A stretch of 64,000 nucleotides of DNA, taken from positions 1 to 64,000 of IMG/VR virus record IMGVR_UViG_3300031772_000013. One strand, 5' to 3'. Of the stretch, positions 1 through 64,000 are shown piece after piece (positions within the stretch are counted from its first letter, which is position 1; each line of letters opens with the position of its first letter). The translations under genes and the position numbers were made by a program. The notes beneath the pieces were generated by a model, which had not been told where the DNA came from, did not search any database, and saw only the letters and a program-made list of their open reading frames with translations. The stretch comes from a virus.

Positions 1-95
1 TCCAGGTACGCCTCCGCATCCGCTCTGCGGCGAGCAAATGAGGCCGCATCAGGAACATAGTCGTCCGGGGCGGCACGCCAGAGAGTGAGCTTCAT
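1..95 (-). CDS. hypothetical protein, runs off the window (MKLTLWRAAPDDY...)
   Basis: ATG at 95 preceded by GGAGG within the repeated junction element; frame open to the edge. Confidence 0.6.
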   Translation of the reverse strand, partial: MKLTLWRAAPDDYVPDAASFARRRADAEAYL

Positions 96-138
96 AGGTG
101 AGCGGGCCTCCAAAAGACTGCCGTGCATCCGTGCTTCA

Positions 139-333
139 TCATCGCTCTCCAGATAGTTGAGCTTCACTCCAACACGCCGGGCAGCCGTCGTGGTGACGGT
201 GCAGAGGCTCGCCCTGCGGACACTCAGCCATCGCGCAACCGGCGCAATATTCCCTGTCACAGCGAGGCGTACACGGCTTGTCAGTCTCGGGATTCATGCC
301 GTGCAGCGACCAGATCAATTCGTTGCCGTTCAT
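139..333 (-). CDS. small Cys/His-rich hypothetical protein
   Basis: ATG at 333 with AGGAG; CxxxC/CxxC/HH motifs. Confidence 0.7.
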   Translation of the reverse strand: MNGNELIWSLHGMNPETDKPCTPRCDREYCAGCAMAECPQGEPLHRHHDGCPACWSEAQLSGER

Positions 334-403
334 AGGTGTTCGCTCCTTCCAAGAAACAGAAGTCCCGTGTCCCGCTCTATCGGGTCTGCCGTGCATCCGT
401 GCT

Positions 404-676
404 TCATTGCCGAGCCTCAGTCTGTGGAGCCATCGGGACGACCCAGCCGCTCGATGTATCGGGCCATGCATCGAGACGCTGGATTTGTTCCGCAGCCCAT
501 TCAGCGGTACTCAATACCTCCACGGAATCCGTCTCTGCATCGAGCAGAAAAAATGCTGTTCCGGGGTGCCCGATTACCGGCCGCGACTCGATGCGAGCCA
601 AGTTTACGTGGGTCAGGGTTTCGAGAAACCGGCACAAGGAACCGGGACGGTCGTGTAGCTCTACTAGAAGAATCAT
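404..676 (-). CDS. stand-alone ACT-domain protein (PheA/aromatic hydroxylase-type ACT)
   Basis: LHDRPGSL...VNLARIESRP signature; ATG at 676 with GGAGG. Confidence 0.7.
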   Translation of the reverse strand: MILLVELHDRPGSLCRFLETLTHVNLARIESRPVIGHPGTAFFLLDAETDSVEVLSTAEWAAEQIQRLDAWPDTSSGWVVPMAPQTEARQ

Positions 677-716
677 AGGTGTTCGGGCCTCCAAATGTTT
701 GGGGTGCATCCGTGCT

Positions 717-959
717 TCATCGTGACACCTTAATTCTGGTAGACGTGATTTTCTGCGGGTCGTTCTCGATTTCGATCTTCCACTTCTTCGCGAAGCGCTC
801 GGCACCCTTGCGGTCGGTCTGGCGCGTGCGGATGGACGGATACCGGAGACGGCTTCCCGGGTAGTAGTGATCGAAGGTCCAGCTCAGGAAGTAGTAGCCG
901 CCCCAGTCGGGGACGAACTTGACGTGGTGTCCGCGGCTGCTTGGGTTGTGCCGACTCAT
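717..959 (-). CDS. hypothetical protein
   Basis: overlap-coupled to upstream ORF; stop codon lies in the junction repeat. Confidence 0.7.
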   Translation of the reverse strand: MSRHNPSSRGHHVKFVPDWGGYYFLSWTFDHYYPGSRLRYPSIRTRQTDRKGAERFAKKWKIEIENDPQKITSTRIKVSR

Positions 960-1270
960 GAGCCGTCTCCGCCTTCACGATGGCGGCTGAGCCGCTCCAT
1001 GAACGCCTGGTCCTGCTCGGTGCGCTTCGCCTTCTTCTCTTCGGCGTACTCCTTGATCCCAGCGAGGAGTCTGTCCTCCGTGAGCTTTTCATTGACCCAG
1101 CCGTCCAATAGGTAGAGCGTCTTGCTCAACAGGTAGTCGAACACGAGGTTCATGCCGTAGTTCACGCGGTCACGCTCGGCGTCGCGGCCCGCCGCCCACC
1201 CGTTCTTGTAACCGATGTAAAGCGCAACGGGGATCGCGGCAAACCAGTACCAGTACAAGTAGTTCATCAT
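956..1270 (-). CDS. hypothetical membrane-anchored protein
   Basis: N-terminal aromatic/hydrophobic stretch; overlaps neighbours. Confidence 0.65.
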   Translation of the reverse strand: MMNYLYWYWFAAIPVALYIGYKNGWAAGRDAERDRVNYGMNLVFDYLLSKTLYLLDGWVNEKLTEDRLLAGIKEYAEEKKAKRTEQDQAFMERLSRHREGGDGS

Positions 1271-1506
1271 GTGTTCTTATTTCTGTCCGTCTCTCTGGCG
1301 GCACGAATGATCCTGGCTCGAAGCGTCTCCCCGGCGCGACGACCAGTGAACTCCGTCCCGTCTGGCAGGCGAAACACGGGCATCATGATCTCGCGCTTCT
1401 CGCGTCTGGCCTCTCCGATCCTCGAATCGCGCACGAGCACCTCCATCTCCGATTCTTCGAAGGCAACCTGCATCTGGACAGTGATCCACGGGGTTCGGCG
1501 CTTCAC
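1267..1506 (-). CDS. hypothetical protein
   Basis: coupled ORF in a minus-strand operon. Confidence 0.6.
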   Translation of the reverse strand: MKRRTPWITVQMQVAFEESEMEVLVRDSRIGEARREKREIMMPVFRLPDGTEFTGRRAGETLRARIIRAARETDRNKNT

Positions 1507-2360
1507 TTCGCGCTCCTCCCAGAGATGAGCAGCTCGCCCACGTTCCCGCGCTTGCCGCCCTTCGAGTTCACGCGGCGAGGCGCCTGGACTGACTCGACCA
1601 GAAACCCACTGTAGAGTTCGCGCACGAGCGGCGTGTCGGCGTTCGACAGCAGCACGTGCACGCCCCTGGCGTCGAGCGTCATCGCCAGGTCACGGAGACG
1701 GATCTGATCGATCTCGCCGAAGCCACCAGCGGTGTAGCCGGTGAAGTTCGCGGTCTCCGAGACGGGGACGTACGGCGAGTCGAAATAGACCGCGTCGCCT
1801 CGCTTCGCGCCGCTCGCCGAGACCTCGAAGTCGCAAGTGTTGAGGCTCGCGCACTCGAACGCCCGCGCGCACGCGCGGATGTTCTCCTCCACAAACAGCG
1901 TCGCGCTCTCGCGCTTGCCCCACGGCGTGTTGAACTTGCCAGACTTGTTCACGCGGTAGAGCCCGTTGAAACACGTCTTGTTCAGGTAGATGGTGCGGGC
2001 CGCTCGGTACACTCGCGTGTGTTTCTCGGAATCGTCCGCTCGAATGCGAGCGAACTCCTCCTCGGTCACGCGAAGGGTCCGCAGCAGATCCATGAGTCGT
2101 TCGGGCGCCGTCTGGATCACATCGTAGACGTTCACTAGCTCCGCGTTCGCATCTGAGAGCATCGCGTGATCAAACCTCTCCTCCGCCGCGAGCGCGAAAA
2201 AGACGGCGCCGCCGCCGACGAACGGCTCGTAGTACGTCTTGATCTTCGCAGGGAGGCGCGGAAGGATTTCGGGGAGGAGGACGGTTTTCCCTCCGACCCA
2301 CTTGAGCGAGGGCTTGGCGACCGACACGTCCGCCAGGGCGCGCGCCTCTTTCTTCGGCAT
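1503..2360 (-). CDS. dam: Dam-family (D12) DNA adenine methyltransferase
   Basis: LKWVGGK, YYEPFVGGGAV, YLNKTCFNGLYRVN, YFDSPY, LLSN motifs. Confidence 0.92.
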   Translation of the reverse strand: MPKKEARALADVSVAKPSLKWVGGKTVLLPEILPRLPAKIKTYYEPFVGGGAVFFALAAEERFDHAMLSDANAELVNVYDVIQTAPERLMDLLRTLRVTEEEFARIRADDSEKHTRVYRAARTIYLNKTCFNGLYRVNKSGKFNTPWGKRESATLFVEENIRACARAFECASLNTCDFEVSASGAKRGDAVYFDSPYVPVSETANFTGYTAGGFGEIDQIRLRDLAMTLDARGVHVLLSNADTPLVRELYSGFLVESVQAPRRVNSKGGKRGNVGELLISGRSAK

Positions 2361-2746
2361 CAGTTTCTCCTCGCGTTCTCGGTTCGCATCGTCTTCGCTT
2401 TTTCCATGATGGGCTGCCCCTTCTTCTTTGCGAATTGGGAGAGCCTTTCCCCGAAGAGTGCGAATACCTGGGCCAGCTCGGTATCCCCAGACTCGACGTA
2501 CTTCTTACTGATCCGTGCGACCTTCGTCGCGACGTCGAGGATACCCATCACCTCCCCGATGGTCCGTTGGGTTTCGAGGAGGGGATCTACCCGCTCTCTG
2601 ATCTCCTGCATCACCTCTACGCCAGCCGTGCCCATCCGGTGGCTCACGAGGTCGAGGAGAGCTTCGGCGAACGCCTCGCCCCCTTCTCCCATGAGCGTGG
2701 ACTCGATCTGGAGGATGAGCCGCGCGTGTTCGACCGTGATCGCCAT
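2360..2746 (-). CDS. hypothetical protein
   Basis: ATG at 2746, TGATG-coupled. Confidence 0.6.
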   Translation of the reverse strand: MAITVEHARLILQIESTLMGEGGEAFAEALLDLVSHRMGTAGVEVMQEIRERVDPLLETQRTIGEVMGILDVATKVARISKKYVESGDTELAQVFALFGERLSQFAKKKGQPIMEKAKTMRTENARRN

Positions 2747-2928
2747 CAGCCCCTCACCCCGGTGCGCGCCACGTCGCTCGGCCGCTGGTGGCACCCGCAC
2801 CGCATGCAACCGATCGGCGAGCACACCGAATGGGAATCTTCGTGGTGCCCGCAGTGCCGGCAGTAGTGCGGAGGCTTCTCGCCGATACCGAGCCAGCGGT
2901 AGAGATACCAGGCGAAAAATTCCTTCAT
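2746..2928 (-). CDS. small Cys/His-rich protein
   Basis: CxxCGHxxxxH...CxxCxC; ATG at 2928. Confidence 0.55.
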   Translation of the reverse strand: MKEFFAWYLYRWLGIGEKPPHYCRHCGHHEDSHSVCSPIGCMRCGCHQRPSDVARTGVRG

Positions 2929-3275
2929 TGCGCCCCCTTCGGCACCGGCCGCTCCGCCGGCACAAGTTTTTCGAGCGGGTCGCCAAGCCCCGCCTTGACC
3001 GCCTCCTTCGAGTAGCGCACCGCCTCGGCGAGATACGGGAGTGCCTCGGTCACGGCCTTCTCGTCGTGCGGCTTGAAGACGGAGTGCGCGCACGCGAGTT
3101 GCTGAACGGCCATGTAGCGAAGACTGGGTTTCTTGTCGCTCTCCTGGCCCGGCCGGTACTCGCGCCAGATCGCGGAGCGGATCTTCGGCGGGAGCGCGAA
3201 CCAGTGCGCGCGACACATGAGCATGTGCGGCGGGACGAGCTTGGTGCAGCCGGGGGCGTGGCAGGTGTGACTCAC
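2925..3275 (-). CDS. phage hypothetical protein (HTC..GC...LMC..HW type)
   Basis: GTG start overlapping upstream stop; Cys/His motif. Confidence 0.65.
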   Translation of the reverse strand: MSHTCHAPGCTKLVPPHMLMCRAHWFALPPKIRSAIWREYRPGQESDKKPSLRYMAVQQLACAHSVFKPHDEKAVTEALPYLAEAVRYSKEAVKAGLGDPLEKLVPAERPVPKGAQ

Positions 3276-3529
3276 GTCTTCTCCCGCGTCATCTTCCACA
3301 CGCCGTTCGGCGCTCGATCGAACAGCCGAGCGATCTCGTTGATGCCTTTGCCCTCCTCCATGAGCCACAGGTAGACGGCACGCCTGGCGGCGACGATCGA
3401 TGGCGCGCGGTCCGGGCCTTCGTAGAGCTCTCGGAGCGTGACATGGAGCGCGAGCGAGCGCGCCTCGACGCCTTTGAACAGGCCGACGGCGCCGAGTCGC
3501 GTGACGAACTTCCGGTAGGATCGTTTCAC
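3272..3529 (-). CDS. DnaA C-terminal-like HTH DNA-binding protein
   Basis: IVAARRAVYLWL...INEIARLFDR resembles DnaA domain IV. Confidence 0.55.
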   Translation of the reverse strand: MKRSYRKFVTRLGAVGLFKGVEARSLALHVTLRELYEGPDRAPSIVAARRAVYLWLMEEGKGINEIARLFDRAPNGVWKMTREKT

Positions 3530-4243
3530 GGTAACTCTCCGGTCTTTCCGGTGATGTAGGATTGCATCTCGAGGAGATCATCACCCCAGTCCCCGCCGCA
3601 CCCCGGAGCCGCGAAGGTCTGAAGCCCCATGTCGATCTGACGCAGCAGCCGCGCGACACGGTCTTCAGGGCAGCCGTCCAGCGTCCACTTGTTCACCGAA
3701 CGGATGATGACGTTGAGCTTCTTGCGCCCTTCGTTCCACCAGCCGATGGGCGAGGTCTCTGGCCACTCGTCGAAGTACGTGTCGGTCACCGCAGCACCAG
3801 GATCAACCCGCAGACCGCGAGCGGGACGAGCAAACCGATCACGAGCGCCACGTTCCCTTTGCCGTTCCTGTCGTCTACGTGTCCCACGACCGTGAACAAA
3901 AGCGCGACGTACACGAGCAGCGCTGCGGTGAGCAGCAGCGCTACACCCAAGCGCTTGTGGTCAAACTGATCGTCTTCTCGGCAGTAGCGATGCCCGTCAA
4001 CCAGGACGCAGTCGCGGGCCGGCACCTGGATCGGGATCGGTATGAGGATTGGTTCGTTCATAACCTGTCCCTGTTCCAGTCTGCGATGTCAGCACTTCGC
4101 TGCGCCGCCGCGCTGTTCTCTGAGGCGTCTGCGATTCGGCGCAGTTGATTTGCGCAATCTCGAACGGCGGCGCTGTCGACGAAAGACCGCGTCGCGAACA
4201 ACACCGCCATCATCGCGACGGAGAGCCAGTCGATGATCGTCAC
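3526..4243 (-). CDS. three small coupled hypothetical ORFs (3526-3789, 3786-4061, 4058-4243); the last two are hydrophobic
   Basis: 4-bp overlaps; TM-like segments. Confidence 0.55.
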
Positions 4244-4737
4244 GGTGCCCCCGGTTTGAGCCGCTGCGCGACGCGCAACAAAATCAAGTACCCGAGCAGA
4301 TCGAGAATCACGTCCTCGCCCGCAGCGCTACCTCGCGCGAGACGCGACAACTTATCGTCGATACGAACGCGGATCTGTTCCTCCGGATCGGCCTTCGACA
4401 TGATACGGAGCGGCTCCAGCGCCGAGTTCCCGTACGCTAAGTTCTTGGCGTGCAGAAGATCCCGCAGCGCGTAGCACTCCTCGGCGATGAGGCCCGGGAC
4501 GCCGACGCCGAAGTCGCGATCGATCGCAGGCTCGCCTCGACCAGCCAACACGGCGGCCAGCACACGCCACGCTCGGTCGCCGCCGCGGGTCAGGTAGCCG
4601 ACCAGTCGGCTCTCAACCTCCCAGCAGTCGTTGCAGCGCCCGGTGCCCACCGTGGGCGTGGATTCGCCGCACGTCTCGCAAGGAACCCATCGCCTCTCGC
4701 CCTCCGGGGCGTCGACTGGGGCCGGAAAAGTGTTCAT
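4240..4737 (-). CDS. DUF1599/Nmad1-like nucleotide-modification-associated protein
   Basis: KNLAYGNSA...VRIDDKLSR...DLLGYL; start uncertain. Confidence 0.7.
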   Translation of the reverse strand: MNTFPAPVDAPEGERRWVPCETCGESTPTVGTGRCNDCWEVESRLVGYLTRGGDRAWRVLAAVLAGRGEPAIDRDFGVGVPGLIAEECYALRDLLHAKNLAYGNSALEPLRIMSKADPEEQIRVRIDDKLSRLARGSAAGEDVILDLLGYLILLRVAQRLKPGAP

Positions 4738-4807
4738 GGCGAGTGGGACGGGATAAGATCGCCGTCTATTCACCCTTCGTACACCTTTCGTTATCCGCCC
4801 GCAACAC

Positions 4808-4836
4808 TTGACGGCCACCGAGAAGGCGCGGACACT
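4808..4836 (+). promoter_or_regulatory. putative sigma70-type promoter
   Basis: TTGACG-17 bp-GACACT at the strand switch upstream of 4848. Confidence 0.45.
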
Positions 4837-4847
4837 CTCCTCACAAG

Positions 4848-5249
4848 ATGATCGACCCCCCGCAGCGACGTCGCGTCGTGGCGGCTCCTGCCCGGAAACC
4901 GCCGGCGGAGCTGCACTCCGTCCGCGTGATCTTCGAGCCCGACCAGGACGCGAACACTTCGTACCTGAAGCACGAAGGACTCGAGGAGCGCCTGGCCGAG
5001 TACAAGAAGGGTGCGTTCAGTTTCGTGTGCGTGCGCGCCGAGGCCGAGGTGCTCATCGAAGAGATCCCGCAGACGCTCACGAGCGGCGGCATGCCGGGCA
5101 TCGAGAGCGACTCCGAGGACGAGTACCTCGACGAGATCATCGACGGGGAGTGGAAGGCGCTTCGCGCCGTACTCAAGACGGTAGGCGTTTCGACGGAACA
5201 GTTACCGCTCGGCTTTGATCGAGCATGGATCGAATGGAGAACAGAATGA
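4848..5249 (+). CDS. hypothetical acidic protein
   Basis: first ORF of a plus-strand operon. Confidence 0.75.
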   Translation: MIDPPQRRRVVAAPARKPPAELHSVRVIFEPDQDANTSYLKHEGLEERLAEYKKGAFSFVCVRAEAEVLIEEIPQTLTSGGMPGIESDSEDEYLDEIIDGEWKALRAVLKTVGVSTEQLPLGFDRAWIEWRTE

Positions 5250-5644
5250 TTCGTTCATATGGGCCGGGTAAGTTCATCAAGGTCATCGACAGCTACGCCT
5301 ACAAGGTGACGCTCGACGACGGTGCCGACCGCGAGGAGAGCTACGATGAAGGCGGCGGCTGGTACGGCTTCATCGATGTCGATCCAGCTACTCGCAATCG
5401 GATTCGTGAGATCGCCAAGGAGGAAGGCGACACGCTCACGGCTCACGAGGAGGATCTGCTCGACTACACCGTGGCGATCATCCTCTTCGAGCGGTCGGAC
5501 GGCATCGTCGAGGTCGACTGGTACGACGAGCGTCGTGGCAGTTCGGCCGCAGACGACGCCGAGGCGGCGTGGGAGGAGATCGAGGAGTTGTTCGCGGACG
5601 AAGAAGAAGAAGAAGAAGATGAAGACGACGAAGGAGACGAGTAG
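5246..5644 (+). CDS. highly acidic hypothetical protein
   Basis: ATGA overlap; poly-E/D tail. Confidence 0.75.
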   Translation: MIRSYGPGKFIKVIDSYAYKVTLDDGADREESYDEGGGWYGFIDVDPATRNRIREIAKEEGDTLTAHEEDLLDYTVAIILFERSDGIVEVDWYDERRGSSAADDAEAAWEEIEELFADEEEEEEDEDDEGDE

Positions 5645-5919
5645 TGGCCCGCCCCGCAACACACCCCGACGTCGAGTACGCAGTCAATGACGCGAGCGGC
5701 AAAGAGCGCACCTTCAAGACCTTCGACGAGGCCGCTGGCTTCGCGCTCAGCATGGCCGTCTCACGCGGCGAAACCGATCTCGACGTGCTCATCTGGAGCG
5801 AAGAGGGCGCCGAGTGGTACGGCGGCGACGACGCCGTCGAGCAGTACAACGAGGACCCCGAAGCTAGCGTCTTCGAGCGGTTCGAGATCAGCGTCAACGC
5901 AGTAGGAAGGGTTTCATAA
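5644..5919 (+). CDS. acidic hypothetical protein
   Basis: coupled ORF. Confidence 0.75.
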   Translation: MARPATHPDVEYAVNDASGKERTFKTFDEAAGFALSMAVSRGETDLDVLIWSEEGAEWYGGDDAVEQYNEDPEASVFERFEISVNAVGRVS

Positions 5920-6962
5920 TGGCAACAAGAAGAGTGATGAGTCGCAAACAACCGAGCCTCCCCGGCTTCCCGGACGTCCCCGACCGGATCGAGGTCCGAA
6001 TCCCGACGATGCCCTGGACGCAGATCGGCGGGGACATGGATCCCGGCGCGTCCGGCGGCACGATCGCGACGGCCGACGGGGATCATATCGAGCTGCTCAA
6101 GATCATGCCGGTGCGCGAGTACGTCGGCGACAAGGAAGCGGCCGACGTCGGCTTCCCGTTCTGGACGAAGGAGGCGTGGTTCGATCTCGCTGACCTCGAC
6201 CCGAAGAACGAGGACGTGAAGAGCGCGCTCCGGTCCTCCGGTTTCGATAGCGGCGATCAGAAGTTTCAGTTCGAGGAGGAAATGACGCCGGAACAGCGCG
6301 CGCTCGTCATCGCCGAGGCCCTCCTCGACTACGGCCGCGGAGACGAAGGCCCCTCGGGCTGGTCCGAAGACCTTCCCGACCACGAGGTGAAATGGTGGAG
6401 CGACAAGGTCGCAACCCTCCCCGACTACGTCGCCGACGAGGACGAGGTGTTCCGCGACGATGTGCTTGGATACAGCGACATCCGAGAGAACCTCGAGAAG
6501 ATGGTCGAGCAGATGGCCGATCAGAGCTCCGCGCAAGCATGGAGCACCGTCGGCGACGGGGCCGCGGGCGACGCCGAAGAGGCTGGCTACGATCCGGAAA
6601 CGCTTGTCGGTGTCGCCGAGTTCGGTGACGCCGTAGGCGTCAACGGCGACGTCGAGACCGAGAAGACGCTCAAAGGCGTCGAGGACGATCTCGAAAAGGA
6701 AGGCTACGAGATGACCGAAGCCGGCGGCAGCGTGCCGTCCGACGAGGCGACGGTCGACCCCAATAGCGCCATCCGAGCGGTTGCGAGCGAGATGGACATC
6801 GAGGAAGACACGGTCGAGGAAGCCGCTCAGGGGATCGATTGGTGGCCGAAGGGCAAGAACAACGAGATCACCAGCTCGACGAGCGGATGGGCTTCGATCT
6901 GGGGTAAGAAGATGGCAGGCGGGACCGAAGAACGACGAACAAACGCACGAAGGAGAAACTGA
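5919..6962 (+). CDS. acidic hypothetical protein with basic termini
   Basis: 347-aa ORF, D/E-rich core. Confidence 0.8.
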   Translation: MATRRVMSRKQPSLPGFPDVPDRIEVRIPTMPWTQIGGDMDPGASGGTIATADGDHIELLKIMPVREYVGDKEAADVGFPFWTKEAWFDLADLDPKNEDVKSALRSSGFDSGDQKFQFEEEMTPEQRALVIAEALLDYGRGDEGPSGWSEDLPDHEVKWWSDKVATLPDYVADEDEVFRDDVLGYSDIRENLEKMVEQMADQSSAQAWSTVGDGAAGDAEEAGYDPETLVGVAEFGDAVGVNGDVETEKTLKGVEDDLEKEGYEMTEAGGSVPSDEATVDPNSAIRAVASEMDIEEDTVEEAAQGIDWWPKGKNNEITSSTSGWASIWGKKMAGGTEERRTNARRRN

Positions 6963-6964
6963 AG

Positions 6965-7336
6965 ATGACTACGAGAGCAGGGTCGCACATGCAAGACGCT
7001 TGGCACTACTTCGACTCGGTGCTCGGTGGCGGGACGTTTAGCCGAGAGGGCCAATCCTTGAAGGGGCGCGTGGAGCTCTACGAGAGTGGACGCAGGCGTG
7101 CATTCGAAGCCCTGGAAGCCAGCTCGCTCGGTTCCGAAGATGACGAGGTCTACGACGAAATCGACAGTCTCCTGAGCATCGACGAAATCGAGGACGAGGC
7201 CCATCTCAAGCAAGCGTCGAAACGCGGGCGCGCTCTCGTCGAGAAGCTCGGGCGCGCTCTGAACATCGACGCTAGGAGCGGCGAGACGCCGGAAGTTTTT
7301 GAGACACCACGAACAAACGCACGAAGGAGAAACTGA
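6965..7336 (+). CDS. hypothetical protein flanked by 33-bp direct repeats
   Basis: AGGAG RBS; identical repeats at 6935-6967 and 7309-7341. Confidence 0.75.
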   Translation: MTTRAGSHMQDAWHYFDSVLGGGTFSREGQSLKGRVELYESGRRRAFEALEASSLGSEDDEVYDEIDSLLSIDEIEDEAHLKQASKRGRALVEKLGRALNIDARSGETPEVFETPRTNARRRN

Positions 7337-7338
7337 AG

Positions 7339-7824
7339 ATGGCGACCAGCAAAATGCACGCAAGACGACAGAGCGCCCCCAAGGGGCGAGGCGGCAGTTC
7401 AGGCGGGGCGAACCCCAGGAACGACGGCAGGATCAGCGAGGAGCAGCACGACGACGCGATGCGCGTGCTCCGCGCGGAGTATTACCAGGGCGTCCGGAGC
7501 CTCGCCCAGCAGGTCATCGAGCACATCGCGGAGGGCATGGACGAAGGCGACGCGCTTCACCAGGAGGTCGACAGCTCGTACTGGGTCATCTACACGCATG
7601 CGAACTTCCAGGTTCTCATGTGCTCGGATCACCACAACGCCTACTCGGAAGAGTACGGCGAGGCGCCGGTCGATGGATCGGACATCAACTGGGCCGGGCT
7701 CGCGTTCGCGGCGCTATCGCGTGATGTGAGCGATCAGATCGGTGCGGAGAGAAGCACGGTCGACGAGGCACGACGGCGCCCCATGCAGCGGCCCGGATCG
7801 CGCGCGACGCGCAGGGGCCGGTAA
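7339..7824 (+). CDS. acidic-core protein, possibly Ocr-like DNA mimic
   Basis: DALHQEVDSSYWVIYT loosely resembles the Ocr core; Arg-rich ends. Confidence 0.45.
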   Translation: MATSKMHARRQSAPKGRGGSSGGANPRNDGRISEEQHDDAMRVLRAEYYQGVRSLAQQVIEHIAEGMDEGDALHQEVDSSYWVIYTHANFQVLMCSDHHNAYSEEYGEAPVDGSDINWAGLAFAALSRDVSDQIGAERSTVDEARRRPMQRPGSRATRRGR

Positions 7825-7829
7825 GTAAG

Positions 7830-8963
7830 GTGGCCAACGTAGACGACACCGTAACCGCCGAATGGACGTGGGGCGGACACCGATTCAGCGCACACGGTGT
7901 CGTCACGAAGGTCAGCGGCAAGACAACCAAGGTCCGACTCACCGAACATGCCGGCGAACACTTCGCCCCGGGAGTCGTCGTGACGGTGCCGACAGAGAAC
8001 GTACGCAAGAAGGAAAAGACGATGGCAAAAACTCCACTGCATGGCCGACAGGCCCCCCGGCCGCGCATGAACGCGGGCCGCCACATCGCTCCCGGCTACC
8101 CGGCGGAAAGGTTCCGCATCGGCCAGGACGTGGCGATGATCTCGAACCCCGGTCTGTTGGGGCACGTCGTGGGTTTCGATCCAGACGGATCGGTGATGGT
8201 ACAGTGGAGCGGCGGTCGAACAGTAACAGGAGTCGATCCGAGGAATCTCCGCGTCCAAGGTCGGGGTTACGCGGGGCGACGCGCTTCCGAGGCACCCAAG
8301 ATGAGCGGCGCCCAGCAGTGGCAAGATCGGATCCTTCGCAACGCGGACGACTACGCTGCGGGGCGTATCTCCTGGGACGTCTGGTCCGCGCGACAGAGCG
8401 AGATGTGGGAAAAGATCCGAACCAAGGGGCGGCGCCTGGTCAGCCAAGTTCTGAACTTGCAGTTCGAGACCGGATACAACTACTCACCACCTTATCCGGG
8501 CTCCGGCGTGAGCGAGGCGCGGCGCTCCAGCTCAGCGCGACCCTTGCCGGGGCGCCACCACTCGCGTGAGAGCAGCACTCCCTCGAAGCGCGACATCGAC
8601 GAGATGTTCGACGCCTACGTCGAAACGGCGCTGTGGTCTTCGACCGCCGAAGACGACACGCCGCTCGATCTCCTCGACGCCGAGGTCGCCGCCTCGGCGC
8701 TAGACAAGATGAGCAAGGACGTCGAGAGCTTCGCGCGCGAGAACGCGCACCTCATCGAATCGGCCGACGTGGCTACGCACCAGTACGGTCGCTGGGGGCG
8801 TGCGGGGCACGACTTCTGGCTCACGCGGAGCGGCCACGGCGCAGGGTTCTGGGACGGAGACTGGGAGCCGGAGGCAACAGCAGAGCGGCTCACCGACGCA
8901 GCCCATGCGTACGGCGAGACGTACCTGTACGTGGGCGACGACGGCATGATCTACTCGGACTGA
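7830..8963 (+). CDS. modular phage protein; C-terminal GHDFWLTRxGHGAGFWD domain
   Basis: several modules separated by basic linkers; internal RBS+ATG at 8022. Confidence 0.8.
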   Translation: MANVDDTVTAEWTWGGHRFSAHGVVTKVSGKTTKVRLTEHAGEHFAPGVVVTVPTENVRKKEKTMAKTPLHGRQAPRPRMNAGRHIAPGYPAERFRIGQDVAMISNPGLLGHVVGFDPDGSVMVQWSGGRTVTGVDPRNLRVQGRGYAGRRASEAPKMSGAQQWQDRILRNADDYAAGRISWDVWSARQSEMWEKIRTKGRRLVSQVLNLQFETGYNYSPPYPGSGVSEARRSSSARPLPGRHHSRESSTPSKRDIDEMFDAYVETALWSSTAEDDTPLDLLDAEVAASALDKMSKDVESFARENAHLIESADVATHQYGRWGRAGHDFWLTRSGHGAGFWDGDWEPEATAERLTDAAHAYGETYLYVGDDGMIYSD

Positions 8964-8977
8964 ACAGGAGAACCACG

Positions 8978-9224
8978 ATGCCAGACTTCGACTTTGACTC
9001 CGAGCGCGACGCGCAGGGGCCGGTAAGTAAGGTGGCCAACGTAGACGACACCGTAAACCGCCGAATGGACGTGGGGCGGACACCGATTCAGCGCGCACGG
9101 TGTCGTCACGAAGGTCAGCGGCAAGACAACCAAGATCCGTCTCACCGAACATGCCGGCGAACACTTCGCCCCGGGAGTCGTCGTGACGGTGCCGACAGAG
9201 AACGTACGCAAGAAGGAAGAGACG
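8978..9224 (+). pseudogene. frameshifted copy of the N-terminal module of ORF 7830
   Basis: AGGAG+ATG at 8978 reads in frame into VANVDDTV, then +1 insertion. Confidence 0.55.
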
Positions 9225-10052
9225 ATGGCAAGAACTCCACTCCACGGCCGACAGGCCCCCCGCCCGCGCATGAACGCGGGCATCGACGCCAACGAGGCCG
9301 CACACGGAACGACAAACTGGACCCAAGGCAAGCTCTACGGGTCCGACAGGGTTGCGCTGTTCGGACAGCGCGCTGACAGCGATCTCTGGATCGAGATCAT
9401 CGAGGGGGCGAGCGTAGCCTTCATCATCACGAAGATGCGCGATGCCGGCGAGCAGGGTGAGCGCGTCGTGAAGAAAGTCACGACCAACATCCGACAGACC
9501 GACCCCGACGCCGACCGTCTTGCTCGCTCTCTCGGGATGCCAGGGGCGGGCTACGCCATAGAGATCGGTGAGGGGCTACTTGGCTCCCGGCCCGCACCCC
9601 GGGGCCGACAAGCCCCCTCTCCAAACCCGTCGCGGGCGCGTGAGAACACGGGGCGGCCCCTGCCGAGGCCACCTATGCGTGCACGCGAGACGGACGAGCG
9701 CGAGTTCTCGATGAACTACGGCCAGCTCCCGCCGTTCGAGCAGTTCATGCGAGATATTCGGCGCCCCGATCCCGATCATTCTGGGCGGGCGTACTGGCCG
9801 AAGGGTGAGAAGTATTCGATGGAGCTAGTCACTCCACCCGAGATCGAACTCGCCGAAGCCTTCGGTCTCGAAGAGTTCAGGGCGGAGCGAGCGCGCACGG
9901 GACGTAACACCAGCGTGCGTGGGTTCAGAGACAACGAGAAGGCGATCTACGAATTTCTCGAATACCTCTCCGATAGGTGGGACAACGGCGACGATTTTGC
10001 CGGAGACCTCGCCTCTGGGATCATGACATCGCTCGGCTACGAGTGGATCTGA
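9225..10052 (+). CDS. modular hypothetical protein
   Basis: AAGGA+ATG at 9225; leader shared with the internal start at 8022. Confidence 0.75.
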   Translation: MARTPLHGRQAPRPRMNAGIDANEAAHGTTNWTQGKLYGSDRVALFGQRADSDLWIEIIEGASVAFIITKMRDAGEQGERVVKKVTTNIRQTDPDADRLARSLGMPGAGYAIEIGEGLLGSRPAPRGRQAPSPNPSRARENTGRPLPRPPMRARETDEREFSMNYGQLPPFEQFMRDIRRPDPDHSGRAYWPKGEKYSMELVTPPEIELAEAFGLEEFRAERARTGRNTSVRGFRDNEKAIYEFLEYLSDRWDNGDDFAGDLASGIMTSLGYEWI

Positions 10053-10064
10053 AAGGTTTTAGCC

Positions 10065-11126
10065 ATGACACGCAAGCAACTAGGACCAGAACGACAGCAG
10101 TGGAAGGGCATCGACGCCAACGAGCGAGCCTTCGGCACCGTCCGTAACGCCCTGGTGGGCATCATCCTGGACGGCGTCGCGGGCGTCTCGCCCGGGGTGC
10201 CAGGCGAAGAGCGCCGCATGATCTCGCCCGAGGACGCCGATCGGTACATCGAGCGCGGTCAGCGGGTGCTCGCGGACTTCGAGAGCCAGGAGATGGCGCC
10301 CGGAGGCGCTCGGGGCCGCGCGCAGAAGTGGATGGATCGCACGATCCTCGAACTGCGACAGTTCGTGGCCGACGCCGAGGCGGTGCGCTCCGGCAAGAAA
10401 CCTCAGAAGATGACGCCGGAGAGCTACGCAGAGCTCCGCAAGCACCTGGGGGTGGGCGAAGCCCGCCGCTACCCGCAGCCGAAGCTCCCGCCTCGCCAGT
10501 TCGTGGCCCCGCGCGCCAACCATGTCGCCGCACGCGGGATTTCGGACGACAAGAAACAGCGTGCGTTCAGTCGGCTCGACCATTTCTTCGGGAGCCCCTC
10601 CAATCAGAAGAAAGGGTTTCCGTCCGAAGACGCAGCCGCGAGCAGCGCCGCGACCCTGCTGGCCGGACAACTAGGGATGAAGTACGGCTCAGCGATCGAG
10701 ATCGTGAAGGAGTGGTATCGGCGCGACGGCGGGGTCTCCGAAGCACCCCGGGGGCGCCGCACCGTCAATGACTACATCGCCATCGACACCCGCGACCGCC
10801 CCATCGCCGGCCCCTTCAAGAGCTACAGCGACGCTCGCCAGGCGGCCGGCACGGGGGGCGCCGTCCAGTTCGTGCCGTCGAGAGGGAAGGCGTCAGAGGC
10901 GGGCGACGACCACCGTGAGCGTTCGCTAGATCGTCTGTACGGCCACACCCGCGGGCGCGATCCGTACCCGTTCCCATCCGATCGGGATCGCGGGATCTCT
11001 CGCCTGTACGGCCCCAAGTCCGGCGGCGCCGGGGCACCTACTCTTTCCCGTGGCGCCCACCGTCCCCCCGAGCGCGCGCCAAGTGCGCGTCGTCGAGCGA
11101 AGAGGCTCGTCGGCGGGAAGAAGTAA
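10065..11126 (+). CDS. modular basic hypothetical protein
   Basis: linkers VGEARR, VSEAPR, ASEAG. Confidence 0.8.
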   Translation: MTRKQLGPERQQWKGIDANERAFGTVRNALVGIILDGVAGVSPGVPGEERRMISPEDADRYIERGQRVLADFESQEMAPGGARGRAQKWMDRTILELRQFVADAEAVRSGKKPQKMTPESYAELRKHLGVGEARRYPQPKLPPRQFVAPRANHVAARGISDDKKQRAFSRLDHFFGSPSNQKKGFPSEDAAASSAATLLAGQLGMKYGSAIEIVKEWYRRDGGVSEAPRGRRTVNDYIAIDTRDRPIAGPFKSYSDARQAAGTGGAVQFVPSRGKASEAGDDHRERSLDRLYGHTRGRDPYPFPSDRDRGISRLYGPKSGGAGAPTLSRGAHRPPERAPSARRRAKRLVGGKK

Positions 11127-12142
11127 TGGCCGCCCGTCGAGCAACGCACGTCGTCGTCAGCGCGACACCCATAGGGCACGATCCTCAGTACCCTCGGGTG
11201 GAGATCCTGATGGGATCGGGACGGAAGTGGACCTTCCTTCTCGGCAGACTGGCTCCGAAGGCGGGATGGGCTCATCCCGTGCGCAGCGTTCACCTCGTAC
11301 ACGCCCCTTACGAGCCTCGCAATCAGGCAACGCTCGTGTACGGGGGTGAGTACAGGGTTGCGAAAGCTGCCGCCGCCAAAGAGCTTTGGATCGTCGAGCG
11401 TCGCTCGTCTACGCCGAGCCCAGACGACACGACTGAAGCTAGCCTGCGTTTTCAGGAGATTGCCGACACCGTCGCTTGGGCTGCGCGCGATAACGCAAGG
11501 GCGACGGAAGGTTTGCCGCGCGGTAGTGACGGTTGGCTCTTTCACCGAGCAGTCTACGATTCTATCAAGTCCATTACCCAGTCGCTCCAGTCTACGGCGG
11601 AGTTTGCTGACTACGACGCGCCGAGACCGCTGACCGCAGCCGAGGCTGAAAAGGTTGGAAAGATCGCCATGTCGGACGAGGGTATCAACCTGACAGACCC
11701 GAAGATTCGGGCGTTCATGACAAGTAAAACTGACGTTCTGCCGAGCCCAGACGAAACGACCGTGAAGGAGAACACGATGAGAAGCGAACGACTCAAGGGG
11801 AACACGATGAGAGACGAGCAAGACAACTCATGGGGCCGCGGGTACCACCCGCTACCGGCACGCCTCTCGGGGCTCGGCCGCTTCATGGACGGCCTCGCGC
11901 CGACGAAGCTCCTCGACCACAAGGTGTGGCCCGACGATCCGACGGAGGGTGGCGACATCCACATGCTCACGGTCGAGGCCACAGATGTGAGCATCGGTTT
12001 CCGCGATCTCGAAAGCCTCATCGAGAACGGGCTCATCAGGATCCAGAGCAACGAGCCTGGTGCGGTTTCGTTCTACTTCGTCGGCAAGTCAGAGCGAGAT
12101 CCGGGCGGTTCCGGATGGGCACCGGTCAGGAGACGCCGATGA
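11126..12142 (+). CDS. modular hypothetical protein
   Basis: TAATG coupling; internal repeats. Confidence 0.75.
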   Translation: MAARRATHVVVSATPIGHDPQYPRVEILMGSGRKWTFLLGRLAPKAGWAHPVRSVHLVHAPYEPRNQATLVYGGEYRVAKAAAAKELWIVERRSSTPSPDDTTEASLRFQEIADTVAWAARDNARATEGLPRGSDGWLFHRAVYDSIKSITQSLQSTAEFADYDAPRPLTAAEAEKVGKIAMSDEGINLTDPKIRAFMTSKTDVLPSPDETTVKENTMRSERLKGNTMRDEQDNSWGRGYHPLPARLSGLGRFMDGLAPTKLLDHKVWPDDPTEGGDIHMLTVEATDVSIGFRDLESLIENGLIRIQSNEPGAVSFYFVGKSERDPGGSGWAPVRRRR

Positions 12143-12414
12143 GCGACAAGAAGCGCTGGGACGATCTGCACGCGGCCTACGCGAAGGCGGGCGAGGCCGC
12201 GAACGAGTACGATCGCCAGCTCAGTCGGAAATACGGCAGCATCTACCAGTCGTCGTGGCTCAAGAAAGGGGATCGCGACAAGCTGGACGCGCTCCGCGCT
12301 CGCGCAGACAAGATCGGCGACAAGATCGTCGAGCTGCTTGTGCGCGTGAGCCCCCGCGGAGAGGCGTGGCTCTCAGGCGTGCCCGCTCACTGGATCCGCT
12401 CCGAGCTGACCTAG
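12139..12414 (+). CDS. hypothetical protein, possibly truncated by an amber codon
   Basis: AGGAG+ATG at 12139; frame continues past TAG into 12502. Confidence 0.65.
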   Translation: MSDKKRWDDLHAAYAKAGEAANEYDRQLSRKYGSIYQSSWLKKGDRDKLDALRARADKIGDKIVELLVRVSPRGEAWLSGVPAHWIRSELT

Positions 12415-12501
12415 GAAGACGCGATCCGACCCAAGAACGAACCGCTGTCCGTCACGCCGCCGAGCGCGTGGGGCGGTGGCGCACCGATTCAGGAGACCCC
12501 G

Positions 12502-13707
12502 ATGACCCAAGAACACGACGCCGAGGCCGCAGGTTCAGAGTACGCCCAAGACCAGATAGAGAACGACTACTTCATGGGCTGGGTCCGCGAGCAGATGCTC
12601 GAGGCCAGCCGCATGGATCCGTCCACGGTGCTGCCGCTCGAAACGAAGAGCGACGCTCGCGTGATCGCGAGGAACATGCTCCAGCAGCTCGAAGAGGACA
12701 CGAAGCGCGGGCTCGACCCGCGCGAAATCGCGAACCTGATCGGGGTCGACGGCACGACGCGCGACGACGTCAAAGAGTTCTTCAAGGGGTTCCGGGGCGC
12801 GCTGGATGAGTCGCGCGACTGGCTGGCGGACGAGCTCCTGGAGATCAAGGGGGGGTTGCGAGGTAGGCGCATGAGCGAGGCACCGCGAAGTCGTACCCCG
12901 GCGAGCGATCTGAGCCGCCTACACAATCCGTCAACCGCTGGCAACATCATCGTCTCGAACCGCAAGGACTTCGATCGCCTGCTCATCGAACGCCTCGGAC
13001 AACTCGGCCGCCCGGACGCCGTCGAAATCGCCAGGGAGTACAAAAAACTGGCGGCGGCCTACTTCGGTGCGTCCAGAACGCCCGCTTCCACTGCGGATGA
13101 GATTCTGGATCTCGAACAACGTCGCCATGCGGGGCGACGGGGCGTGAGCGAAGCGAGTCGCTCCGGCGCGACGAAAGTCAAATGGGTTGCGAACGGATAC
13201 GACGACGGCTTTCACGCATCCGTCGGACGGTATTTTCTGAAGACCATGCCCGTCGGCGACGGGCGCTTCGTCTGGAGCGTGTCGAAAGGCACCAAGATCG
13301 TCGCGGGCTCTGAAGCCGTCGATCCGTCCTGGCACGGCGGCTACAAGGGCGATCCGTCGGAACACGGCGCGCGAGTCGCCGCCGAGCTTGCTATGACTCT
13401 TCACAAGACTCGCTCCTCCCGCACTGCTGCCGTGTCCGAGAGCCGACGTGGCCCCACCCCCGTCGAAGACCCCGAGTACGTCATTCAAGGCGCCTACAGC
13501 GACGGCCGCATCACGGAATCGTTCGGATTCGACGACGAAGACACCGCCCGCTCCGAAGCCTGGAAGCTCTCCAAGTCGCCCTACTTCGAGGGCGACCACG
13601 TCCGCATCATCACGCGCGACGGCGAGCTCGTGTGGGACTCGCGGGGCAGGGGTGTGAGCGAGGCCCGCCGCCCAAAAGCCCGTCGGCCGGTGCGGCGTCG
13701 GCGCTGA
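12502..13707 (+). CDS. modular protein with four (V/M)SE(A/S) linkers
   Basis: AGGAG RBS; motifs at 12871, 13144, 13432, 13654. Confidence 0.8.
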   Translation: MTQEHDAEAAGSEYAQDQIENDYFMGWVREQMLEASRMDPSTVLPLETKSDARVIARNMLQQLEEDTKRGLDPREIANLIGVDGTTRDDVKEFFKGFRGALDESRDWLADELLEIKGGLRGRRMSEAPRSRTPASDLSRLHNPSTAGNIIVSNRKDFDRLLIERLGQLGRPDAVEIAREYKKLAAAYFGASRTPASTADEILDLEQRRHAGRRGVSEASRSGATKVKWVANGYDDGFHASVGRYFLKTMPVGDGRFVWSVSKGTKIVAGSEAVDPSWHGGYKGDPSEHGARVAAELAMTLHKTRSSRTAAVSESRRGPTPVEDPEYVIQGAYSDGRITESFGFDDEDTARSEAWKLSKSPYFEGDHVRIITRDGELVWDSRGRGVSEARRPKARRPVRRRR

Positions 13708-14105
13708 CCGGCCCGTACGGGTCGCAAGAAGAGATCCTCGACTACATCAACGAGACCGCCCCCTACCTAGGCGGGCTCTCGGATGTGCACACGCGCCTCA
13801 GTCTGTCCCCGGAGATGTTCAGGTGGAAGTTCCGCGAACTGCCCATCTCGAAGCTGCTGCACCTCAAATCTGATTGGCGCCGCTGGTACGAAGGTGAACG
13901 GGCAGAGCGCCGGGACGAAGACGGCGACGACAGTTACTTCGACGGGCTCGAACAAGAGTGGAACGATGGCATCGTGGGGCCGATCATCGTGGTGATCATC
14001 GACGGAGAGATCGACATCGGCGACGGTTGGCACCGAGCTGCGATTGCCGTGACGCAGGGGTGGAAGACGGTGCCGGCGGTGGTTGGAACGGAAAAGGACG
14101 TGTAA
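13704..14105 (+). CDS. ParB/sulfiredoxin-like domain protein
   Basis: PIIV...IGDGWHRA; start uncertain (CTG overlapping the upstream TGA). Confidence 0.65.
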   Translation: MTGPYGSQEEILDYINETAPYLGGLSDVHTRLSLSPEMFRWKFRELPISKLLHLKSDWRRWYEGERAERRDEDGDDSYFDGLEQEWNDGIVGPIIVVIIDGEIDIGDGWHRAAIAVTQGWKTVPAVVGTEKDV

Positions 14106-14107
14106 GG

Positions 14108-15124
14108 GTGCTAGCCTCTGAAGAATTGTGGGATCTTTGGGGATCGTCTCACGAGTGGTCGAGCGCGATCACCGGAGCGAGCGCCGAGATACTTACCATT
14201 CCCGGCTATCGCGTCCCTGATGATCCTAACGCCTTCACTGCTGCCAGGGCCTTGCTTGAAGCGCTTCAGCGCTCTCCACGTTCCCGCAAGGCGCTCTGGC
14301 ACGGACGACCTCTCGAAAGGATCCCGAAGCCGGGGGAGCACGTCTCGCTCCCACTTACCGCAACAACCCCAGAGAAGAGCGAAGCGCTCCGTCTGAGCGC
14401 GCAAGGCGACACCCAGGCGCTCTTCACTTTTCCTGCGGGCACGCGCGCGCTACGGTACAGCGACATCGAACGGATCGTGGCAGGGCGATTTATCGTGCGC
14501 AAGGTTCGCCGGGAGACGGACCCCTACTGGGGGACGCTCATCGTAGTGGTACAACTTGAGGAGGACGCCACCGTGTACCGCCAACCCAAGGAGCCGGAAC
14601 CACGCGCGCTAGAGGAGACCGCCGATCAGCCGAACCCCTGGTATCACCTGACGGATCGAGCTAGGTTCAGGCTCGACCCCAGGTTCGCGCCGGAGGACAA
14701 CGCCATCGCCATCGTCGATCGCTCAGGGCGCCCCGGCATCTACCTCGGGCAGGACGTGGAACGATGGGTCAACGGCTACAACTACTGGCGGCCGTTCGTC
14801 GTCGAGTTCGACGTCGATCCGTCTGTGGTCGAAGATCCTGGCGTGCATGGGAGATACGGCGGCGAGATGTTCGTCCCCGCCACCTCGTTCGACAAGCTCA
14901 CCATCCTGCGCGTGATCCCGCTCGACGCCCACGCCCGGGAAGTGTTCGGGGAGGCAGGATGGATCGAGGGCGAGCTGGGGATCGAGTTCGACACCGGGGA
15001 TCCGATTCGGCCGGGGCACCGCTCCTACCGGGGCTACCGATACTCCGGGCCGGACGTGCGCGACATGCCGCCCTCACAGGTGAACCACCTGAAGCGCCAG
15101 CTACGACAGGTGAAACGCCAATGA
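14108..15124 (+). CDS. two-module protein, both modules ADP-ribosyltransferase-like
   Basis: LWHG..LTATT..ERIV and WYHLT..GIYLG..GEMF patterns. Confidence 0.5.
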   Translation: MLASEELWDLWGSSHEWSSAITGASAEILTIPGYRVPDDPNAFTAARALLEALQRSPRSRKALWHGRPLERIPKPGEHVSLPLTATTPEKSEALRLSAQGDTQALFTFPAGTRALRYSDIERIVAGRFIVRKVRRETDPYWGTLIVVVQLEEDATVYRQPKEPEPRALEETADQPNPWYHLTDRARFRLDPRFAPEDNAIAIVDRSGRPGIYLGQDVERWVNGYNYWRPFVVEFDVDPSVVEDPGVHGRYGGEMFVPATSFDKLTILRVIPLDAHAREVFGEAGWIEGELGIEFDTGDPIRPGHRSYRGYRYSGPDVRDMPPSQVNHLKRQLRQVKRQ

Positions 15125-15942
15125 GACAACAGCGGCTCGCCGAAGCACCGAGGCTGGTCTACCGCGGCACGCAGCAGCGTGAGCAGCACGGAGTTCGCGG
15201 TGCGACCTCGTGGACCGATTCGTTGCCGGTGGCGATGATCTGGTCAGCGGTGCCGGCCGACCCGTGGGCGTCGTCGCGCGAGCTGAACCACGCCCACTTC
15301 ATCGACACGTCTACCATCCACGCGGCCCACCTGAACTTTCAAAACCCGCTGGCGCTCGACTACAACCAGGCGAGCGTCGGTGACATCATGCGCGCGCTTC
15401 GATACGGTGAGCCCGACGGCATCGCTGACGACGAGGTGCGCAAGGTGTTCAACTACCTGCACAACCGGATGATGGGCAAGGCCGCGGGGGGCGAGTTCGG
15501 CTACGTTGTGTACGACGAGGACGGGGGCGAGATCGATCCCGACGATCGAGAGCTTTCGTTCGACATGAGTGACTCGCTCATTCGCGACATGCGCGACGAG
15601 TTCGAGTACGCCGACGAGAAGTTCGAGGTCGCGGATCGCATCGCCGCCGACGCCTACGTGTTCTTCGACTCCAAGACGGTCCAGGCCGTCGCGCGCCGGC
15701 TCGGATTCGACGGGTTCGTCTACTGGGACATCTTCGAGGGCTGCGAGTACGCCGCGCGCGACCTGTTCGGCAAGGACGTGGACTGCGCCAACATCGAAGG
15801 TATCGAGGAGGCCACGGATCTGAAAGACGAGACGGTGTTCACGCACCGCACGTACCGCCCACTCTCGGAGGAGAGCGTGGTGCCCGCGTGGGATGCACCG
15901 TCGCTCACTCTGCTGCCAGAGCTACCGAACTGGCTGCGCTAA
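15121..15942 (+). CDS. ART-like domain protein (polyvalent-protein type)
   Basis: VYRGT, SWTDSLPVA, AHLNFQNPL, GFDGFVY. Confidence 0.55.
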   Translation: MRQQRLAEAPRLVYRGTQQREQHGVRGATSWTDSLPVAMIWSAVPADPWASSRELNHAHFIDTSTIHAAHLNFQNPLALDYNQASVGDIMRALRYGEPDGIADDEVRKVFNYLHNRMMGKAAGGEFGYVVYDEDGGEIDPDDRELSFDMSDSLIRDMRDEFEYADEKFEVADRIAADAYVFFDSKTVQAVARRLGFDGFVYWDIFEGCEYAARDLFGKDVDCANIEGIEEATDLKDETVFTHRTYRPLSEESVVPAWDAPSLTLLPELPNWLR

Positions 15943-16304
15943 CCCCCCGGCGGCTTCTTCTTCCCCGCCAAAAAATCCGAACTGTTCTCGAACGCCGCCC
16001 GAATGTCCGTCCGCGAGGGGGGTCTCACGGGCGTCAACTCTTGATCGAACTCGCGGAGTCTCCGCTCAAGCGCAAAGAGCTCGACGCGAAGACGCAAAAC
16101 GTCCTCACAGGAATCAATCGTGCGACGCAACTCGATAGCGGCAACCTTGTCGATGTTCACGCGACCCGAGATCGATTTGAGCAAGAATCTCAAGTTCGAG
16201 ACCTCTTCGCAGACCTCGGCGCCCCGTTTCACTTCACGAAGTAGCGCTTGGTACTCGTTTTTCGGGATCGTGATGTAATCCGGCACGGTTTTTTCCTCCC
16301 CCAT
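15939..16304 (-). CDS. hypothetical coiled-coil protein
   Basis: 121-aa ORF. Confidence 0.55.
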   Translation of the reverse strand: MGEEKTVPDYITIPKNEYQALLREVKRGAEVCEEVSNLRFLLKSISGRVNIDKVAAIELRRTIDSCEDVLRLRVELFALERRLREFDQELTPVRPPSRTDIRAAFENSSDFLAGKKKPPGG

Positions 16305-16333
16305 GATCGTAGTCGCAGTCTAGGCTTCGCGAC

Positions 16334-16864
16334 ATGACATCGATCATTCTCGCGGCAATTCTCACGCTGATGCCTGGCCCCTCCCCGAAATGGGGCGAGA
16401 CGGGAACCGAGTTTCGCGCTCGCATGCAACTCATTGCCCAGTCCATCGACGAGGCGTCCAAGGTCGCGAAGGCGCCCCATCGCCACCAGCTCGCGATGAC
16501 GATCGTGGTGACTTTCTGGGGCGAGTCTCGCTTCAGCCCGCTCGTTCAGGCCGGGGTACACCGGGGCGACGGTGGCCAGGCGATCTGCCTCGGGGGCCAC
16601 CACCAAGAGAGCCTCAGTGAGGGGCAGTGGCTCGGGTTGGCTGGGCTCGATCTCGAGAGTACGACCCGCTGCGCGACCCTCACCGCCAAGCGGCTCAAGA
16701 GCGCCTGGTGGTACTGCCACGGCCTCGATCCAAAATCTTCGTGGCCACAGGCTATCGTCCTCTACGGAACGGGTCGGACGTGTCAGGCCCAAGAGACGCG
16801 CTGGAAGAACATCTTCGTGGACCGAGGCGAGAAGTGGGCGGCGCTCACCGCGAAACGACCGTGA
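16334..16864 (+). CDS. secreted lysozyme/transglycosylase-like protein
   Basis: signal-like N-terminus; ES-F motif then GDGG..CL. Confidence 0.45.
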   Translation: MTSIILAAILTLMPGPSPKWGETGTEFRARMQLIAQSIDEASKVAKAPHRHQLAMTIVVTFWGESRFSPLVQAGVHRGDGGQAICLGGHHQESLSEGQWLGLAGLDLESTTRCATLTAKRLKSAWWYCHGLDPKSSWPQAIVLYGTGRTCQAQETRWKNIFVDRGEKWAALTAKRP

Positions 16865-17173
16865 GAGACGTCTCGCCGATAGTGCTGTATGACCACGACG
16901 GCTTCGCATCCGATGGGATCGACGGAGAGCCGAGCGTGCGCTGGCCGAAGAAGTTCCTGGGAGGCAAGCCGCACAAGCTCCTGGACACGCCGACGTCTCG
17001 TCGGAACATCGAGGAGTGGAACGGGCTGATGCAATGGGGCGGCCCTCCGCTCTACGGCGTACAGGAAGAGGGCTGAGGGGGCCAGGAAGGGCACCGGGCT
17101 CGAAAGCGCCGGTGCCCCCTGCTCGCCCGAGGACGAGTGGCGGCGGCCCAGTACCGCGACCTCGCGTCGAGGG

Positions 17174-18447
17174 TCAATCCGGATCGTCCGTGAACCCGTA
17201 CACTCGGATCGGTTGCTCTTCTCCGACCACGTAGAGATCGACAGCCGCGAGCGCACAGAGCCGCTGAATGAAGTCCAGACCCGCACCCAGCGTGTCCATG
17301 TCGGTCGCGAGGCGATACGCCTCAAGCACGGCCTCACGCATCGACGGTCGCAGAACAACCTCCCGAGGCTTCCCCCTGCGAGCGCGCGCTCGCGCGGCCA
17401 TCTCGTGACTGTGCGGACCCATCGGGTTCATTGGAGATAATCGCGCCGCCCCGGCGTGGGACGAGAGGGGGAATCGTGACGCCAGGGCGGCGCGGAGCCC
17501 GATGATACTCTCGAACTCACGAGAAGTGGCTCACATTCTCAAGGCGCCAACCTCGCTTCCGAATCCACGATTCGAGCTTCGTCATCGAGTAGAACGTCGT
17601 GTCCCGCGACGCATAGAGGCCCAGGGGCTCTTTCACGACGAAGCTACGGGTCAACGAGAAGACCAGCGCCCGAAACTTCCCGGTCCTGGTCAGGATGCGA
17701 TGGGATTCCCAGTCCATCAGGTGTCCTTCGCGCGCTGAGTGGCGCGCTCCAGAAGATCCGCCGCCGTGACCTCGAACCGAGCGGCGAGTTCAAGCGCCTC
17801 CTTGCGTGTCGGGGAGCTCAAGAGCGAGATCGGATTCCGGAGCACGTTCAAGATCCGGCCGATGGCTTGCTTCCGGAGCGCTTGATCGACCTTCGAGGGC
17901 GCCCCTATCCCCGCCAACGTCGCTGCGAGCGCTGAAGGGGGCAGGAAGATTCGCTGATGCCCACAGGTGATCTCCACCCCGTTCTCGTCTGCCGTCACCG
18001 TCAGGACAGGCTCCGTCACGGCTGCTCCTTCGAGAGCGCATGCGTAGCCCAGAACGCCTCGCTCTCGGCGCGCTGCTCGGGCGTGAGGCTCTCGTCCCAA
18101 GGCTCCCGGGGGGCCAAGGGGCCACCGAACGCCGTGTAGAGCACGCAAGGGTCGTTCTCATGAGGCCCAGCGATGACCGTGACGGTCCGAACCTCACGGG
18201 GCGCCCTCGCGCAGAGTCGAGAAGGCCCCGCACGGGTGCCACGGGCCTCCAACGTGACCTCAGCGTCGCCCACCGGAGCGTCGCCCATGGCAGGGCCGTG
18301 GAGCCCGCAGGGGACAGATGGCAGCCCCTCCGGGAGTTCGAAGGTTTCGATGAAGAACGAGTCGCGAGCCGCGAAGCGCTCGGCGACATGGGCGAAGACA
18401 GACTCGTGGAGGCCGTGGTCGAGGTGAGAGACGAGGGTGATTTTCAT
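17174..18447 (-). CDS. four small hypothetical ORFs (17174-17431, 17517-17717, 17717-18019, 18016-18447)
   Basis: co-oriented, mostly overlap-coupled. Confidence 0.6.
17442..17494. terminator. GC-rich intergenic hairpin
   Basis: arms 17442-17457 and 17479-17494; no clear U tract. Confidence 0.35.
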
Positions 18448-18475
18448 GATGGATGGACGCCTTGAAGGTGACAGA

Positions 18476-18919
18476 TCAGGCCGACATCTCTGCGAGCTTC
18501 ACGTAGACGACAACGGCCTCGTCGAACGGCAGATCGTTCAGCACGACCGCGCCGGCGCCTTTCGGGCGGAGCCCCTTCATCTTCATCGAGTAGAGCTTGC
18601 CCTCGCGCACGAAGAGGGTCTTCTTCGCAAGCTGGCGCTTCAGATCCTTGCGGGTGAGGTAGTCCGCGAGGATGTCGCCGATCACCATGTCCCCGTCGGG
18701 CTGAAGATGCTCGCCGTAGGCTTCCACCGTTGGGAGCGTCTTCGCGTAGGCGTCGATCTCATCGTGGAGCGCCTGGGGGTAGACGAGCGTCATCCCGCCG
18801 TGGCCGTCATTTCGGGCCTCGCCTCGCTGCTTCCCGTCCACGTAGACGGTGGCGGCGAAGGCAGCCGTCTCCTCGGAGAGGCGGGCGTTGTAGGTCACGT
18901 TCTTGAGTTCGATTTTCAT
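18476..18919 (-). CDS. phage/ICE hypothetical protein (SEET..F.A...NDG.GG type)
   Basis: AAGGA RBS; recurrent motif. Confidence 0.75.
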   Translation of the reverse strand: MKIELKNVTYNARLSEETAAFAATVYVDGKQRGEARNDGHGGMTLVYPQALHDEIDAYAKTLPTVEAYGEHLQPDGDMVIGDILADYLTRKDLKRQLAKKTLFVREGKLYSMKMKGLRPKGAGAVVLNDLPFDEAVVVYVKLAEMSA

Positions 18920-18937
18920 GGCTGATGTCCTTTTCGA

Positions 18938-19033
18938 AGAGAGCTACGAGGCGTTACGACCGCTTCCTTTTGGAGGAGATTCTCCTCGCGCAGGCCGCTC
19001 TAGGTTTCCCTGTCTTGGCGCCTCGTGCTCTCT
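18938..19033 (-). ncRNA. candidate structured leader RNA
   Basis: 15-bp closing stem plus internal hairpins, downstream of a TACAAT -10 box. Confidence 0.4.
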
Positions 19034-19127
19034 GGGGGTCAGACGGGGGTGCTCCACCGGTATTCACCGATTGTATACGAAAAAGATGACACCTGAATAT
19101 CCTTCAGGTACCTTCCGTCTATCCTTC

Positions 19128-19700
19128 ATGCCCCGCCGTTCCGTCCCCGTCGTAACCCTCCTCCTGGTTGCCACGAACCTGCTCGCCTACCTCTTCGAGC
19201 TGGGGGCCGGCGGCCAGGCGGTCTGCTACGCCCACGGGCTGGTCCCGGCCAAGTTCGTCCACTCGGGCGCGCTCGGTCCGCTCTTCACGAGCCTCTTCCT
19301 CCACGACCCTGCGGGGCTGGCCCACATCGTCGGGAACATGGCCTTCTTGGCCCTTTTTGGCGCCATCGTCGAGGGAGCCCTCGGGGGGTCCCCGTTCCTG
19401 GGCCTCTACCTCGTCGCGGGCGCCCTCGGGGGCCTGATGCACGTCCTGGTGAGCCCAACGGCGACCGAGCCCCTGGTGGGCGCCTCGGGGGCCATCTTCG
19501 GGATCCTGGCCGTCGCTGGAGCCCTCCGGCCCCGCCTGCTCGGCTTCGTCGCCGTCTTCGTTGGGATCAACATCTTCCACGCCGTCGCGGGGGGCGGGGG
19601 CAACGTCTCATTTGGGGCGCATCTTGGCGGCTTCGTTGCCGGGGTCCTCGTCGTGGCGATCATGCGGGCGGCCGGCAGCGAATCTTTGGAGGCAACATGA
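19128..19700 (+). CDS. rhomboid-family intramembrane serine protease
   Basis: HIVGNM, GASGA (catalytic Ser), AHLGG (catalytic His), multiple TM helices. Confidence 0.92.
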   Translation: MPRRSVPVVTLLLVATNLLAYLFELGAGGQAVCYAHGLVPAKFVHSGALGPLFTSLFLHDPAGLAHIVGNMAFLALFGAIVEGALGGSPFLGLYLVAGALGGLMHVLVSPTATEPLVGASGAIFGILAVAGALRPRLLGFVAVFVGINIFHAVAGGGGNVSFGAHLGGFVAGVLVVAIMRAAGSESLEAT

Positions 19701-20790
19701 CATCAGACAACAAATACGGATACGTGATTAACCACCTCCATGCACGCACAATGCCGGTGGCGGTGTGGGGGTACGATTCGGAAAAAGAAGCGCTGCGAGC
19801 CGGGCGCGCAGCGCTGAAGATCATCGTCACCTCGGGCGGTATAGGAGGCAAGGTCGTGGCCGTGGTCCAGCGTACGGCCGAAGAGAGCGAGCGCATTCTC
19901 GCCGCGAAGGTGCGCGAGACCGAGCGTGCACGGAGTGCGGGGCCGATCGAGCCTCTTACTCGTGAGGAGGCGGCCCAGCAGGCCGAGGATCTCGGGCTCT
20001 ACCTAGAGGCAGAGCGCATTCGCCAGGGGCGGGGGCGGCTGTGAGCACCCCGAGCTGGTCGGGGTCAGAATCGCACGCCGAGCGCTGCCTGGGAGCTGTA
20101 GTGGACCTAGCGAGAGCCGCGGATGAAGGTAAGCAGCGCTCGGCGAGAGCGACACTCGATACGTTGTGCTGGACGTCAGACGGCTATCCTGACGCGGTAC
20201 GCACCGCCCTCCGTGCAGCGGGATTGAAAACCTAGCCAGTCTGGCCCGACCGATGTCGGGCGGTAGTTTCACTGCGACTTCTGCGGGCATAAGCGCTCGG
20301 ATCTCAAGCCACTCTTCGGCGGACAAGCGTGCGAAAAGTGTCGCTCGCCGCTCAAGCCGGTCGAAAATAACCAGAAAACTCTTCAGACCGTGAACACGTC
20401 AAAGAAAGAAACCAAGTGAATACCAACGTCCTCATGCTCGAACTCGCCAACGGTCTCCGCGACGTCATCCTCGCGGCGCCCGAGGAGATAGGAAACGAAC
20501 CCGAGGAGGTCTTCGTCGACCTCGCGACCCGCCTCGTGCTCTACCTCCAGAAAAGAGCGGTGGAGGTCGTGCCGTCGCACCACACTGCGACCGTCAGTAC
20601 CCTCGGTATCCTCACCAAGTGGATGCGGGCGCACCCAGGTGAGTTCATCACCAAGATCGGCCCCACGGGTCGATTCGAGCTCCTCGCAACGACCTCCGAG
20701 GGAGTGCAAGCGTTCTTCCAAGGCGAGTCGATGCAGGACGCCTACGCGCAGATGGCCCAGGTGCTCAACCTCAACGAGGGGCGGCTGTGA
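19697..20790 (+). CDS. hypothetical ORFs (19697-20044, 20041-20235, ~20416-20790)
   Basis: co-oriented, partly coupled. Confidence 0.55.
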
Positions 20791-20975
20791 CGCGCGCGAA
20801 GAAAAACGCGAAGGTCACGAAGGAAGAAGTCTTCAACGTGCGCTGCACTGGCGCGCAAAAGGTACTGCTCGAAGAGGTTGCGGCCCACGACGGGCTCGGG
20901 CTGAGCACGTGGACCCTACACGCTGCGTTGCTGAAGGCCGAAGAACGACTAGCGGCACGGAAAGAGAAGCGATGA
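20787..20975 (+). CDS. ribbon-helix-helix-like protein
   Basis: FNVRCT...LEEVAAHDGLGLSTW. Confidence 0.55.
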   Translation: MTRAKKNAKVTKEEVFNVRCTGAQKVLLEEVAAHDGLGLSTWTLHAALLKAEERLAARKEKR

Positions 20976-21394
20976 GTGTCTACTTCGCACAACGTCGAAA
21001 GAACGGTCTTATCAAAATCGGATACAGTCGCAGTGTCCCGAATAGAATGAGCGCGCTCGGAGCCAAACTGATCGGAGCAGTCCACGGAAATCGATCGACA
21101 GAAATCAAGATCCATGAACGCTTCGCGCATCTACGGGTGCGCGGAGAATGGTTCAGACCAACCAAAGAACTGCTGGATCACATTCAACAAGAAGCACAGA
21201 ACCACAAGCCGGACCAAGAAAGTATCCAGGCAGCGATCCGGATCCCTGACTCGCTGCTCGAACGCATCGACAAGCTCGCCGAGCGCATATCGAAGGACAG
21301 TTTCCCTCTCACGCGCGCCGACGTGCACCGTCGAGCGCTCGAGATGGGCATGGCCCAACTTGAGCAGGGCGAGAAGAAGCTGAAGAAGCGATGA
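20972..21394 (+). CDS. T5orf172/GIY-YIG-like domain fused to RHH-like domain
   Basis: VYF...IKIGYS...E.KIH...GEWF; C-terminal IRIPDSLLERID. Confidence 0.75.
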   Translation: MSVYFAQRRKNGLIKIGYSRSVPNRMSALGAKLIGAVHGNRSTEIKIHERFAHLRVRGEWFRPTKELLDHIQQEAQNHKPDQESIQAAIRIPDSLLERIDKLAERISKDSFPLTRADVHRRALEMGMAQLEQGEKKLKKR

Positions 21395-21997
21395 TCGCTC
21401 CCCCCACAACAATTCACGTCGCCGCGTGTCTGACCTGCGGGGCCATCGCGAGCGCCGACACCCGCGCCGAGGCCGCCAAGCGGACGACGTGCCCGATGTG
21501 CCCCGCCGGGGACGGCGTGCTCCAGGTGTTCCGTTACCAGCTCGCGCCTCAGAAATCCCGAAACGCCCAGAAGAGCCGCGCCAAAGATCACCGATAAGTC
21601 AAGAAAGCAGTACGACCATGAGTACCTCACCCCCCGTCGGACTCCCAGACCGGATCTGGGTCGTGATTCGCCCGAGCGGCGAGCGCGACTTCATCCACCG
21701 AGAGCCTCTCGAAGGCATCGCCGCGTGGGCCAAGGGAGTCAACGCGACGATCGCGGAGTACCGCTTCGCCGCCGTCACCCACGCCGCGCCCCCGAAGAAG
21801 AGGGTGGCCTCAAAATGACGGCCTGGGCGGCCTTCTGGCGGTTCGTGCTCGGCCCCCGCCCGAACCTCGTGGCGGTCTGGTCCGACGGCAAGAAGGAGCC
21901 GGTCGGCTTCTTCGCTTCGTGGCGGCTGTCACGACCGCCGCACCTGCTCGTGCGCGTTGAGTGGGAAGGCGCGACGGTCTGGGCACGTCGAGGCTAG
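21391..21997 (+). CDS. three small ORFs (21391-21597 Zn-ribbon, 21618-21818, 21815-21997)
   Basis: CxxC pairs; overlaps. Confidence 0.55.
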
Positions 21998-22086
21998 CGA
22001 GTGCCACCTCTCCTCTTTCGATAGAGAACCACAAGCAACACGCCGAACGGGACAGCGATCGGCAAGAAGAGCCACAAGGCCATCGA

Positions 22087-22356
22087 CTACCTACGACGCC
22101 GCGCCTGGCTGATCCGGCCACTGATCTTCTTCACGCTGTTCACGAGATCCGGATCGGTGAGCTTCTCGAAGATGGACGTCGCCGCCTTGACGGTCTCGTT
22201 GTCGCTCGACAGGAGCCCATCGAGCGGACTCGAGAGAAGGTCGTACTTGCGGATGATCCGCAGAGCCTTCATCGCCGCAGCGATGCGCTCCTTGTCGTCG
22301 CCGTTCTCTTCGAGCGCGAGCTCGATGAGGTCTCTGGCCTTCTGGCGTGCGTTCAT
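22087..22356 (-). CDS. hypothetical protein
   Basis: coupled ORF. Confidence 0.65.
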   Translation of the reverse strand: MNARQKARDLIELALEENGDDKERIAAAMKALRIIRKYDLLSSPLDGLLSSDNETVKAATSIFEKLTDPDLVNSVKKISGRISQARRRR

Positions 22357-22517
22357 ATCGACGCGCTGCCCGGACCGTGGCTACGCACGTTGTGCCCAAG
22401 CTCCCCGCACTCGCTGCACTTGCGCTTGGCCGTCTTCTTCACGGCCTTCGCGGTCTTCTTCACGGCCTTCACGGCCTTCTTCACGGTCTTCTTCACGGCC
22501 TTTTTCTTAGTTGCCAT
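22353..22517 (-). CDS. 54-aa histone H1-like Lys/Ala repeat peptide with zinc knuckle
   Basis: manual translation: MATKKKAVKKTVKKAVKAVKKTAKAVKKTAKRKCSECGELGHNVRSHGPGSASI. Confidence 0.75.
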   Translation of the reverse strand: MATKKKAVKKTVKKAVKAVKKTAKAVKKTAKRKCSECGELGHNVRSHGPGSASI

Positions 22518-22528
22518 CTTGGTGCCTT

Positions 22529-22768
22529 TCAGTCGTCGAGATCGGGGTCGTCATCGTCGTCGTCTTTCTTCTTCTTCCGGTTCCGCCTGGTGCCGCCACT
22601 GAACCGCTCCTCGAACTCATCGACCATGGCGTCGGCGTACTTGGTCGCGGCAGCCACCATGTCCTCGACGAGGTCATCGACGTCGTCGATGTCGTCGGGC
22701 ATCACGTATCGGCTCATCGCATCATGCGTCCAGCCGACCCAGAGTTCTTTCTTGTCCTGATTCGCCAT
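22529..22768 (-). CDS. small acidic hypothetical protein
   Basis: preceded by TTGACA-17-TACCTC on the minus strand. Confidence 0.7.
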   Translation of the reverse strand: MANQDKKELWVGWTHDAMSRYVMPDDIDDVDDLVEDMVAAATKYADAMVDEFEERFSGGTRRNRKKKKDDDDDDPDLDD

Positions 22769-22791
22769 GTTCCCCCGAGGTACAACGCCTG

Positions 22792-23295
22792 TTAACCGTT
22801 GTCAACAACGTCCATGTCCGGCATCGGTTCGAGAAACCGCGCCAAGGTCCCCCTGTCGCCGGATCGGGCCGGCAACTTGCGCCGCGCGTGAGCGCGAACA
22901 CGACACACGATCCGCTCGACGTGTTCAGTGCGGTCGTCGCCCTTGGCGCAGAGTACCGTCGCAAACGCCGGTACACTCCGATGGCCTCGCTTCGCGTTGC
23001 ACCCAGCGCAACACGTGATCAGGTTGCTGGGGCGGTTCGAGCCCCCACGCATTCGCGGCACGACATGATCTACGGTTGCTTGGCGCGTGCCTGCGGGCAG
23101 GTGCGCCGGGTTCGCGATCGACACGATCGGGGCGGAGCACCACACACATTTGTACTCGTCACGTTCGTAGATACGTCTGCGCGTCGAGGGCTTCAGCCAC
23201 TTGCTCCCCTGGCCACGATTGCCAGCGGTGGGGCTGCGGCGATCGGAGCCGCGAACAACAGGACGTGCCGGTAGGGTCTCCGTCGCGAGGTTCAT
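22792..23295 (-). CDS. HNH endonuclease
   Basis: RD..CVWC...TVDHVVP..RGGSN..NL..CC..CN. Confidence 0.88.
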   Translation of the reverse strand: MNLATETLPARPVVRGSDRRSPTAGNRGQGSKWLKPSTRRRIYERDEYKCVWCSAPIVSIANPAHLPAGTRQATVDHVVPRMRGGSNRPSNLITCCAGCNAKRGHRSVPAFATVLCAKGDDRTEHVERIVCRVRAHARRKLPARSGDRGTLARFLEPMPDMDVVDNG

Positions 23296-23642
23296 TCTGG
23301 CTCCCCTGCGGGCAACGGGATGATCGACTCGGAGCGAAGGCACAACACGTTCGAATGGTCGTGCCAGAAGGTCATCGTCGGGATGCCCTTGTGGTGCTCG
23401 CACCAGTCTATCTGTCGATCCCGTTTCGCGAGATCGTAGTCGTTGAACGGAGGACGTGGTTTCGAGGCGACGGTGCTCGCTGAGGGTGCGGGCGCAGGGG
23501 CGGCGGCACTCGCCGAAGATGCGGGGGCAGAATCGATCGGCGCCAGAACACGGACGCCGAACGGGATCACAACAAACGCAGCAGCTACGAGCGCTGCCGC
23601 CAGCTTGATCTGGGCGATGCCACTCATGAAGAGCGAGTTCAT
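23292..23642 (-). CDS. hypothetical membrane protein
   Basis: hydrophobic N-terminus, Ala/Pro linker. Confidence 0.55.
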   Translation of the reverse strand: MNSLFMSGIAQIKLAAALVAAAFVVIPFGVRVLAPIDSAPASSASAAAPAPAPSASTVASKPRPPFNDYDLAKRDRQIDWCEHHKGIPTMTFWHDHSNVLCLRSESIIPLPAGEPE

Positions 23643-23824
23643 GCTCGGGCGCCGGCCTCGGCAGCTCGCCGCTTGCCTCGCAACGCTTGCTCGAGGATCA
23701 CGCGGATGACCGCGCTGGTCTTCACCTCGGCGCCGGCCGCTTTGCTCATGCGCTTCCGTTCGCGTTCGAGAGCGCTCTTCAGATCCCGCGGAACCCGGAC
23801 GTTGAGGGCCTCGTCGTGTGCCAT
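23639..23824 (-). CDS. ribbon-helix-helix regulator
   Basis: LNVRVPRDLKSALE...SAVIRVILEQAL. Confidence 0.75.
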   Translation of the reverse strand: MAHDEALNVRVPRDLKSALERERKRMSKAAGAEVKTSAVIRVILEQALRGKRRAAEAGARA

Positions 23825-23830
23825 GCGCGT

Positions 23831-23894
23831 ATTCTAGCGCCTGCGCGCGTTGTATTGCAATATCTTGACGAGCGCCATCTCGCAGGATTAGCAT
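23831..23894. promoter_or_regulatory. divergent sigma70-type promoters with palindromic operator candidate
   Basis: plus TTGACG-18-TAGCAT; minus TTGCAA-18-TAGAAT; palindrome TATTGCAATA at 23853-23862. Confidence 0.55.
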
Positions 23895-23981
23895 CCGTCT
23901 CTCACCGTCGAAACCGTCGAAAGGGGCCTCCCACATGGAGCGCATCCAGTTCATCTGTCTGCGTAGTGATGAGGGATCAAC

Positions 23982-24761
23982 ATGCCCCGTCTAGTCTGCT
24001 GGTGGTCGGCCGGGATCGCGTCCTCGGTGGCTTCGGCCGTCGCGCTCACTGAGGCGGGGGACTACGAGGAGCGGATCGTCGCGTACTGCGACACATCCAG
24101 CTCCGAGCACCCGGACAACGCTCGCTTCCTCTCGGAATGCGAGGGTTGGTACGGGCAGCCCATCCTGAAACTCCGCTCCTCCGAGTACCGAGACACCTGG
24201 GAGGTCTTCGCAAAGACTCGCTGGCTCGTGGGGGTGGCCGGAGCGCGCTGCACGACGGAGCTGAAGAAGCTCGTGCGGAGGGGGTTCGAACGGCCCGATG
24301 ACGTGCACGTTTTTGGGTTCACCGCGGACGAGCCCCAGCGCGCTGATCGCTTCCGGGCGAACAACCCGGAGATCGACGCGAGGTTCCCGCTCATCGAGGC
24401 TGGCCTCAAGCACGCCGACTGTGCCGCGCTTCTCCAGAAAGCCGGCATCGAGATCCCGATGATGTACCGGCTCGGCTACCGGAACAACAACTGCATCGGG
24501 TGCGTGAAGGGCGGCGCGGGGTACTGGAACAAGATCCGACGCGACTTCCCAGACGTGTTCGCGAGGATGGCCGGCGTCGAGCGCTCTCTCAACGCCGCCA
24601 TCTTGAAGAAGCACCAAGGAGGCAAGCGGCTCCGCGTGTTCCTGGACGAGCTGGATCCGAAGTCGGGCAGGTACGAGGCGGAAGAAGCCGTCGAGTGTGG
24701 GCTTGCGTGCGGGAGCACGCTCGACGGGATCCAGACTGTGCTTGCGGAGTGTGGGACGTGA
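23982..24761 (+). CDS. PAPS-reductase-like PP-loop protein
   Basis: WWSAGIAS PP-loop, EHPDN, RCT.ELK, GY.NNNCIGCVKGG. Confidence 0.8.
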   Translation: MPRLVCWWSAGIASSVASAVALTEAGDYEERIVAYCDTSSSEHPDNARFLSECEGWYGQPILKLRSSEYRDTWEVFAKTRWLVGVAGARCTTELKKLVRRGFERPDDVHVFGFTADEPQRADRFRANNPEIDARFPLIEAGLKHADCAALLQKAGIEIPMMYRLGYRNNNCIGCVKGGAGYWNKIRRDFPDVFARMAGVERSLNAAILKKHQGGKRLRVFLDELDPKSGRYEAEEAVECGLACGSTLDGIQTVLAECGT

Positions 24762-24886
24762 AGGACGCACTCATCGCCATCACCATCGCCCTCATGTTCA
24801 TCACGTTCGCGCTGCGGCATGAGGCTGGAAGAATTGTGGACGCCATCGACCGAGCCGGGATGCGTTGCAAGTAAAGGACTACCGAC

Positions 24887-26176
24887 ATGAGCACACGACT
24901 CGATCTCGTCTTGCAAAAGCACCCCGATCACGCCGACGGGATCCGGCTACTCGCTTCACGCGACCCGTCCGCGAATCTCAAGTACCTCGACTGGGGCACG
25001 AAGGTCCTGGCGTCCAGCCAGGCGCTCGCTCCGGAGATCGCCGACGTCATCGATCTCTTTCATCAGTTCAGGGGGCAGTGGCACGGGAACCCGGACCGAC
25101 GTGGCTCAAAGAGCCAGCGCGTGCACCACGACATCTACGCATACAAGCCGCAACATCTCGCGCAGCTTCGCGAGCTTCTGTTCAAGATGAAGCGGGCGCA
25201 GGACAGTAGGCGCCGGAAGCGCGTCAAGCTCTACCGCATCGAAGGATCCGTCGAGGCCGACGTGGTCTACGATTCGCCCGATCTCATCGTCCGGCACATC
25301 AAGAACAAGAACGCCAGCGTCCACTACGGGCTCGGCACGAAGTGGTGCACCTCGATGCTCCGCGCCGGCTACTTCGAAGGCTACGAGGCGCAGAACGCGA
25401 CGTTCTTCTTCTTCGAGCGCAAGGTGCCGAAGGGCGACGAGTTCGACAAGGCGGCGCTCATGTTGCCGCGTAACGGCGACAATGATCGAGAGCAGTTTGC
25501 CGAAGCGTTCACGACGACCGATCGCCGGGTCGACATGATGACGCTCGCTAAGGCGCACGGGGTACGGATCTTCGATATCTTCCGCGAGGTCTACGAGCGC
25601 AGCGAGCGGTACCCTGGCTCCGCCATGTCCCGCGTCTACGCGGGTACGGCTACCCAGGAGGAACTCGAGGTCGTCTTCGCGAGCGCCGCCAAGGGCGTCG
25701 AAACGTGCTCCTTGCTCGAAGCCATCTGCTGCAACGATGCGGCGCCATGGACGATGCTGGAAGAGATCGCCCTTCGCGCTCCGGCGTTGTTGCTTGCTTC
25801 CTGGAAGAAGCGGATGCACGGCGGCGCGCATCACCGCAACCGAACTGTCAAGGAACTCGTGACCGCCGTGATGGCGGCCATGTCGATCCACCCGAACGTG
25901 CCCGAAGATGCTCGCGCGAAGGCCATCACGGGGCTACGGCGAAGGCGCATCAAGGTACACACAATCTGTCGCACGACGACGGCTCGGATCGCGGTGGGGT
26001 ACACAGGAAGCGACGGTGTGCGCGGTCGTCGACGTCTCCGTCGACAACGTCCCGTCACCGCGAAAGCCCTCCAGAAGCGCGCTGGAATGTACGAGCGCTT
26101 GGCGGCTCGAATCTTGAAGAAGGCCGCGAGGCTGGAGAAGAAGAAGAAGATTACGAAACGAAAGAGCCCCCGATGA
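24887..26176 (+). CDS. hypothetical protein with GTKWCT motif and basic C-terminus
   Basis: 429-aa ORF with AAGGA RBS. Confidence 0.7.
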   Translation: MSTRLDLVLQKHPDHADGIRLLASRDPSANLKYLDWGTKVLASSQALAPEIADVIDLFHQFRGQWHGNPDRRGSKSQRVHHDIYAYKPQHLAQLRELLFKMKRAQDSRRRKRVKLYRIEGSVEADVVYDSPDLIVRHIKNKNASVHYGLGTKWCTSMLRAGYFEGYEAQNATFFFFERKVPKGDEFDKAALMLPRNGDNDREQFAEAFTTTDRRVDMMTLAKAHGVRIFDIFREVYERSERYPGSAMSRVYAGTATQEELEVVFASAAKGVETCSLLEAICCNDAAPWTMLEEIALRAPALLLASWKKRMHGGAHHRNRTVKELVTAVMAAMSIHPNVPEDARAKAITGLRRRRIKVHTICRTTTARIAVGYTGSDGVRGRRRLRRQRPVTAKALQKRAGMYERLAARILKKAARLEKKKKITKRKSPR

Positions 26177-26502
26177 AACAGAAACTCAACGAGAGACACG
26201 AGATCGACGCAGTCGGCAACCCGGGAGGCGGCGAGACCGCCGCGACGGGCATCGCCATCCGTTGGCAGAACGGCCCACTCGGGCGAGGCTCAGACCGCAA
26301 GGAGCCGAACGGCGCCTTCGTCGAGGGTGTCCTCCAGGCCGCCATCGGGCGCCTTGAGTTCTACCAGAAGGCGAACGGCAGCAAGTTCGCTTGCCGCGAG
26401 AACGCCATCGCGCTCACGCACCTCGAAACCGCGCTTCTCTGGCTGGAGAAGCGCACCAGGGGACGCGAGGAGCGCGAGGTCGAAGGGACGCACACACCGT
26501 GA
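26173..26502 (+). CDS. tad1: Tad1-like (Tad1/Acb2 superfamily) immune-signal sponge protein
   Basis: I.WQ.G...RL..YQ...F.CRENA.ALTH.E.AL.W...R...R..R.V.GT resembles Tad1. Confidence 0.8.
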   Translation: MKQKLNERHEIDAVGNPGGGETAATGIAIRWQNGPLGRGSDRKEPNGAFVEGVLQAAIGRLEFYQKANGSKFACRENAIALTHLETALLWLEKRTRGREEREVEGTHTP

Positions 26503-26846
26503 AAGACCAGATGCGCCTGGGGACTGAGATCGAGCCGGAACGAGGGGCGGCGAGCGCGTCACCTAGAGCCGAGGTGCTTTGGTTCGCTCAGGAAATGGAA
26601 GGGAAACTCAGAGCGAACGACCACAAGGGGCACTGGGACGGGTGTCGGTTCGACTACCTGTCTCGTCGACTCGCCGAAGAATCGGAGGAGTTAAATAAGG
26701 CGATCCTGGCTTCGTCGGGACAAATCACTCTCACTAGAGCGGAGGCCGATCGCATCATTCACGAGGCCGCCGACGTGGCGAACTTCGCGATGATGATCGC
26801 GGACAACGCGAAGCGTCTGCGGGGAGGAGGCGACACAGAGCGATGA
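26499..26846 (+). CDS. MazG-like all-alpha NTP pyrophosphatase-related protein
   Basis: EE..EL and EAADVANF motifs. Confidence 0.6.
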   Translation: MKDQMRLGTEIEPERGAASASPRAEVLWFAQEMEGKLRANDHKGHWDGCRFDYLSRRLAEESEELNKAILASSGQITLTRAEADRIIHEAADVANFAMMIADNAKRLRGGGDTER

Positions 26847-27345
26847 TGAAAGATCAGATACGTTTCGGGTCTGAGACCGAGCCAGGTAGAGGCGCAGCGA
26901 TCCGGCGACACGACGGGGGCCTAGGGGTCGGGACCTTCATGGAAGTGAAGGATGGCCAACCGATCCCCGAAGGCGCCGAACTCATCCAGGTCGGAGCTGA
27001 GGACAGTGACGGTTGGCGCGACGTGACGACGGTCTACAAGTCCGAGCGTAGCGGGCCGGCGCAGGTCGCGACCCCGAAGTATCGTGAGGGACACGACAGG
27101 ATTTTCGGGAAGCAGAAAATGGGGCTGGCGTGAGCGTCTTCAATTCAGAGCCAGTGTGTCTATCGTGCGGCAAACCGCCCGACATGGAAATCACGTCGAC
27201 TTTCCGTGCGCTCACAGCACACGGAGAACGAACGAGTGAGTTGATCAAAAAGGCGGGCACAGCCGTCCAATGGGCATGCGTGAAGTGCTTGATGAAAGCA
27301 GGAAAGGCGGCTGTGAGCGGCGACTTCGCGGAGGAGGAACTGTGA
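26843..27345 (+). CDS. two hypothetical ORFs (26843-27133; 27130-27345 with CxxC pairs)
   Basis: overlap coupling. Confidence 0.6.
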
Positions 27346-27998
27346 TGAGCTACCCAGAGAAAATTCCCGTCGACGGAATTATCGACAGAGACGGGCGCAT
27401 CACGTACATCGGAGACGCGATGTACAGTCACGGGGACGGTTTCTACAAGTGCCTCGCGCGGGTTGATGAAACGCTCTGTATCGTCGAGGTACGAATCAAA
27501 TTAGGAGAGACTATTCCACAACTCGACAACGCCTCCGTCGCTCGGCCCATCATCACACCCTCGAACCAATCCCGCATCGCCATCTGGGTCCGCTCAACCT
27601 TCGGCGACGCCGTTGCCACGGACGTCCCCGAGCGTGCTCTTCGCGTCGCCGAGGAGGCCCTTGAGTTGACGCAAGCCTGCGGCCTGGACGCCGCAACACT
27701 TCACCGCCTGGTCGACTACGTCTTCGCTCGGCCGGTCGGCGAGGTCGAGCAAGAGATCGCTGGCTGCATGGTGACCATCTACTCGGCGGCCTCGACGCTC
27801 GGCATCGACGCAGACGCGGTGCTTGAGGCTGAGCTCGCAAGGATCCATCGGCCAGAGATCATCGAACGATGTCGTCGCCGCCAAGTGGAGAAGCGGGCTG
27901 CGCTCGTGGCGACCTCCGAGCGCGAGTGCGCGTGCAGTAGGCCCTCCACGTGCGAGAGCGGCTGGTGCGGGACGATCTGCGGCTTCTCGCCGATGTGA
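27345..27998 (+). CDS. fusion protein with MazG-like domain
   Basis: ERALRVAEEALEL...QEIAG; GGAGG RBS. Confidence 0.6.
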   Translation: MSYPEKIPVDGIIDRDGRITYIGDAMYSHGDGFYKCLARVDETLCIVEVRIKLGETIPQLDNASVARPIITPSNQSRIAIWVRSTFGDAVATDVPERALRVAEEALELTQACGLDAATLHRLVDYVFARPVGEVEQEIAGCMVTIYSAASTLGIDADAVLEAELARIHRPEIIERCRRRQVEKRAALVATSERECACSRPSTCESGWCGTICGFSPM

Positions 27999-28005
27999 GG
28001 CCAAG

Positions 28006-28221
28006 ATGGATGCCTATGCAGTCTGCCGCTACGTGAAGCGATACCACGAGAAAAACTGCTACGCGCCCGATCGTTCGAAGCTCGGTTGCTACGACACCTT
28101 CGTCGAGATGCTCATCAAGAACGACATCATCAAGGAGTTGCCGCTGTACGAGGGGGGACCACCCGTGCTCGTGGTGCTCACCGAGAAGGGGATGCGGATG
28201 GCGAAAGAGAAGCGTCGATGA
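28006..28221 (+). CDS. small winged-helix-like hypothetical protein
   Basis: LTEKG motif. Confidence 0.5.
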   Translation: MDAYAVCRYVKRYHEKNCYAPDRSKLGCYDTFVEMLIKNDIIKELPLYEGGPPVLVVLTEKGMRMAKEKRR

Positions 28222-28569
28222 TGGACAAATCACGTCGGGACCGCTACGTTTCTCCTTCGAGCAAGTGCCTCCAGCACACGCTCCCGCCCGCAGCCTCTTT
28301 CGACGGGGGCTGCGGGTTCTCTTTTTGGCGGATCGCGTGAAGCGTGACAACACGCTTCGGCGCTGGACCGTGCTCCTTGAGATTTCTCAAGATGAGCGCA
28401 CCGGGGCGGCGGTAGAGGTGTCCGGAAACGATGAACGATGGACTTGGCGCGTGATCGGAAAATCACGCGGCGAAAGCCTCTCCAGAAAGTCGGCCCGAGC
28501 CGCAGTTCGCCACTACGTTCGCAAACTACCGAGTGTTCTGAAAACCGACCGACAGTTGAGTCTATTTCC

Positions 28570-28770
28570 ATGACCATGACCGACACCGCCCCGATTGGTA
28601 TCTTGATCCCGGAGTCTCTGCTCACCGTGGATACCCCCGAGGCTGCGGCTGCCATCCACTCGACCGCCGGCCTCAAGTCCGTTCTGCTTCACTCGCCCAC
28701 TCCGGACGGCGGATGCTCGTGCGGCAAGATCCACGACAAGTCTGTGGGCAGAGTGAAGAGGTCGAGCTGA
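28570..28770 (+). pseudogene. probable N-terminal remnant of a Prim-Pol gene
   Basis: LHSP...GGCSCG..H then early stop, at the convergent junction. Confidence 0.4.
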
Positions 28771-28779
28771 GAACTTTTT

Positions 28780-28989
28780 TCACTTCTCCCCCACCCACCC
28801 GCACTTCTGGCACTGCCCCATCTTCAGGGGTCCAGTGACGAACGCGAGCGCCCGGGTGAAGTCCTCGATGAGCCGACACCCGCAGCAGCGACAGGTGTTG
28901 CGCATGCGCATCTCGATCGGCAGTAACATGAAGTGCTGACGGTCTCGTTGCGCCTCGATGCCGGCGAGAATTTCTTTTTCTGTCCTCAT
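28780..28989 (-). CDS. small Zn-ribbon protein
   Basis: CxxC...CxxC. Confidence 0.55.
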   Translation of the reverse strand: MRTEKEILAGIEAQRDRQHFMLLPIEMRMRNTCRCCGCRLIEDFTRALAFVTGPLKMGQCQKCGWVGEK

Positions 28990-29165
28990 CAGTATCCGTT
29001 CTTGCTGGCCCAGTTGTCGCCGTTCAAGATGAACGTGCTCTGCGAGATCAAGCGCGTCGCCTCGGCCTTGCCGCACGCAGGGCAGATCCTCGATGGCTCT
29101 TCTGTGATCTTCTGGTCGGTTTCCCACGTGTGCTTGCAGGCACGGCACAAGTACTCGTACGTCAT
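28989..29165 (-). CDS. FmdB-family zinc ribbon protein
   Basis: YEYLCRAC...CPACG...RLIS...F.L.G..W. Confidence 0.85.
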   Translation of the reverse strand: MTYEYLCRACKHTWETDQKITEEPSRICPACGKAEATRLISQSTFILNGDNWASKNGY

Positions 29166-29740
29166 CCGCCTACGGCCACACTCTCGCGTTGAACGAAACG
29201 CACGCCAGGGATCTGGATCTGCCCCTTGGTCGCCTGGCAGACCTTGCGCAAGGCCGACGTGTCGATCAACAGGTACTCCCGCGGCACCAGATTCGGATCC
29301 GTGATCTCCACTTCCCACGTCTTGCGGAACGAGATCGCAGCCGGGGTCGGAGGAGCGGCGAGTGCCGTGAGCTGCGCCATGGCCGTCGGTGTCGGAGCTT
29401 GCCCGGCCGCGACGATCGCCTTGTGCTTCTCTTGACGGAGAACCTCCTGGTACCCGACGACACGTTGCTTCAGCACGCTCTCAATCGTCATGTACGTTTC
29501 TAGCGGGGCACGGAACCACTCGCACACCGCGCGCTCGGCCACACGCAATGGCCCGAGAACGGTCTCTCGCTGTGCGAGCAAGCTGTTCACGCGCGCCTTA
29601 ACATCGATCAAGGCGTCGCAAATCCCGGGGTACGTTTCGACGGTGCATGAGAGATCCTGAAGCGACGCGGACAGCTCCGCGAGCGTTGCTGCGCTCTCCA
29701 GGTCTTGCGGGCGCTGCACCTGAGCAGTTGCGTCGGTCAT
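29162..29740 (-). CDS. Gp157/Gam-like coiled-coil phage protein
   Basis: W.VEITD..LVPREYL..D...IPGV. Confidence 0.65.
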   Translation of the reverse strand: MTDATAQVQRPQDLESAATLAELSASLQDLSCTVETYPGICDALIDVKARVNSLLAQRETVLGPLRVAERAVCEWFRAPLETYMTIESVLKQRVVGYQEVLRQEKHKAIVAAGQAPTPTAMAQLTALAAPPTPAAISFRKTWEVEITDPNLVPREYLLIDTSALRKVCQATKGQIQIPGVRFVQRESVAVGG

Positions 29741-30000
29741 GTTTCGACAATCTCCGTGAGCGGAACCCTGCCGCCGGTGAGGTCGCTGATTGCCTTGCCC
29801 TTCGCGTAGCCCGTGAGCTTGTGCCCTTTCAGTGTGTTCAAGATCGTCGACATCCCGATCTTGCCGCCGGATTTGTCCGCCAGAAGTTTGGCGTAGGCTG
29901 TCTTCGTCATGCCTTCTGGAAGCGTGCTTTCGAACCACGCCTTCAGCGTCGTGACGCTTCTTTTTTTCGTTGCCACTATCTCCACCTTTTCTGGAACCAC
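29737..30000 (-). CDS. small HTH-like protein
   Basis: Cro-like size and helix pattern. Confidence 0.5.
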   Translation of the reverse strand: MVPEKVEIVATKKRSVTTLKAWFESTLPEGMTKTAYAKLLADKSGGKIGMSTILNTLKGHKLTGYAKGKAISDLTGGRVPLTEIVET

Positions 30001-30434
30001 GTTCCTAGACCTATTGCGTCGTACATGTTGTGCGCTTGCGACTTCGGAACCTTAGCCATCTTGCCGAGTTCCAGCGGCGTCAGTGTCTCGCGAACACGCC
30101 GCCAGCACACGTCCTTGGGAAGTTGTCCCTTCCATTCACGCGGCTTGACGAGCGTGACGTGGAACCCGCAAACCGTTGCGCGCTCCGCGTACCGACCGAC
30201 CGTAACGGCCAGGTTGATCAGATCGTTCTGATCACCCTTCTGTTGCTGTCCCGGGTAAACCTGGGGCAGCTCGATGATGCAGTCGCCGGCAGGTTTCCCT
30301 CGCCTGAGAGGTTCCTCGTTCTCAATAAAAAGCCGACACTCCTCCAACGAGCAGACGGTCGCACGACACAGCACCCCACCCTGGAACACCGCCACGCCCG
30401 TCACCTTGCCAGGATCGATCGCTACGAGGGCCAC
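29976..30434 (-). CDS. RuvC-like Holliday junction resolvase
   Basis: AIDPG..TG, IIE, WKG, DAIG. Confidence 0.8.
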   Translation of the reverse strand: MALVAIDPGKVTGVAVFQGGVLCRATVCSLEECRLFIENEEPLRRGKPAGDCIIELPQVYPGQQQKGDQNDLINLAVTVGRYAERATVCGFHVTLVKPREWKGQLPKDVCWRRVRETLTPLELGKMAKVPKSQAHNMYDAIGLGTWFQKRWR

Positions 30435-32434
30435 GGCACGAGCCTCCCTTCCTTGTAGACCGCCTTCGCGTCCTTGCTCCAGTAACGGCACAGGAGCGGC
30501 TCGACCTTCGGCGTCACGTCGGGAATGGCCCGCCGTGCGGCGGCGACCATGATGTCCGCCACGGCCACCGCGCGGTCGTGCGCGCGCTCGTCGTCGAGCA
30601 CCTCGACGAGGTACTGGTCATGGATGAAGTTCACGGGGCGGGAGCCGAAGAGAACGTGATCCTGCTGGTGGTAACAAGCTCGGGCGAGATCGTACCCGGC
30701 CCACGTTGCGGCCGTCGCGCCGAGGCTCTGGAACGGGTCGTTGCACGCGACCGTGTACGACATGTCGGAACGCCGGGAGCCTGTGACGAAACGCTGAAGA
30801 GACACCCTGCCGTTCTCGTTCTCTTGCTTGCCGATGTGATCGAAATAGTGTCGTGCCTCCGGCCACTGCGCGAGCCAGAACCGCTTCAGATCCCTGGCCT
30901 GGTCGACGGTTAGATTTACTTTGTACGAAGACGCGGCGTACTCAACGAAGCTCTCCGCACCGAGACCGCCAGGGAAACCGAAGTTCCCGACTTTGGCCAC
31001 GAGACGACGCTGCTCAACCTCCTTGTCGCCGGCCTTGCGACGAGACTTCGCATCCTGGTACGTGATGCCAAGGATCTGCGCGGCAAAAGCCAGATGCGGA
31101 TCATTCTCCTCTGTGCTGTTCAGCACGTCCGCCATACGCGAGCGTCCAAACCACCACAGGCACGTCTGCGCGAACGTGCAGAGTTCGAGCATCCCGTAGT
31201 CCGCATCGACGTAGATGTGCCCTGGACGCGGGCGGAAACACTCCCGCATCCCGGCGAGGCGTTTGATGTTCTGGATGTTGGGCTTGCTGGACGACGTGCG
31301 CCCTGTTTCCAAGAGAGGCTCGAAGCGCGTCTGGATCGGCTTGTTGATCCCTTTCCGGAGGATCGGCAGATCCGTCGAGACAACCTTCGCCAGGCTCGAG
31401 TAGTCGGCGTAGGCGCAGAGAATCGGATCTCCGGTCGCCTTGCACGTGGCGTCATCCAACGAGACGTCGCCACCGTCCGTCTCCGCGATCGGCAAGCCCT
31501 TGTCCTTGCAGACCTTCACCATCAGATCCTTCGCGGCCTTGGTGTCCCGCGTGCCCCAAACCTTCGCTTTGGTGGTTTTGCGAGCCTTCACCTTGTCAGT
31601 CTTCGCTAACTTAGCCAAAGCAATGACGAGGGCCTCCTTTGCAGTAATCTTTTTCTTGCGGGCCTTCGTTTTGGTTTTCTTGTGTGTTTCCTTTACGACG
31701 TCGTCTTCAAGACGCACCAAACCCCAGTTCACCAGTACGTCCCTGATTTCCTTGATGTGCTGCTCCGTGGCCTGCACGAACGCAGCAACCGCTTCCGGGT
31801 TCGTCTTGATCCCGTAGCAGGACATGAGGTGTAGCATCCACGCCGTGCGGCACCGTGCGGGCTCGTCAAGGAGCAGTGCCGCGTCAGCCTCCTGTGCCTG
31901 GTAGACGGCCATCGTCGCAAGCGCATCGTCCTTGGCGTACTGGCAAGCGTCCGCCGGCCAGTCGGAGAGCGGAACTTCGTAGAGCTCAGAGTATCGCAGG
32001 CGCCAGGTGTCCTCGCCCTTGGAAAGTTCGTGACCAAGACGACGCTTGACCACATCCGCGAGGCCGTACTCGATCTTGTACGTCTTGCCGTTCTCGTCCT
32101 TACGGAAACTTCGGTAGCAACCTTGAGCGATGTCGATCATTTTCTGACGCATGAGCACGTCACGGACCAGACCGCGGTCGTAGAGCGTCCAGATCCGATC
32201 ATCGAGCGACGGATCGTGCGCAAGCATCACACCCATGTCGAAGGCCACGTTCGCGCCGATGAGTGGCTCATTCTTCGCGAGCGCGTAGTCAACCAACGCA
32301 CGGAACACAGGAGAGCCGTCGATTGCGTGCTCAAGTCGAACGTTGTGGTCCGAATCGGCCCAAGAAATGCAAACCAGATCCGGGGCGAGGTTGCCGTCGT
32401 TGATCAGGAAGGTCTCGGTGTCGAAGGCGAGCAT
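30422..32434 (-). CDS. polA: family A DNA polymerase with 3'-5' exonuclease
   Basis: FDTET, N..FD, YA.DD; TGRTSS..PN.QN; DADY..LE; R..AK..NFG; HDQ. Confidence 0.93.
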   Translation of the reverse strand: MLAFDTETFLINDGNLAPDLVCISWADSDHNVRLEHAIDGSPVFRALVDYALAKNEPLIGANVAFDMGVMLAHDPSLDDRIWTLYDRGLVRDVLMRQKMIDIAQGCYRSFRKDENGKTYKIEYGLADVVKRRLGHELSKGEDTWRLRYSELYEVPLSDWPADACQYAKDDALATMAVYQAQEADAALLLDEPARCRTAWMLHLMSCYGIKTNPEAVAAFVQATEQHIKEIRDVLVNWGLVRLEDDVVKETHKKTKTKARKKKITAKEALVIALAKLAKTDKVKARKTTKAKVWGTRDTKAAKDLMVKVCKDKGLPIAETDGGDVSLDDATCKATGDPILCAYADYSSLAKVVSTDLPILRKGINKPIQTRFEPLLETGRTSSSKPNIQNIKRLAGMRECFRPRPGHIYVDADYGMLELCTFAQTCLWWFGRSRMADVLNSTEENDPHLAFAAQILGITYQDAKSRRKAGDKEVEQRRLVAKVGNFGFPGGLGAESFVEYAASSYKVNLTVDQARDLKRFWLAQWPEARHYFDHIGKQENENGRVSLQRFVTGSRRSDMSYTVACNDPFQSLGATAATWAGYDLARACYHQQDHVLFGSRPVNFIHDQYLVEVLDDERAHDRAVAVADIMVAAARRAIPDVTPKVEPLLCRYWSKDAKAVYKEGRLVPWPS

Positions 32435-32479
32435 CGGAAATCAACCCCGCCCCGGGGTCACCAGGGGCGGGGTCCTCTC

Positions 32480-33235
32480 TCACTTAGGGCTCATCCACGG
32501 CGGAAGCGCGACAGCCGGAGGCATGGCGGGCTGGCCGTAGGGGGCCTGCGCCGGGGCGTACGCGGGCGGCGGTGCCTGCGGGGCCGAGGCGTACGCGGGC
32601 GGCGGTGCCTGCGGGGCCAGCGCAGGCGGAGCGTAGGCCGGCGGCGCGTAGACGGGCGGTGTGCCGCCGTGCGCCGAAGGGTACCCCAGAGGAGCAGCCG
32701 CGGGTTGCGCCGCTGACCTCTGAAGCGCCTGTGCCACCGCTGGAGTCGGCGTGGGCTGCCAACCCGGCGCCGGGGTCCACGGGGACCACACGTGGAGCGT
32801 GAACTCCTTGTTCATCTTGGTCATGATGACCCGACACTCGACGGAAACCGTCTCACGCCCACCGAGCACGGCCACACCCTGCACCTCGAGTGCAGTCATG
32901 AGTGCCGGAAGCTGGGGATTGAGCTGCTGCTCGATCTGCTGCATGTGTTCGGGGTTCGAGATGTCGAATCCGAGGACTGCCGCCACCATCTCCTTGATGT
33001 TCGAGAACGCCTGCTGCTGCTGCACCATCTTGACGAAGTACGTCCCCTTGCTCCCGATCGGGTGCGCGGGGTTGTCACTCTCCAAGACTTCGAACTCAGT
33101 GATGAACGCTACTCCAGACTTCTGCGTCTGCTTGCTCAGGCACCTGAGCAAGTGGAGCTTGTACCTCCCGGGGCTGAAGTAGTTGCCACGCTCGAAAATA
33201 GGCGCTTGCGCTATCTGGGACCAATCAATGGGCAT
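32480..33235 (-). CDS. putative ssDNA-binding/replication accessory protein with Pro/Ala/Tyr tail
   Basis: position between helicase and polymerase; beta-rich core. Confidence 0.5.
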   Translation of the reverse strand: MPIDWSQIAQAPIFERGNYFSPGRYKLHLLRCLSKQTQKSGVAFITEFEVLESDNPAHPIGSKGTYFVKMVQQQQAFSNIKEMVAAVLGFDISNPEHMQQIEQQLNPQLPALMTALEVQGVAVLGGRETVSVECRVIMTKMNKEFTLHVWSPWTPAPGWQPTPTPAVAQALQRSAAQPAAAPLGYPSAHGGTPPVYAPPAYAPPALAPQAPPPAYASAPQAPPPAYAPAQAPYGQPAMPPAVALPPWMSPK

Positions 33236-33285
33236 GATTCTTGTTCCTTGTTCTTTGTTGTCGAGATCAGAGACGGGAAAATTCC

Positions 33286-33325
33286 CGCGAGCTGCACGTG
33301 AAGGAGGTTTCGCGTGCAGCTCGCG
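33286..33325 (-). terminator. 17-bp stem hairpin
   Basis: CGCGAGCTGCACGTGAA / TTCGCGTGCAGCTCGCG, followed on the minus strand by a short U run. Confidence 0.5.
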
Positions 33326-33326
33326 A

Positions 33327-33698
33327 TCAAGTTCCGCGAAAGTTAAACACTGCGTTGATGCCCGTCGCTTTCACCCGAAACCCTTCGAGGAGTGCGGCGA
33401 GAATGAACGCCCCATTCGCGATGTACTTATGACCGCCGTGTGCATCGGTCCACTTCTCCACTTCGTGTTTGTAACCGTAGCTTCCGATACACAAACCATT
33501 TTTCGGAAAATATGAAAGAGGTTTAGCGTGCAACCGAAGCCAATCTCTACACACCTCCACCTGATTCATTTCAATCGGGCACACCTCTCCGGCACGCCCC
33601 TTGTGGCAATAGCAACCGGTCGAAGAACGAGGCAAGCAACCGCAACCAGTTATTTGTTCGGGTGTTGTTATCAAGAACGTCTCCTTAACATCTCTCAT
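33327..33698 (-). CDS. lower-GC hypothetical protein (SYG.KH.VE...Y..NG.FI type)
   Basis: ATG at 33698 overlapping the helicase stop. Confidence 0.7.
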   Translation of the reverse strand: MRDVKETFLITTPEQITGCGCLPRSSTGCYCHKGRAGEVCPIEMNQVEVCRDWLRLHAKPLSYFPKNGLCIGSYGYKHEVEKWTDAHGGHKYIANGAFILAALLEGFRVKATGINAVFNFRGT

Positions 33699-35473
33699 TT
33701 GCTCCAAACCGCTCCTCTCAAGTGTGTCGTGTCCGGGACAACGATGTCCGCGAGCAAAAGTTTCTGACGGTCGCCCGTGATGTCCTCCTGGTACTGCGCG
33801 TCGCTCTGCATGATGCGCATGGCGTCCACGTGCTCCGCACACGAGATCACGATGTCGCAGATCACCTCGTCCGCCTCCTGCCCGTCACGGTGCGTGCGGG
33901 CCAGCAGTTGTTGCCACCGATCCCCCTGCTGCGGCGGCGAGACGACAAGGTTCCTCGAGAACCTCTGGAGGTTCCGGCCCTCTCGGTTCGCCTCGATCGA
34001 AAGAATCGCGCACCTACCTTCGAAGTTCTCGATCGAGTTTCCCTGTGCATCGAGCCCCTCACCGGCAAAGTAAGGCAACCCCGTCTTGGCCGACAGACGA
34101 CGTGCGAAGTCGACGTGCTCGCACCAGATCAATCCACCGTACTCAGCCCAGCGCTGGCAGCGGTTCAAAACAGAGTCGTCGAACGGGACCGCGACGGTGC
34201 GCGGCTTGAACGTGTCGCGCACGGCTACCCAAGCCTTGTACTCCTCGTCGCCATACCACTCCGGATGCTCGACGCACGCAAGCGCGACCTGCATCTCGGA
34301 GTCGAGGTGACGTCGATTGTCCTTGAGAGTTTTACGACAAAACGCGGACCACGCCTTGCGTGCCTCAAGCCAGGCATCGGGCGGGCGAACAGCCCACTTG
34401 TAGAAGAAGCCCAAGGCGAGCTCTCGCGCGTGACGCCAGATCGCGAAACCGTCGGCGAGGGGGCCGCCGTCGGGCGTTTCCCACCGTTCACGAAGCGTAT
34501 CGAACGCAGCGGCGGTCTCTCCCGAGGTCTCCACGATGTGCCCCTGAACCCGGAGGCTGACGTCGCAACCCACACCCGAGGCCGTCACCACGCCAGGTGT
34601 GTCGTTGATACGTCTGCGGACAGCGGTACGGGCGCGCTTCGTCGGATCGCCGACGTCTTCCTCGGTGGCGAGCTTCAAGATCGCCCCGGGGTGCAAGGGC
34701 GGCACGATCGCGTTCGGCCGCTCATCGAGAGCCAGAGCCCACGCTTCGAGTTCGTTGTAGTGCCGCGGAAGCGGCGTCCGGAGCTTCAGGGACCACATGA
34801 GCAAGTGCGCGAAGTCGTGGAGAGAGCGCTTGGAGATCGTGCCGGTCAGAATGACCATCCGAGTCTCTGGGTGGTCGTGCATGAACCGAGAGACGCGCTT
34901 CGTCACGGCCGCACGTTTGTTCTTCAGTTTGTGGGCCTCGTCGCAAATGATCAAATCCGGGTTGCACTTCGCAAGCGTGTCCGCGCCAGAGACTCGGCCA
35001 AGGCTCTGATAGCTCACGATGTGAAGGAACGTCGGGAGCTTCCAATGTTGAGCGAGCTTGCGCGCTTCCGTTCGCGTCTTCTCAATCAAAGCCGCGGGCA
35101 CGATCAACATCGGCGCTCGCGCTTCGAGAACGATTGGCATGAGCAGGGAAATGAGCGTCTTCCCTCCAGAGACTCGAATCGGCCCGAAGAGGCCCTGGTA
35201 GTCGTGGGCCTCGAAGAGTGCCTGCGCCTGCACCGGACGCAGTCGCATCGTTCCGTTCGGAGTCTTCAGGTGCTCGGTGAGAAGATCGATCCGCTCCTCT
35301 TCCTCTTCGGGAGTGAGAGGAACCCGGCGTGGAAGCATCAAAATGCGATCCAGCTCAGGAGAATGTTTCACCCCTTCCGCCTCACGGATCTTGCCGAGAG
35401 CAGTACCTCGCCTAGCGCCGTTGGTGACTTCGGCGACGGCAGCGAAGACGTTGGAGAGATCGATCTCAGGCAT
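33695..35473 (-). CDS. SF2 (SNF2-like) helicase
   Basis: LRPVQ, GGKT, DEAH, LTGT, G.NLQ, Q...R.HR.GQ. Confidence 0.88.
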   Translation of the reverse strand: MPEIDLSNVFAAVAEVTNGARRGTALGKIREAEGVKHSPELDRILMLPRRVPLTPEEEEERIDLLTEHLKTPNGTMRLRPVQAQALFEAHDYQGLFGPIRVSGGKTLISLLMPIVLEARAPMLIVPAALIEKTRTEARKLAQHWKLPTFLHIVSYQSLGRVSGADTLAKCNPDLIICDEAHKLKNKRAAVTKRVSRFMHDHPETRMVILTGTISKRSLHDFAHLLMWSLKLRTPLPRHYNELEAWALALDERPNAIVPPLHPGAILKLATEEDVGDPTKRARTAVRRRINDTPGVVTASGVGCDVSLRVQGHIVETSGETAAAFDTLRERWETPDGGPLADGFAIWRHARELALGFFYKWAVRPPDAWLEARKAWSAFCRKTLKDNRRHLDSEMQVALACVEHPEWYGDEEYKAWVAVRDTFKPRTVAVPFDDSVLNRCQRWAEYGGLIWCEHVDFARRLSAKTGLPYFAGEGLDAQGNSIENFEGRCAILSIEANREGRNLQRFSRNLVVSPPQQGDRWQQLLARTHRDGQEADEVICDIVISCAEHVDAMRIMQSDAQYQEDITGDRQKLLLADIVVPDTTHLRGAVWSK

Positions 35474-35581
35474 GGACTCAGCGTCGACCCTTCGCGTCGG
35501 GATGTAGCGCGCCGCACTTCCAGCAGGTGGGCGACACGGACGACCACGAATGGTCGAACAAGAAGCATAGTATCCGTTGAA

Positions 35582-37036
35582 TCACCGGAACGCCCTCACG
35601 ACCTTCGTCGCCCGAGAGATCCACACGCCCGCCGTGTCCTCCTCCGCACGTGTGTTGCCGAACACCACATCACCCAGCGGCGCGTTGCTCGCCGTCTCGC
35701 ACAAGGCGAGCACTTCCTCAAGAACTTTGCAGAGTTCGCCAGGACCCTTGCCGTGTTCCATCTCCTGATAGTGGGCGACGTTGTGCAACTCCTTCAAGCG
35801 GTCGTGCGCAGCGTTCACATAGATCAAGGCGCTCGTCACCTCGCAGCCGATCGGAGCGCAGCCGACGTAGAGGACGAAGCCGGTAGGTGGCGCCGCAGGG
35901 GCAGCGACCGTGTGTGCAGAAGGCGCAGAAGCGCTTTCGATCGTCCCCGAGGCTGGCTCTTTCTTCCTCGGACGCCCAGGCTTCCTCGGGGCAGCGGCCT
36001 CTTGCGTAGGTTCGACCACAGGAACAGGAGCAGGAGCAGGAACAGGAGGAGTGAAGACAGCCGGCGGCGTGGCCTGCATGGACAGCACGAACGGCGTGGC
36101 TGGCACAGACGGAGCGGTCTGAGAGAACGACGGCGCAGGCGGCGAGGGCGGAACCGGCGCGATCTGAGGGAACGGCAGTACCGGCTGGGGCGCCGCCTGC
36201 ACGGGCTGGGGCGGCACGAACGCCTCCGGAGGATGGATCGGGCTCGGAGGGCGTCCGGCCTTCATTGCTTTGAGCCTGTCGGTGAGAGACATCCCTGCCT
36301 GGGTCATGGTCGCTTGAACTCTCTGGGTTGGGGTCGGATTACAGATTGAAAGAAACGCACAACCTCCGAAAGCGTCGCAAGCTCGGAAGTCTGGAGTGAA
36401 GTCGAGCGCGGACGCATCGGACGGAACTTCGTGGTGGAGCTTCGTGATCTCTCCGGCAACCAGGTCCACGTGCTCGAAGAACAGCTCGGCGATCGAGTTT
36501 CTGGACACGATCTGGAAACGGGACTCGGCTTTCCTTGCGCCCGTCGTCTTGTAATAGACCCAGTCGAGAGCCAAGTGATTGTCGTTCGGGTTCTTGTGGA
36601 ACTCGTCCACGGCGTAGATGAGCGCCTGGGGGTGGCAGAGGATATCTTCAACTGTCTTCGCCCACGTGAACGCCTTCGTGGTTTTGTGGTCGCCAACATG
36701 GATCAGGCCGTTGGCGTCGCGGTACCGGAAATCTTTGAACCCCGTGTACCAGGCGCGCTGGCTCGCGAAATGGAACTTCTCTTCAGTGACGAGCGTCGGG
36801 GTCCGGGGCGCGGGCAAAAGATGAAGACCGCTCGCAGCGATCTCGCCTTCTGGCGTCCACGTGTCGGGGGCTGTGCCGTCCGTGAGCCACTTCTCGAGGA
36901 TCGCGTGCACGCGGGTCCCCAAGGCGGCGGAGTCGTTCGACGGAGGGCGCTTGTTCTCTATGTAACTGAAGGCCCATTTACGTGGGCAGAGATCGAAGAC
37001 CTCGATCTCGGACGCGCTGACGTAGAGTTGCCCCAT
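35582..37036 (-). CDS. PD-(D/E)xK (RecB/Cas4-like) nuclease with Pro-rich linker
   Basis: S.S....CPRKW, GT.VH, G..D, DHKT, Q..IY, C-terminal Cys cluster. Confidence 0.85.
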   Translation of the reverse strand: MGQLYVSASEIEVFDLCPRKWAFSYIENKRPPSNDSAALGTRVHAILEKWLTDGTAPDTWTPEGEIAASGLHLLPAPRTPTLVTEEKFHFASQRAWYTGFKDFRYRDANGLIHVGDHKTTKAFTWAKTVEDILCHPQALIYAVDEFHKNPNDNHLALDWVYYKTTGARKAESRFQIVSRNSIAELFFEHVDLVAGEITKLHHEVPSDASALDFTPDFRACDAFGGCAFLSICNPTPTQRVQATMTQAGMSLTDRLKAMKAGRPPSPIHPPEAFVPPQPVQAAPQPVLPFPQIAPVPPSPPAPSFSQTAPSVPATPFVLSMQATPPAVFTPPVPAPAPVPVVEPTQEAAAPRKPGRPRKKEPASGTIESASAPSAHTVAAPAAPPTGFVLYVGCAPIGCEVTSALIYVNAAHDRLKELHNVAHYQEMEHGKGPGELCKVLEEVLALCETASNAPLGDVVFGNTRAEEDTAGVWISRATKVVRAFR

Positions 37037-37407
37037 CAGACTTCGTCTTTTTCCCAGCCAGGGGGCACGCCACCGCAAGGCTCGGCGATCCGCTCGTCCT
37101 GAACCGAAAGCAAACACTCCTGGCACAACGTCTGGTCGTTGAGTCGATCGACATCGTGCGTCCCGTGCGGCTCGGGCATGATCCGACAGACGGACATGCA
37201 CACGAACCCTTCGGGGATCCCGTACGCCGGACCACGCAAGATGTAGGTCACAAGAAAGTTCGCCCAGGCGTCGGACCCGGTCCGTGCGAGCCGGAGCACA
37301 TCTCCGACGACGTATCCGCGATCGTCGCGACGGAACTCGAACGTCTTGATTCTCGACACGAGGGCGTCGAACGGCTCGGGGTCGCACTTCAGGTTCAGTT
37401 CCGCCAC
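37036..37407 (-). CDS. DUF3850/ASCH-like protein
   Basis: LK..P..F......KTFE.R.DDR.Y.VGD.L.L. Confidence 0.85.
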   Translation of the reverse strand: MAELNLKCDPEPFDALVSRIKTFEFRRDDRGYVVGDVLRLARTGSDAWANFLVTYILRGPAYGIPEGFVCMSVCRIMPEPHGTHDVDRLNDQTLCQECLLSVQDERIAEPCGGVPPGWEKDEV

Positions 37408-37594
37408 GCCTCGTCGTTATCCCGCCCACCGACCCGTCCGTCAAGTTTTTTCTCTAACCTCTCAGACTACTGGACGTGCTTTCGTTTTTCCGGTAGTCCC
37501 GGAAGTCCCTCCCGATCCGCCGCAACCGTACTGGTCGACCTTGTACGCTAGCGGCGGATCGGAGAGGGCATTTGTTCCGCCGGAGGTCCGCCAC

Positions 37595-40033
37595 TTGTCG
37601 TCATTCACGGCTCTTGATTTCGCGCTCGGCTACATCGACATGGGGTTGTGCCCGATCCCGATCCCGTACCGCGAGAAGGGGCCGACGATAGAGAAGTGGA
37701 CCGAACTTCGGATCACACCAGAGACCGCGCCGCAGTATTTCAACGGCGCCCCGCAGAACATCGGCATCATCCTCGGGGAGACGTCGAAGGACTTGGTCGA
37801 TGTCGACATCGACTGCATCGAGGCGCTGGCCGTGGCGCCGTTCCTCCTACCGGCCACATCAGGACGATTCGGTCGCGCGAGCAAGCGCGCGTCGCACTGG
37901 CTCTACTTCTCGAACGTCCCGAAGCACATCAAGTACGAGGATCCGAACATCGACGGCCCGGGAAAGACGATCGTCGAACTCCGCTCGGGCGGCGTGCAGA
38001 CCGTGTTCCCCGGGAGCGTGCATGTCACCGGCGAGCCCATCGAACTCGAAGACGACGCAGACTTCGCGACGATCCCGCAGGTAACGCAAGAGGTGCTTGA
38101 GGAGGCCGTAGGGAAAGTAGCGGCGGCGTCGCTACTTGCGAGGTACTTCCCTCAAAAAGGCCGTCACGACTTCTGCCTCGCGCTCGGGGGCGGCCTCCTG
38201 CGAGACGGATGGACTGTGGACGACGCCGAGATGTTCGTTGGGATTGTGGCGTGGGTCGGTGGCTCCGACAAGCCGCGGGAGCGGGCCGCGAGCGTGCGAG
38301 GCACAGCCGAGAAGTTCGACGCTGGCGAGCCTGTCACCGGCTGGAAGCGCGTCTCCGAGCTCATCGCGGATCGCCCGCTCGGCGGTGGCATCGGCGGGAA
38401 GAAGCTCGTGTCGCGGGCTCGGAAGTGGTTGCCGGCCAAGAAAGAGCCGATAGGAGACGCCAAAATCATCCCCCTGGGAGCGGATTTGCATCGCGTGGTG
38501 GCAGCAACGCTTGCGGCACTTCCGAACGATCCGGACACGTACCAACGCGATGGACAGCTCGTGCGCGTGGTTCGCGTGGCCGAGGCCGAGGCAGAAAAAG
38601 AGAAGATGGCGGCCGGCACACCGCAGATCAAAGCGTTCGGGCTCGCCGTGCTGAAGGTGAAGCTCACGCACGTCGTGTCGTTCCAGAAATACAGCCTCAC
38701 GTCTGAGGCGTGGGTCGACACCACACCGCCCGATGACGTGACTGCCGCCGTCAAGGACTGGGGTGAGTACCCTGGCGTGCAGCCCGTGACGGGCATCATC
38801 GAGACGCCGTCGATGCGTCCTGACGGCTCGCTCATCACGGAACCGGGTTACGACGCCGCGACAGGATACATCTACGCGCCTCAGCACGAGTTCCCGCCGA
38901 TCGCCGATCACCTGACGCACGACGACGCGCGGCGCGCGCTCACGGAGCTTCTCGAGCCGTACGTGGACTTCCCGTTCAAAGACGAAGCCTCGCGACACGT
39001 TCCCGTTGCTGCTTTACTCACGCTGGTCTGCCGCCCTGCCATACGCGGAGCCGTACCCGGTTTCGTTTTCGACGCCTCCACGCAAGGCAGCGGCAAAGGT
39101 TTATGCGCGAGTGCCGTGACGGCGCTCGCGCACGGTCGTCCGGCGGCTGTCATGACTTGGCCCAGCGGGGATCGTGATGACGAGGTCGAGAAAATCCTCG
39201 CCGGCTACGCTGTGCGTGCAGCGAGCGTCATTCTGTGGGACAACATCGACAAAAGCGTCTTCGGCGGCGCCCCGCTCGACAAGGTCCTGACGGCCGTCGA
39301 TCGTGTGGAACTCCGGATCCTCGGCCAGACGAAGGTGCCGTCGCTCACCTGGCGCACGGTGATTCTGGCGACGGGGAACAACATCATGCTCGGCGCAGAC
39401 ACTACGCGCCGAGTGCTCATGTGTCGCCTTGAACCGCTGATGGAGCATCCGGAGGAACGAACGAATTTCGTGATCAAAGGCGATCTCATCGCGTGGTGCA
39501 TGACGCAGCACCCGAGGATGGTGGCAGCGGCGTTGACGCTCTTGCGTGCCTACGTGCTCGCCGGGCGGCCGAAGCGAGAAGGTACGACCGGCTGGGGATC
39601 GTTCGACCTGTGGAGGGAGCTCATCGGGGAAGCAATCGTCTGGGCCGGCGGGGCAGACGTCATGGCGACCCGGCCGACGTTCGACAAGACGACGGACGAT
39701 CCGGAGAAGGCGGCTCTCAGGACCGTCTTCGAACAACTTCCTCGACTCCTCCCTGAAGGCGGAACGGTTCGAGAGATCGTCGACAAGCTCTACCCGGAGT
39801 GGGGCGCTCCAGACCCGACATTCACGACGCTCCGCGACGCGCTTGAGTCACTCGCGCCGTCACACAAGAAAGGGCAGCCGCCCGACACAGGGAAGCTAGG
39901 CAAAGCCTTCCGCAAAGCCCGGCGTCGGGTTCTGGGGGATCGCGCTCTCGGGAGCCGCTGGATCGACATCGTCAGCACACACGCTGGCACCGCAAAATGG
40001 TGCGTGTTTTTGGTGACGCCGCCAGAAAAATGA
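37595..40033 (+). CDS. bifunctional primase-polymerase fused to SF3-like helicase/ATPase
   Basis: NIGI..G, DVDID, H..Y, PGSVH..G; GSGKG, WDN, ATGNN; TTG start with GGAGG. Confidence 0.88.
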   Translation: MSSFTALDFALGYIDMGLCPIPIPYREKGPTIEKWTELRITPETAPQYFNGAPQNIGIILGETSKDLVDVDIDCIEALAVAPFLLPATSGRFGRASKRASHWLYFSNVPKHIKYEDPNIDGPGKTIVELRSGGVQTVFPGSVHVTGEPIELEDDADFATIPQVTQEVLEEAVGKVAAASLLARYFPQKGRHDFCLALGGGLLRDGWTVDDAEMFVGIVAWVGGSDKPRERAASVRGTAEKFDAGEPVTGWKRVSELIADRPLGGGIGGKKLVSRARKWLPAKKEPIGDAKIIPLGADLHRVVAATLAALPNDPDTYQRDGQLVRVVRVAEAEAEKEKMAAGTPQIKAFGLAVLKVKLTHVVSFQKYSLTSEAWVDTTPPDDVTAAVKDWGEYPGVQPVTGIIETPSMRPDGSLITEPGYDAATGYIYAPQHEFPPIADHLTHDDARRALTELLEPYVDFPFKDEASRHVPVAALLTLVCRPAIRGAVPGFVFDASTQGSGKGLCASAVTALAHGRPAAVMTWPSGDRDDEVEKILAGYAVRAASVILWDNIDKSVFGGAPLDKVLTAVDRVELRILGQTKVPSLTWRTVILATGNNIMLGADTTRRVLMCRLEPLMEHPEERTNFVIKGDLIAWCMTQHPRMVAAALTLLRAYVLAGRPKREGTTGWGSFDLWRELIGEAIVWAGGADVMATRPTFDKTTDDPEKAALRTVFEQLPRLLPEGGTVREIVDKLYPEWGAPDPTFTTLRDALESLAPSHKKGQPPDTGKLGKAFRKARRRVLGDRALGSRWIDIVSTHAGTAKWCVFLVTPPEK

Positions 40034-40042
40034 CGCACCGCA

Positions 40043-40310
40043 TGGTGGGGATGGTGGGGATTGGTGGGGATGTTCGGTGCCGTTGGGACCTCAACTTCAG
40101 AGGGCAATTATTTATTTATTTAATTCTTTTTCGTTTAAAAAAATAACTCCTCCGGAGATTTTGGTCCCTCTGGGTCAAACATCCCCACCAATCCCCACCA
40201 AAGGCAAAAAAGAGGGTGTAACTATCGAGAAAGACACATGTCTTGTTGGTGGGGATCGCGTTTTGGATCCCCACCAAAAGTGGTGGGGATCGCTCGGATC
40301 CCCACCAAAA
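40043..40310. promoter_or_regulatory. putative replication origin: nine TGGTGGGGA iterons around an AT-rich tract
   Basis: 5 forward and 4 reverse copies; AT-rich 40106-40146; directly after the primase-helicase. Confidence 0.8.
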
Positions 40311-40432
40311 TGTATGGCACCATAGGGCACCCCGCAAACTTTTCTCGGTTCGAGGGCTGGTACGTGCGTCATTTCTGCCGACACTGTTAAGTGGTGGCCA
40401 CTGCCGCATTTTGGCGAGCGCCAACGACCGCC

Positions 40433-40843
40433 TCACCTCGCTCGTGTGGCGAGCTCGGCGCGGAGCCTCGCGTTCTCGGACGCCAGGTGTTGGTACGACG
40501 GGGCGCCCATGTCGTCGCCGTCCACGGGAGGTTGCAGGTGGACGACACGAGCGCAGAGTCTTCCGATCTCGTCCTCCAACTCTTTCACACGAGCCTCGGC
40601 GCTGGGGGCGCTGGGGGCTGCGGCTTCCGGCCGCCCGAGGGCGAGCGCTTTGACCACCTCTTGGATCGCCACTACGGCGTACCTGATCTGGTCGATAGCC
40701 TTGTTCGTGTTGTCGTCGGGCGCCTCACCGAGCAGGTCACGTGCGGCACCGAGCCTTCTGTCGGAGTCGGCGAGGAGGGACGAGAGGTACGTCGCTTCTT
40801 CTCGCCTTCTGTCGACGTCGGCGAGGAGGGACGAGAGGTTCAT
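40433..40843 (-). CDS. coiled-coil hypothetical protein with 51-bp tandem duplication at its start
   Basis: copies 40753-40800 and 40804-40851. Confidence 0.65.
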   Translation of the reverse strand: MNLSSLLADVDRRREEATYLSSLLADSDRRLGAARDLLGEAPDDNTNKAIDQIRYAVVAIQEVVKALALGRPEAAAPSAPSAEARVKELEDEIGRLCARVVHLQPPVDGDDMGAPSYQHLASENARLRAELATRAR

Positions 40844-41019
40844 CGCTTCTTCCCGCTCGCTTCGAGCCCTTTTTCGAGAAGCAACCGCACGACCTCGTTG
40901 ATGCTCGGCTCAATACCCGTCATCTTCTCGATGCGCTGCCTCTCGGTGACGATCTTGGAGTGTAGTTTTTTGCCCACTCGAACGCCGAGTAGGACGTCTT
41001 GCCGTTCTTTTGTAGCCAT
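40840..41019 (-). CDS. ribbon-helix-helix regulator
   Basis: LGVRV...SINEVVRLLLEKGL; divergent from 41081. Confidence 0.7.
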   Translation of the reverse strand: MATKERQDVLLGVRVGKKLHSKIVTERQRIEKMTGIEPSINEVVRLLLEKGLEASGKKR

Positions 41020-41080
41020 AGTTACGAACCGTAGCGAAAGCTGTTGACGGGGTGCAAGAGCGTTCGCTAAAGAAGGAAAT

Positions 41081-41746
41081 ATGAGGTACGCGGCGATTCT
41101 CGATGTGGAGACGACTGGTCTTGATCCGAACGTCGACAAGACGATCGAGGTTGCGGTGATGCTTTTCGATGTGAAGCACGCCCAGCCGGTGAAGAGTTTC
41201 GCGAGCCTCATCAGAGGGGCTCCGTCGAACAACGCCTACGAGATCAACCGGATCCCTCCGGCGATGCTCTCCGAGGCGCTTGAGCCCGACGCGGTGTGGC
41301 AGGCCGTGCGATGGATCATCGAGCCGGCGGAGGTTGTGATCGCTCACAACAGCGAGTTCGACCGGCAGTTCGTGCCGGACCTCGGCAAACCGTGGGCGTG
41401 CTCCGAGAACGACATCGTGTGGCCTGGTCGCGCCCGCGGCGGTGCCCTTGTGCAACTCGCACTCTCGCTCGGTATCGGTGTTGTGAGCGTGCATCGCGCC
41501 GCTGCCGACGTGGACACGATCGCCCGCATCCTCGCCCGGTTCGCCGAGACGGGGCACGATCTCGAAGCAGTGCTGCTCCACGCGATGCGGCCGAAGGTGC
41601 GGTGCCACTCGCTCGCGCCGTTCGAGCAGAAGGATGTCGTGAAGAGTTTTGGGTTCCGCTGGAGCCCTGAGCAGAAGGTCTGGTGGCGGGTCATGCCGTT
41701 CGAGGACGCGGAGCAGTTACCGTTCAAAGTGAAGGTGGTGGGATAG
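41081..41746 (+). CDS. DEDDh 3'-5' exonuclease (DnaQ-like)
   Basis: LDVETTG, AHN..FD, HRA..D; C-terminal FRW.PE.K.W domain. Confidence 0.9.
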   Translation: MRYAAILDVETTGLDPNVDKTIEVAVMLFDVKHAQPVKSFASLIRGAPSNNAYEINRIPPAMLSEALEPDAVWQAVRWIIEPAEVVIAHNSEFDRQFVPDLGKPWACSENDIVWPGRARGGALVQLALSLGIGVVSVHRAAADVDTIARILARFAETGHDLEAVLLHAMRPKVRCHSLAPFEQKDVVKSFGFRWSPEQKVWWRVMPFEDAEQLPFKVKVVG

Positions 41747-41749
41747 AAA

Positions 41750-42607
41750 ATGCCGAAAGCGTCAAGAGATTCATTAAACGCAAAGGGCAAACGCGACGCC
41801 TACATGTTCGATCCAGAGGATCTCGTCCTGGTCACGGACGAGAAGTCGCCGCTCTACGATGAGCGCGTAGAACTCCCGATCGACGAGGCGCTCGTTCTGA
41901 ACATCATGTTCGCCCCGGACGGAGTGCCGCAGGGGGTGCTCGAGCCCGTCAACGCGACCCGCAATCCCGAGACCGGCGCCGTCGAAGTCATCGACGGCCG
42001 GCAACGGGTGAAGGCGGCTCGCGAGGCGAACAAGCGTCTCAAGCAGCAAGGGCTCGAGCCCGTCTGGGTGCCGGCCATGCTCAAGCGGACGAACGCGCAC
42101 TCCGCGATGGGCATGATGATCAGCTCGAACGAGCACCGCCAGAACGACACCCCGATCGGGAAGGCGAAGAAGGCGCAGCGCTACATCGACCTCGGTCGGG
42201 ACGAGGCGGAGGTCGCAACGCTGCTGGGCATCAGCAAGGCGTCGGTCAAGAACATGCTTTCGTTGCTGGATGCTCCAGCGGCCGTTCGGAACGCGGTCGA
42301 GTCAGGGAAGATCACGGCGACCGACGCCTACAAGCTGGCGAAGCTCGATCCCGCAGAGGCCAAGGAGAAGGTCGCCGAACTGGTCGAGCACGCCCCGCGA
42401 ACCCCCGGCAAGAAACGGAACAGCAACGCCAAGAAGGCCCGCGAGATCGTGAGCGGCGGGAAGGAGCCGAAGATCAGCAAGAAAGGCGAGGACGCGGTCG
42501 CCGTCGACATCGCGGCGTGGCTCAGCGAGACCTACGAAGACCTTCCAGAGGGCATGCTGAAGGAGATCCGGTCGGGGGTTTGGAGAAGTATCCGAGGAGA
42601 AAAGTAG
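41750..42607 (+). CDS. ParB-like partition protein
   Basis: GVLEPV, IDGRQR, SNEHR, HTH. Confidence 0.85.
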   Translation: MPKASRDSLNAKGKRDAYMFDPEDLVLVTDEKSPLYDERVELPIDEALVLNIMFAPDGVPQGVLEPVNATRNPETGAVEVIDGRQRVKAAREANKRLKQQGLEPVWVPAMLKRTNAHSAMGMMISSNEHRQNDTPIGKAKKAQRYIDLGRDEAEVATLLGISKASVKNMLSLLDAPAAVRNAVESGKITATDAYKLAKLDPAEAKEKVAELVEHAPRTPGKKRNSNAKKAREIVSGGKEPKISKKGEDAVAVDIAAWLSETYEDLPEGMLKEIRSGVWRSIRGEK

Positions 42608-42686
42608 ACGATACAGGTAGAAGGTGAATAGAAGGTGAGCGACGACCGTCCATCTTCCAACGACACGGGAAAAGGAGATCCCCATC

Positions 42687-44141
42687 ATGACCGACATCAA
42701 AAGAAACTGGAGCGAGTACCAGCTCGCCGTATTCGAGAACGTTGCGAATGGAACCGGCCACACCGTCGTCAAGGCGGTCGCTGGCAGCGGCAAGACGACC
42801 ACGATCGTCGAGGCGCTCGGGAGCGTCCCGAAGGGTTGCTCGACGCTCTTCGTGGCCTTCAACAAGGCCATCGCAGAGGAACTCGCGAAGCGGGCGCCTC
42901 CCGGCGTCGAGGTCTCGACTCTGCACTCGTACGGCCTGAAGGCCGTCACGCGGTCGTTCGGGCGTTTGCGTATCGACGCACATCGCGTGGATGACATGGT
43001 GAAGGCGATACGCGGCAGTGATTACGAAACCTTCGATCTTCGCCGTGATCTCGCGAAGACGGTCTCTCTCGCCAAGGGCGCGCTGGCAAGCGACGCGAGT
43101 GAGATCGACGCGCTCATCGACGCCTTCGGTATCGAGTCTGCGAAGGACGGAGCGAGGGCGAAGTTCGTTCAGGACGTGCTCAAGATCCTGGAGCAGTGCA
43201 AGGATGTGCAGGACGGCCGCATTGACTTCGACGACATGATCTGGTTGCCGGTCGCGCTCGAACTGCGGCAGCCGCAGTTCGACCGAGTGTTCGTCGACGA
43301 GACGCAGGATCTCAACCCGGCGCAGATCGAGATGACGCTGCGGGCAGTCAAGGCCGGCGGTCGGATCTGCGCGGTCGGCGACCCCAGGCAGGCGATCTAC
43401 CGGTTCCGCGGGGCCGACTCGGCCGCCGTCGACAACGTCGTGAGCAGGCTCAACGCGACCGTGCTTCCGCTCAGTGTGTGCTACCGCTGCTGCAAGGCGG
43501 TCATTCAGGAGGCGCAGACGGTCGTCCCGGAGATCGAATACGCTCCGGATGCTGAAGAGGGCGTCGTGAGCGACGCGACCATCCTGGAGATGAAAGGTGC
43601 CGGAGGCGCACAGCCTGGGGACTTCATCCTCAGCCGGACGAACGCGCCGCTCATCTCGCTCTGCATGTACTTCCTCAAGGAGGGGCGCTCGGCGACCATC
43701 CAGGGCCGGGACATCGGCGCGTCGCTCGCGGCCTTCGTCAAGAAGAGCAAGGCGCCCAACGTGGAAGCGCTCTGCGACTACGTCGAGACGTGGCGCGACG
43801 TGGAGTGCAAGCGTCTGGCGGCCAAAAACCGCGACACTCAGTCGGTCGAAGATCGGGCGGAGTGCATCCTGGCCCTCAGCGAGGGGGCGACCAATGTGGC
43901 GGACGTCATCAACCGCATCGAGTCGCTCTTCGCCGACAAGGACGACGCGAAACGGATCGTGCTCTCAAGCACGCACAAGGCGAAGGGCATGGAGCGCGAC
44001 ACGGTCTGGGTGCTCGCATCCACGTACATGCGGCGCCCTGACGTAGAAGAAAAAAATCTCTACTACGTCGCGGTAACACGGGCGCGCAAAACGCTGTACC
44101 TCGTCCAGGGCCAGTTCGGGAAGAAGGGCAGCCAGAAGTGA
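42687..44141 (+). CDS. UvrD/Rep-like SF1 helicase
   Basis: AVAGSGKT, AFN, TLHS, VDETQD, VGDPRQAIY.FRGA, HKAKG.E, YVAVTRA. Confidence 0.93.
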   Translation: MTDIKRNWSEYQLAVFENVANGTGHTVVKAVAGSGKTTTIVEALGSVPKGCSTLFVAFNKAIAEELAKRAPPGVEVSTLHSYGLKAVTRSFGRLRIDAHRVDDMVKAIRGSDYETFDLRRDLAKTVSLAKGALASDASEIDALIDAFGIESAKDGARAKFVQDVLKILEQCKDVQDGRIDFDDMIWLPVALELRQPQFDRVFVDETQDLNPAQIEMTLRAVKAGGRICAVGDPRQAIYRFRGADSAAVDNVVSRLNATVLPLSVCYRCCKAVIQEAQTVVPEIEYAPDAEEGVVSDATILEMKGAGGAQPGDFILSRTNAPLISLCMYFLKEGRSATIQGRDIGASLAAFVKKSKAPNVEALCDYVETWRDVECKRLAAKNRDTQSVEDRAECILALSEGATNVADVINRIESLFADKDDAKRIVLSSTHKAKGMERDTVWVLASTYMRRPDVEEKNLYYVAVTRARKTLYLVQGQFGKKGSQK

Positions 44142-45396
44142 GGCGCTTCGTCGAAGTCCCCGCCTCCGCCATCCGCGAACGGTTGGCGGGGGCGGGCTTC
44201 CGCCTCCTGCTGGGAGAGCGCGGCGAGGAGGTCTACGAGCGCGCTCACGACAAGGACGGCCGGTACTCCGTCAAGGTCTACTCGTCGGTCCAGCGTGGCA
44301 AGGAGGGGGCTCGCGAGTGTGGCGCTGACGCCATCCGTGTGGTCGCGCTGCTCACCACGCCCCAGGGGGCGGTGTACCCGATCTTCAAGTCGGCCCGCGT
44401 GTACCGGACCGGCACCGTCCAGGGGGTCCTGGACAGGATGATCGAGCGTGCGCGCGAGGCGTACGCAACGTGCAACGAACACCGAAGGAAGATGAGCAAT
44501 GCCAAGAGCAAGTAGGCGACGCAGGAACCGAAACCGCCGCAACGCAGCCCGAAAGATGAAGGAGCAGGCGCCCAGCGCCGCGACCTCGTCCTCTGCCGCC
44601 TGGCGGCCGAAGGCGGAGAAGCCGTGACAGAAGCGTGGGCACGAGCGTCTTCGATGATGTATGGGCTGACGGCCGCGTACGCGCCAGCCTCAGAGCCAAC
44701 CGTCGAGGAACTCAAGAGCGAACTCGCCGCCGCGAAGGTGTCGCACGGACACGCAAACCGCGCGCTCACGAACATGGCGGTCACGCTGTCGGACGTGATG
44801 GATCACGTCGTCGAGCTTCAGGATAGGGAGCGGAAGACGAAGCTCAAACAAGACGCGCGGTGCGCGGGGTTGGCGCAAGAACTCATGCAGTTCAACGAGG
44901 AGCGCAAACAAGCGGACGAGTCGATGGCCAAGGAGCGCAGGCGGGCGGACGCTTTGCAGGCGCAGATCGAGGCACTGCTCGGCGGCAAGAAGGAGGCGCC
45001 GTGACGACGGCGGGCGCCGAGCTAGCAATCGGGTCGACGGTCTGGATCTTCGACGCGGAACGTCGGGTCTACGCGAAGGAGAAGATGTCGCCGGGGAAAC
45101 TTTGGTACTCCGGAGCACCGATCTGGCGGGAACACTGGCGACCGACGGCGATCGTTGGCGAGACGCGGGTGTCGTGGATCCTTGGGTACGATCGGGGGCG
45201 GAAGATCAGCAAGCGCGATCTCGCCGCCGGCACAGTGCGCGGCGCGCTCACGAGCGAGGCCGACCTCGACGCCGCCTGCTACGTGAACGATCACGCACAC
45301 AAGATCGCGGATCGCGTACAGCGCATCTCTGGCGGACTCGCGGCGGCTGAGACGCTCCGCAAGATCGCAACGCTGGTCGGGTACGAGGAACCTTGA
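44138..45396 (+). CDS. three hypothetical ORFs (44138-44515, 44624-45004, 45001-45396)
   Basis: co-oriented, GTGA overlaps. Confidence 0.6.
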
Positions 45397-46106
45397 TGGT
45401 CACCGGCCCCCTCTTCAAGTGGTTCGGGTCGAAGTGGCTCTCGTCGAAGCTCTACCCGCCGCCGGAGCACGACGACGTCTTCGAGCCCTTCGCGGGTTCG
45501 GCGGGCTACTCGCTCCGGCACCACGAGAAGCGGGTCGTGCTCTGGGACGGCAACGAGCAACTGCACGAGCTCTGGGGCTGGCTCATCGACGACGCCACGG
45601 CGGCCAGCGTGCTCGAGATCCCGATCAACATCCCCGAGGGCACGGACATCGGCACACTGGGGCTCTCTCGGGGCCAGGCGCTCCTCCTCAAACACTGGCA
45701 GCGCACGAACAACGTCGGCAACTGCTGGACGATCTCGCCCTGGGGCAACAAGCCGGGCCAGTGGACCGCGAACACCCGAGCGCGCGTCGCCGATCAGCTC
45801 CACGCCGTGAAGCACTGGAAGCTGGCGCAGCTTCGCCCAGACCGTCCCGGTACCTACTTCATCGATCCGCCGTACATCTACAACTACCGGTACCGGTTCA
45901 AGGAGTTCGACCACGCGGCGCTGGTCACGAAGATCGCCATGATCCCCCGAGGGAGCCAGATCATCGTCTGCGAGGCCGCGTGCCAGAAGACGGGGCGAGT
46001 ACCGGACTACCTGCCGTTCGAGCCGTTCGGGTCGAGGATCACGTCGCGGCGGAAGAAGACCGAGAACCACCACTCGAAGGAGTATCTCTATGTTGAACGA
46101 CGTTGA
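45393..46106 (+). CDS. second Dam-like DNA adenine methyltransferase
   Basis: FKWFGSK, EPFAGSA, FIDPPY. Confidence 0.85.
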   Translation: MMVTGPLFKWFGSKWLSSKLYPPPEHDDVFEPFAGSAGYSLRHHEKRVVLWDGNEQLHELWGWLIDDATAASVLEIPINIPEGTDIGTLGLSRGQALLLKHWQRTNNVGNCWTISPWGNKPGQWTANTRARVADQLHAVKHWKLAQLRPDRPGTYFIDPPYIYNYRYRFKEFDHAALVTKIAMIPRGSQIIVCEAACQKTGRVPDYLPFEPFGSRITSRRKKTENHHSKEYLYVERR

Positions 46107-47670
46107 GTCTCCTGACGAGTACATAGCGCTTCCGCTCGATCCGGACAATCTCATCGATAGTACGTTGGACTATCTGATTCGCGACGGTCACGGTCACGTT
46201 TACGTGACGATCGAAGAAATTAGAGACCCGGAGCGCGGTCCCGATATACTGCTCGGGCTAGCCAATCGAGTGCTTGAAGCGTTCGGCGATCTTGCGGGTT
46301 GTGTGCAAGCGCATGTTCAGGACAATGGGTGGAAAGGCACTGCTATAGAGATCGCAAAAGGCGGAGGTGGCGGATCGGTGTGGGCCAATCTTGCGGTAGA
46401 ACTCAGTTGGCGTTCTCATGCATACGCTGACCCCTCCCGGCTGGCCTCAGAAGCGCTCAAACACTGCATCGAGACCGTCGTCGCTCGTAAACCTTCTAGC
46501 GCAGAAGAAGCTGCGGCCATCGGTGCGGCTGCTTTCAAAGAGAGACCGGGCGCGCGCAGGTTAGCTCAACTGTACCTCGCTAAATTCAACGCGCAAAGAT
46601 TGGCGGGGATCGATGATGTGGCCGCTTTCTTCGGTGATGAGGCCGCCAGGCGCGCACGTGAAGGAAGTGCGCCGGCTCGCCTTGCTCGCCTTGCTCGAAT
46701 AGCGGCCGTCATACGACAGTGTATTACGCCTCCAGCCACTAGCGCGCAAAACGTGGAGGTGCTGACGATGTCTTTCGCCGTCTGCCTTGCCGCTCTTCAA
46801 GAGGATGTCTGGCTGCACGAAGGTGACCCTATCCCCAAAGAGATACTAGATCCGGTGATCGCCCCCTTCATGCGTCGCTTCGAGGTTGCAGGTAGGAACA
46901 TTTTCGATCGCGTGCACGTGTCGGTAATTTTGGGTGGCTTCGTAGAGGACAATGGCTACGTCTCTCTCGAATGCAACCCCGAGTCTGCGACGGCGTCGCA
47001 GCGAGCGGCAGTCCTCAATGACAGCTTCATCGGGAGATGGAGAGCCTCCGCCTTCGCGCGCTTGGAAGTGTCGCACAAGCTAGCCGCAGCGTTGTGCTTA
47101 ACAGACATCACCGACTCCGACGAGATCAGAGCCCCCTGGTCGGCGTGGTCGCTACTGATTCCAAACGGGCTCTTCGGCGAGAACGGGGTCGCACGAGTGT
47201 GGTGTATAGACAAGACACCTATTGTACTGGCGTTTCCGTCAGGTCTCTTGCTTCAGTGGTCTGTCGAGAACGCTGGCGGCCAAGCACAAATAGATATGAT
47301 ACGTGCTTTGATCTTGGGGTCGTGTGCGGCTCTTAGTGATCCAGATCGCCTCAAACAATCTGGCCGCTGGGGGAATACGTCTTCTGCGCAACCGAAGCAG
47401 CGTCGACACGGGCCGCCCCCGGAGGGGGCTCGCTATGTTCTCGCTCAACCAGTCTCGATAGATTTGCGTGAGGCTGTGCTCGATTCGATCGGTGGCAAAC
47501 ATCGATCCGGTGCAAGCCCGAAGGTCCAGTTTCTCGTTCGCGGCCACTGGCGCAATCAAGCGCACGGTCCCGGTCGCACTTTGCGGGTGTTCAGGTGGAT
47601 TGAACCGTTCTGGAAAGGACCACCGGAAACGCGCATTCTGTTGCGTTCACACAAGGTCAAAAAGAAGTGA
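46090..47670 (+). CDS. lower-GC hypothetical protein with C-terminal VRGHWR.Q...WI.P.WKG motif
   Basis: 526-aa ORF; motif recurrent in phage proteins. Confidence 0.7.
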   Translation: MLNDVESPDEYIALPLDPDNLIDSTLDYLIRDGHGHVYVTIEEIRDPERGPDILLGLANRVLEAFGDLAGCVQAHVQDNGWKGTAIEIAKGGGGGSVWANLAVELSWRSHAYADPSRLASEALKHCIETVVARKPSSAEEAAAIGAAAFKERPGARRLAQLYLAKFNAQRLAGIDDVAAFFGDEAARRAREGSAPARLARLARIAAVIRQCITPPATSAQNVEVLTMSFAVCLAALQEDVWLHEGDPIPKEILDPVIAPFMRRFEVAGRNIFDRVHVSVILGGFVEDNGYVSLECNPESATASQRAAVLNDSFIGRWRASAFARLEVSHKLAAALCLTDITDSDEIRAPWSAWSLLIPNGLFGENGVARVWCIDKTPIVLAFPSGLLLQWSVENAGGQAQIDMIRALILGSCAALSDPDRLKQSGRWGNTSSAQPKQRRHGPPPEGARYVLAQPVSIDLREAVLDSIGGKHRSGASPKVQFLVRGHWRNQAHGPGRTLRVFRWIEPFWKGPPETRILLRSHKVKKK

Positions 47671-47964
47671 TGAGCATCGAGGCCGATCTGCTAAAAATCT
47701 TCGTCGCCGCGAAGGTGAGTGTCGGATTCCCACTGTCTGCGGCGACGTGAGGGAAATAGCCATGGGCATCCGCGAAGAACAAACCGGCAACGTAGTCTCC
47801 GGCCCCGCCGTCATCGGCGAGCCGTGGTGGCTCATCAGCAAGCCAGACGGGACGGCGTTCTGTTGCCACCGAGCCCCGAGCTGGTTCAAGGCGCGCGACA
47901 TCGGACGAGGACTGACTGAGCAAGAGGTTTCGGCGGAGTTGATCTTTCAGGGAGTGACAAAACA

Positions 47965-48948
47965 ATGAGCTACGACGCAAAGATTCTCGCAGATTCGATC
48001 TCGCCAGCGGGGCACCGAGTGACCACGATGCAGGTCACGTTCCCCAGGCTGATTTTGGCGGAGTTCAATACGCACCGCGTACTCTCGCGCAACAGCGCGT
48101 CGAGTCGCGCGATCCCGGTCGAACGGCGCATCGAGCAGATCAGGGAGAACCCGTTCGTGCCGGAGGCGTTCGGCAAGAACCAGAGAGGGATGCAGGCGAG
48201 CGAGGCGCTCGACGATGAGGCGAATCTGCTCGCTAGGACTCACTGGCTCAATGCTGCGGAGGACGCGCGTGAGCACGCCGGGTACCTAGCAGCCATCGGC
48301 GTGCACAAGCAGCACGCGAACCGCGTCATCGAAACCTACGCCTGGCACACCGTCATCGTGACCTCGACTGAGTGGGCCAACTGGGACGCGCTCCGCGTCA
48401 GCAAGATGGCGCAGCCGGAGATGTTCAAGATCGCCAGCATGATGCGCGAGGTGCGGCAGGCGAGCAAGCCCCTCGCGGTGAACTACGGTGACTGGCACCT
48501 GCCGCTCGTGCGGGGAGTGCTCGGGGCCGTCAACGCAGAGGAGCAGGCTTTGCGTGCCAGCACCGTCACGGCGTTGATGGGATACAGCCCCAGATCGGGC
48601 GTAAACGCAGAGGAGCAGGCTTTGCGTGCCAGCGGCTTCGATCCAGTCAAGGTCTGTGTCGGCCGCTGCGCGTCGGTGAGCTACGAGCGCCACGACGCGA
48701 CGACGCCCGAGAAGGCGAGTGCGATCTGCGACAAGCTCCGCGCCGACGGGCACATGTCACCGTTTGAGCACGCGCTCCGGCCCATGACGAACCACGAACT
48801 GAAGCTCTTCATGCAGGAAGACCTTCAGTGGAGCGGGCGCGAATGGGTGCTCGGGTCACAGCAGATTCGACACTTTCTCGGCAACGTCGAGGGGTGGGTC
48901 CAATTTCGGAAGCTCCTGCCCGGCGAAGCCGTGTACTGCGGGGAATGA
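47965..48948 (+). CDS. thyX: FAD-dependent thymidylate synthase (phage type)
   Basis: EFNTHR..SRN..SSRAIP, HKQ..NR, AQPE, H.SP.EH. Confidence 0.88.
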   Translation: MSYDAKILADSISPAGHRVTTMQVTFPRLILAEFNTHRVLSRNSASSRAIPVERRIEQIRENPFVPEAFGKNQRGMQASEALDDEANLLARTHWLNAAEDAREHAGYLAAIGVHKQHANRVIETYAWHTVIVTSTEWANWDALRVSKMAQPEMFKIASMMREVRQASKPLAVNYGDWHLPLVRGVLGAVNAEEQALRASTVTALMGYSPRSGVNAEEQALRASGFDPVKVCVGRCASVSYERHDATTPEKASAICDKLRADGHMSPFEHALRPMTNHELKLFMQEDLQWSGREWVLGSQQIRHFLGNVEGWVQFRKLLPGEAVYCGE

Positions 48949-49424
48949 CGATGATCATCCGCCTCCTCCACGCCCTCTCAAGCCTCCTGCGCCGCCGCGA
49001 CATCATGCGCGAGGACGGGCAGCTCTACCTCTCCAGGTTCCGGATTTACGGCTGGATGCCGGGCGACACCAAGAGCTATCCGTTCTCGATCTACCTGCAC
49101 CACTTCCACACGCCCGACTACGATCCGGCGCCGCACAACCACCCGTGGGAATGGGCGCGCTCGCTCATTCTCACCGGAGGGTACGTCGAGCGCAGGCTCG
49201 AACCGCTCACCGGCCTCGACGCCTCTTTCGAGGTGCACCCGCTGACCGTCAATCGGATCTCGGATGACACGTTCCACGTCGTGGAGGAGCTTCTCGGCAC
49301 CGAAACATGGACGCTGTTCATCGTCGGGAAGAAGACGAGCACCTGGGGCTTCTGGGTCCCAGGGCGGGGCTACGTGGCCTGGCGCGATCGATTGCGCGAG
49401 CGCGGGCTCACGCCGGAGTATTGA
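48945..49424 (+). CDS. cupin-fold (double-stranded beta-helix) protein
   Basis: LH...D....H.HPW...S.IL.GGY.E...FH.V...WTLF. Confidence 0.7.
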   Translation: MTMIIRLLHALSSLLRRRDIMREDGQLYLSRFRIYGWMPGDTKSYPFSIYLHHFHTPDYDPAPHNHPWEWARSLILTGGYVERRLEPLTGLDASFEVHPLTVNRISDDTFHVVEELLGTETWTLFIVGKKTSTWGFWVPGRGYVAWRDRLRERGLTPEY

Positions 49425-49654
49425 ATGGAACCCAAAGAAGTGACTGAGGCCAGAGCCGTCATCCGAGACTGGGAAGAGCTCGGCGTCTGCCCGAGCGTGC
49501 AACAAACAAGGGTGTCGTGCACCTGGACCTGCTTTACGTGCGGGCGTTCGCGCCCTGCGACCGTCGGCTCGACCAGCGACAGCGACTACGGGCAGAGCCG
49601 TGTGATGGGGGATGCGCCGAACGGCGTGCAATGCGCGATGAAGAAAGAGAAAAC

Positions 49655-50944
49655 GTGAGTGAAGCCTTCTACAACGAGAACGAACCGTACGCGGCCCAGT
49701 GGCTCGAAAACCTTGAGCGCGAAGGGCACATCGCCCCGGGCAAAGTCGACGCGCGGAGCATCGTCGACATCAAGCCGAAAGACCTCGAAGGCTTCCAGCA
49801 AGCGCACTTCTTCGCCGGCCTTGGCGGCTGGTCCCACGCGCTCCGGCTCGCGGGGTGGCCAGACGACGAAGAAGTCTGGACAGGGTCGTGCCCTTGTCAA
49901 CCCTTCTCGACGGCAGGGCGTCGCAAAGGCTTTGCCGACGAGCGCCATCTCTGGCCGGAGTGGTTCCGACTCATCCGCAAGTGCCGTCCTAGGGTTGTCT
50001 TTGGCGAGCAAATTGCGGGAACTGACGGCCTCCGGTGGCTCGACCTTGTTTTCGCTGACATGGAAGGTGCGGGTTACGCCTGCTGGGCGACGGATACCTG
50101 CGCTGCGGGGGTCGGGGCGCCGCATCTCCGACAGCGGTTGTACTTCGTGGCCTACGCCAGTAGCGAGCGACTCCGGCGGCCCGACGTGCCACAACCGCAC
50201 CTGGAGCAAGACTCAATGCAATCTGCACAACGTGGTCCTGGGCCGGGGCAAACAGATGGACGGGCGCGTGTTCGAGACGTCGTCAGCGGCTCTTTCGGGC
50301 TGGCCGACTCCGGTGAGCAACGACGCAACCGGATCGACTCACCAGTACAGCCGGGGGGATCACACCAAGCCGATCCTGAAGCTGACGGGCACAGCACGGC
50401 TCGCGAGTTGGGCAACGCCCGCAGCCAAGGAGGCGGGGGGCACGCCGGAGCAGTTCCTCGAACGGAAGCGAAAAGCAAACGCGAAGGGCGCATCGCTCGG
50501 GGTGTCGCTCACGAGCCTGAGTCTGCAAGCGACGCTCTCGAGTTGGGCGACGCCAGCGGCGCGCGATCACCGGTCGGACCGGGGCCAGAAGAGCGATTCG
50601 GAGCAGTACGGTACGAAGGGCCGTCCCCTGCCGAGACAGGCGCTACTCGTGGATTCTGGCGCGACGCCGAGTGGTGGGTCTGCCGCGACGGGAAAGCTCG
50701 CCCAACTGAATCCTCGGCACAGTGGATGGCTGATGGGTTATCCGCGCGCCTGGGACGAGTGCGCTCCGATGCCGACGCTGCGTTCGCGCAAAGGCTAGCC
50801 GACGCGGGATCGTTTCCACTTGCTCTCGACGCGCCTGCCCGGGTCGGCCGCCTCAAAGCCTACGGTAACGCCATCGTCCCGCAGCAAGCCGCCCTCTTCA
50901 TCCGGGCGGTAATGCCGCTGATCGGGCTGAAACCTGCGGGCTAG
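49655..50944 (+). CDS. C5 cytosine DNA methyltransferase (main frame)
   Basis: FFAG.GG (I), SCPCQPFS (IV), EQI.G (VI), H.R.R (VIII), YGNAI (X). Confidence 0.9.
   Translation: MSEAFYNENEPYAAQWLENLEREGHIAPGKVDARSIVDIKPKDLEGFQQAHFFAGLGGWSHALRLAGWPDDEEVWTGSCPCQPFSTAGRRKGFADERHLWPEWFRLIRKCRPRVVFGEQIAGTDGLRWLDLVFADMEGAGYACWATDTCAAGVGAPHLRQRLYFVAYASSERLRRPDVPQPHLEQDSMQSAQRGPGPGQTDGRARVRDVVSGSFGLADSGEQRRNRIDSPVQPGGSHQADPEADGHSTARELGNARSQGGGGHAGAVPRTEAKSKREGRIARGVAHEPESASDALELGDASGARSPVGPGPEERFGAVRYEGPSPAETGATRGFWRDAEWWVCRDGKARPTESSAQWMADGLSARLGRVRSDADAAFAQRLADAGSFPLALDAPARVGRLKAYGNAIVPQQAALFIRAVMPLIGLKPAG
49659..50798 (+). CDS. overlapping +1-frame ORF with W(P/A)TP repeats and MTase motif IX-like end
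   Basis: four W(P/A)TP units then LNPRHSGWLMGYP. Confidence 0.7.
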   Translation: MKPSTTRTNRTRPSGSKTLSAKGTSPRAKSTRGASSTSSRKTSKASSKRTSSPALAAGPTRSGSRGGQTTKKSGQGRALVNPSRRQGVAKALPTSAISGRSGSDSSASAVLGLSLASKLRELTASGGSTLFSLTWKVRVTPAGRRIPALRGSGRRISDSGCTSWPTPVASDSGGPTCHNRTWSKTQCNLHNVVLGRGKQMDGRVFETSSAALSGWPTPVSNDATGSTHQYSRGDHTKPILKLTGTARLASWATPAAKEAGGTPEQFLERKRKANAKGASLGVSLTSLSLQATLSSWATPAARDHRSDRGQKSDSEQYGTKGRPLPRQALLVDSGATPSGGSAATGKLAQLNPRHSGWLMGYPRAWDECAPMPTLRSRKG

Positions 50945-50982
50945 CGCACGGGGCCGCTTCGGGGGTACCCTTTGGGGCCGGC

Positions 50983-52701
50983 ATGAAGAAGAGCCTACCG
51001 ATCAAGCGTGCCGTTTTCTGGCTCGACGGCGGCGCGCGCGTGCCCGGGTGGTCGACCGGCAAGACGTGGAACGGTTGGGGCGTGCCGCTGTTCGATGAGA
51101 GCCAGATCGAAGCGGCGAGAGCCGCGCTCCGAGCCGCTGGCATAGAGAGCGAGTTGCACAGCGGCGACATCTTGGAGCTCTGGCCCGTCGAGGAGCCCGA
51201 TCTGATCACTGAGCACCAGGCGATTCGACTCAAGGGGAAAACCTACTACTGGCAACTCGACGGCCTCACCTGGAACGAAGAGAGCTCGGGCGGGCGCCGC
51301 GCCGATGAGGCTAGCGCAGACGTCTGGGGCCACGCTCCATTGCCTGAGTCGATGTTAAGGGATGTGGCGCGCGATCTTCGTCGCTTGAACAATATGACGT
51401 CCTCGGCGGCGTTTCGTGAAGGCACTAAACTTCGCGTCTATCTTCAGCTCGCGGACGACGGGACTTGGGGGATCGGAGACCGCGAACCCACGTCCGGCCG
51501 ATGGGGCTCGGCGGCCATACCTGGAAACAACCGCCGATTCAACGCCACCGCCGTTGCGCGCGATCTTCTCGCGCAGGTCGAACGAGATAGCCATGCCGAG
51601 GAGAGACACATGCGCGAAGACAACAAGAAAGGCCCTTTTTTCGTGACGCTCTCGGCAGCGCCGAATCGTGACTTCGGACCAGGGAGCCACGAGGCGTCAG
51701 TCAGAATCCCTCCTCGGAAGCAGAAAGTGGTGAGCCTCGCCTACGCTTCGAAGGTCGTGCAGCGCTTCATCGCAGAACATGATCTAGGCAGCGGCAACTG
51801 GACAGGCGGACTCATCACTGATGCTTCGGGGAAGGCGATCGGCCGTGTCGCCTACAACGGGCGCATCTTCGATCTCGATGACAAGATCATGTGGGACAAC
51901 CAGACCTCTCCGGGCGTGCGCGAAGACCGGTTCGAGATCCCGGGCTGGATCGCCGCAGTGGGGTGGAGTGGAGTCGAGTGGGTTGTGTACGGTATCGGAG
52001 AAGACGAAGACGAAGCTGCTGCCGACGCCAGAAATTGGACGGAGACGCCGTGGCTTACGTTCTTGCCGATTTCCAAAGATCAGATCGCGGCCATGGGTGA
52101 CCACAAAGAGGAGAACCGATGCGCCGCAATCGGTCTCGATGTCGGCAACGCCAGCCGTACGGCTCCGCGACATTTGCGCGCCGAAGAACATCGCGTGCGC
52201 GAAAGCCGGTTCGAGATCCCCGGCTGGAGCGTCGGGTACCACTCCGAGATCAGCGCTCACGCCGCAGTTCGAACGGGCAGGGGGCGCGACTGGCTCTTTG
52301 TCATGACGACGCCCGAGGACCGAGAGCCGCGGAGCCTCGACGAAGAGGTGACGGTCGGGCTCTACTTCTTCGACGGAGACGACTGGGAGCAGATCGCGTA
52401 CGTCGACTTCCCCGACGTCCGTTCGGTGATCAAACTGGGCGACGCAGAACTCCACCTCGTCATCGAGCACGGACTGTCGCTGGATCAATCCCGCGAGCTA
52501 CTCGTCCAGGAGTTCGACGACTGGGACGGCGAAGACACGCTCACGTCGTGGATGCAGACGATCCTCAAGGATGCTGGCGTAGAGCCGGAGGAGGCGGGCG
52601 CAGATGCCGCCACGCACGAGGCTACCGAGCAAATCTACAACGCCTCTCCAGCGCAGATCCTCGAGTACATGGACGAGCGATCGAAAGCCCTCAACGAGTG
52701 A
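50983..52701 (+). CDS. polyvalent-type modular protein
   Basis: WNGW..P.F module, GNWTGG...YNGR module, linkers ADEA, MRED, VRED, VRES. Confidence 0.8.
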   Translation: MKKSLPIKRAVFWLDGGARVPGWSTGKTWNGWGVPLFDESQIEAARAALRAAGIESELHSGDILELWPVEEPDLITEHQAIRLKGKTYYWQLDGLTWNEESSGGRRADEASADVWGHAPLPESMLRDVARDLRRLNNMTSSAAFREGTKLRVYLQLADDGTWGIGDREPTSGRWGSAAIPGNNRRFNATAVARDLLAQVERDSHAEERHMREDNKKGPFFVTLSAAPNRDFGPGSHEASVRIPPRKQKVVSLAYASKVVQRFIAEHDLGSGNWTGGLITDASGKAIGRVAYNGRIFDLDDKIMWDNQTSPGVREDRFEIPGWIAAVGWSGVEWVVYGIGEDEDEAAADARNWTETPWLTFLPISKDQIAAMGDHKEENRCAAIGLDVGNASRTAPRHLRAEEHRVRESRFEIPGWSVGYHSEISAHAAVRTGRGRDWLFVMTTPEDREPRSLDEEVTVGLYFFDGDDWEQIAYVDFPDVRSVIKLGDAELHLVIEHGLSLDQSRELLVQEFDDWDGEDTLTSWMQTILKDAGVEPEEAGADAATHEATEQIYNASPAQILEYMDERSKALNE

Positions 52702-53006
52702 GCAACCCGCGCTACCTGAGCCTCTGGCTCATCGACCAGTACGTGTCCGCAGCCAGGAAGCTCGGCGTGTCGGTCGTGGCGCGAAGCTCTCGCGGCTTCA
52801 TGGCCGCGTACCGCCGAGCCGGCGGAGATCCGGACCGGCTGTCGGACGACTGGGCGAGTAAGCGCGACGCCTTCGTGGCGAGGCACATGGCGCAGGTGAA
52901 GGCGCGCGGCGAGCCGCTCTGGAAGGACGGCGTGCCAACGCGCAGACACCTGGCGCTGATCATGTGGGCGTACTCGCCGAGCCCGGCGCGTCTTGCTAAA
53001 CTGTAA
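52698..53006 (+). CDS. hypothetical protein (PTRRHLALIMWAYSP)
   Basis: GTGA-coupled. Confidence 0.7.
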   Translation: MSNPRYLSLWLIDQYVSAARKLGVSVVARSSRGFMAAYRRAGGDPDRLSDDWASKRDAFVARHMAQVKARGEPLWKDGVPTRRHLALIMWAYSPSPARLAKL

Positions 53007-53011
53007 TTGAC

Positions 53012-54091
53012 ATGCGCCTCCGTGATCATGCGCTCCGTGACCCACCGGTTCACACGACGCCAGATGAAGTGATCCGGACGGACGTCTACGTGCCACAGGT
53101 GGGTGACCGCCACGAGATCACGGCGCCCTCGATGCACCCATTCGATGCTGTCGTTACCGGCGTGAACGGATCGAAGGCCGCAGTTGCTCGCGCCGATCCC
53201 GGTGGAGAGCCGAGCGCCTACGGCGTGACAATGCCAGCGGCGTCGGTAGCTCACTTCGTCAATGATCTACGTGGGCACGTCTACAGCCAGTACGCTTCCG
53301 GCGATCCGGTCATCGACGCTGTCACACAAGGTGACGCCGAATTTCTCGGCAAGGGCGACGACGGGCTCGTCTTCCGCGTCGACACCTCAGAAGGCGAGGT
53401 CGCCGTGAAGGTGTCGACAACCGTACCATTCCAGCCGTTCAACCCGAATCACCTGACTCCGCGCGAAGCCGCCAACAGGCTCTCGGAGCAGCAGGCCGCA
53501 AGTGAGTCGATGCTAGCCGACGGGGTCCCGGGTATCCTTCCCTCGACTTTCGTCATGCACAGTGACAAAGGCTTCATGGTCAAGCCGTACGTCGAGATCC
53601 CAGATCACCTGACGCGCGCTCAGCTCGACGAGGCAGCAGCCTCGGTCGAGGCCGCACACAGAGCTGGCTGGGCGTTTCACGATTCTCTACAGGTTGGTCT
53701 ATGGGATGGCCACGTCTATCATTTCGATACCGGCAAGGTTGAGCACGTCGGCGTCGGCAAACGCACCGACCCCGACGATTGGCACTCCGATGCGCATAGC
53801 GATGTGCAGAGTCTTAAGCGTCTGTTCTCTGACAACGGCGAGCGCTACTTGACCAAAGCCGAGCAGCAAAACCCGATCAAGGAGTTCGAGGAGTTGTATG
53901 GCTTGGATGTTCGGAGGCTGGATCTCGAACAACGCAAGAAGTACCGAGGGCTCGTTCTGCGACTTGCTCACAAGATCAAGCTGTTCCTGATAAACCATCC
54001 CGGCGAGGACCATGGCCTGTGGTCAGAAATACCCGAGTACGCCCGCGATGAGGCTCGTGATATGATGAACCGACTCAAGGATCCAACATGA
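53012..54091 (+). CDS. protein-kinase-like fold protein
   Basis: LGKGDDGLV, VAVK, HD, FDTG. Confidence 0.65.
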   Translation: MRLRDHALRDPPVHTTPDEVIRTDVYVPQVGDRHEITAPSMHPFDAVVTGVNGSKAAVARADPGGEPSAYGVTMPAASVAHFVNDLRGHVYSQYASGDPVIDAVTQGDAEFLGKGDDGLVFRVDTSEGEVAVKVSTTVPFQPFNPNHLTPREAANRLSEQQAASESMLADGVPGILPSTFVMHSDKGFMVKPYVEIPDHLTRAQLDEAAASVEAAHRAGWAFHDSLQVGLWDGHVYHFDTGKVEHVGVGKRTDPDDWHSDAHSDVQSLKRLFSDNGERYLTKAEQQNPIKEFEELYGLDVRRLDLEQRKKYRGLVLRLAHKIKLFLINHPGEDHGLWSEIPEYARDEARDMMNRLKDPT

Positions 54092-54375
54092 AGCCTCTCA
54101 CAATCCCAACTGTTCACCTGGGCGGCACCTCGGCTCAGAACCTCATTGATCCGCTTCTGACCGCCACGAAAGCCTTGCGGGCTGCCATGCGTGCCCTCGA
54201 TGCGACGGAGCCCAATTCTCGCGACTACTACCTGCAAGGAGCAGACGCTTTTCAGCAAGCCGTGCGCGAACAAGATGCGCGGGGACGCAAGCTTCGCGAG
54301 GTCTCCGATGAGCTATACGAGATCGTAGAAGCGGTGCAGGAGCAGGCCGACGCGCGGGTGCGGCAGAGGCGTTAG
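54088..54375 (+). CDS. hypothetical protein
   Basis: ATGA-coupled. Confidence 0.7.
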   Translation: MKPLTIPTVHLGGTSAQNLIDPLLTATKALRAAMRALDATEPNSRDYYLQGADAFQQAVREQDARGRKLREVSDELYEIVEAVQEQADARVRQRR

Positions 54376-54426
54376 TTAGCCTTCTCCTTGCGCGCGGCCT
54401 GCGGGCGGGGCATCATCGAACTTCAC

Positions 54427-54768
54427 GGGGCCGATCGGTTTCGACGCTGGAAAGGAGAACCGTCTCGCGTGCAAGAGCGCCCATCTCTTCAAGGGGCATC
54501 TGCTAGTTGCCAACGACAACAGCATCGCTCTGCCCGTCCAGAAGGCGGCCTGAGCCGTCGGGCTAGGAAGATCGTCCTGGTACCAAGTCCGGCGCAATCA
54601 CTAGGGCTGGCTCATCGAGAAGCCTCGAGTAGATGAGCGAGGATCACACGAGAAGTAGGGCGCGGCCGAATCCGCGAACTCAGCCGGCGGGGACACGCCG
54701 GCTACGCACGTGAACGAGAGACGCTTCAACTTCTAACGGACCGGGGTTCGATTCCCCGCGGCTCCACC
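54427..54768 (+). ncRNA. ssrA: tmRNA (transfer-messenger RNA)
   Basis: 5' GGGGCCG..GGTTTCGAC; 3' GGGGTTCGATTCCCC-G-CGGCTCC-ACC; G3:U acceptor pair; tag ORF 54509-54553 ANDNSIALPVQKAA*. Confidence 0.95.
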
Positions 54769-54824
54769 GGCCCCCCTCCCGGGGTCGTGGTGGAGGCAGA
54801 AGGGAATCACCGCCCTTCGCCCCA

Positions 54825-54860
54825 GAAACGGCTCGGCAACCCCGGGCCGTTTCGTTTTCT
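54825..54860 (+). terminator. intrinsic terminator after the tmRNA
   Basis: GAAACGGCTCGG...CCGGGCCGTTTC then GTTTTCT. Confidence 0.7.
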
Positions 54861-55173
54861 ACGTGGCGGGCTTCGAGGATCCACACCGCGGAGACGCTCC
54901 AGCGGCGAACGCCGCGCGGATCACCTGCGTCGTGTCCGCGCCATGTGCCTTCACCAACGCTAGCTTTGCCTCGGGGTAGGTAACGGGGATCAGTCCCTTG
55001 GACGAGTACCAGAGCAGGTTGATCGGCCACTCGCGCGCAAACTGTTCGGTGGTGCTTTCCTGCCATCCGTCGGGCAACACCCACGTGTCCGAGCCGGCCG
55101 AGAGCATGAAGAAGTGGTCGAGGGTGCAGGGCGAGTGCGTTTTCACTTCCTCCAGCGTCATTGTGAAACGCAT
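54859..55173 (-). CDS. hypothetical protein
   Basis: 104-aa ORF. Confidence 0.6.
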   Translation of the reverse strand: MRFTMTLEEVKTHSPCTLDHFFMLSAGSDTWVLPDGWQESTTEQFAREWPINLLWYSSKGLIPVTYPEAKLALVKAHGADTTQVIRAAFAAGASPRCGSSKPAT

Positions 55174-55185
55174 GGCTGCCGACTC

Positions 55186-55779
55186 TTACGGGAAGGCCCC
55201 GAGCGTGCCGGTCCCCGCCTGCGTAACGCTCGCTCCGGCAATCTCGCTTGCCTTGAGCCAGCTTCCCGGTACGGACGTGAAGCCATCCGATCCGTTGATC
55301 ACGATGAGCGGGAGGTTCGCGTTGTTGTAGGGGACCGCGATCGTTGCCTTGGTCGCCCCTACGGGGATCCGCACAGATGAAAGACTCCGATAGGTCTGGA
55401 AACCGGGTGCCATGTCCCCGCCCGCGACGCTATTCACGATCATCAGGAAGTCGGCGGGGAACACTGGAGCGGCAACGAAACTCACTGCGACCCCAAACGA
55501 GAACTCGTGATTCGCGTTCGGAACGTCAGGGTTCTGCACGTTCAAACTCACATCGACCTCAAGGAAGTTCCCTGGAGTGACGACGGGGAGCACGACCCGA
55601 AGCGGCACGGTGCCACTCGGGTTACTTGGAATCTCGGTATCGAACGGGCCGACCGTCGCCGGCAGCGTGCGCGTTTTCTCAACCTGCGCATATCCGACCT
55701 GGATGAGGCCGCCGCCGCCACCAGAGCGCTCAGGGTACGTCTCGGTCGCGTATCGTCCCTTGCCGATGACTCTGCTCAT
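55186..55779 (-). CDS. beta-rich protein, possible virion fibre/decoration protein
   Basis: short N-terminal peptide, poly-Gly hinge, V/T/P-rich body. Confidence 0.5.
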   Translation of the reverse strand: MSRVIGKGRYATETYPERSGGGGGLIQVGYAQVEKTRTLPATVGPFDTEIPSNPSGTVPLRVVLPVVTPGNFLEVDVSLNVQNPDVPNANHEFSFGVAVSFVAAPVFPADFLMIVNSVAGGDMAPGFQTYRSLSSVRIPVGATKATIAVPYNNANLPLIVINGSDGFTSVPGSWLKASEIAGASVTQAGTGTLGAFP

Positions 55780-55896
55780 GACCGAGAGTCTACCGGGGCC
55801 TCGTGGACTGCGCTAGAGAGGGCACGAATGCCCGCCCTTCGCCCCAGAAGCGGCCCGGTAACCCCGGCCGTTTCGCTTTCTGGTAGGCTACCCTCC

Positions 55897-56418
55897 ATGT
55901 CAGACGACGACTATCGGATGGAGCACCAGGCGCCTGACGCGGAGAGCGGCTCGCCACTCTACGACGTCACGCTAAACGGCACGTACCCTCGAGATTTCTA
56001 CGATCGCCCGAGCTGGTATCTTTCCGGGCACGATTCCGACTGGGAGGCGATCGGGATCATCAGGGCAAGCCTCAACAAACCGGACAGGCGGCTTTGGATC
56101 TACCGCGCAGTTCCGCGTGGCGTCCGCAACTTCAACACGGGTGACTGGGTATCCATCACCAAGAGCTACGCGCGGGACCACGGGAGGCATCCGACAGACA
56201 CGGAGCAGGACATGCCCGTACTCGCCGCGCGAGTATACGCGCACGACCTCTACACGAGCGGCGATTCGCTTCAGGAGTGGGGCTACGTGGGGCCGACGAA
56301 AGAAGGTCTGGTGGTGTTCCGTCCGCGCAAGAAGCCCAGCGAGGAGCAGATTGAAGCGAGGAACGTTGCTAGACGAAGCGCCTCTTCGAGAGCGCGTGTC
56401 GCGAGGTGGAGAGACTAG
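55897..56418 (+). CDS. ART-like polyvalent-type domain protein
   Basis: H.AP, IYRAVP, N.GDWVS...YA..H, EWGY. Confidence 0.6.
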   Translation: MSDDDYRMEHQAPDAESGSPLYDVTLNGTYPRDFYDRPSWYLSGHDSDWEAIGIIRASLNKPDRRLWIYRAVPRGVRNFNTGDWVSITKSYARDHGRHPTDTEQDMPVLAARVYAHDLYTSGDSLQEWGYVGPTKEGLVVFRPRKKPSEEQIEARNVARRSASSRARVARWRD

Positions 56419-57680
56419 TCTCGCCCCACCACAACGACAGCCGGGAACTCCCTGGCCTTCAGATGCCAGAGCGCAACGAAGCGGTGTGCCCCCTCGATGA
56501 TGAACGGCCCCTTCTCGTCGATGCCGATGATGAGCGGGCTGATCTCGCCAGAGCGCCCGATCAGCTCGGCCAGGCGCTCGCTCCGCTCGAAGTCGTCCGC
56601 GGCGTAGAACACCGAGCGCGGGTTGCCGAGGTCGGACATCGGCACGACGCGAACGCCCGGGAGCTCTTCCTGCTCCTCCATGTAGTCGTCGATCGATTCG
56701 ACGTTCGGAACGTCTTTGCGCACGAGGCGCCCGTCGACGTACTCGCCAGCTCGTGGGTAGCGCGAGCCTGTCGATTCGATCAGGGATTCGAGCGAGGTCG
56801 CCTCGCGCAATCCGAATGGACGGCTCTTCTGCCCCCACAACGCTTGCGCCGCCTCCGTGTGGGGCTCGTCCGGGAGAAAACTGAGCCCCGATAGTTGCTC
56901 CGCCCACACGTAGAGCTCCGTCGCGATCCCCTGCCGACGGTATTCGGGGCGCACCTCGATGGCGCCCTTCAGCGTTTCGTCCGAAGGACGCTCTCTCCCG
57001 TAGAACAGGGAGCCGACGACCTTGTTTCCATCGACCGCGATGATGGTGGCGTAGCCGCCCTTGTGCGGAAGCCAGTGCATCTCGTATCCGTTGAACGGTT
57101 TACTCTTCTGAGCGCGCCTCAACGAGTCCCGCAAGGAGTCGTCCAGGGCCGCCCACTTGCGGGGGTCATCGCTTGGGCCTGATTCGCGCATCTCACCTGC
57201 GCCGCGCTCGACGAGAAACACGGCCGGGATGCTCTTCCAAGCCATTCCGATCGCGTAGCTGACCCTGCCACGCCCGTCGCCGATGGCGGTGTCCCCGTTG
57301 CGGAGCGTCACGACGACGATGGGAGGCACGGTGCGGGGCGTCCACTGGACAGCGCGCTTGGCCCAGGCCGCCCCTCGGAACGAGTGTAGTTCAAGGACAC
57401 GGTCTTGCTCGTCGAGTTCCTTGAGATCCCCGTGCCGCCATTCGGGCCACGAAGAGAGATCGTCGTAGATGCCGAGTTCCTTGAGCGACACGACGCGGGA
57501 TTCGATGGCGAAGTCGTCAAGGTTCAGCTCGTGCTCGCTGGAGTCACTCATGTGATCCAGAGCGTCCGCCAAGTCTTGCGGATCGGCCTCGATGCTTTGC
57601 GCTGGCTCTCGCATCGTCGCGACTGAGCGGCGAGTGAGCTGGCTCCCTTTGGGTTCGATTCGGTAGTAGAGCTTGGGCAT
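56415..57680 (-). CDS. ParB-like + GNAT acetyltransferase + ParB-like modular protein
   Basis: PPIVV..GDGRGR; V.PEYRRQGIAT.LY; PLII..IEGAHR. Confidence 0.8.
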   Translation of the reverse strand: MPKLYYRIEPKGSQLTRRSVATMREPAQSIEADPQDLADALDHMSDSSEHELNLDDFAIESRVVSLKELGIYDDLSSWPEWRHGDLKELDEQDRVLELHSFRGAAWAKRAVQWTPRTVPPIVVVTLRNGDTAIGDGRGRVSYAIGMAWKSIPAVFLVERGAGEMRESGPSDDPRKWAALDDSLRDSLRRAQKSKPFNGYEMHWLPHKGGYATIIAVDGNKVVGSLFYGRERPSDETLKGAIEVRPEYRRQGIATELYVWAEQLSGLSFLPDEPHTEAAQALWGQKSRPFGLREATSLESLIESTGSRYPRAGEYVDGRLVRKDVPNVESIDDYMEEQEELPGVRVVPMSDLGNPRSVFYAADDFERSERLAELIGRSGEISPLIIGIDEKGPFIIEGAHRFVALWHLKAREFPAVVVVGRD

Positions 57681-57685
57681 TGTTT

Positions 57686-58495
57686 TCACACGAACGTGAA
57701 GACGACCTCTACCGAGTCGTCTTTGGCGCGACGAGCGGCGACGAGACGGTGGTTGCCGTCCACGATCCACCCGGACCCGTTCTGAAAGACGCCGATCTCG
57801 ATGGGCGGGAGCCAGACGCCCTCGCCGCGCGCCTGTTGCACCGATCGCAGTCGCGCCTTGTCGATGGCGGTCGCGCGCAAGCTGTTCAATTCCTCCAGAG
57901 GGACGATAGCAGACACGGTCCAGTAGTCGCCGACCAAGTGGTACGACGGCGGCCCGTACGCCGAACGAGGGGAACCTCGATCTGGATCTGCCGGCAAGGA
58001 CCGGTACTTGTCGAAGGGGCCTTGTTTACGAGCGGTCGTCTCGCGCATCTCACCTGCACCACCTTCGTCACGCCAGCGCGCGTCCTCGACGACCGCGACA
58101 AACTCGCTCTCCGGCATGAACATCTCGATCGCGCAGTCGCCACGGAAGTGCGCGGCGAGAACGCGATGGTTTCCGTCCTGCACGTACGCTTTGCCCGACC
58201 GTCGCCGTTGCGAACGCCCTCCGTAGGAGGCGGTCCCGGGCGGAAAGGGCGTGCCCCGAGCTGCGTACCGCCTCGCGCGCTCGACGCGCTCCTGACTCGA
58301 TTCTTCTTCGGTCTGGAAGTCCAGGTAGTCGAGCGGCACGGTAGCGCGCACCCAGATCGGGCCGCGATCAAACATCCACTCATACATGGCGGGATCGGGG
58401 GGCGCCCCGTGACGTCCGCGCGCGTAGAGGCGCTGGTAACTGTCGACGACGTCGTGGACGTCGAGCCGCTCGATGATGGCGAAGTCGCACGTCAT
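57686..58495 (-). CDS. tandem ParB/Srx-like domain protein
   Basis: DGNHR twice, separated by GAGEMRE. Confidence 0.8.
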   Translation of the reverse strand: MTCDFAIIERLDVHDVVDSYQRLYARGRHGAPPDPAMYEWMFDRGPIWVRATVPLDYLDFQTEEESSQERVERARRYAARGTPFPPGTASYGGRSQRRRSGKAYVQDGNHRVLAAHFRGDCAIEMFMPESEFVAVVEDARWRDEGGAGEMRETTARKQGPFDKYRSLPADPDRGSPRSAYGPPSYHLVGDYWTVSAIVPLEELNSLRATAIDKARLRSVQQARGEGVWLPPIEIGVFQNGSGWIVDGNHRLVAARRAKDDSVEVVFTFV

Positions 58496-59622
58496 TCTCG
58501 TGCTCCGAGCGCGTAGAGCCTAGCGAGGAGGCGGTGCGCACGCTCCTCGTCGAGCGGTTCCTTCTGCCCGAACTCCCGACGGACGTAGAACGCGAGTGTC
58601 GAGTCGTCGTCAACCTCGTCTCGCGTGACCTTCCCGTCGAGGATGTCTTCCACGTAGGCGAGTAGTCGGTTTGAAACACGCGAAGCGAATCCGGCATCCA
58701 CGAGCTTCGGCCGACCGTCTTCGTCGAACGCTACCGAGTCTTCCTTGAACTCTGGCATCGCCCAGCCCTCGGCGAGCATGTACGGCGCGACGTGGTCCCA
58801 GAGTTCGCGTATCTTCACGCCCGCGTTCCAGGCTCGGGATCTCCCTCGGATACACTCGCGCACGATGACTCCGTGCTCAGGATCCCATCGCTCGAACGCC
58901 GCCACGTACGGGCGCACTTCCGGGATCTGGCTCGCAACGGAGAGCCATTCGGCCTCGTCGTAAAGCCTCTCTCTCTTTCTTCCTCTGGCGACCTTGTACG
59001 CGAAGTGGGCATCGCAGAACACGACACCCTCTCCACCGGCACCGATGTACTCAAGCGGTGGAGTCGCTCCGGCTTCGATCGCGTACGTGAGAGCTATCTC
59101 GATCCATGTGGTCTCTCCGCCGGGTAGATCCCTTGGGTTCGAGAGCGCTTCGATGGCGCGGTGGCCGCCTCGAAAGTAGCTCGACTGCGGGACGCTCTCC
59201 GCCACACGCCCCCCGCTGAGTCGCCTTGGGCGAGCACCAGGCCGAAGGATGACCTCGTGCTCGTGCCCGAACGCCCGGCTACCGAGCGCCGTCGCGTCGC
59301 CGTTCGGGTACGTTACGGCCCAGTGGAGCAGCACGTCCTCCGGGCGCAGCTCGAACGTCTCGAAGGCCGTCATGTACGTCGGACGGTCGGTGGATAGGCT
59401 CATCCCGCCCACTCCCTGGTCACCAGGCTTCGTGCGGCGGTACGCGGTGAGCGTCGGCCCAGGGAAGACCTGCTCGACGGCCTGCTCGAGGGCGGCTCGC
59501 TGCCGGGTCGGGAGCGCCTCGTAGCGTTCGAGAAGCTCGCGCTTCGCTGCGGGATCGTTGTAATGGATCCAAAAAGCGAGCGGCTGGTGCAGGACGTCGA
59601 GGGCCAGGGAGAGTTGGAGCAT
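58492..59622 (-). CDS. ART-like module + kinase-like module
   Basis: AYR..SLST..EHEVIL; IGAGGEGVV, AYKV, VDAG. Confidence 0.6.
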   Translation of the reverse strand: MLQLSLALDVLHQPLAFWIHYNDPAAKRELLERYEALPTRQRAALEQAVEQVFPGPTLTAYRRTKPGDQGVGGMSLSTDRPTYMTAFETFELRPEDVLLHWAVTYPNGDATALGSRAFGHEHEVILRPGARPRRLSGGRVAESVPQSSYFRGGHRAIEALSNPRDLPGGETTWIEIALTYAIEAGATPPLEYIGAGGEGVVFCDAHFAYKVARGRKRERLYDEAEWLSVASQIPEVRPYVAAFERWDPEHGVIVRECIRGRSRAWNAGVKIRELWDHVAPYMLAEGWAMPEFKEDSVAFDEDGRPKLVDAGFASRVSNRLLAYVEDILDGKVTRDEVDDDSTLAFYVRREFGQKEPLDEERAHRLLARLYALGARE

Positions 59623-59626
59623 CGCG

Positions 59627-60514
59627 CTACAGTGCCTCGCGCCCCTCTTCGACCAGCACCGTTTCGATGTCGCCGCCTCCCGCCGTCGGCGTGTGCCCCG
59701 GGTCGAAGATCACGACGCGGTCCCAGTCGTCGTCGTCGCGCGCGATGTGCCAGCCGATGTTCAGGAAGTGTACGTCGCGTAGGTAGACGCCGTTCGATGC
59801 GAGCATCGCGAGCGACTCGCCGAGAGGTGCCCATGCGGGGCCGTCGAACTTTGTCTCGGTGATGCGAAGCGCCTTGTGCCCCGCGTCTTCGGGTGAGCTG
59901 AAGCCCAGCTCGTGCTTGTAGTAGTCTCTGATCTCATGTTGTCGGTGGCTGCGCGGGTGGCTGCCGAGAACGTGCCATGCGGTTGCTGCTTCCCGGTACG
60001 TCATCAAACCACTGATCGCTGTGTCGAAGCTCGACCGCTCCCACGGTTTCTGGCCGGGTGCGACCCTCACGCTGGTTGGCCGTGTTGGCGTGTGGAGCCC
60101 GAGCTTCGCGTTCGTGTACTCCGACGTGGCGATCATCGTCCCGCCACCGTGGTGTCCGAGTTCCTTCGCGCGGTACTCCTTGAACACCGGCTCGATGCCT
60201 TCCCTCACGATCGCCCAGACTTTGCGATTTCGTCCACCCGTCACGAGGTCCGGCATGATCCGGCGGATGATCCTGATCTCGGGGAAGCCGCCGTCGCCGT
60301 ACTGCTCCTCGCCTATGAGACCCATGATCTTCGACCAGATAGGCCCCTCGGTCGGATCGATGCTGAGCTTCACAACCCATGGCGGTTCGCTCTCGAAGAC
60401 GCAGCCCCAGTGACCGCACCCGAGCATGCGTCCTAGGGACATACCGACGGCGTGCTCGATAGCGGCGCGCTTCGTGAGAAGCTGCTCGACCCACGCTTTC
60501 TTGCGAATAGGCAT
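59627..60514 (-). CDS. protein-kinase-like fold protein
   Basis: LGCGHWGCV, VVK, RDVH..N, FDPG. Confidence 0.75.
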   Translation of the reverse strand: MPIRKKAWVEQLLTKRAAIEHAVGMSLGRMLGCGHWGCVFESEPPWVVKLSIDPTEGPIWSKIMGLIGEEQYGDGGFPEIRIIRRIMPDLVTGGRNRKVWAIVREGIEPVFKEYRAKELGHHGGGTMIATSEYTNAKLGLHTPTRPTSVRVAPGQKPWERSSFDTAISGLMTYREAATAWHVLGSHPRSHRQHEIRDYYKHELGFSSPEDAGHKALRITETKFDGPAWAPLGESLAMLASNGVYLRDVHFLNIGWHIARDDDDWDRVVIFDPGHTPTAGGGDIETVLVEEGREAL

Positions 60515-60557
60515 GCTTCGTCTCAGATGAACGTGATCGGCTCCGCCACGACCAGTG

Positions 60558-60776
60558 TCACAGGACAACCTCCACAGGAATCCACGACGAGGTGTCTCGC
60601 ATCCACTGGAAAAGCTGCACCTTCTGCTCCGTCATGATCCTGGCGTTCTTGACGAGCAGAAGCATGGTGCCGAAGTCCGCGAAGGTCGGCCCGATCATGT
60701 TCCCGGTACCGGTGACCACTGGGCCAATCGCGCTTCGCACCGAGAACGGTGGAACAAAAATGTAGTACCAGTTCAT
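60558..60776 (-). CDS. small hypothetical protein between direct repeats
   Basis: 72-aa ORF; repeats at 60525-60553 and 60792-60820. Confidence 0.55.
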   Translation of the reverse strand: MNWYYIFVPPFSVRSAIGPVVTGTGNMIGPTFADFGTMLLLVKNARIMTEQKVQLFQWMRDTSSWIPVEVVL

Positions 60777-60789
60777 CGGCTACGTCTTT

Positions 60790-62298
60790 TTAGATGAACG
60801 TGATCGGTTGCGCCACGACCGGCACACCCGCCAGCGCGAGCTGCAAGGTCCGCGTGAAGAGCCCGCTCAGGAAAGGCACCGCTCCCCCGACGGTCACCGG
60901 GGGCTGCATCGTCGCTGGCACAAGCGGTGGGCTCGGCGGTGGGGCGGCGTTGCCGGGATCGACGAACTGCCCGAGCAGCCCAGCGAGCTGAACGTTCGAG
61001 GGCGGCACGGCCGGCGACGGGCTCACCCGCACCGCGCCCGTCGGCTTCTTGATGACCGTAGTGCCGATGTTGCCCTTGGTTCCGACGTTGTTGTTCGTGC
61101 CGGTGTTGACGAGCCCGGTGTTGTTGGTGTCGATCCCCGTGTACTCCGTCGTGAGCGTCACGATTTTCGGTCCCAGCGCCGCGACGGTGTAGAGCGTGCC
61201 CATCTGCTCGGCGAACTCGATGACGTTGCCTGGCGCGAGCGCGGCCGTTTGATCGGCCGTCGTAGGCACGTCCTTCGATCCGGTCGTGACGATGAAGTCG
61301 CCAGCCAGATGCGGGGTACTGGTCCCTTGCGCGGCGAGCGCGAAGTACGAGGGAGGCAAGTACGCGAGCGCCTTCGAGATGAGGAGCTGAGCCTCGTCAG
61401 TGAGCGCGAAGAACGTGTTGTCACCTTGGCCTGCGCCGACGCCGGTACCCGGGGTCGCATTTGGTCGGATCGATGGGAGTGGGCCTGAAAGTTCGACGAG
61501 TGTGATCTCTCCGATGCTGTTGCCGAACCCGCCAACGCTCGCGATGACGATGTTCGTGATCTCGGCGATATTTATCGTGCCTCCCGCGAGAGCGACAGCG
61601 GCCGGCCGCCTGCCAGTAAGCGAAACCGTCGTAGATCCCGCAGCACCGAGCGTGTCCTTGTACGTCACGGTCACGGTCCTCGCGCCCGATCCCGCCGGGA
61701 TCGGTGGCACGGTCGCGACGCCAGCGGTGTCGAGATCCGAGCTGGAGTAGATGGCAGCGATCGTGACCGGTGCTGCGATCTCATGGAACGCGCCCGTGTT
61801 CTGCGTCACACCTGTGTACGGCGTCGTGAGGTTGATCGATGTGGGTGTCGTCCCTGCTGCGATCGTGTAGAAGACGCCCTGTTGCGAGAGAAACTGGATG
61901 ATGCTCCCGGTGACGAGCGACGGGAGTTGTGTCATCGACGTCAGGACGCCGGTTGAACCGTTCGTGGGGAAGAACGATCCCGGAAGCGTCACCGCCTCTC
62001 GTAACGGGTACGGGAGCACGGGGGGCGTCGCGGTGCGAGGGTGACAGGGAAAGGGAGGCGGCGCCTTGCGCGCGTTCGCGGCGTCCATGTTGAGCGTCAG
62101 GGTGCGCGTCGCGGTGGTCGGCCCGGACACGGCGGAAGCGTCACTCGCGACGGTGAGGCCGTAGTTCTGCCCGAGCACGGGGTCGGTGGTCGGATCTCCA
62201 AAGAGTGGAACCGCAGCGAGCGCAGCAGCCGCCGCCACAGGCCCGAGAATGGTGTTCGTGACGTCGACGGTCCACTTGAGCACGATTTGAGTCGCCAT
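60790..62298 (-). CDS. Thr/Gly/Pro-rich probable virion structural protein
   Basis: composition; repeated YT...LTT.YTG modules. Confidence 0.6.
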   Translation of the reverse strand: MATQIVLKWTVDVTNTILGPVAAAAALAAVPLFGDPTTDPVLGQNYGLTVASDASAVSGPTTATRTLTLNMDAANARKAPPPFPCHPRTATPPVLPYPLREAVTLPGSFFPTNGSTGVLTSMTQLPSLVTGSIIQFLSQQGVFYTIAAGTTPTSINLTTPYTGVTQNTGAFHEIAAPVTIAAIYSSSDLDTAGVATVPPIPAGSGARTVTVTYKDTLGAAGSTTVSLTGRRPAAVALAGGTINIAEITNIVIASVGGFGNSIGEITLVELSGPLPSIRPNATPGTGVGAGQGDNTFFALTDEAQLLISKALAYLPPSYFALAAQGTSTPHLAGDFIVTTGSKDVPTTADQTAALAPGNVIEFAEQMGTLYTVAALGPKIVTLTTEYTGIDTNNTGLVNTGTNNNVGTKGNIGTTVIKKPTGAVRVSPSPAVPPSNVQLAGLLGQFVDPGNAAPPPSPPLVPATMQPPVTVGGAVPFLSGLFTRTLQLALAGVPVVAQPITFI

Positions 62299-62564
62299 GG
62301 GGGTGAGGATACCTTGTCGAGAGGCCCGTGAGAGAGCCATGATCGCTCAGGGCGGACTTCGGGCCACGTTCGAGGGTAAACGGCCGCTTTGGGGCTCTGT
62401 GAGCGTTTCTCGGGCGACAGCCGCAAATAGCCAGGTCAAATACCGCGCTGGAGCCGCGTTGGAGCCACGCGAAAGCCAGTCGGGGAACCCGGGGGGTCAC
62501 ACATGCACCGATCGTGGGCGCAGAGGCGCGGAAGGGCAATCGCACCCCCTGGACACCCTGGGAC

Positions 62565-62594
62565 CATGCGTGATAAGCCTGGTTCTCACGCATG
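62565..62594. promoter_or_regulatory. putative tyrosine-recombinase core site (12-6-12 inverted repeat)
   Basis: CATGCGTGATAA-GCCTGG-TTCTCACGCATG, one mismatch, overlapping the recombinase ATG. Confidence 0.65.
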
Positions 62595-63746
62595 CCCCCC
62601 TCGACGCCTGATAACCAGATAACCAAAGCCGACGGCTCCGGTGCAATCACCGAAGCGCAAAGCGAGCTGGTAGCGCTCGACGCACGGGCGGAAGAGGAAG
62701 TCGACAAGGCAGTCCCGGCCAACACCAGGCGGGCCTACGAGTTCGAATTGGCCTGTTTCGTCTCCTGGTGCGCCCGCCACGGCGTTCGTGCGGTGCCGGC
62801 CGAGCCGCGGGTCCTTCGTGCCTACCTGCAAGAACTAGCCGAGCGTGGACGAAGCAAAACAGATGTCCCGAAGGGCAGACCGAAGGGGCCGCTCGGGTAC
62901 AGCGCTCTGATGCGAGCCCTCGCGGCCATCTGTCGCAGTCATCAGCAGGCCGGCCATCTAAGCCCGTGGAAAGACCCTGTTATCGAAGGCGTGCGCGACA
63001 AGTTCGCCAGAGCCCTCGGGAAGGCACCGAAGAAGCAGAAGCATGCGATCGAAGCTGTCGGGGAGGGTCTGCTGTTCCGTGTTTGCGACTTGATAAGCGA
63101 CGATGTTCGAGGGGTTAGGGATCGTGCGATGCTTCTCGTCGGCTGGTCCGGAGGCGGTCGCCGTCGCAGCGAGATCACCGCCGCACGCGCCGAGGACTTC
63201 ACCGAGATCGCGGAAGGGATCCGGTGGTCGATTCCGCGCAGCAAAGCGGACCAGATCGGCAAGGGTCTCGTGGTGTTGATGAAGCCGTCGGACGACGAGC
63301 GGTACTGCCCTGTTCAAGCGTTGCGGCGCTGGCTCGAAGTCTCGAAGATCGAAAGCGGTCCAGTGTTCCGGGGGGTCGAGGTAGGTACCAACAAGATCAT
63401 GGACGTCGGGCTCGCGCCTGAAGGAGTGTCGCGTCGCGTGCAGTGCTACGTGAAGCTGCTCGGCCTGGACCCGGCGGATTTTGGGGGCCACTCGCTACGC
63501 AGCGGGTTCGTCACGACCGCGCACAGGTTGGGGGAGAACGCGGCGGACATCGCGGCGTCCACCGGGCATCACGGGGTGAATCAGGTCAACGAGTACATCC
63601 GGCGCGCGGGACTCGAAGACGCAGCCGGGCCAGGGCTGCTCAACCGAGCGATTGCTCAGCGTGGCTCACAAACCGAACCGTCGAAACCGAAAGAGGTTGA
63701 CGAGAAAGGAGCCAATGAAGCGATGAGAAAGGAAAAGGAACGGTGA
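62592..63746 (+). CDS. Cre-like tyrosine recombinase
   Basis: NTRRAY, RDRA.LL.G...RRSE, SK.DQ, CPV, GHSLR.GF, TGH, Y. Confidence 0.93.
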   Translation: MPPSTPDNQITKADGSGAITEAQSELVALDARAEEEVDKAVPANTRRAYEFELACFVSWCARHGVRAVPAEPRVLRAYLQELAERGRSKTDVPKGRPKGPLGYSALMRALAAICRSHQQAGHLSPWKDPVIEGVRDKFARALGKAPKKQKHAIEAVGEGLLFRVCDLISDDVRGVRDRAMLLVGWSGGGRRRSEITAARAEDFTEIAEGIRWSIPRSKADQIGKGLVVLMKPSDDERYCPVQALRRWLEVSKIESGPVFRGVEVGTNKIMDVGLAPEGVSRRVQCYVKLLGLDPADFGGHSLRSGFVTTAHRLGENAADIAASTGHHGVNQVNEYIRRAGLEDAAGPGLLNRAIAQRGSQTEPSKPKEVDEKGANEAMRKEKER

Positions 63747-63806
63747 GAACGACGGAATGGAACATGATGCAAAGCAGGCAAGCTCTGCGGAAAGGCGAAT
63801 GATCAC

Positions 63807-64000
63807 ATGAAGAAGAAGTTGTTCAAGTTGCTTCGGGACGTCCCCGGCGGGCACGATGACGTGTTGGGGGGCAAGGTCTCACTCGACAACGTCTACGTCC
63901 GCACGTACGGGCGTACGGTTCGCGGGCGCGCGCCTGACGAGCTGGATGTGGACGAATCCTGCGTACGCGAGTACGCCCTGAGCGGTCAGAAGCGAACGCA
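63807..64000 (+). CDS. hypothetical protein, runs off the window
   Basis: ATG at 63807; frame open to the edge. Confidence 0.45.
   Translation, partial: MKKKLFKLLRDVPGGHDDVLGGKVSLDNVYVRTYGRTVRGRAPDELDVDESCVREYALSGQKRT

What the first reader, a model, noticed from the sequence alone, without database searches (positions are those of the whole stretch)
6935..60820. Genome-wide pattern: genes and in-frame domains inserted between duplicated target sequences
Seen: pairs of direct repeats, each pair unrelated to the others, bracket a gene or module: 6935/7309 (33 bp exact), 7802/9004 (~277 bp), 11413/11740 (20/21), 26499/26846 (41/55), 48532/48604 (30 bp exact), 51914/52193 (33/36), 54810/55832 (~50 bp), 57184/58041 (17 bp exact), 60525/60792 (27/29). 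The duplicated piece is usually a gene start, gene end+RBS, terminator or coding segment/linker, and frame or translational coupling is kept, apart from one later +1 base. No transposase or terminal inverted repeats are visible. Divergence differs between pairs, implying repeated events over time. Inference: a recurring, sequence-nonspecific module-acquisition process (small-circle integration by short homology, or duplication followed by replacement), possibly using the element's own nuclease, helicases and resolvase.
Basis: partly seen in the sequence, partly recalled or inferred. Interest (0 to 1): 0.8.

Follow-up and report, generated by a model that had tools for sequence, protein, structure and literature searches.

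The report
Recombination scars in a mosaic phage
The short direct repeats that bracket genes and protein modules in this uncultured sediment phage-like genome are real, but they are the ordinary footprints of module shuffling between related phages, a pattern already described in mycobacteriophages, T4-type phages and bacterial genomes, and not a new insertion machine.

Summary
All nine repeat pairs are present at the stated coordinates with the stated identities. They far exceed a codon-preserving shuffle: 17 ungapped matches of score 17 or more within 40-2000 bp, against 0.09 expected.

Relatives bear on five pairs:
- One repeat copy and no bracketed segment for the g18/g19 N-terminal module, the ThyX loop, the g89 93-residue segment and the terminator after the tmRNA.
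- For pair 1, relative L001 has the same g15-g16-g17 order with both junctions already alike, so that repeat is old and was homogenised later.

Other points:
- A near-identical g89 allele (P0002) differs from ours by a 179-residue block that is offset from the repeats.
- In two pairs the second copy is a non-coding fossil of the upstream gene's 3' end, so DNA was truly duplicated.
- Pair 8 lies in two partly paralogous ParB-like genes.
- The density, 13 loci per 75 kb, is within about 1.5-2.5-fold of other viral contigs (5-9).

Best reading: scars of out-of-register, short-homology recombination among co-circulating mosaic relatives. This equals "insertion with long target duplication" and the Island3 and LRRHood cases of mycobacteriophages. 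I found no transposase, terminal inverted repeats or precise excision joints. The scan has noted a similar cassette in another phage. Interest is low to moderate.

The parts
6932..7349 (+). Pair 1. Copies at 6932-6975 and 7306-7349 (33/33 core, 40/44) bracket g16 (6965-7336). Each copy holds the last 8 codons (RTNARRRN*), the AAGGAG RBS and the next ATG.
   Evidence: L001 has g15-g16-g17 in the same order, with both junctions resembling this repeat.
7799..9281 (+). Pair 2. Copies at 7799-8078 and 9001-9281 (96-98%) bracket the body of g18. Each copy holds the last 8 codons of g17, the stop, the spacer, the GTG start and 83 N-terminal codons. In copy 2 the g17 tail is a non-coding fossil, and an extra A near 9057 breaks the frame of g19.
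   Evidence: L029 and P0035 have one N-module gene and no g19. The N-module is joined to at least four different bodies in database proteins.
9278..10124 (+). It forms the joint between the N-module and the g19 body, and is also residues 14-20 of g20.
11413..11760 (+). Pair 3: 20/21 nt, 327 nt apart, in frame inside g21 (PSPDDTT / PSPDETT).
   Evidence: No relatives were found for g21.
26499..26900 (+). Pair 4. g54 and g55 begin with the same 18 residues (41/55 nt, 13/18 aa). The genes overlap their neighbours by GTGA/ATGA.
   Evidence: The bodies are unrelated. No relatives were found.
48525..48633 (+). Pair 5. Copies at 48525-48561 and 48597-48633 (35/37, 30 exact) lie 72 nt apart in a variable loop of ThyX (g85): GVNAEEQALRAS appears twice with 12 residues between.
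   Evidence: All six aligned relatives have one copy. Co-occurring strains have 37-39 nt where this genome has 109.
51914..52234 (+). Pair 6. Copies at 51914-51955 and 52193-52234 (37/42) lie 279 nt apart in frame in g89 (VRE[DS]RFEIPGW).
   Evidence: L005 has one copy and lacks the 93 residues. P0002 lacks residues 202-380 instead. Contigs of three other samples span both copies.
54804..55883 (+). Pair 7. A terminator-like hairpin with a U-tract occurs at 54804-54862 (just after the tmRNA) and at 55826-55883 (50/59). It brackets g93 and g94, which lie on the minus strand.
   Evidence: L005 and L026 have one copy after their tmRNA homologue, and L005 runs on to g96 without g93-g95.
57184..58067 (-). 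Pair 8: 17 nt exact (23/27) encoding GAGEMRE in linkers of g96 and g97, two neighbouring genes that share a ParB-like C-terminal domain.
60518..60820 (-). Pair 9. The copy at 60785-60820 is the coding 3' end of g101 (VVAQPITFI*). The copy at 60518-60553 is a non-coding fossil of it (VVAEPITFI*) in the g100-g99 spacer. Together they bracket g100 (72 aa).
   Evidence: A strain variant has a different sequence upstream of g100 (loose ends at 60777).
92..743 (-). Same phenomenon outside the given range: three copies of a stop-to-start junction (TGAAGCACGGATGCAC ... GGAGG ... CACCTATG) bracket two unrelated small ORFs.

Best explanation
The repeats are recombination scars of modular (mosaic) evolution in a population of co-circulating, related phage-like genomes.

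How the scars arise. These genomes share short conserved stretches: translation-initiation junctions, an 83-residue N-terminal module, linkers and a terminator. These stretches sit next to highly variable genes or protein modules. When two relatives, or two copies, recombine out of register, a segment that carries its own copy of the shared stretch is joined beside the resident copy. The result is R-X-R. The event can be an unequal crossover with one illegitimate joint, or equivalently Campbell-type entry of a circularised fragment through the shared stretch.

What selection keeps. Only products that keep frame, start signals or termination survive. That is why the duplicated piece is a gene end with RBS and start, a gene start, a linker or a terminator.

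What happens afterwards. The repeats can be lost by deletion, which gives single-copy relatives. They can be homogenised by gene conversion (pair 1). One stacked copy can decay (the +1 A in g19).

No dedicated enzyme or site is needed.

Shown: the duplications are real DNA duplications, single-copy states exist in relatives, and modules are shuffled across the lineage. Inferred: the direction of each event and the recombination route.
For: 1. The repeats are real and non-random.
2. Single-copy states exist in relatives. L029/P0035 have one N-module gene. All six aligned ThyX relatives, and strain variants shorter by about one 72-nt period, have one copy. L005 has one g89 repeat that aligns to both of ours. 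L005 and L026 have one terminator after the tmRNA.
3. Non-coding fossils of the upstream gene's 3' end in pairs 2 and 9 show copied DNA, not convergent protein motifs.
4. In pairs 6 and 7 the two copies are no more alike than each is to the orthologous copy in L005 (37/42 against 36/42 and 33/42; 50/59 against 47 and 46). This is what is expected if the copies came from two lineages.
5. Shuffling is rampant. The N-module is attached to at least four bodies, g19's halves are recombined with other modules, and one ORF in L029's contig fuses modules that are separate genes here. g99 is fused to different N-termini and lies beside g90 in relatives.
6. Strain-level cassette gain, loss and replacement is seen in four sediment samples.
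7. The same structures are published: Island3 gene 68 shares 18 C-terminal residues and about 50 bp with the upstream gene; LRRHood genes 43-46 lie between 29-bp repeats that are single-copy in relatives (PMC3029335). 'Insertion with long target duplication' is also described (PMC2853133).
8. Similar repeat densities occur in unrelated viral contigs.
Against: Polarity is unresolved for most pairs, because deletion between repeats in relatives gives the same picture. Only ThyX has outgroups. No donor genome carrying any X segment next to R was found. The P0002 allele shows that gain or loss in g89 need not use the repeats. Pair 1 is conserved in L001, so it needs an added step of gene conversion. 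Pairs 3, 4 and 9 have no informative relatives. Relatives are 55-90% identical, too distant for exact breakpoints.
Confidence: 0.6

Rival explanations
1. An active cassette-exchange process. The repeats work as recombination handles, like PeSL motifs of T4-type phages. Homologous recombination between them releases mini-circles, which re-enter at the same handle in other genomes. The element's own nuclease and helicases may drive this.
For: Gene-sized units are bracketed by junction or terminator repeats (pairs 1, 7, 9 and the three-copy junction at 92-743). g100 lies in a different context in a co-occurring strain. Pair 1 is homogenised to 33/33, so its copies still interact. PeSL mini-circles are documented (PMC2839356). 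The element encodes a PD-(D/E)XK nuclease and SNF2 and UvrD helicases.
Against: Each pair has a private sequence, so there is no common handle for exchange between loci. No precise R-to-R deletion joint is among the best-supported joints in four runs. The strain indels seen (54376->54801, 54383->56389, 46098->47761) do not end at the repeats. The P0002 block is offset from the repeats. Repeat density is not above that of other viral contigs by more than about 2-fold.
Confidence: 0.12
2. Plain local duplication followed by divergence or replacement. Each R-X-R began as a tandem duplicate of a gene or domain, and only the most constrained or gene-converted piece still looks repeated.
For: g96 and g97 share a ParB-like domain downstream of the shared linker (z = 6.7). 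g16 against g17 gives a weak signal (z = 3.5, 3 of 500 shuffles). g89 has three PGW-type motifs that could mark repeated domains. Pair 4 is old (75% identity).
Against: There is no significant similarity between X and its neighbours for pairs 2, 3, 4, 6 and 9, although the repeats are up to 100% identical. A neutral tandem duplicate would not keep 30-280 nt nearly identical while the rest is randomised. Database proteins show the same modules in other combinations.
Confidence: 0.15
3. Functional repeats kept by selection. The shared pieces are regulatory or targeting signals (translation-initiation regions, a terminator, an N-terminal anchor, protease or linker sites), and they are similar because they must be, not because of a shared insertion history.
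For: Both junctions around g16 are conserved in L001. The terminator is conserved in L005 and L026 and folds as a 12-bp hairpin with a U-tract. The N-terminal module and the GxGRYAxETYP peptide recur on different bodies.
Against: Synonymous sites and non-coding fossils are copied too. Each signal has only two or three copies, and those are adjacent. Function explains why the copies are kept, not how adjacent copies arose.
Confidence: 0.08
4. Metagenome assembly artefact: strain variants were stitched in series at shared k-mers.
For: The contig comes from sediment metagenomes that hold many co-occurring variants.
Against: Most repeats are shorter than typical assembly k-mers. Contigs from three other samples, built independently, span both copies of pair 6 with 2-7 differences. 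The proteins g18, the truncated g19 and g89 each occur identically on two or three contigs, including one of 110,873 nt. A serial join would need reads that cross the novel junctions.
Confidence: 0.03

Closest known systems
Direct-repeat-flanked insertions in mycobacteriophages (Island3 gene 68; LRRHood genes 43-46; Pope et al. 2011, PMC3029335)
   Same: A small gene's last residues and about 50 bp copy the end of the upstream gene, as in pairs 1 and 9. A multi-gene block lies between 29-bp direct repeats that are single-copy in relatives, as in pairs 6 and 7. No mobile-element genes are present. The authors also could not decide between gain by recombination with an unknown partner and loss by recombination between the repeats.
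   Different: Here there are many such loci in one genome, some lie inside genes and are in frame, the repeats range from 17 to 283 nt, and the lineage is an uncultured sediment virus unrelated to actinobacteriophages at sequence level.
Insertion with long target duplication (Nobusato et al. 2000, cited from memory; Furuta, Abe and Kobayashi 2010, PMC2853133)
   Same: An inserted segment lies between direct repeats longer than 30 bp and of variable length. The repeat is unique in the genome and single-copy at the same site in a related genome. No transposase or integrase is involved.
   Different: That process was described for restriction-modification genes in bacterial chromosomes. Here the cargo is unknown phage genes and protein modules, several repeats are shorter than 30 bp, one pair (pair 1) fails the single-copy test, and one allele (P0002) has other boundaries.
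PeSL regulatory cassettes and mini-circles of T4-type phages (Arbiol et al. 2010, PMC2839356; Comeau et al. 2014, PMC4122927)
   Same: Expression signals repeated between small non-essential genes in hyperplastic regions bracket genes that differ between relatives. Recombination between the flanking copies would excise or insert a cassette.
   Different: PeSLs are one conserved promoter plus stem-loop motif dispersed over many sites. Here each repeat is private to its locus, several are coding, and no circles have been looked for.
Transposon or insertion-sequence target-site duplication
   Same: Direct repeats flank an inserted segment.
   Different: Transposon duplications are short and of fixed length, and they come with terminal inverted repeats and a transposase. 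None of these is seen here.

Membership tests
Insertion with long target duplication | The segment is flanked by direct repeats longer than 30 bp | tested here: met
   Met for pairs 1, 2, 5, 6 and 7 (33-283 nt). Pairs 3, 8 and 9 are 17-29 nt.
Insertion with long target duplication | The repeat is single-copy at the same site in a related genome that lacks the segment, and both copies align to it | tested here: inconclusive
   Met for pairs 2, 5, 6 and 7. Not met for pair 1, where L001 has both junctions and g16. Pair 6 has a second allele with other boundaries. Relatives for pair 8 do not span it, and pairs 3, 4 and 9 have no informative relatives.
Insertion with long target duplication | No transposase, integrase or inverted repeats are associated with the segment | tested here: met
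   There were no Pfam or PHROG mobile-element hits in g16, g18, g19, g54 or g89, nor in g93 and g94 by Pfam; g95 and g100 were not scanned. No flanking inverted repeats were found. The only integrase (g102, 62592-63746) lies outside all pairs.
Insertion with long target duplication | The repeat sequence is otherwise unique in the genome | tested here: met
   The families found have two copies each, except the three-copy junction at 92-743.
PeSL-type regulatory cassette shuffling | One conserved promoter plus stem-loop motif recurs at many intergenic sites | tested here: not met
   Each pair has its own sequence, with no family shared across loci.
PeSL-type regulatory cassette shuffling | Mini-circles or excision joints are formed by recombination between flanking copies | not testable with these tools
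   Only contigs could be laid. No precise repeat-to-repeat joint is among the best-supported joints, and contigs drop rare forms.
Transposon or IS insertion | Short fixed-length target duplication, terminal inverted repeats, transposase | tested here: not met
   Repeat lengths range from 17 to 283 nt. No terminal inverted repeats were found, and no transposase hits.
Site-specific integration (att sites) | An integrase lies next to the insert, and the repeat is the att core, often in a tRNA or tmRNA 3' end | tested here: not met
   The pair 7 repeat is the terminator downstream of the tmRNA, not its 3' end, and no integrase lies in 54.8-55.9 kb.

The most novel reading that the evidence does not exclude
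This lineage may stack alternative versions of effector-like genes and protein modules on a regular basis. It would use locus-private handles (junctions, an N-terminal module, linkers, a terminator) for reversible cassette entry and exit through short-homology recombination and small circles. That would be a PeSL-like or integron-like exchange without a common site or a dedicated integrase, reaching inside reading frames.
Probability: 0.12. Interest if true: 0.6.

Novelty: new member of a known kind. Interest (0 to 1): 0.3.

Why it matters
The genome gives a dense, well-resolved set of examples of how phage mosaicism looks at base level. These include in-frame module additions inside an essential enzyme (ThyX) and inside a multi-module protein. 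Non-coding fossils of gene ends prove that DNA was copied rather than motifs converging. Population variants from the same sediments show that cassette gain, loss and replacement is ongoing. As a catalogue it could help to settle the old question of whether mosaic joints arise at short conserved boundary sequences or by illegitimate events filtered by selection. It does not reveal a new mechanism, and comparable repeat densities in unrelated viral contigs argue that it is a general property of phage genomes.

Tried and rejected
1. Megablast of 44 kb of the window against 50,697 phage records gave no match. The best DNA polymerase hit is 29.5% identical, so no cultured relative is available.
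2. Viral-contig scans with g52, g57 and g101 found no relatives. Pairs 4 and 9 therefore stay without comparators.
3. The metagenome scan with g90 gave only relatives at 86% or less, with a different gene order in which g99 lies next to g90. This did not help with breakpoints.
The 110,873-nt contig and the P0002 contig could not be fetched, so exact breakpoints of the 179-residue g89 block are unknown. I saw no clean microhomology in our sequence at 51586/52123.
5. I tested paralogy of the inserts with their neighbours by BLASTP and by shuffled Smith-Waterman scores. This was negative except for g96/g97 and, weakly, g16/g17. g93/g94 also gave a signal, but both lie inside the same bracket.
6. 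Base composition of the inserts is only mildly lower in GC3 than the genome mean. Two of my segment values were computed out of frame and are discarded.
7. Transposon, att-site and assembly-artefact readings were considered and rejected (see rival explanations and membership tests).
8. Programmed +1 frameshifting for g19 was considered. No slippery or stop context is evident at GTA-AAC-C, so decay of the stacked copy or use of the 9183 start is more likely.


Full report
**Setting**

The window is the first 64 kb of a single 75,451-bp contig with about 63% G+C. I made a gene map with a codon-usage and RBS scorer, giving g1-g126. The genes found include:
- a family A DNA polymerase, a primase-polymerase, SNF2 and UvrD helicases and a PD-(D/E)XK nuclease;
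- ParB-like proteins, ThyX, several DNA methyltransferases and a PAPS-reductase-like protein;
- a tyrosine integrase, a transglycosylase or baseplate-hub-like protein and a tmRNA.

Most other proteins match nothing in Pfam or PHROGs. No cultured phage is close. Near-identical DNA occurs in many sediment metagenomes. The element is therefore an uncultured, phage-like genome from sediment.

**Observation**

- Shuffling codons within genes and bases between genes gives 0.45 exact direct repeats of 15 nt or more at 40-2000 bp, against 19 observed.
- The same shuffles give 0.09 ungapped matches of score 17 or more, against 17 observed.
- Pair 4 is older (41/55). That level was never reached in 20,000 random window pairs, and the pair also shows up as 13/18 shared N-terminal residues.
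- More loci of the same kind exist: 9278/10106 (19 nt exact) and a three-copy stop-to-start junction at 92-743.

**What each repeat is**
- Pair 1: g15 and g16 both end in RTNARRRN*, followed by AAGGAG and the next ATG.
- Pair 2: the copy starts 26 nt before the g17 stop and runs through the g18 start and 83 codons. In the second copy the g17 tail is non-coding, and an extra A near 9057 breaks the frame. The gene caller's truncated 289-residue g19 occurs identically on two contigs, so the frameshift is not a one-off error.
- Pair 4: g54 and g55 share 18 N-terminal residues.
- Pair 5: a 12-residue peptide occurs twice, 72 nt apart, in a variable loop of ThyX.
- Pair 6: VRE[DS]RFEIPGW occurs twice, 93 residues apart, in g89.
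- Pair 7: a 12-bp hairpin with a U-tract lies right after the tmRNA and again 1,022 nt downstream, around the minus-strand genes g93 and g94.
- Pair 8: GAGEMRE lies in linkers of g96 and g97.
- Pair 9: the copy between g100 and g99 is a non-coding fossil (VVAEPITFI*) of the coding end of g101 (VVAQPITFI*).

The fossils in pairs 2 and 9 show that DNA was copied. The similarity is not convergence of protein motifs.

**Relatives**

IMG/VR and JGI contigs with 55-90% protein identity were found. They are strikingly mosaic.

*Single-copy states*
- L029 has g17 followed by one gene with the N-module and no g19. In the protein database the N-module is joined to at least four different bodies. The two halves of g19 are recombined with other modules. 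One ORF on L029's contig (P0035) fuses modules that are separate genes here.
- All six aligned ThyX relatives have one copy of the repeated peptide. Co-occurring strains have 37-39 nt in place of our 109, about one 72-nt period less.
- L005's g89 homologue (383 residues) has one repeat, which aligns to both of ours, and lacks the 93 residues between them.
- L005 and L026 have one terminator after their tmRNA homologue, and L005 then runs on to g96.

*Counter-examples*
- L001 has g15-g16-g17 in the same order at 55-71% protein identity, and both of its junctions already resemble our repeat, one with an 11-nt indel. The pair 1 duplication therefore predates that split, and the 33/33 identity here must come from later homogenisation.
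- The closest g89 allele (P0002; 99% identical over its C-terminal 192 residues) lacks residues 202-380. That block contains the first repeat but is not bounded by the repeats.

*Strain-level variation*
Strain indels in the metagenomes also do not end at repeats: loss of the tmRNA (54376->54801), loss of 54384-56388, and replacement of 46098-47761.

**Paralogy**

BLASTP and shuffled Smith-Waterman scores find no similarity between the bracketed segments and their neighbours for pairs 2, 3, 4, 6 and 9. The exceptions are g96/g97, which share a ParB-like domain (z = 6.7), and a weak g16/g17 signal. Plain tandem duplication explains pair 8 at most.

**Artefact**

Contigs from three other samples, built independently, span both copies of pair 6 with 2-7 differences. 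The proteins g18, the truncated g19 and g89 occur identically on two or three contigs. Most repeats are shorter than assembly k-mers. An artefact is unlikely.

**Is the pattern special?**

With the same score threshold, this genome has 13 repeat loci per 75 kb. Its relatives have 5.1, and unrelated viral and metagenome contigs about 9. Local direct repeats above chance are a general property of such contigs.

**Mechanism**

In pairs 6 and 7 the two copies are no more alike than each is to the orthologous copy in L005. This fits copies that came from two lineages. Together with the module shuffling, the most economical account has four parts:
1. Out-of-register recombination occurs between co-circulating relatives that share a short conserved stretch next to variable DNA. 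This can be an unequal crossover with one illegitimate joint, or entry of a circular fragment through the shared stretch.
2. The product is R-X-R.
3. Selection keeps products that preserve frame, start signals or termination.
4. Later deletion, gene conversion (pair 1) or decay of one stacked copy (the g19 frameshift) follow.

The direction of each event is inferred, not shown; only ThyX has outgroups. No terminal inverted repeats bracket the segments, and no transposase was detected in the proteins scanned. Nothing ties the events to the element's own nuclease, helicases or integrase.

**Comparison with what is known**
- Pope et al. 2011 (PMC3029335) describe Island3 gene 68, whose last 18 residues and about 50 bp copy the upstream gene. 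They also describe LRRHood genes 43-46, which lie between 29-bp repeats that are single-copy in relatives. They face the same ambiguity between gain and loss.
- Furuta et al. 2010 (PMC2853133) define "insertion with long target duplication". It involves repeats longer than 30 bp, a single-copy site in a relative and no mobile-element genes.
- Arbiol et al. 2010 (PMC2839356) show that repeated promoter-terminator cassettes mediate gene shuffling and mini-circle formation in T4-type phages.

The present loci meet the defining features of long target duplication for pairs 2, 5, 6 and 7, fail them for pair 1, and cannot be judged for the rest. They do not meet the PeSL criterion of one common motif. 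Earlier notes of this scan record a comparable optional cassette between 25-bp repeats in a multi-module protein of another phage. I did not check that note.

**Verdict**

This is a new set of examples of a known kind of recombination footprint. It is unusually well illustrated, with in-frame cases, non-coding fossils and population variants, but it is not a new mechanism. Interest 0.3.

Noticed in passing
window 54427-54768: A complete tmRNA gene (tag ANDNSIALPVQKAA*) is present in the element. Co-occurring strains in two metagenome runs lack it: a joint runs 54376->54801 with 13 other letters between. Another strain lacks 54384-56388.
   Followed up: partly
window 92-743 (minus strand): Three copies of a stop-to-start junction (TGAAGCACGGATGCAC ... 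GGAGG ... CACCTATG) separate two unrelated small ORFs, one ACT-domain-like and one Cys-rich. The array touches the contig start.
   Followed up: partly
window 9032-9183: The g19 copy of the N-terminal module carries one extra A (GTAAACC against GTAACC), so the g18-like frame has no start codon. The same truncated 289-residue ORF is on two contigs, so g19 is probably a decaying or re-started stacked copy.
   Followed up: partly
window 46098-47761: A low-GC block (57% G+C, ORF 46090-47670, 526 aa, no family match except an unknown PHROG at its end) is replaced by 1,751 other letters in a co-occurring strain.
   Followed up: no
window 55186-55779; L027 6757-7536 and 9963-10532: g94, g117 and g120 share only an N-terminal peptide of about 20 residues (I[IG]KGRYA.ETYP.RS). 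L026 has a g120-like gene directly after its tmRNA terminator.
   Followed up: partly
window 7830-13707; proteins P0004, P0012, P0021, P0035: The proteins of this operon are chains of modules joined by Arg/Pro-rich linkers (for example GRPLPRRPLRARE). The same modules occur in other orders and fusions in database proteins, including one 506-residue ORF that fuses four modules.
   Followed up: partly
window 40052-40200 and 40753-40854: A perfect 23-nt inverted repeat (arms 103 nt apart) and a 51-nt tandem duplication lie in the gap after the primase gene. This is possibly a replication origin.
   Followed up: no
window 62340-62358 and 63970-63988: A 19-nt inverted repeat (89% complementary) flanks the tyrosine integrase gene g102 and the small gene after it.
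   Followed up: no
window 52698-53006 and 59627-60514: In most relatives the g99 homologue lies directly upstream of g90 on the same strand. Strains with that joint (52700|59629, opposite strands) co-occur in the metagenomes, so this genome carries an inversion or transposition of about 7 kb relative to them.
   Followed up: no
whole contig: Identical g18, g19 and g89 proteins occur on a contig of 110,873 nt, so the 75-kb contig may be an incomplete genome. No terminal overlap was found at its ends.
   Followed up: no

What the first reader, a model, noticed from the sequence alone, without database searches (positions are those of the whole stretch)
7339..15942. Candidate protease-processed virion polyproteins: recurrent hydrophobic-X-Glu motif at domain boundaries
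Seen: modules are separated by Arg/Gly/Pro linkers containing VDE-ARR, ASE-AP, VSE-ARR (8508), ARE-N, ARE-T, VGE-ARR (10452), VSE-APR (10734), ASE-AG, MSE-APR (12871), VSE-ASR (13144), VSE-SRR (13432), VSE-ARR (13654), LEE-T and LAE-APR. Codons differ between copies (GTG AGC GAG, GTC TCC GAA, GTG TCC GAG), so conservation is at protein level. Established: T4 gp21 (L/I-X-E) and phiKZ gp175 (S/A/G-X-E) prohead proteases cleave internal head proteins after Glu. Inference: these genes encode packaged polyproteins cut into many small effectors for injection, so the motif acts as a plug-in tag for new cargo. The protease gene is not in this window.
Basis: partly seen in the sequence, partly recalled or inferred. 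Interest (0 to 1): 0.85.

Follow-up and report, generated by a model that had tools for sequence, protein, structure and literature searches.

The report
Glu-marked linkers in viral cargo proteins
A run of modular, effector-like proteins in an uncultured bacterial virus is punctuated by one short conserved peptide (Gly-Val/Met-x-Glu-Ala/Ser-Arg/Pro-Arg); the same peptide also divides a protamine-like protein next to the capsid genes of related viruses, so it is most likely a cut site for a virus protease, though no cutting has been measured.

Summary
It reads G-[VM]-x-E-[AS]-[RP]-R.

**Enrichment.** There are 10 copies in 2,753 aa of the cluster against 2 in the other 19,508 aa. Shuffled cluster proteins average 0.21.

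**Placement.**
- Codons differ between copies.
- All four sites of the 401-aa protein fall in low-confidence AlphaFold linkers.
- In 56 relatives one conserved domain ends in this motif, followed by unrelated modules.

**Two additions.**
- The motif heads a conserved C-terminal polybasic tail (…VSE-ARRPKARRPVRRRR), present in 33 of 77 homologues.
- It repeatedly cuts up a protamine-like protein encoded next to a jelly-roll capsid candidate in related genomes.

**Genomic context.**
- The 75-kb record is a fragment and lacks that structural block.
- Four fuller relatives gave no Pfam hit for T4- or HK97-type protease, HK97-type capsid, Terminase_6N, ClpP, S49, adenain or Trypsin_2.
- Their best protease candidate is a transglutaminase-like cysteine peptidase directly upstream of the protamine-like gene.

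**Verdict.** The protease-site reading is plausible (about 45%) but unproven, and the T4/phiKZ analogy applies to grammar only. This scan reported similar Glu-linker cargo proteins in T4-like phages on other DNA. This case is a new variant in a different, probably tailless, virus lineage.

The parts
5919..6962 (+). First gene of the operon (347 aa), acidic, ending in the basic tail ...EERRTNARRRN
   Evidence: GC3 frame and translation; homologues in G001 and G002
6965..7336 (+). 123-aa gene ending ...VFE-TPRTNARRRN. It shares a 33-bp junction (tail, ribosome-binding site, ATG) with the previous gene
   Evidence: repeat D3
7339..7824 (+). 161-aa protein with VDE-ARR (7759) 18 residues before a basic C-terminus
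7830..8963 (+). 377-aa three-module protein. Sites ASE-APK (8283) and GVSE-ARR (8508); the C-terminal module matches phrog_1915
9032..10052 (+). Gene whose N-terminal module (9001-9281) is a 96% copy of 7799-8078, with one extra A near 9056 that shifts the frame. Weaker sites RARE-N (9636) and RARE-T
10065..11126 (+). 353-aa protein with GVGE-ARR (10452), GVSE-APR (10734), ASE-AG (10890) and a basic C-terminus
11126..12142 (+). 338-aa protein without the strict motif. It has two internal SD+ATG sites (11765, 11795) and ends ...APVRRRR
12139..12414 (+). 91-aa gene (MSDKKRWDDLHAAY...). In relatives this module is fused in front of domain D1
12502..13707 (+). 401-aa four-module protein, D1 to D4. 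Each module is followed by the motif, with Glu at residues 126, 217, 313 and 387
13654..13704 (+). C-terminal tag VSE-ARRPKARRPVRRRR: motif plus a 14-residue polybasic tail
   Evidence: 33 of 77 homologues end polybasic, and in 29 of them a residue-x-Glu directly precedes the tail, most often 13-15 residues before the end
13632..14105 (+). Small protein with a weak ParB_N-like match; start codon uncertain
14108..15124 (+). 338-aa protein whose N-terminal half is ADP-ribosyltransferase-like. Weak site ALEE-T at 14609
15121..15942 (+). 273-aa ART-PolyVal-like protein starting MRQQRLAE-APR, a leader-like N-terminus ending in the motif
50983..60568 (.). Second modular cluster (GNAT, ParB-like and kinase-like modules) that uses the variant [MVL]-R-E-[DSTAP] at module borders
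18903..19700 (+). Rhomboid-domain protein conserved in all five related genomes. Considered as the protease and judged unlikely

Best explanation
The stretch is an operon of polyvalent-type cargo or effector proteins, small unrelated modules strung together, in an uncultured virus that is probably membrane-containing and tailless.

Each module is followed by an Arg/Gly-rich disordered linker carrying G-[VM]-x-E-[AS]-[RP]-R. Many of the proteins end in the same motif followed by a roughly 14-residue polybasic tail.

Most likely sequence of events:
1. The basic linkers and the tail carry the proteins into the particle with the DNA (inferred).
2. A virus-encoded maturation protease cuts after the Glu. 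This frees the modules and removes the tail, and the same enzyme cuts the protamine-like core protein precursor (inferred).
3. The best candidate enzyme is a transglutaminase-like cysteine peptidase encoded directly upstream of the core-protein gene in relatives (inferred from position only).

Shown: the motif, its enrichment, its placement in linkers, its conservation, and its presence in a structural-block protein.

Inferred: packaging, cutting and the identity of the enzyme.
For: - Enrichment: 10 vs 2 hits, p = 4e-8, shuffles average 0.21.
- An independent de novo search recovers the motif from 56 homologues.
- Domain D1 always ends ...DWLADELLEIK-x-EM-RGGG-[VM]xE[AS][RP]R and is then followed by unrelated sequence.
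- AlphaFold model: the four motif Glu lie in segments with pLDDT below about 60, between domains with pLDDT 66-98. The decoy lies in a helix.
- Codons vary between copies.
- Cluster 2 keeps only [MVL]-R-E and varies the residues after the Glu. This fits a P3/P1-type protease specificity.
- The core protein of relatives has a leader MGLYDDRLxxLSE-[PS]RR, then basic segments (30-48% Arg+Lys) bounded by motif sites, with the last site just before the hydrophobic half. That is 23 sites against 0.72 expected.
- The Transglut_core protein scores 26.4 bits against a cut-off of 23. The Cys, His and Asp residues that I read as the catalytic triad, from my own knowledge of the fold, are conserved in the three aligned sequences. 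The gene is present at 66-70% identity in all four relatives, always next to the core-protein gene.
- Effector-type modules: ART-PolyVal lead (0.92, 188 shared features), ART-like, GNAT.
- Precedents: T4 gp21 cuts after L/I-X-E and a capsid-targeting leader loads cargo (PMC9026906). SPN3US gp245 cuts after A-X-E (PMC10052503). Polyvalent proteins are predicted to be packaged and processed (PMC5512222).
Against: - There is no direct evidence of cutting or packaging.
- The record itself contains no protease candidate except a rhomboid.
- About a quarter of the D1 tails lack a clear motif. One core protein (L053) has no strict site.
- The residues after the Glu (A-R-R) are as conserved as those before it in cluster 1. 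A binding motif would explain that equally well.
- The transglutaminase-like protein is linked only by gene position. It could instead be a lytic or cross-linking enzyme.
- No such enzyme turned up as a virus maturation protease in one literature search.
- The cluster lies outside the structural block.
Confidence: 0.45

Rival explanations
1. The motif and the basic tail are an uncut docking or loading signal. They would bind DNA, the inner capsid face or the packaging ATPase, and the multi-module proteins would stay whole.
For: - The residues after the Glu (A-R-R) are strongly conserved, and the C-terminal tag ...RRPKARRSVRRRR is conserved.
- A polybasic C-end is also found on a small protein conserved in all five genomes.
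- The only ATPase candidate is of the HerA/FtsK kind, with a weak hit to a type IV coupling-protein domain.
- Phage N4 vRNAP and plasmid ArdC/TraC1 are delivered uncut (PMC5512222).
Against: - A loading signal is needed only once per protein, yet the Glu motif recurs after every module while the long tail occurs only at the end.
- Cluster 2 keeps [MVL]-R-E without the basic residues.
- In the core protein the sites fall exactly where composition changes.
Confidence: 0.25
2. The internal motifs are scars of gene fusion. When a tagged gene fuses to the next one, the head of its C-terminal tag remains as a linker, without a present function of its own.
For: - The same sequence heads the C-terminal tags.
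- Ribosome-binding sites plus ATG occur in frame inside ORFs near linkers.
- The 12139 gene is fused to D1 in relatives.
Against: - The motif persists behind D1 in 42 of 56 homologues that are only 45-70% identical, while everything around it has diverged and the rest of the tag is lost.
- Synonymous codons have turned over.
- The motif recurs inside the core protein, which is not a fusion of tagged genes.
Confidence: 0.12
3. Cutting happens, but by a host protease or only after delivery into the next cell, not by a virion maturation protease.
For: - No classical head protease was found in four fuller relatives.
- Iyer et al. consider processing after injection (PMC5512222).
Against: The same sites in a protamine-like protein encoded beside the capsid candidate point to a step in particle assembly. 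No common bacterial protease with this specificity comes to mind (own knowledge).
Confidence: 0.12
4. The pattern is chance or a by-product of Arg/Ala/Glu-rich composition.
For: The loose three-residue form is barely enriched. At a low PSSM threshold, shuffled proteomes give 5-6 hits.
Against: The strict form gives 10 observed against 0.21 expected, with 0 of 2000 shuffles reaching 10. It is conserved in position across homologues.
Confidence: 0.02

Closest known systems
T4 internal proteins and Alt with capsid-targeting sequence, cut by gp21 after L/I-X-Glu; phiKZ gp175 and SPN3US gp245 (A-X-Glu) (PMC9026906, PMC10052503)
   Same: - The site grammar is hydrophobic-x-Glu followed by a small residue.
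- A short N-terminal leader ends in the site (MRQQRLAE-APR on an ART protein; MGLYDDRLxxLSE-PRR on the core protein).
- An ADP-ribosyltransferase is among the cargo.
- Alt is trimmed at both ends.
   Different: - Four fuller relatives gave no Pfam hit for an S77/S78 protease, HK97-type capsid or Terminase_6N.
- The sites lie between modules and in front of a C-terminal tail, not only behind an N-terminal leader.
- There is a strong Arg preference after the Glu.
Polyvalent proteins of phages and conjugative elements (Iyer, Burroughs, Anand, de Souza, Aravind 2017, PMC5512222)
   Same: Strings of unrelated small effector domains (ART-PolyVal, GNAT, ParB-like, RadC in a relative) that reshuffle between relatives and are predicted to travel with the DNA.
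   Different: Here the proteins are short (2-4 modules). They carry no built-in zincin-like peptidase. They are joined by one defined linker motif and a shared C-terminal tag; the paper's text has no occurrence of 'linker'.
Adenovirus core maturation: pVII, pre-mu and pVI cut by adenain on the DNA (own knowledge)
   Same: A very basic DNA-condensing precursor is cut at repeated short sites. Basic terminal peptides are removed. The virus is probably tailless, with jelly-roll proteins.
   Different: No adenain (PF00770) hit. The conserved residue before the cut is Glu, not Gly-Gly or Gly-x-Gly.
Encapsulin cargo-loading peptides (own knowledge)
   Same: A short conserved C-terminal tag behind a flexible linker is shared by otherwise unrelated cargo proteins.
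   Different: The tag here is polybasic, preceded by a putative cut site, and there is no encapsulin shell.
Earlier findings of this scan in T4-like phages (e1-5785372, e1-5657094)
   Same: Cargo proteins built of modules joined by Glu-ended, Arg-rich linkers.
   Different: Those genomes are reported to encode a T4-type head protease. This lineage does not show one.

Membership tests
Polyvalent proteins (Iyer et al. 2017) | Two or more unrelated effector-type domains in one polypeptide of a virus or plasmid | tested here: met
   AlphaFold gives four separate domains in the 401-aa protein. Domains D1 and D4 recur in many different combinations.
Polyvalent proteins (Iyer et al. 2017) | Domains drawn from the polyvalent repertoire (ART-PolyVal, GNAT, DdrB-like ParB, RadC, kinases) | tested here: inconclusive
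   ART-PolyVal appears only as an ESM Atlas lead (0.92, 188 shared features). GNAT is found by Pfam in cluster 2. ParB_N is weak (E 0.017). RadC is fused to D3 in relative P0041. Most modules have no family.
Polyvalent proteins (Iyer et al. 2017) | Delivered into the host together with the DNA | not testable with these tools
   Needs virion proteomics or infection assays.
Substrates of a T4/phiKZ-type prohead protease | Site of the form hydrophobic or small residue, any residue, Glu, then cut | tested here: met
   Motif [VM]-x-E-[AS]. This is a pattern match only.
Substrates of a T4/phiKZ-type prohead protease | Genome encodes a gp21-family (S77) or HK97-family (S78) protease | tested here: not met
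   No hit at E <= 1 in G000-G004, three of them with terminal repeats. A very divergent homologue cannot be excluded.
Substrates of a T4/phiKZ-type prohead protease | HK97-fold capsid with portal and terminase | tested here: not met
   No Phage_capsid or Terminase_6N hit. No PHROG hit on ten proteins of the conserved block. Portal families were not searched. Instead there is a HerA-like ATPase and a jelly-roll-like 438-aa protein.
Adenain-type core maturation | Peptidase_C5 protease and (M/I/L)XGG-X sites | tested here: not met
   No PF00770 hit. Gly-Gly is seen only behind D1 and is not conserved in this genome.
Transglutaminase-like cysteine peptidases (PF01841), for the candidate enzyme in relatives | Pfam score over the cut-off, with Cys, His and Asp conserved | tested here: met
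   26.4 bits against a cut-off of 23. GDCD, THV and MDGT are invariant in three sequences. The catalytic role of these residues is my own reading of the fold.
Transglutaminase-like cysteine peptidases (PF01841), for the candidate enzyme in relatives | Cuts the Glu motif | not testable with these tools
   Only gene adjacency to the motif-bearing core protein.
Double jelly-roll capsid viruses (PRD1-like) | Major capsid protein with two jelly rolls | tested here: inconclusive
   The model has pLDDT 83 and pTM 0.83. Best matches are PBCV-1, SPV1, HHIV-2 and PRD1 P3 at Z 5.3-5.8, mixed with sugar-binding jelly rolls.

The most novel reading that the evidence does not exclude
A widespread, undescribed lineage of large (85-120 kb) tailless, membrane-containing bacterial viruses loads interchangeable effector modules and a protamine-like core protein through a shared C-terminal polybasic tag. 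It then matures them with a transglutaminase-like cysteine protease that cuts after Glu. This would be an adenovirus-like core-maturation and cargo-delivery system in bacterial viruses, evolved independently of the T4 system but converging on the same site grammar.
Probability: 0.2. Interest if true: 0.85.

Novelty: new variant of a known kind. Interest (0 to 1): 0.62.

Why it matters
If the motif is a real cut site, it gives a simple rule for reading where dozens of uncharacterised viral cargo proteins begin and end.

It would also offer a portable tag-plus-site pair for loading foreign proteins into particles. T4's capsid-targeting sequence has been used this way.

It would show that Glu-directed maturation of packaged effectors is not confined to T4-like heads. 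It would then also occur in a lineage with no recognisable HK97 capsid, terminase or prohead protease.

The protamine-like, motif-punctuated core protein and the transglutaminase-like enzyme make the idea directly testable by co-expression.

Tried and rejected
**Similarity searches**
- DNA similarity to plasmids found nothing. Similarity to phages found one 150-bp hit in a Brevundimonas jumbo phage.
- A single-protein scan of viral contigs found nothing. An alignment-based scan was needed.

**Family searches**
- Pfam and PHROGs on the cluster proteins gave almost nothing.
- PHROGs on 40 other ORFs of the record and of relatives found no capsid, portal, terminase or protease.
- Pfam searches of five genomes for S77, S78, Terminase_6N, Phage_capsid, ClpP, S49, adenain and Trypsin_2 were all negative. 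The one exception was an 11.9-bit S49 fragment.

**Protease candidates set aside**
- Rhomboid: rejected because the sites lie in soluble basic linkers and the residue before the cut is Glu (own knowledge of rhomboid specificity).
- RadC-like JAB protein: judged to be cargo rather than protease. In a relative it is fused behind module D3 through an ...MRE-T linker, and Iyer et al. argue it acts on nucleic acid.

**Other ideas**
- Ubiquitin-like LRGG tail behind D1: rejected because D1 is helical and Gly-Gly is not kept in this genome.
- DNA-level recombination site: rejected because of codon turnover.

**Structure searches**
- The PDB sequence search with the transglutaminase-like profile was uninformative.
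- Foldseek on the capsid candidate gave no significant hit.

**Threshold effect**
- The position-specific scoring matrix (PSSM) built from the motif does not separate signal from shuffles at a 9-bit threshold. Only scores of about 13 or more do.

Full report
**What the window is**

The window is bases 1-64000 of a 75,451-bp IMG/VR virus record with about 63% G+C. GC3 frame plots resolve the stretch 5.9-16 kb into about twelve plus-strand genes of 91-401 aa. It is not a few long polyproteins. Pfam and PHROGs recognise almost nothing in them.

**The observation**

The recurring element is longer than "hydrophobic-X-Glu".
- A Gibbs search on the tails of 56 homologues, excluding this genome, converged on G-[VM]-x-E-[AS]-[RP]-R.
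- In the record, the strict form [VMIL].E[AS][RPS][RK] occurs 10 times in the cluster's 2,753 aa and twice in the other 19,508 aa (Fisher p = 4e-8).
- Shuffling the cluster proteins gives 0.21 on average and never 10 in 2000 trials.
- The loose three-residue form is only about twofold enriched, so ARE-N, ARE-T, ASE-AG and LEE-T are weak members.
- Codons turn over between copies: Ser is AGC, TCC or TCA and Glu is GAG or GAA. The constraint is therefore on the protein.

**Placement**

The 401-aa protein (12502-13707) has 77 database relatives. Most share only one or two of its four parts, in different combinations.
- Domain D1 ends in a conserved helix (...DWLADELLEIK-x-EM), then a Gly-rich turn, then the motif. 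After that the sequences become unrelated.
- An AlphaFold model places folded domains at 7-120, 154-210, 227-307 and 326-379.
- All four motif Glu (126, 217, 313, 387) lie in low-confidence segments. The look-alike MLEASR (32-37) lies inside a confident helix.

**Two additions**

*A C-terminal tag.* The motif heads a conserved C-terminal tag.
- 33 of 77 homologues end in a polybasic tail, against 35 of 656 proteins in five related genomes.
- In 29 of those 33 a residue-x-Glu directly precedes the tail, most often 13-15 residues before the end. An example is ...VSE-ARRPKARRPVRRRR.
- Several genes of this operon end in the same style.

*A variant in the second cluster.* A second modular cluster (50983-60568; GNAT, ParB-like and kinase-like modules) uses [MVL]-R-E-[DSTAP] at its borders. 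The constant part across both clusters is therefore a hydrophobic residue, any residue, then Glu.

**The wider genome**

An alignment-based scan found related IMG/VR genomes of 84-116 kb, three of them with terminal repeats. Gene-by-gene comparison shows that they share a block of about 30 kb that the present record lacks. That block would lie exactly across the record's ends. The record is therefore a fragment, despite a 100% completeness estimate.

The block has no PHROG hits. It contains:
- many membrane proteins;
- fibre-like proteins sharing an N-terminal peptide;
- a 438-aa beta-rich protein.

A HerA/FtsK-type ATPase lies just beyond the block in the relative G003 (53,980-55,941).

The 438-aa protein has 173 representative homologues. 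Its confident model matches jelly-roll capsid proteins best (PBCV-1, SPV1, HHIV-2, PRD1 P3), but only weakly, at Z 5.3-5.8.

None of the five genomes gave a Pfam hit for S77, S78, HK97-type capsid, Terminase_6N, ClpP, S49, adenain or Trypsin_2.

**The motif in a structural-block protein**

Directly upstream of the capsid candidate, all relatives encode a 500-800-aa protein with this layout:
- a leader MGLYDDRLxxLSE-[PS]RR;
- one or more protamine-like segments (30-48% Arg+Lys) bounded by motif sites;
- a last site (HVME-ASRPRRR) just before a hydrophobic half.

Twelve such proteins hold 23 strict sites against 0.72 expected from shuffles. These counts are not independent, because the proteins are homologous.

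**Candidate enzymes**

Directly upstream of that gene lies a 224-aa Transglut_core protein.
- It scores 26.4 bits against a cut-off of 23.
- Cys, His and Asp residues that I read as the catalytic triad are conserved.
- It is 66-70% identical in all four relatives and absent from this record.

A rhomboid is conserved in all five genomes, but it is an unlikely enzyme for soluble basic linkers. A RadC-like JAB protein behaves as another cargo module.

**Nature of the modules**

ESM Atlas leads put 15121-15942 near ART-PolyVal and the first half of 14108-15124 near ADP-ribosyltransferases, including ones fused to Mu F or portal proteins. This fits the polyvalent proteins of Iyer et al. (PMC5512222).

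**Reading**

The best explanation is a cut site for a virus maturation protease, combined with basic loading segments (about 45%). The site grammar matches T4 gp21 (L/I-X-E; PMC9026906) and SPN3US gp245 (A-X-E; PMC10052503), but the enzyme family does not.

Rivals are:
- an uncut docking signal;
- fusion scars;
- cutting by a host enzyme or after delivery.

Nothing here measures cutting or packaging.

This scan has reported similar Glu-linker cargo proteins in T4-like phages. The present case differs in virus lineage, in the C-terminal tag and in the candidate enzyme.

Noticed in passing
whole record; L026-L028 (G003 about 17-46 kb): The 75-kb record is a fragment. It lacks a block of about 30 kb of conserved, probably structural genes that four relatives share. 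That block would lie across the record's two ends. The 100% completeness estimate is misleading.
   Followed up: yes
window 9001-9281 vs 7799-8078: A 280-bp module (stop, ribosome-binding site, small N-terminal domain, basic linker ending ...PRPRMNAG) is duplicated at 96% identity. The second copy has one extra A near 9056, which shifts the frame. This could be an assembly error, a pseudogene or a programmed shift.
   Followed up: partly
window 8011-8025, 9213-9227, 11765-11779, 11795-11809; core proteins in L037-L057: Ribosome-binding-like sequences plus ATG lie in frame inside ORFs next to linkers (AAGGAGAACACGATG). The core proteins of relatives have a conserved ...AREE-x-MA... at the start of the basic segment. 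Internal translation starts may produce single modules alongside the long forms.
   Followed up: no
window 18903-19700: A rhomboid-domain protein (Pfam E 8e-21) is one of only three proteins conserved in all five related genomes.
   Followed up: partly
window 60790-62340 (-): A 516-aa beta-rich protein next to the integrase is conserved in all five genomes (47-67% identity). It has no family match and is probably structural.
   Followed up: partly
window 22087-22356 (-): An 89-aa protein conserved in all five genomes ends in a run of Arg (...QARRRR). This is the same kind of tail as on the cargo proteins.
   Followed up: no
window 29-44 kb: The replication genes of this record (PolA, primase-polymerase, SNF2 and UvrD helicases, PD-(D/E)XK nuclease) have no homologue in the four relatives. 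The relatives carry other replication genes. The lineage therefore swaps whole replication modules.
   Followed up: partly
L027:3671-4042 (G003 23671-24042): A 123-aa protein in the conserved block looks GroES-like by eye. It has no Pfam match.
   Followed up: no
window 6932-6975 and 7306-7349: Two consecutive gene junctions share a 33-bp identical piece that encodes the tail ...TNARRRN, the stop, a ribosome-binding site and the next ATG.
   Followed up: no
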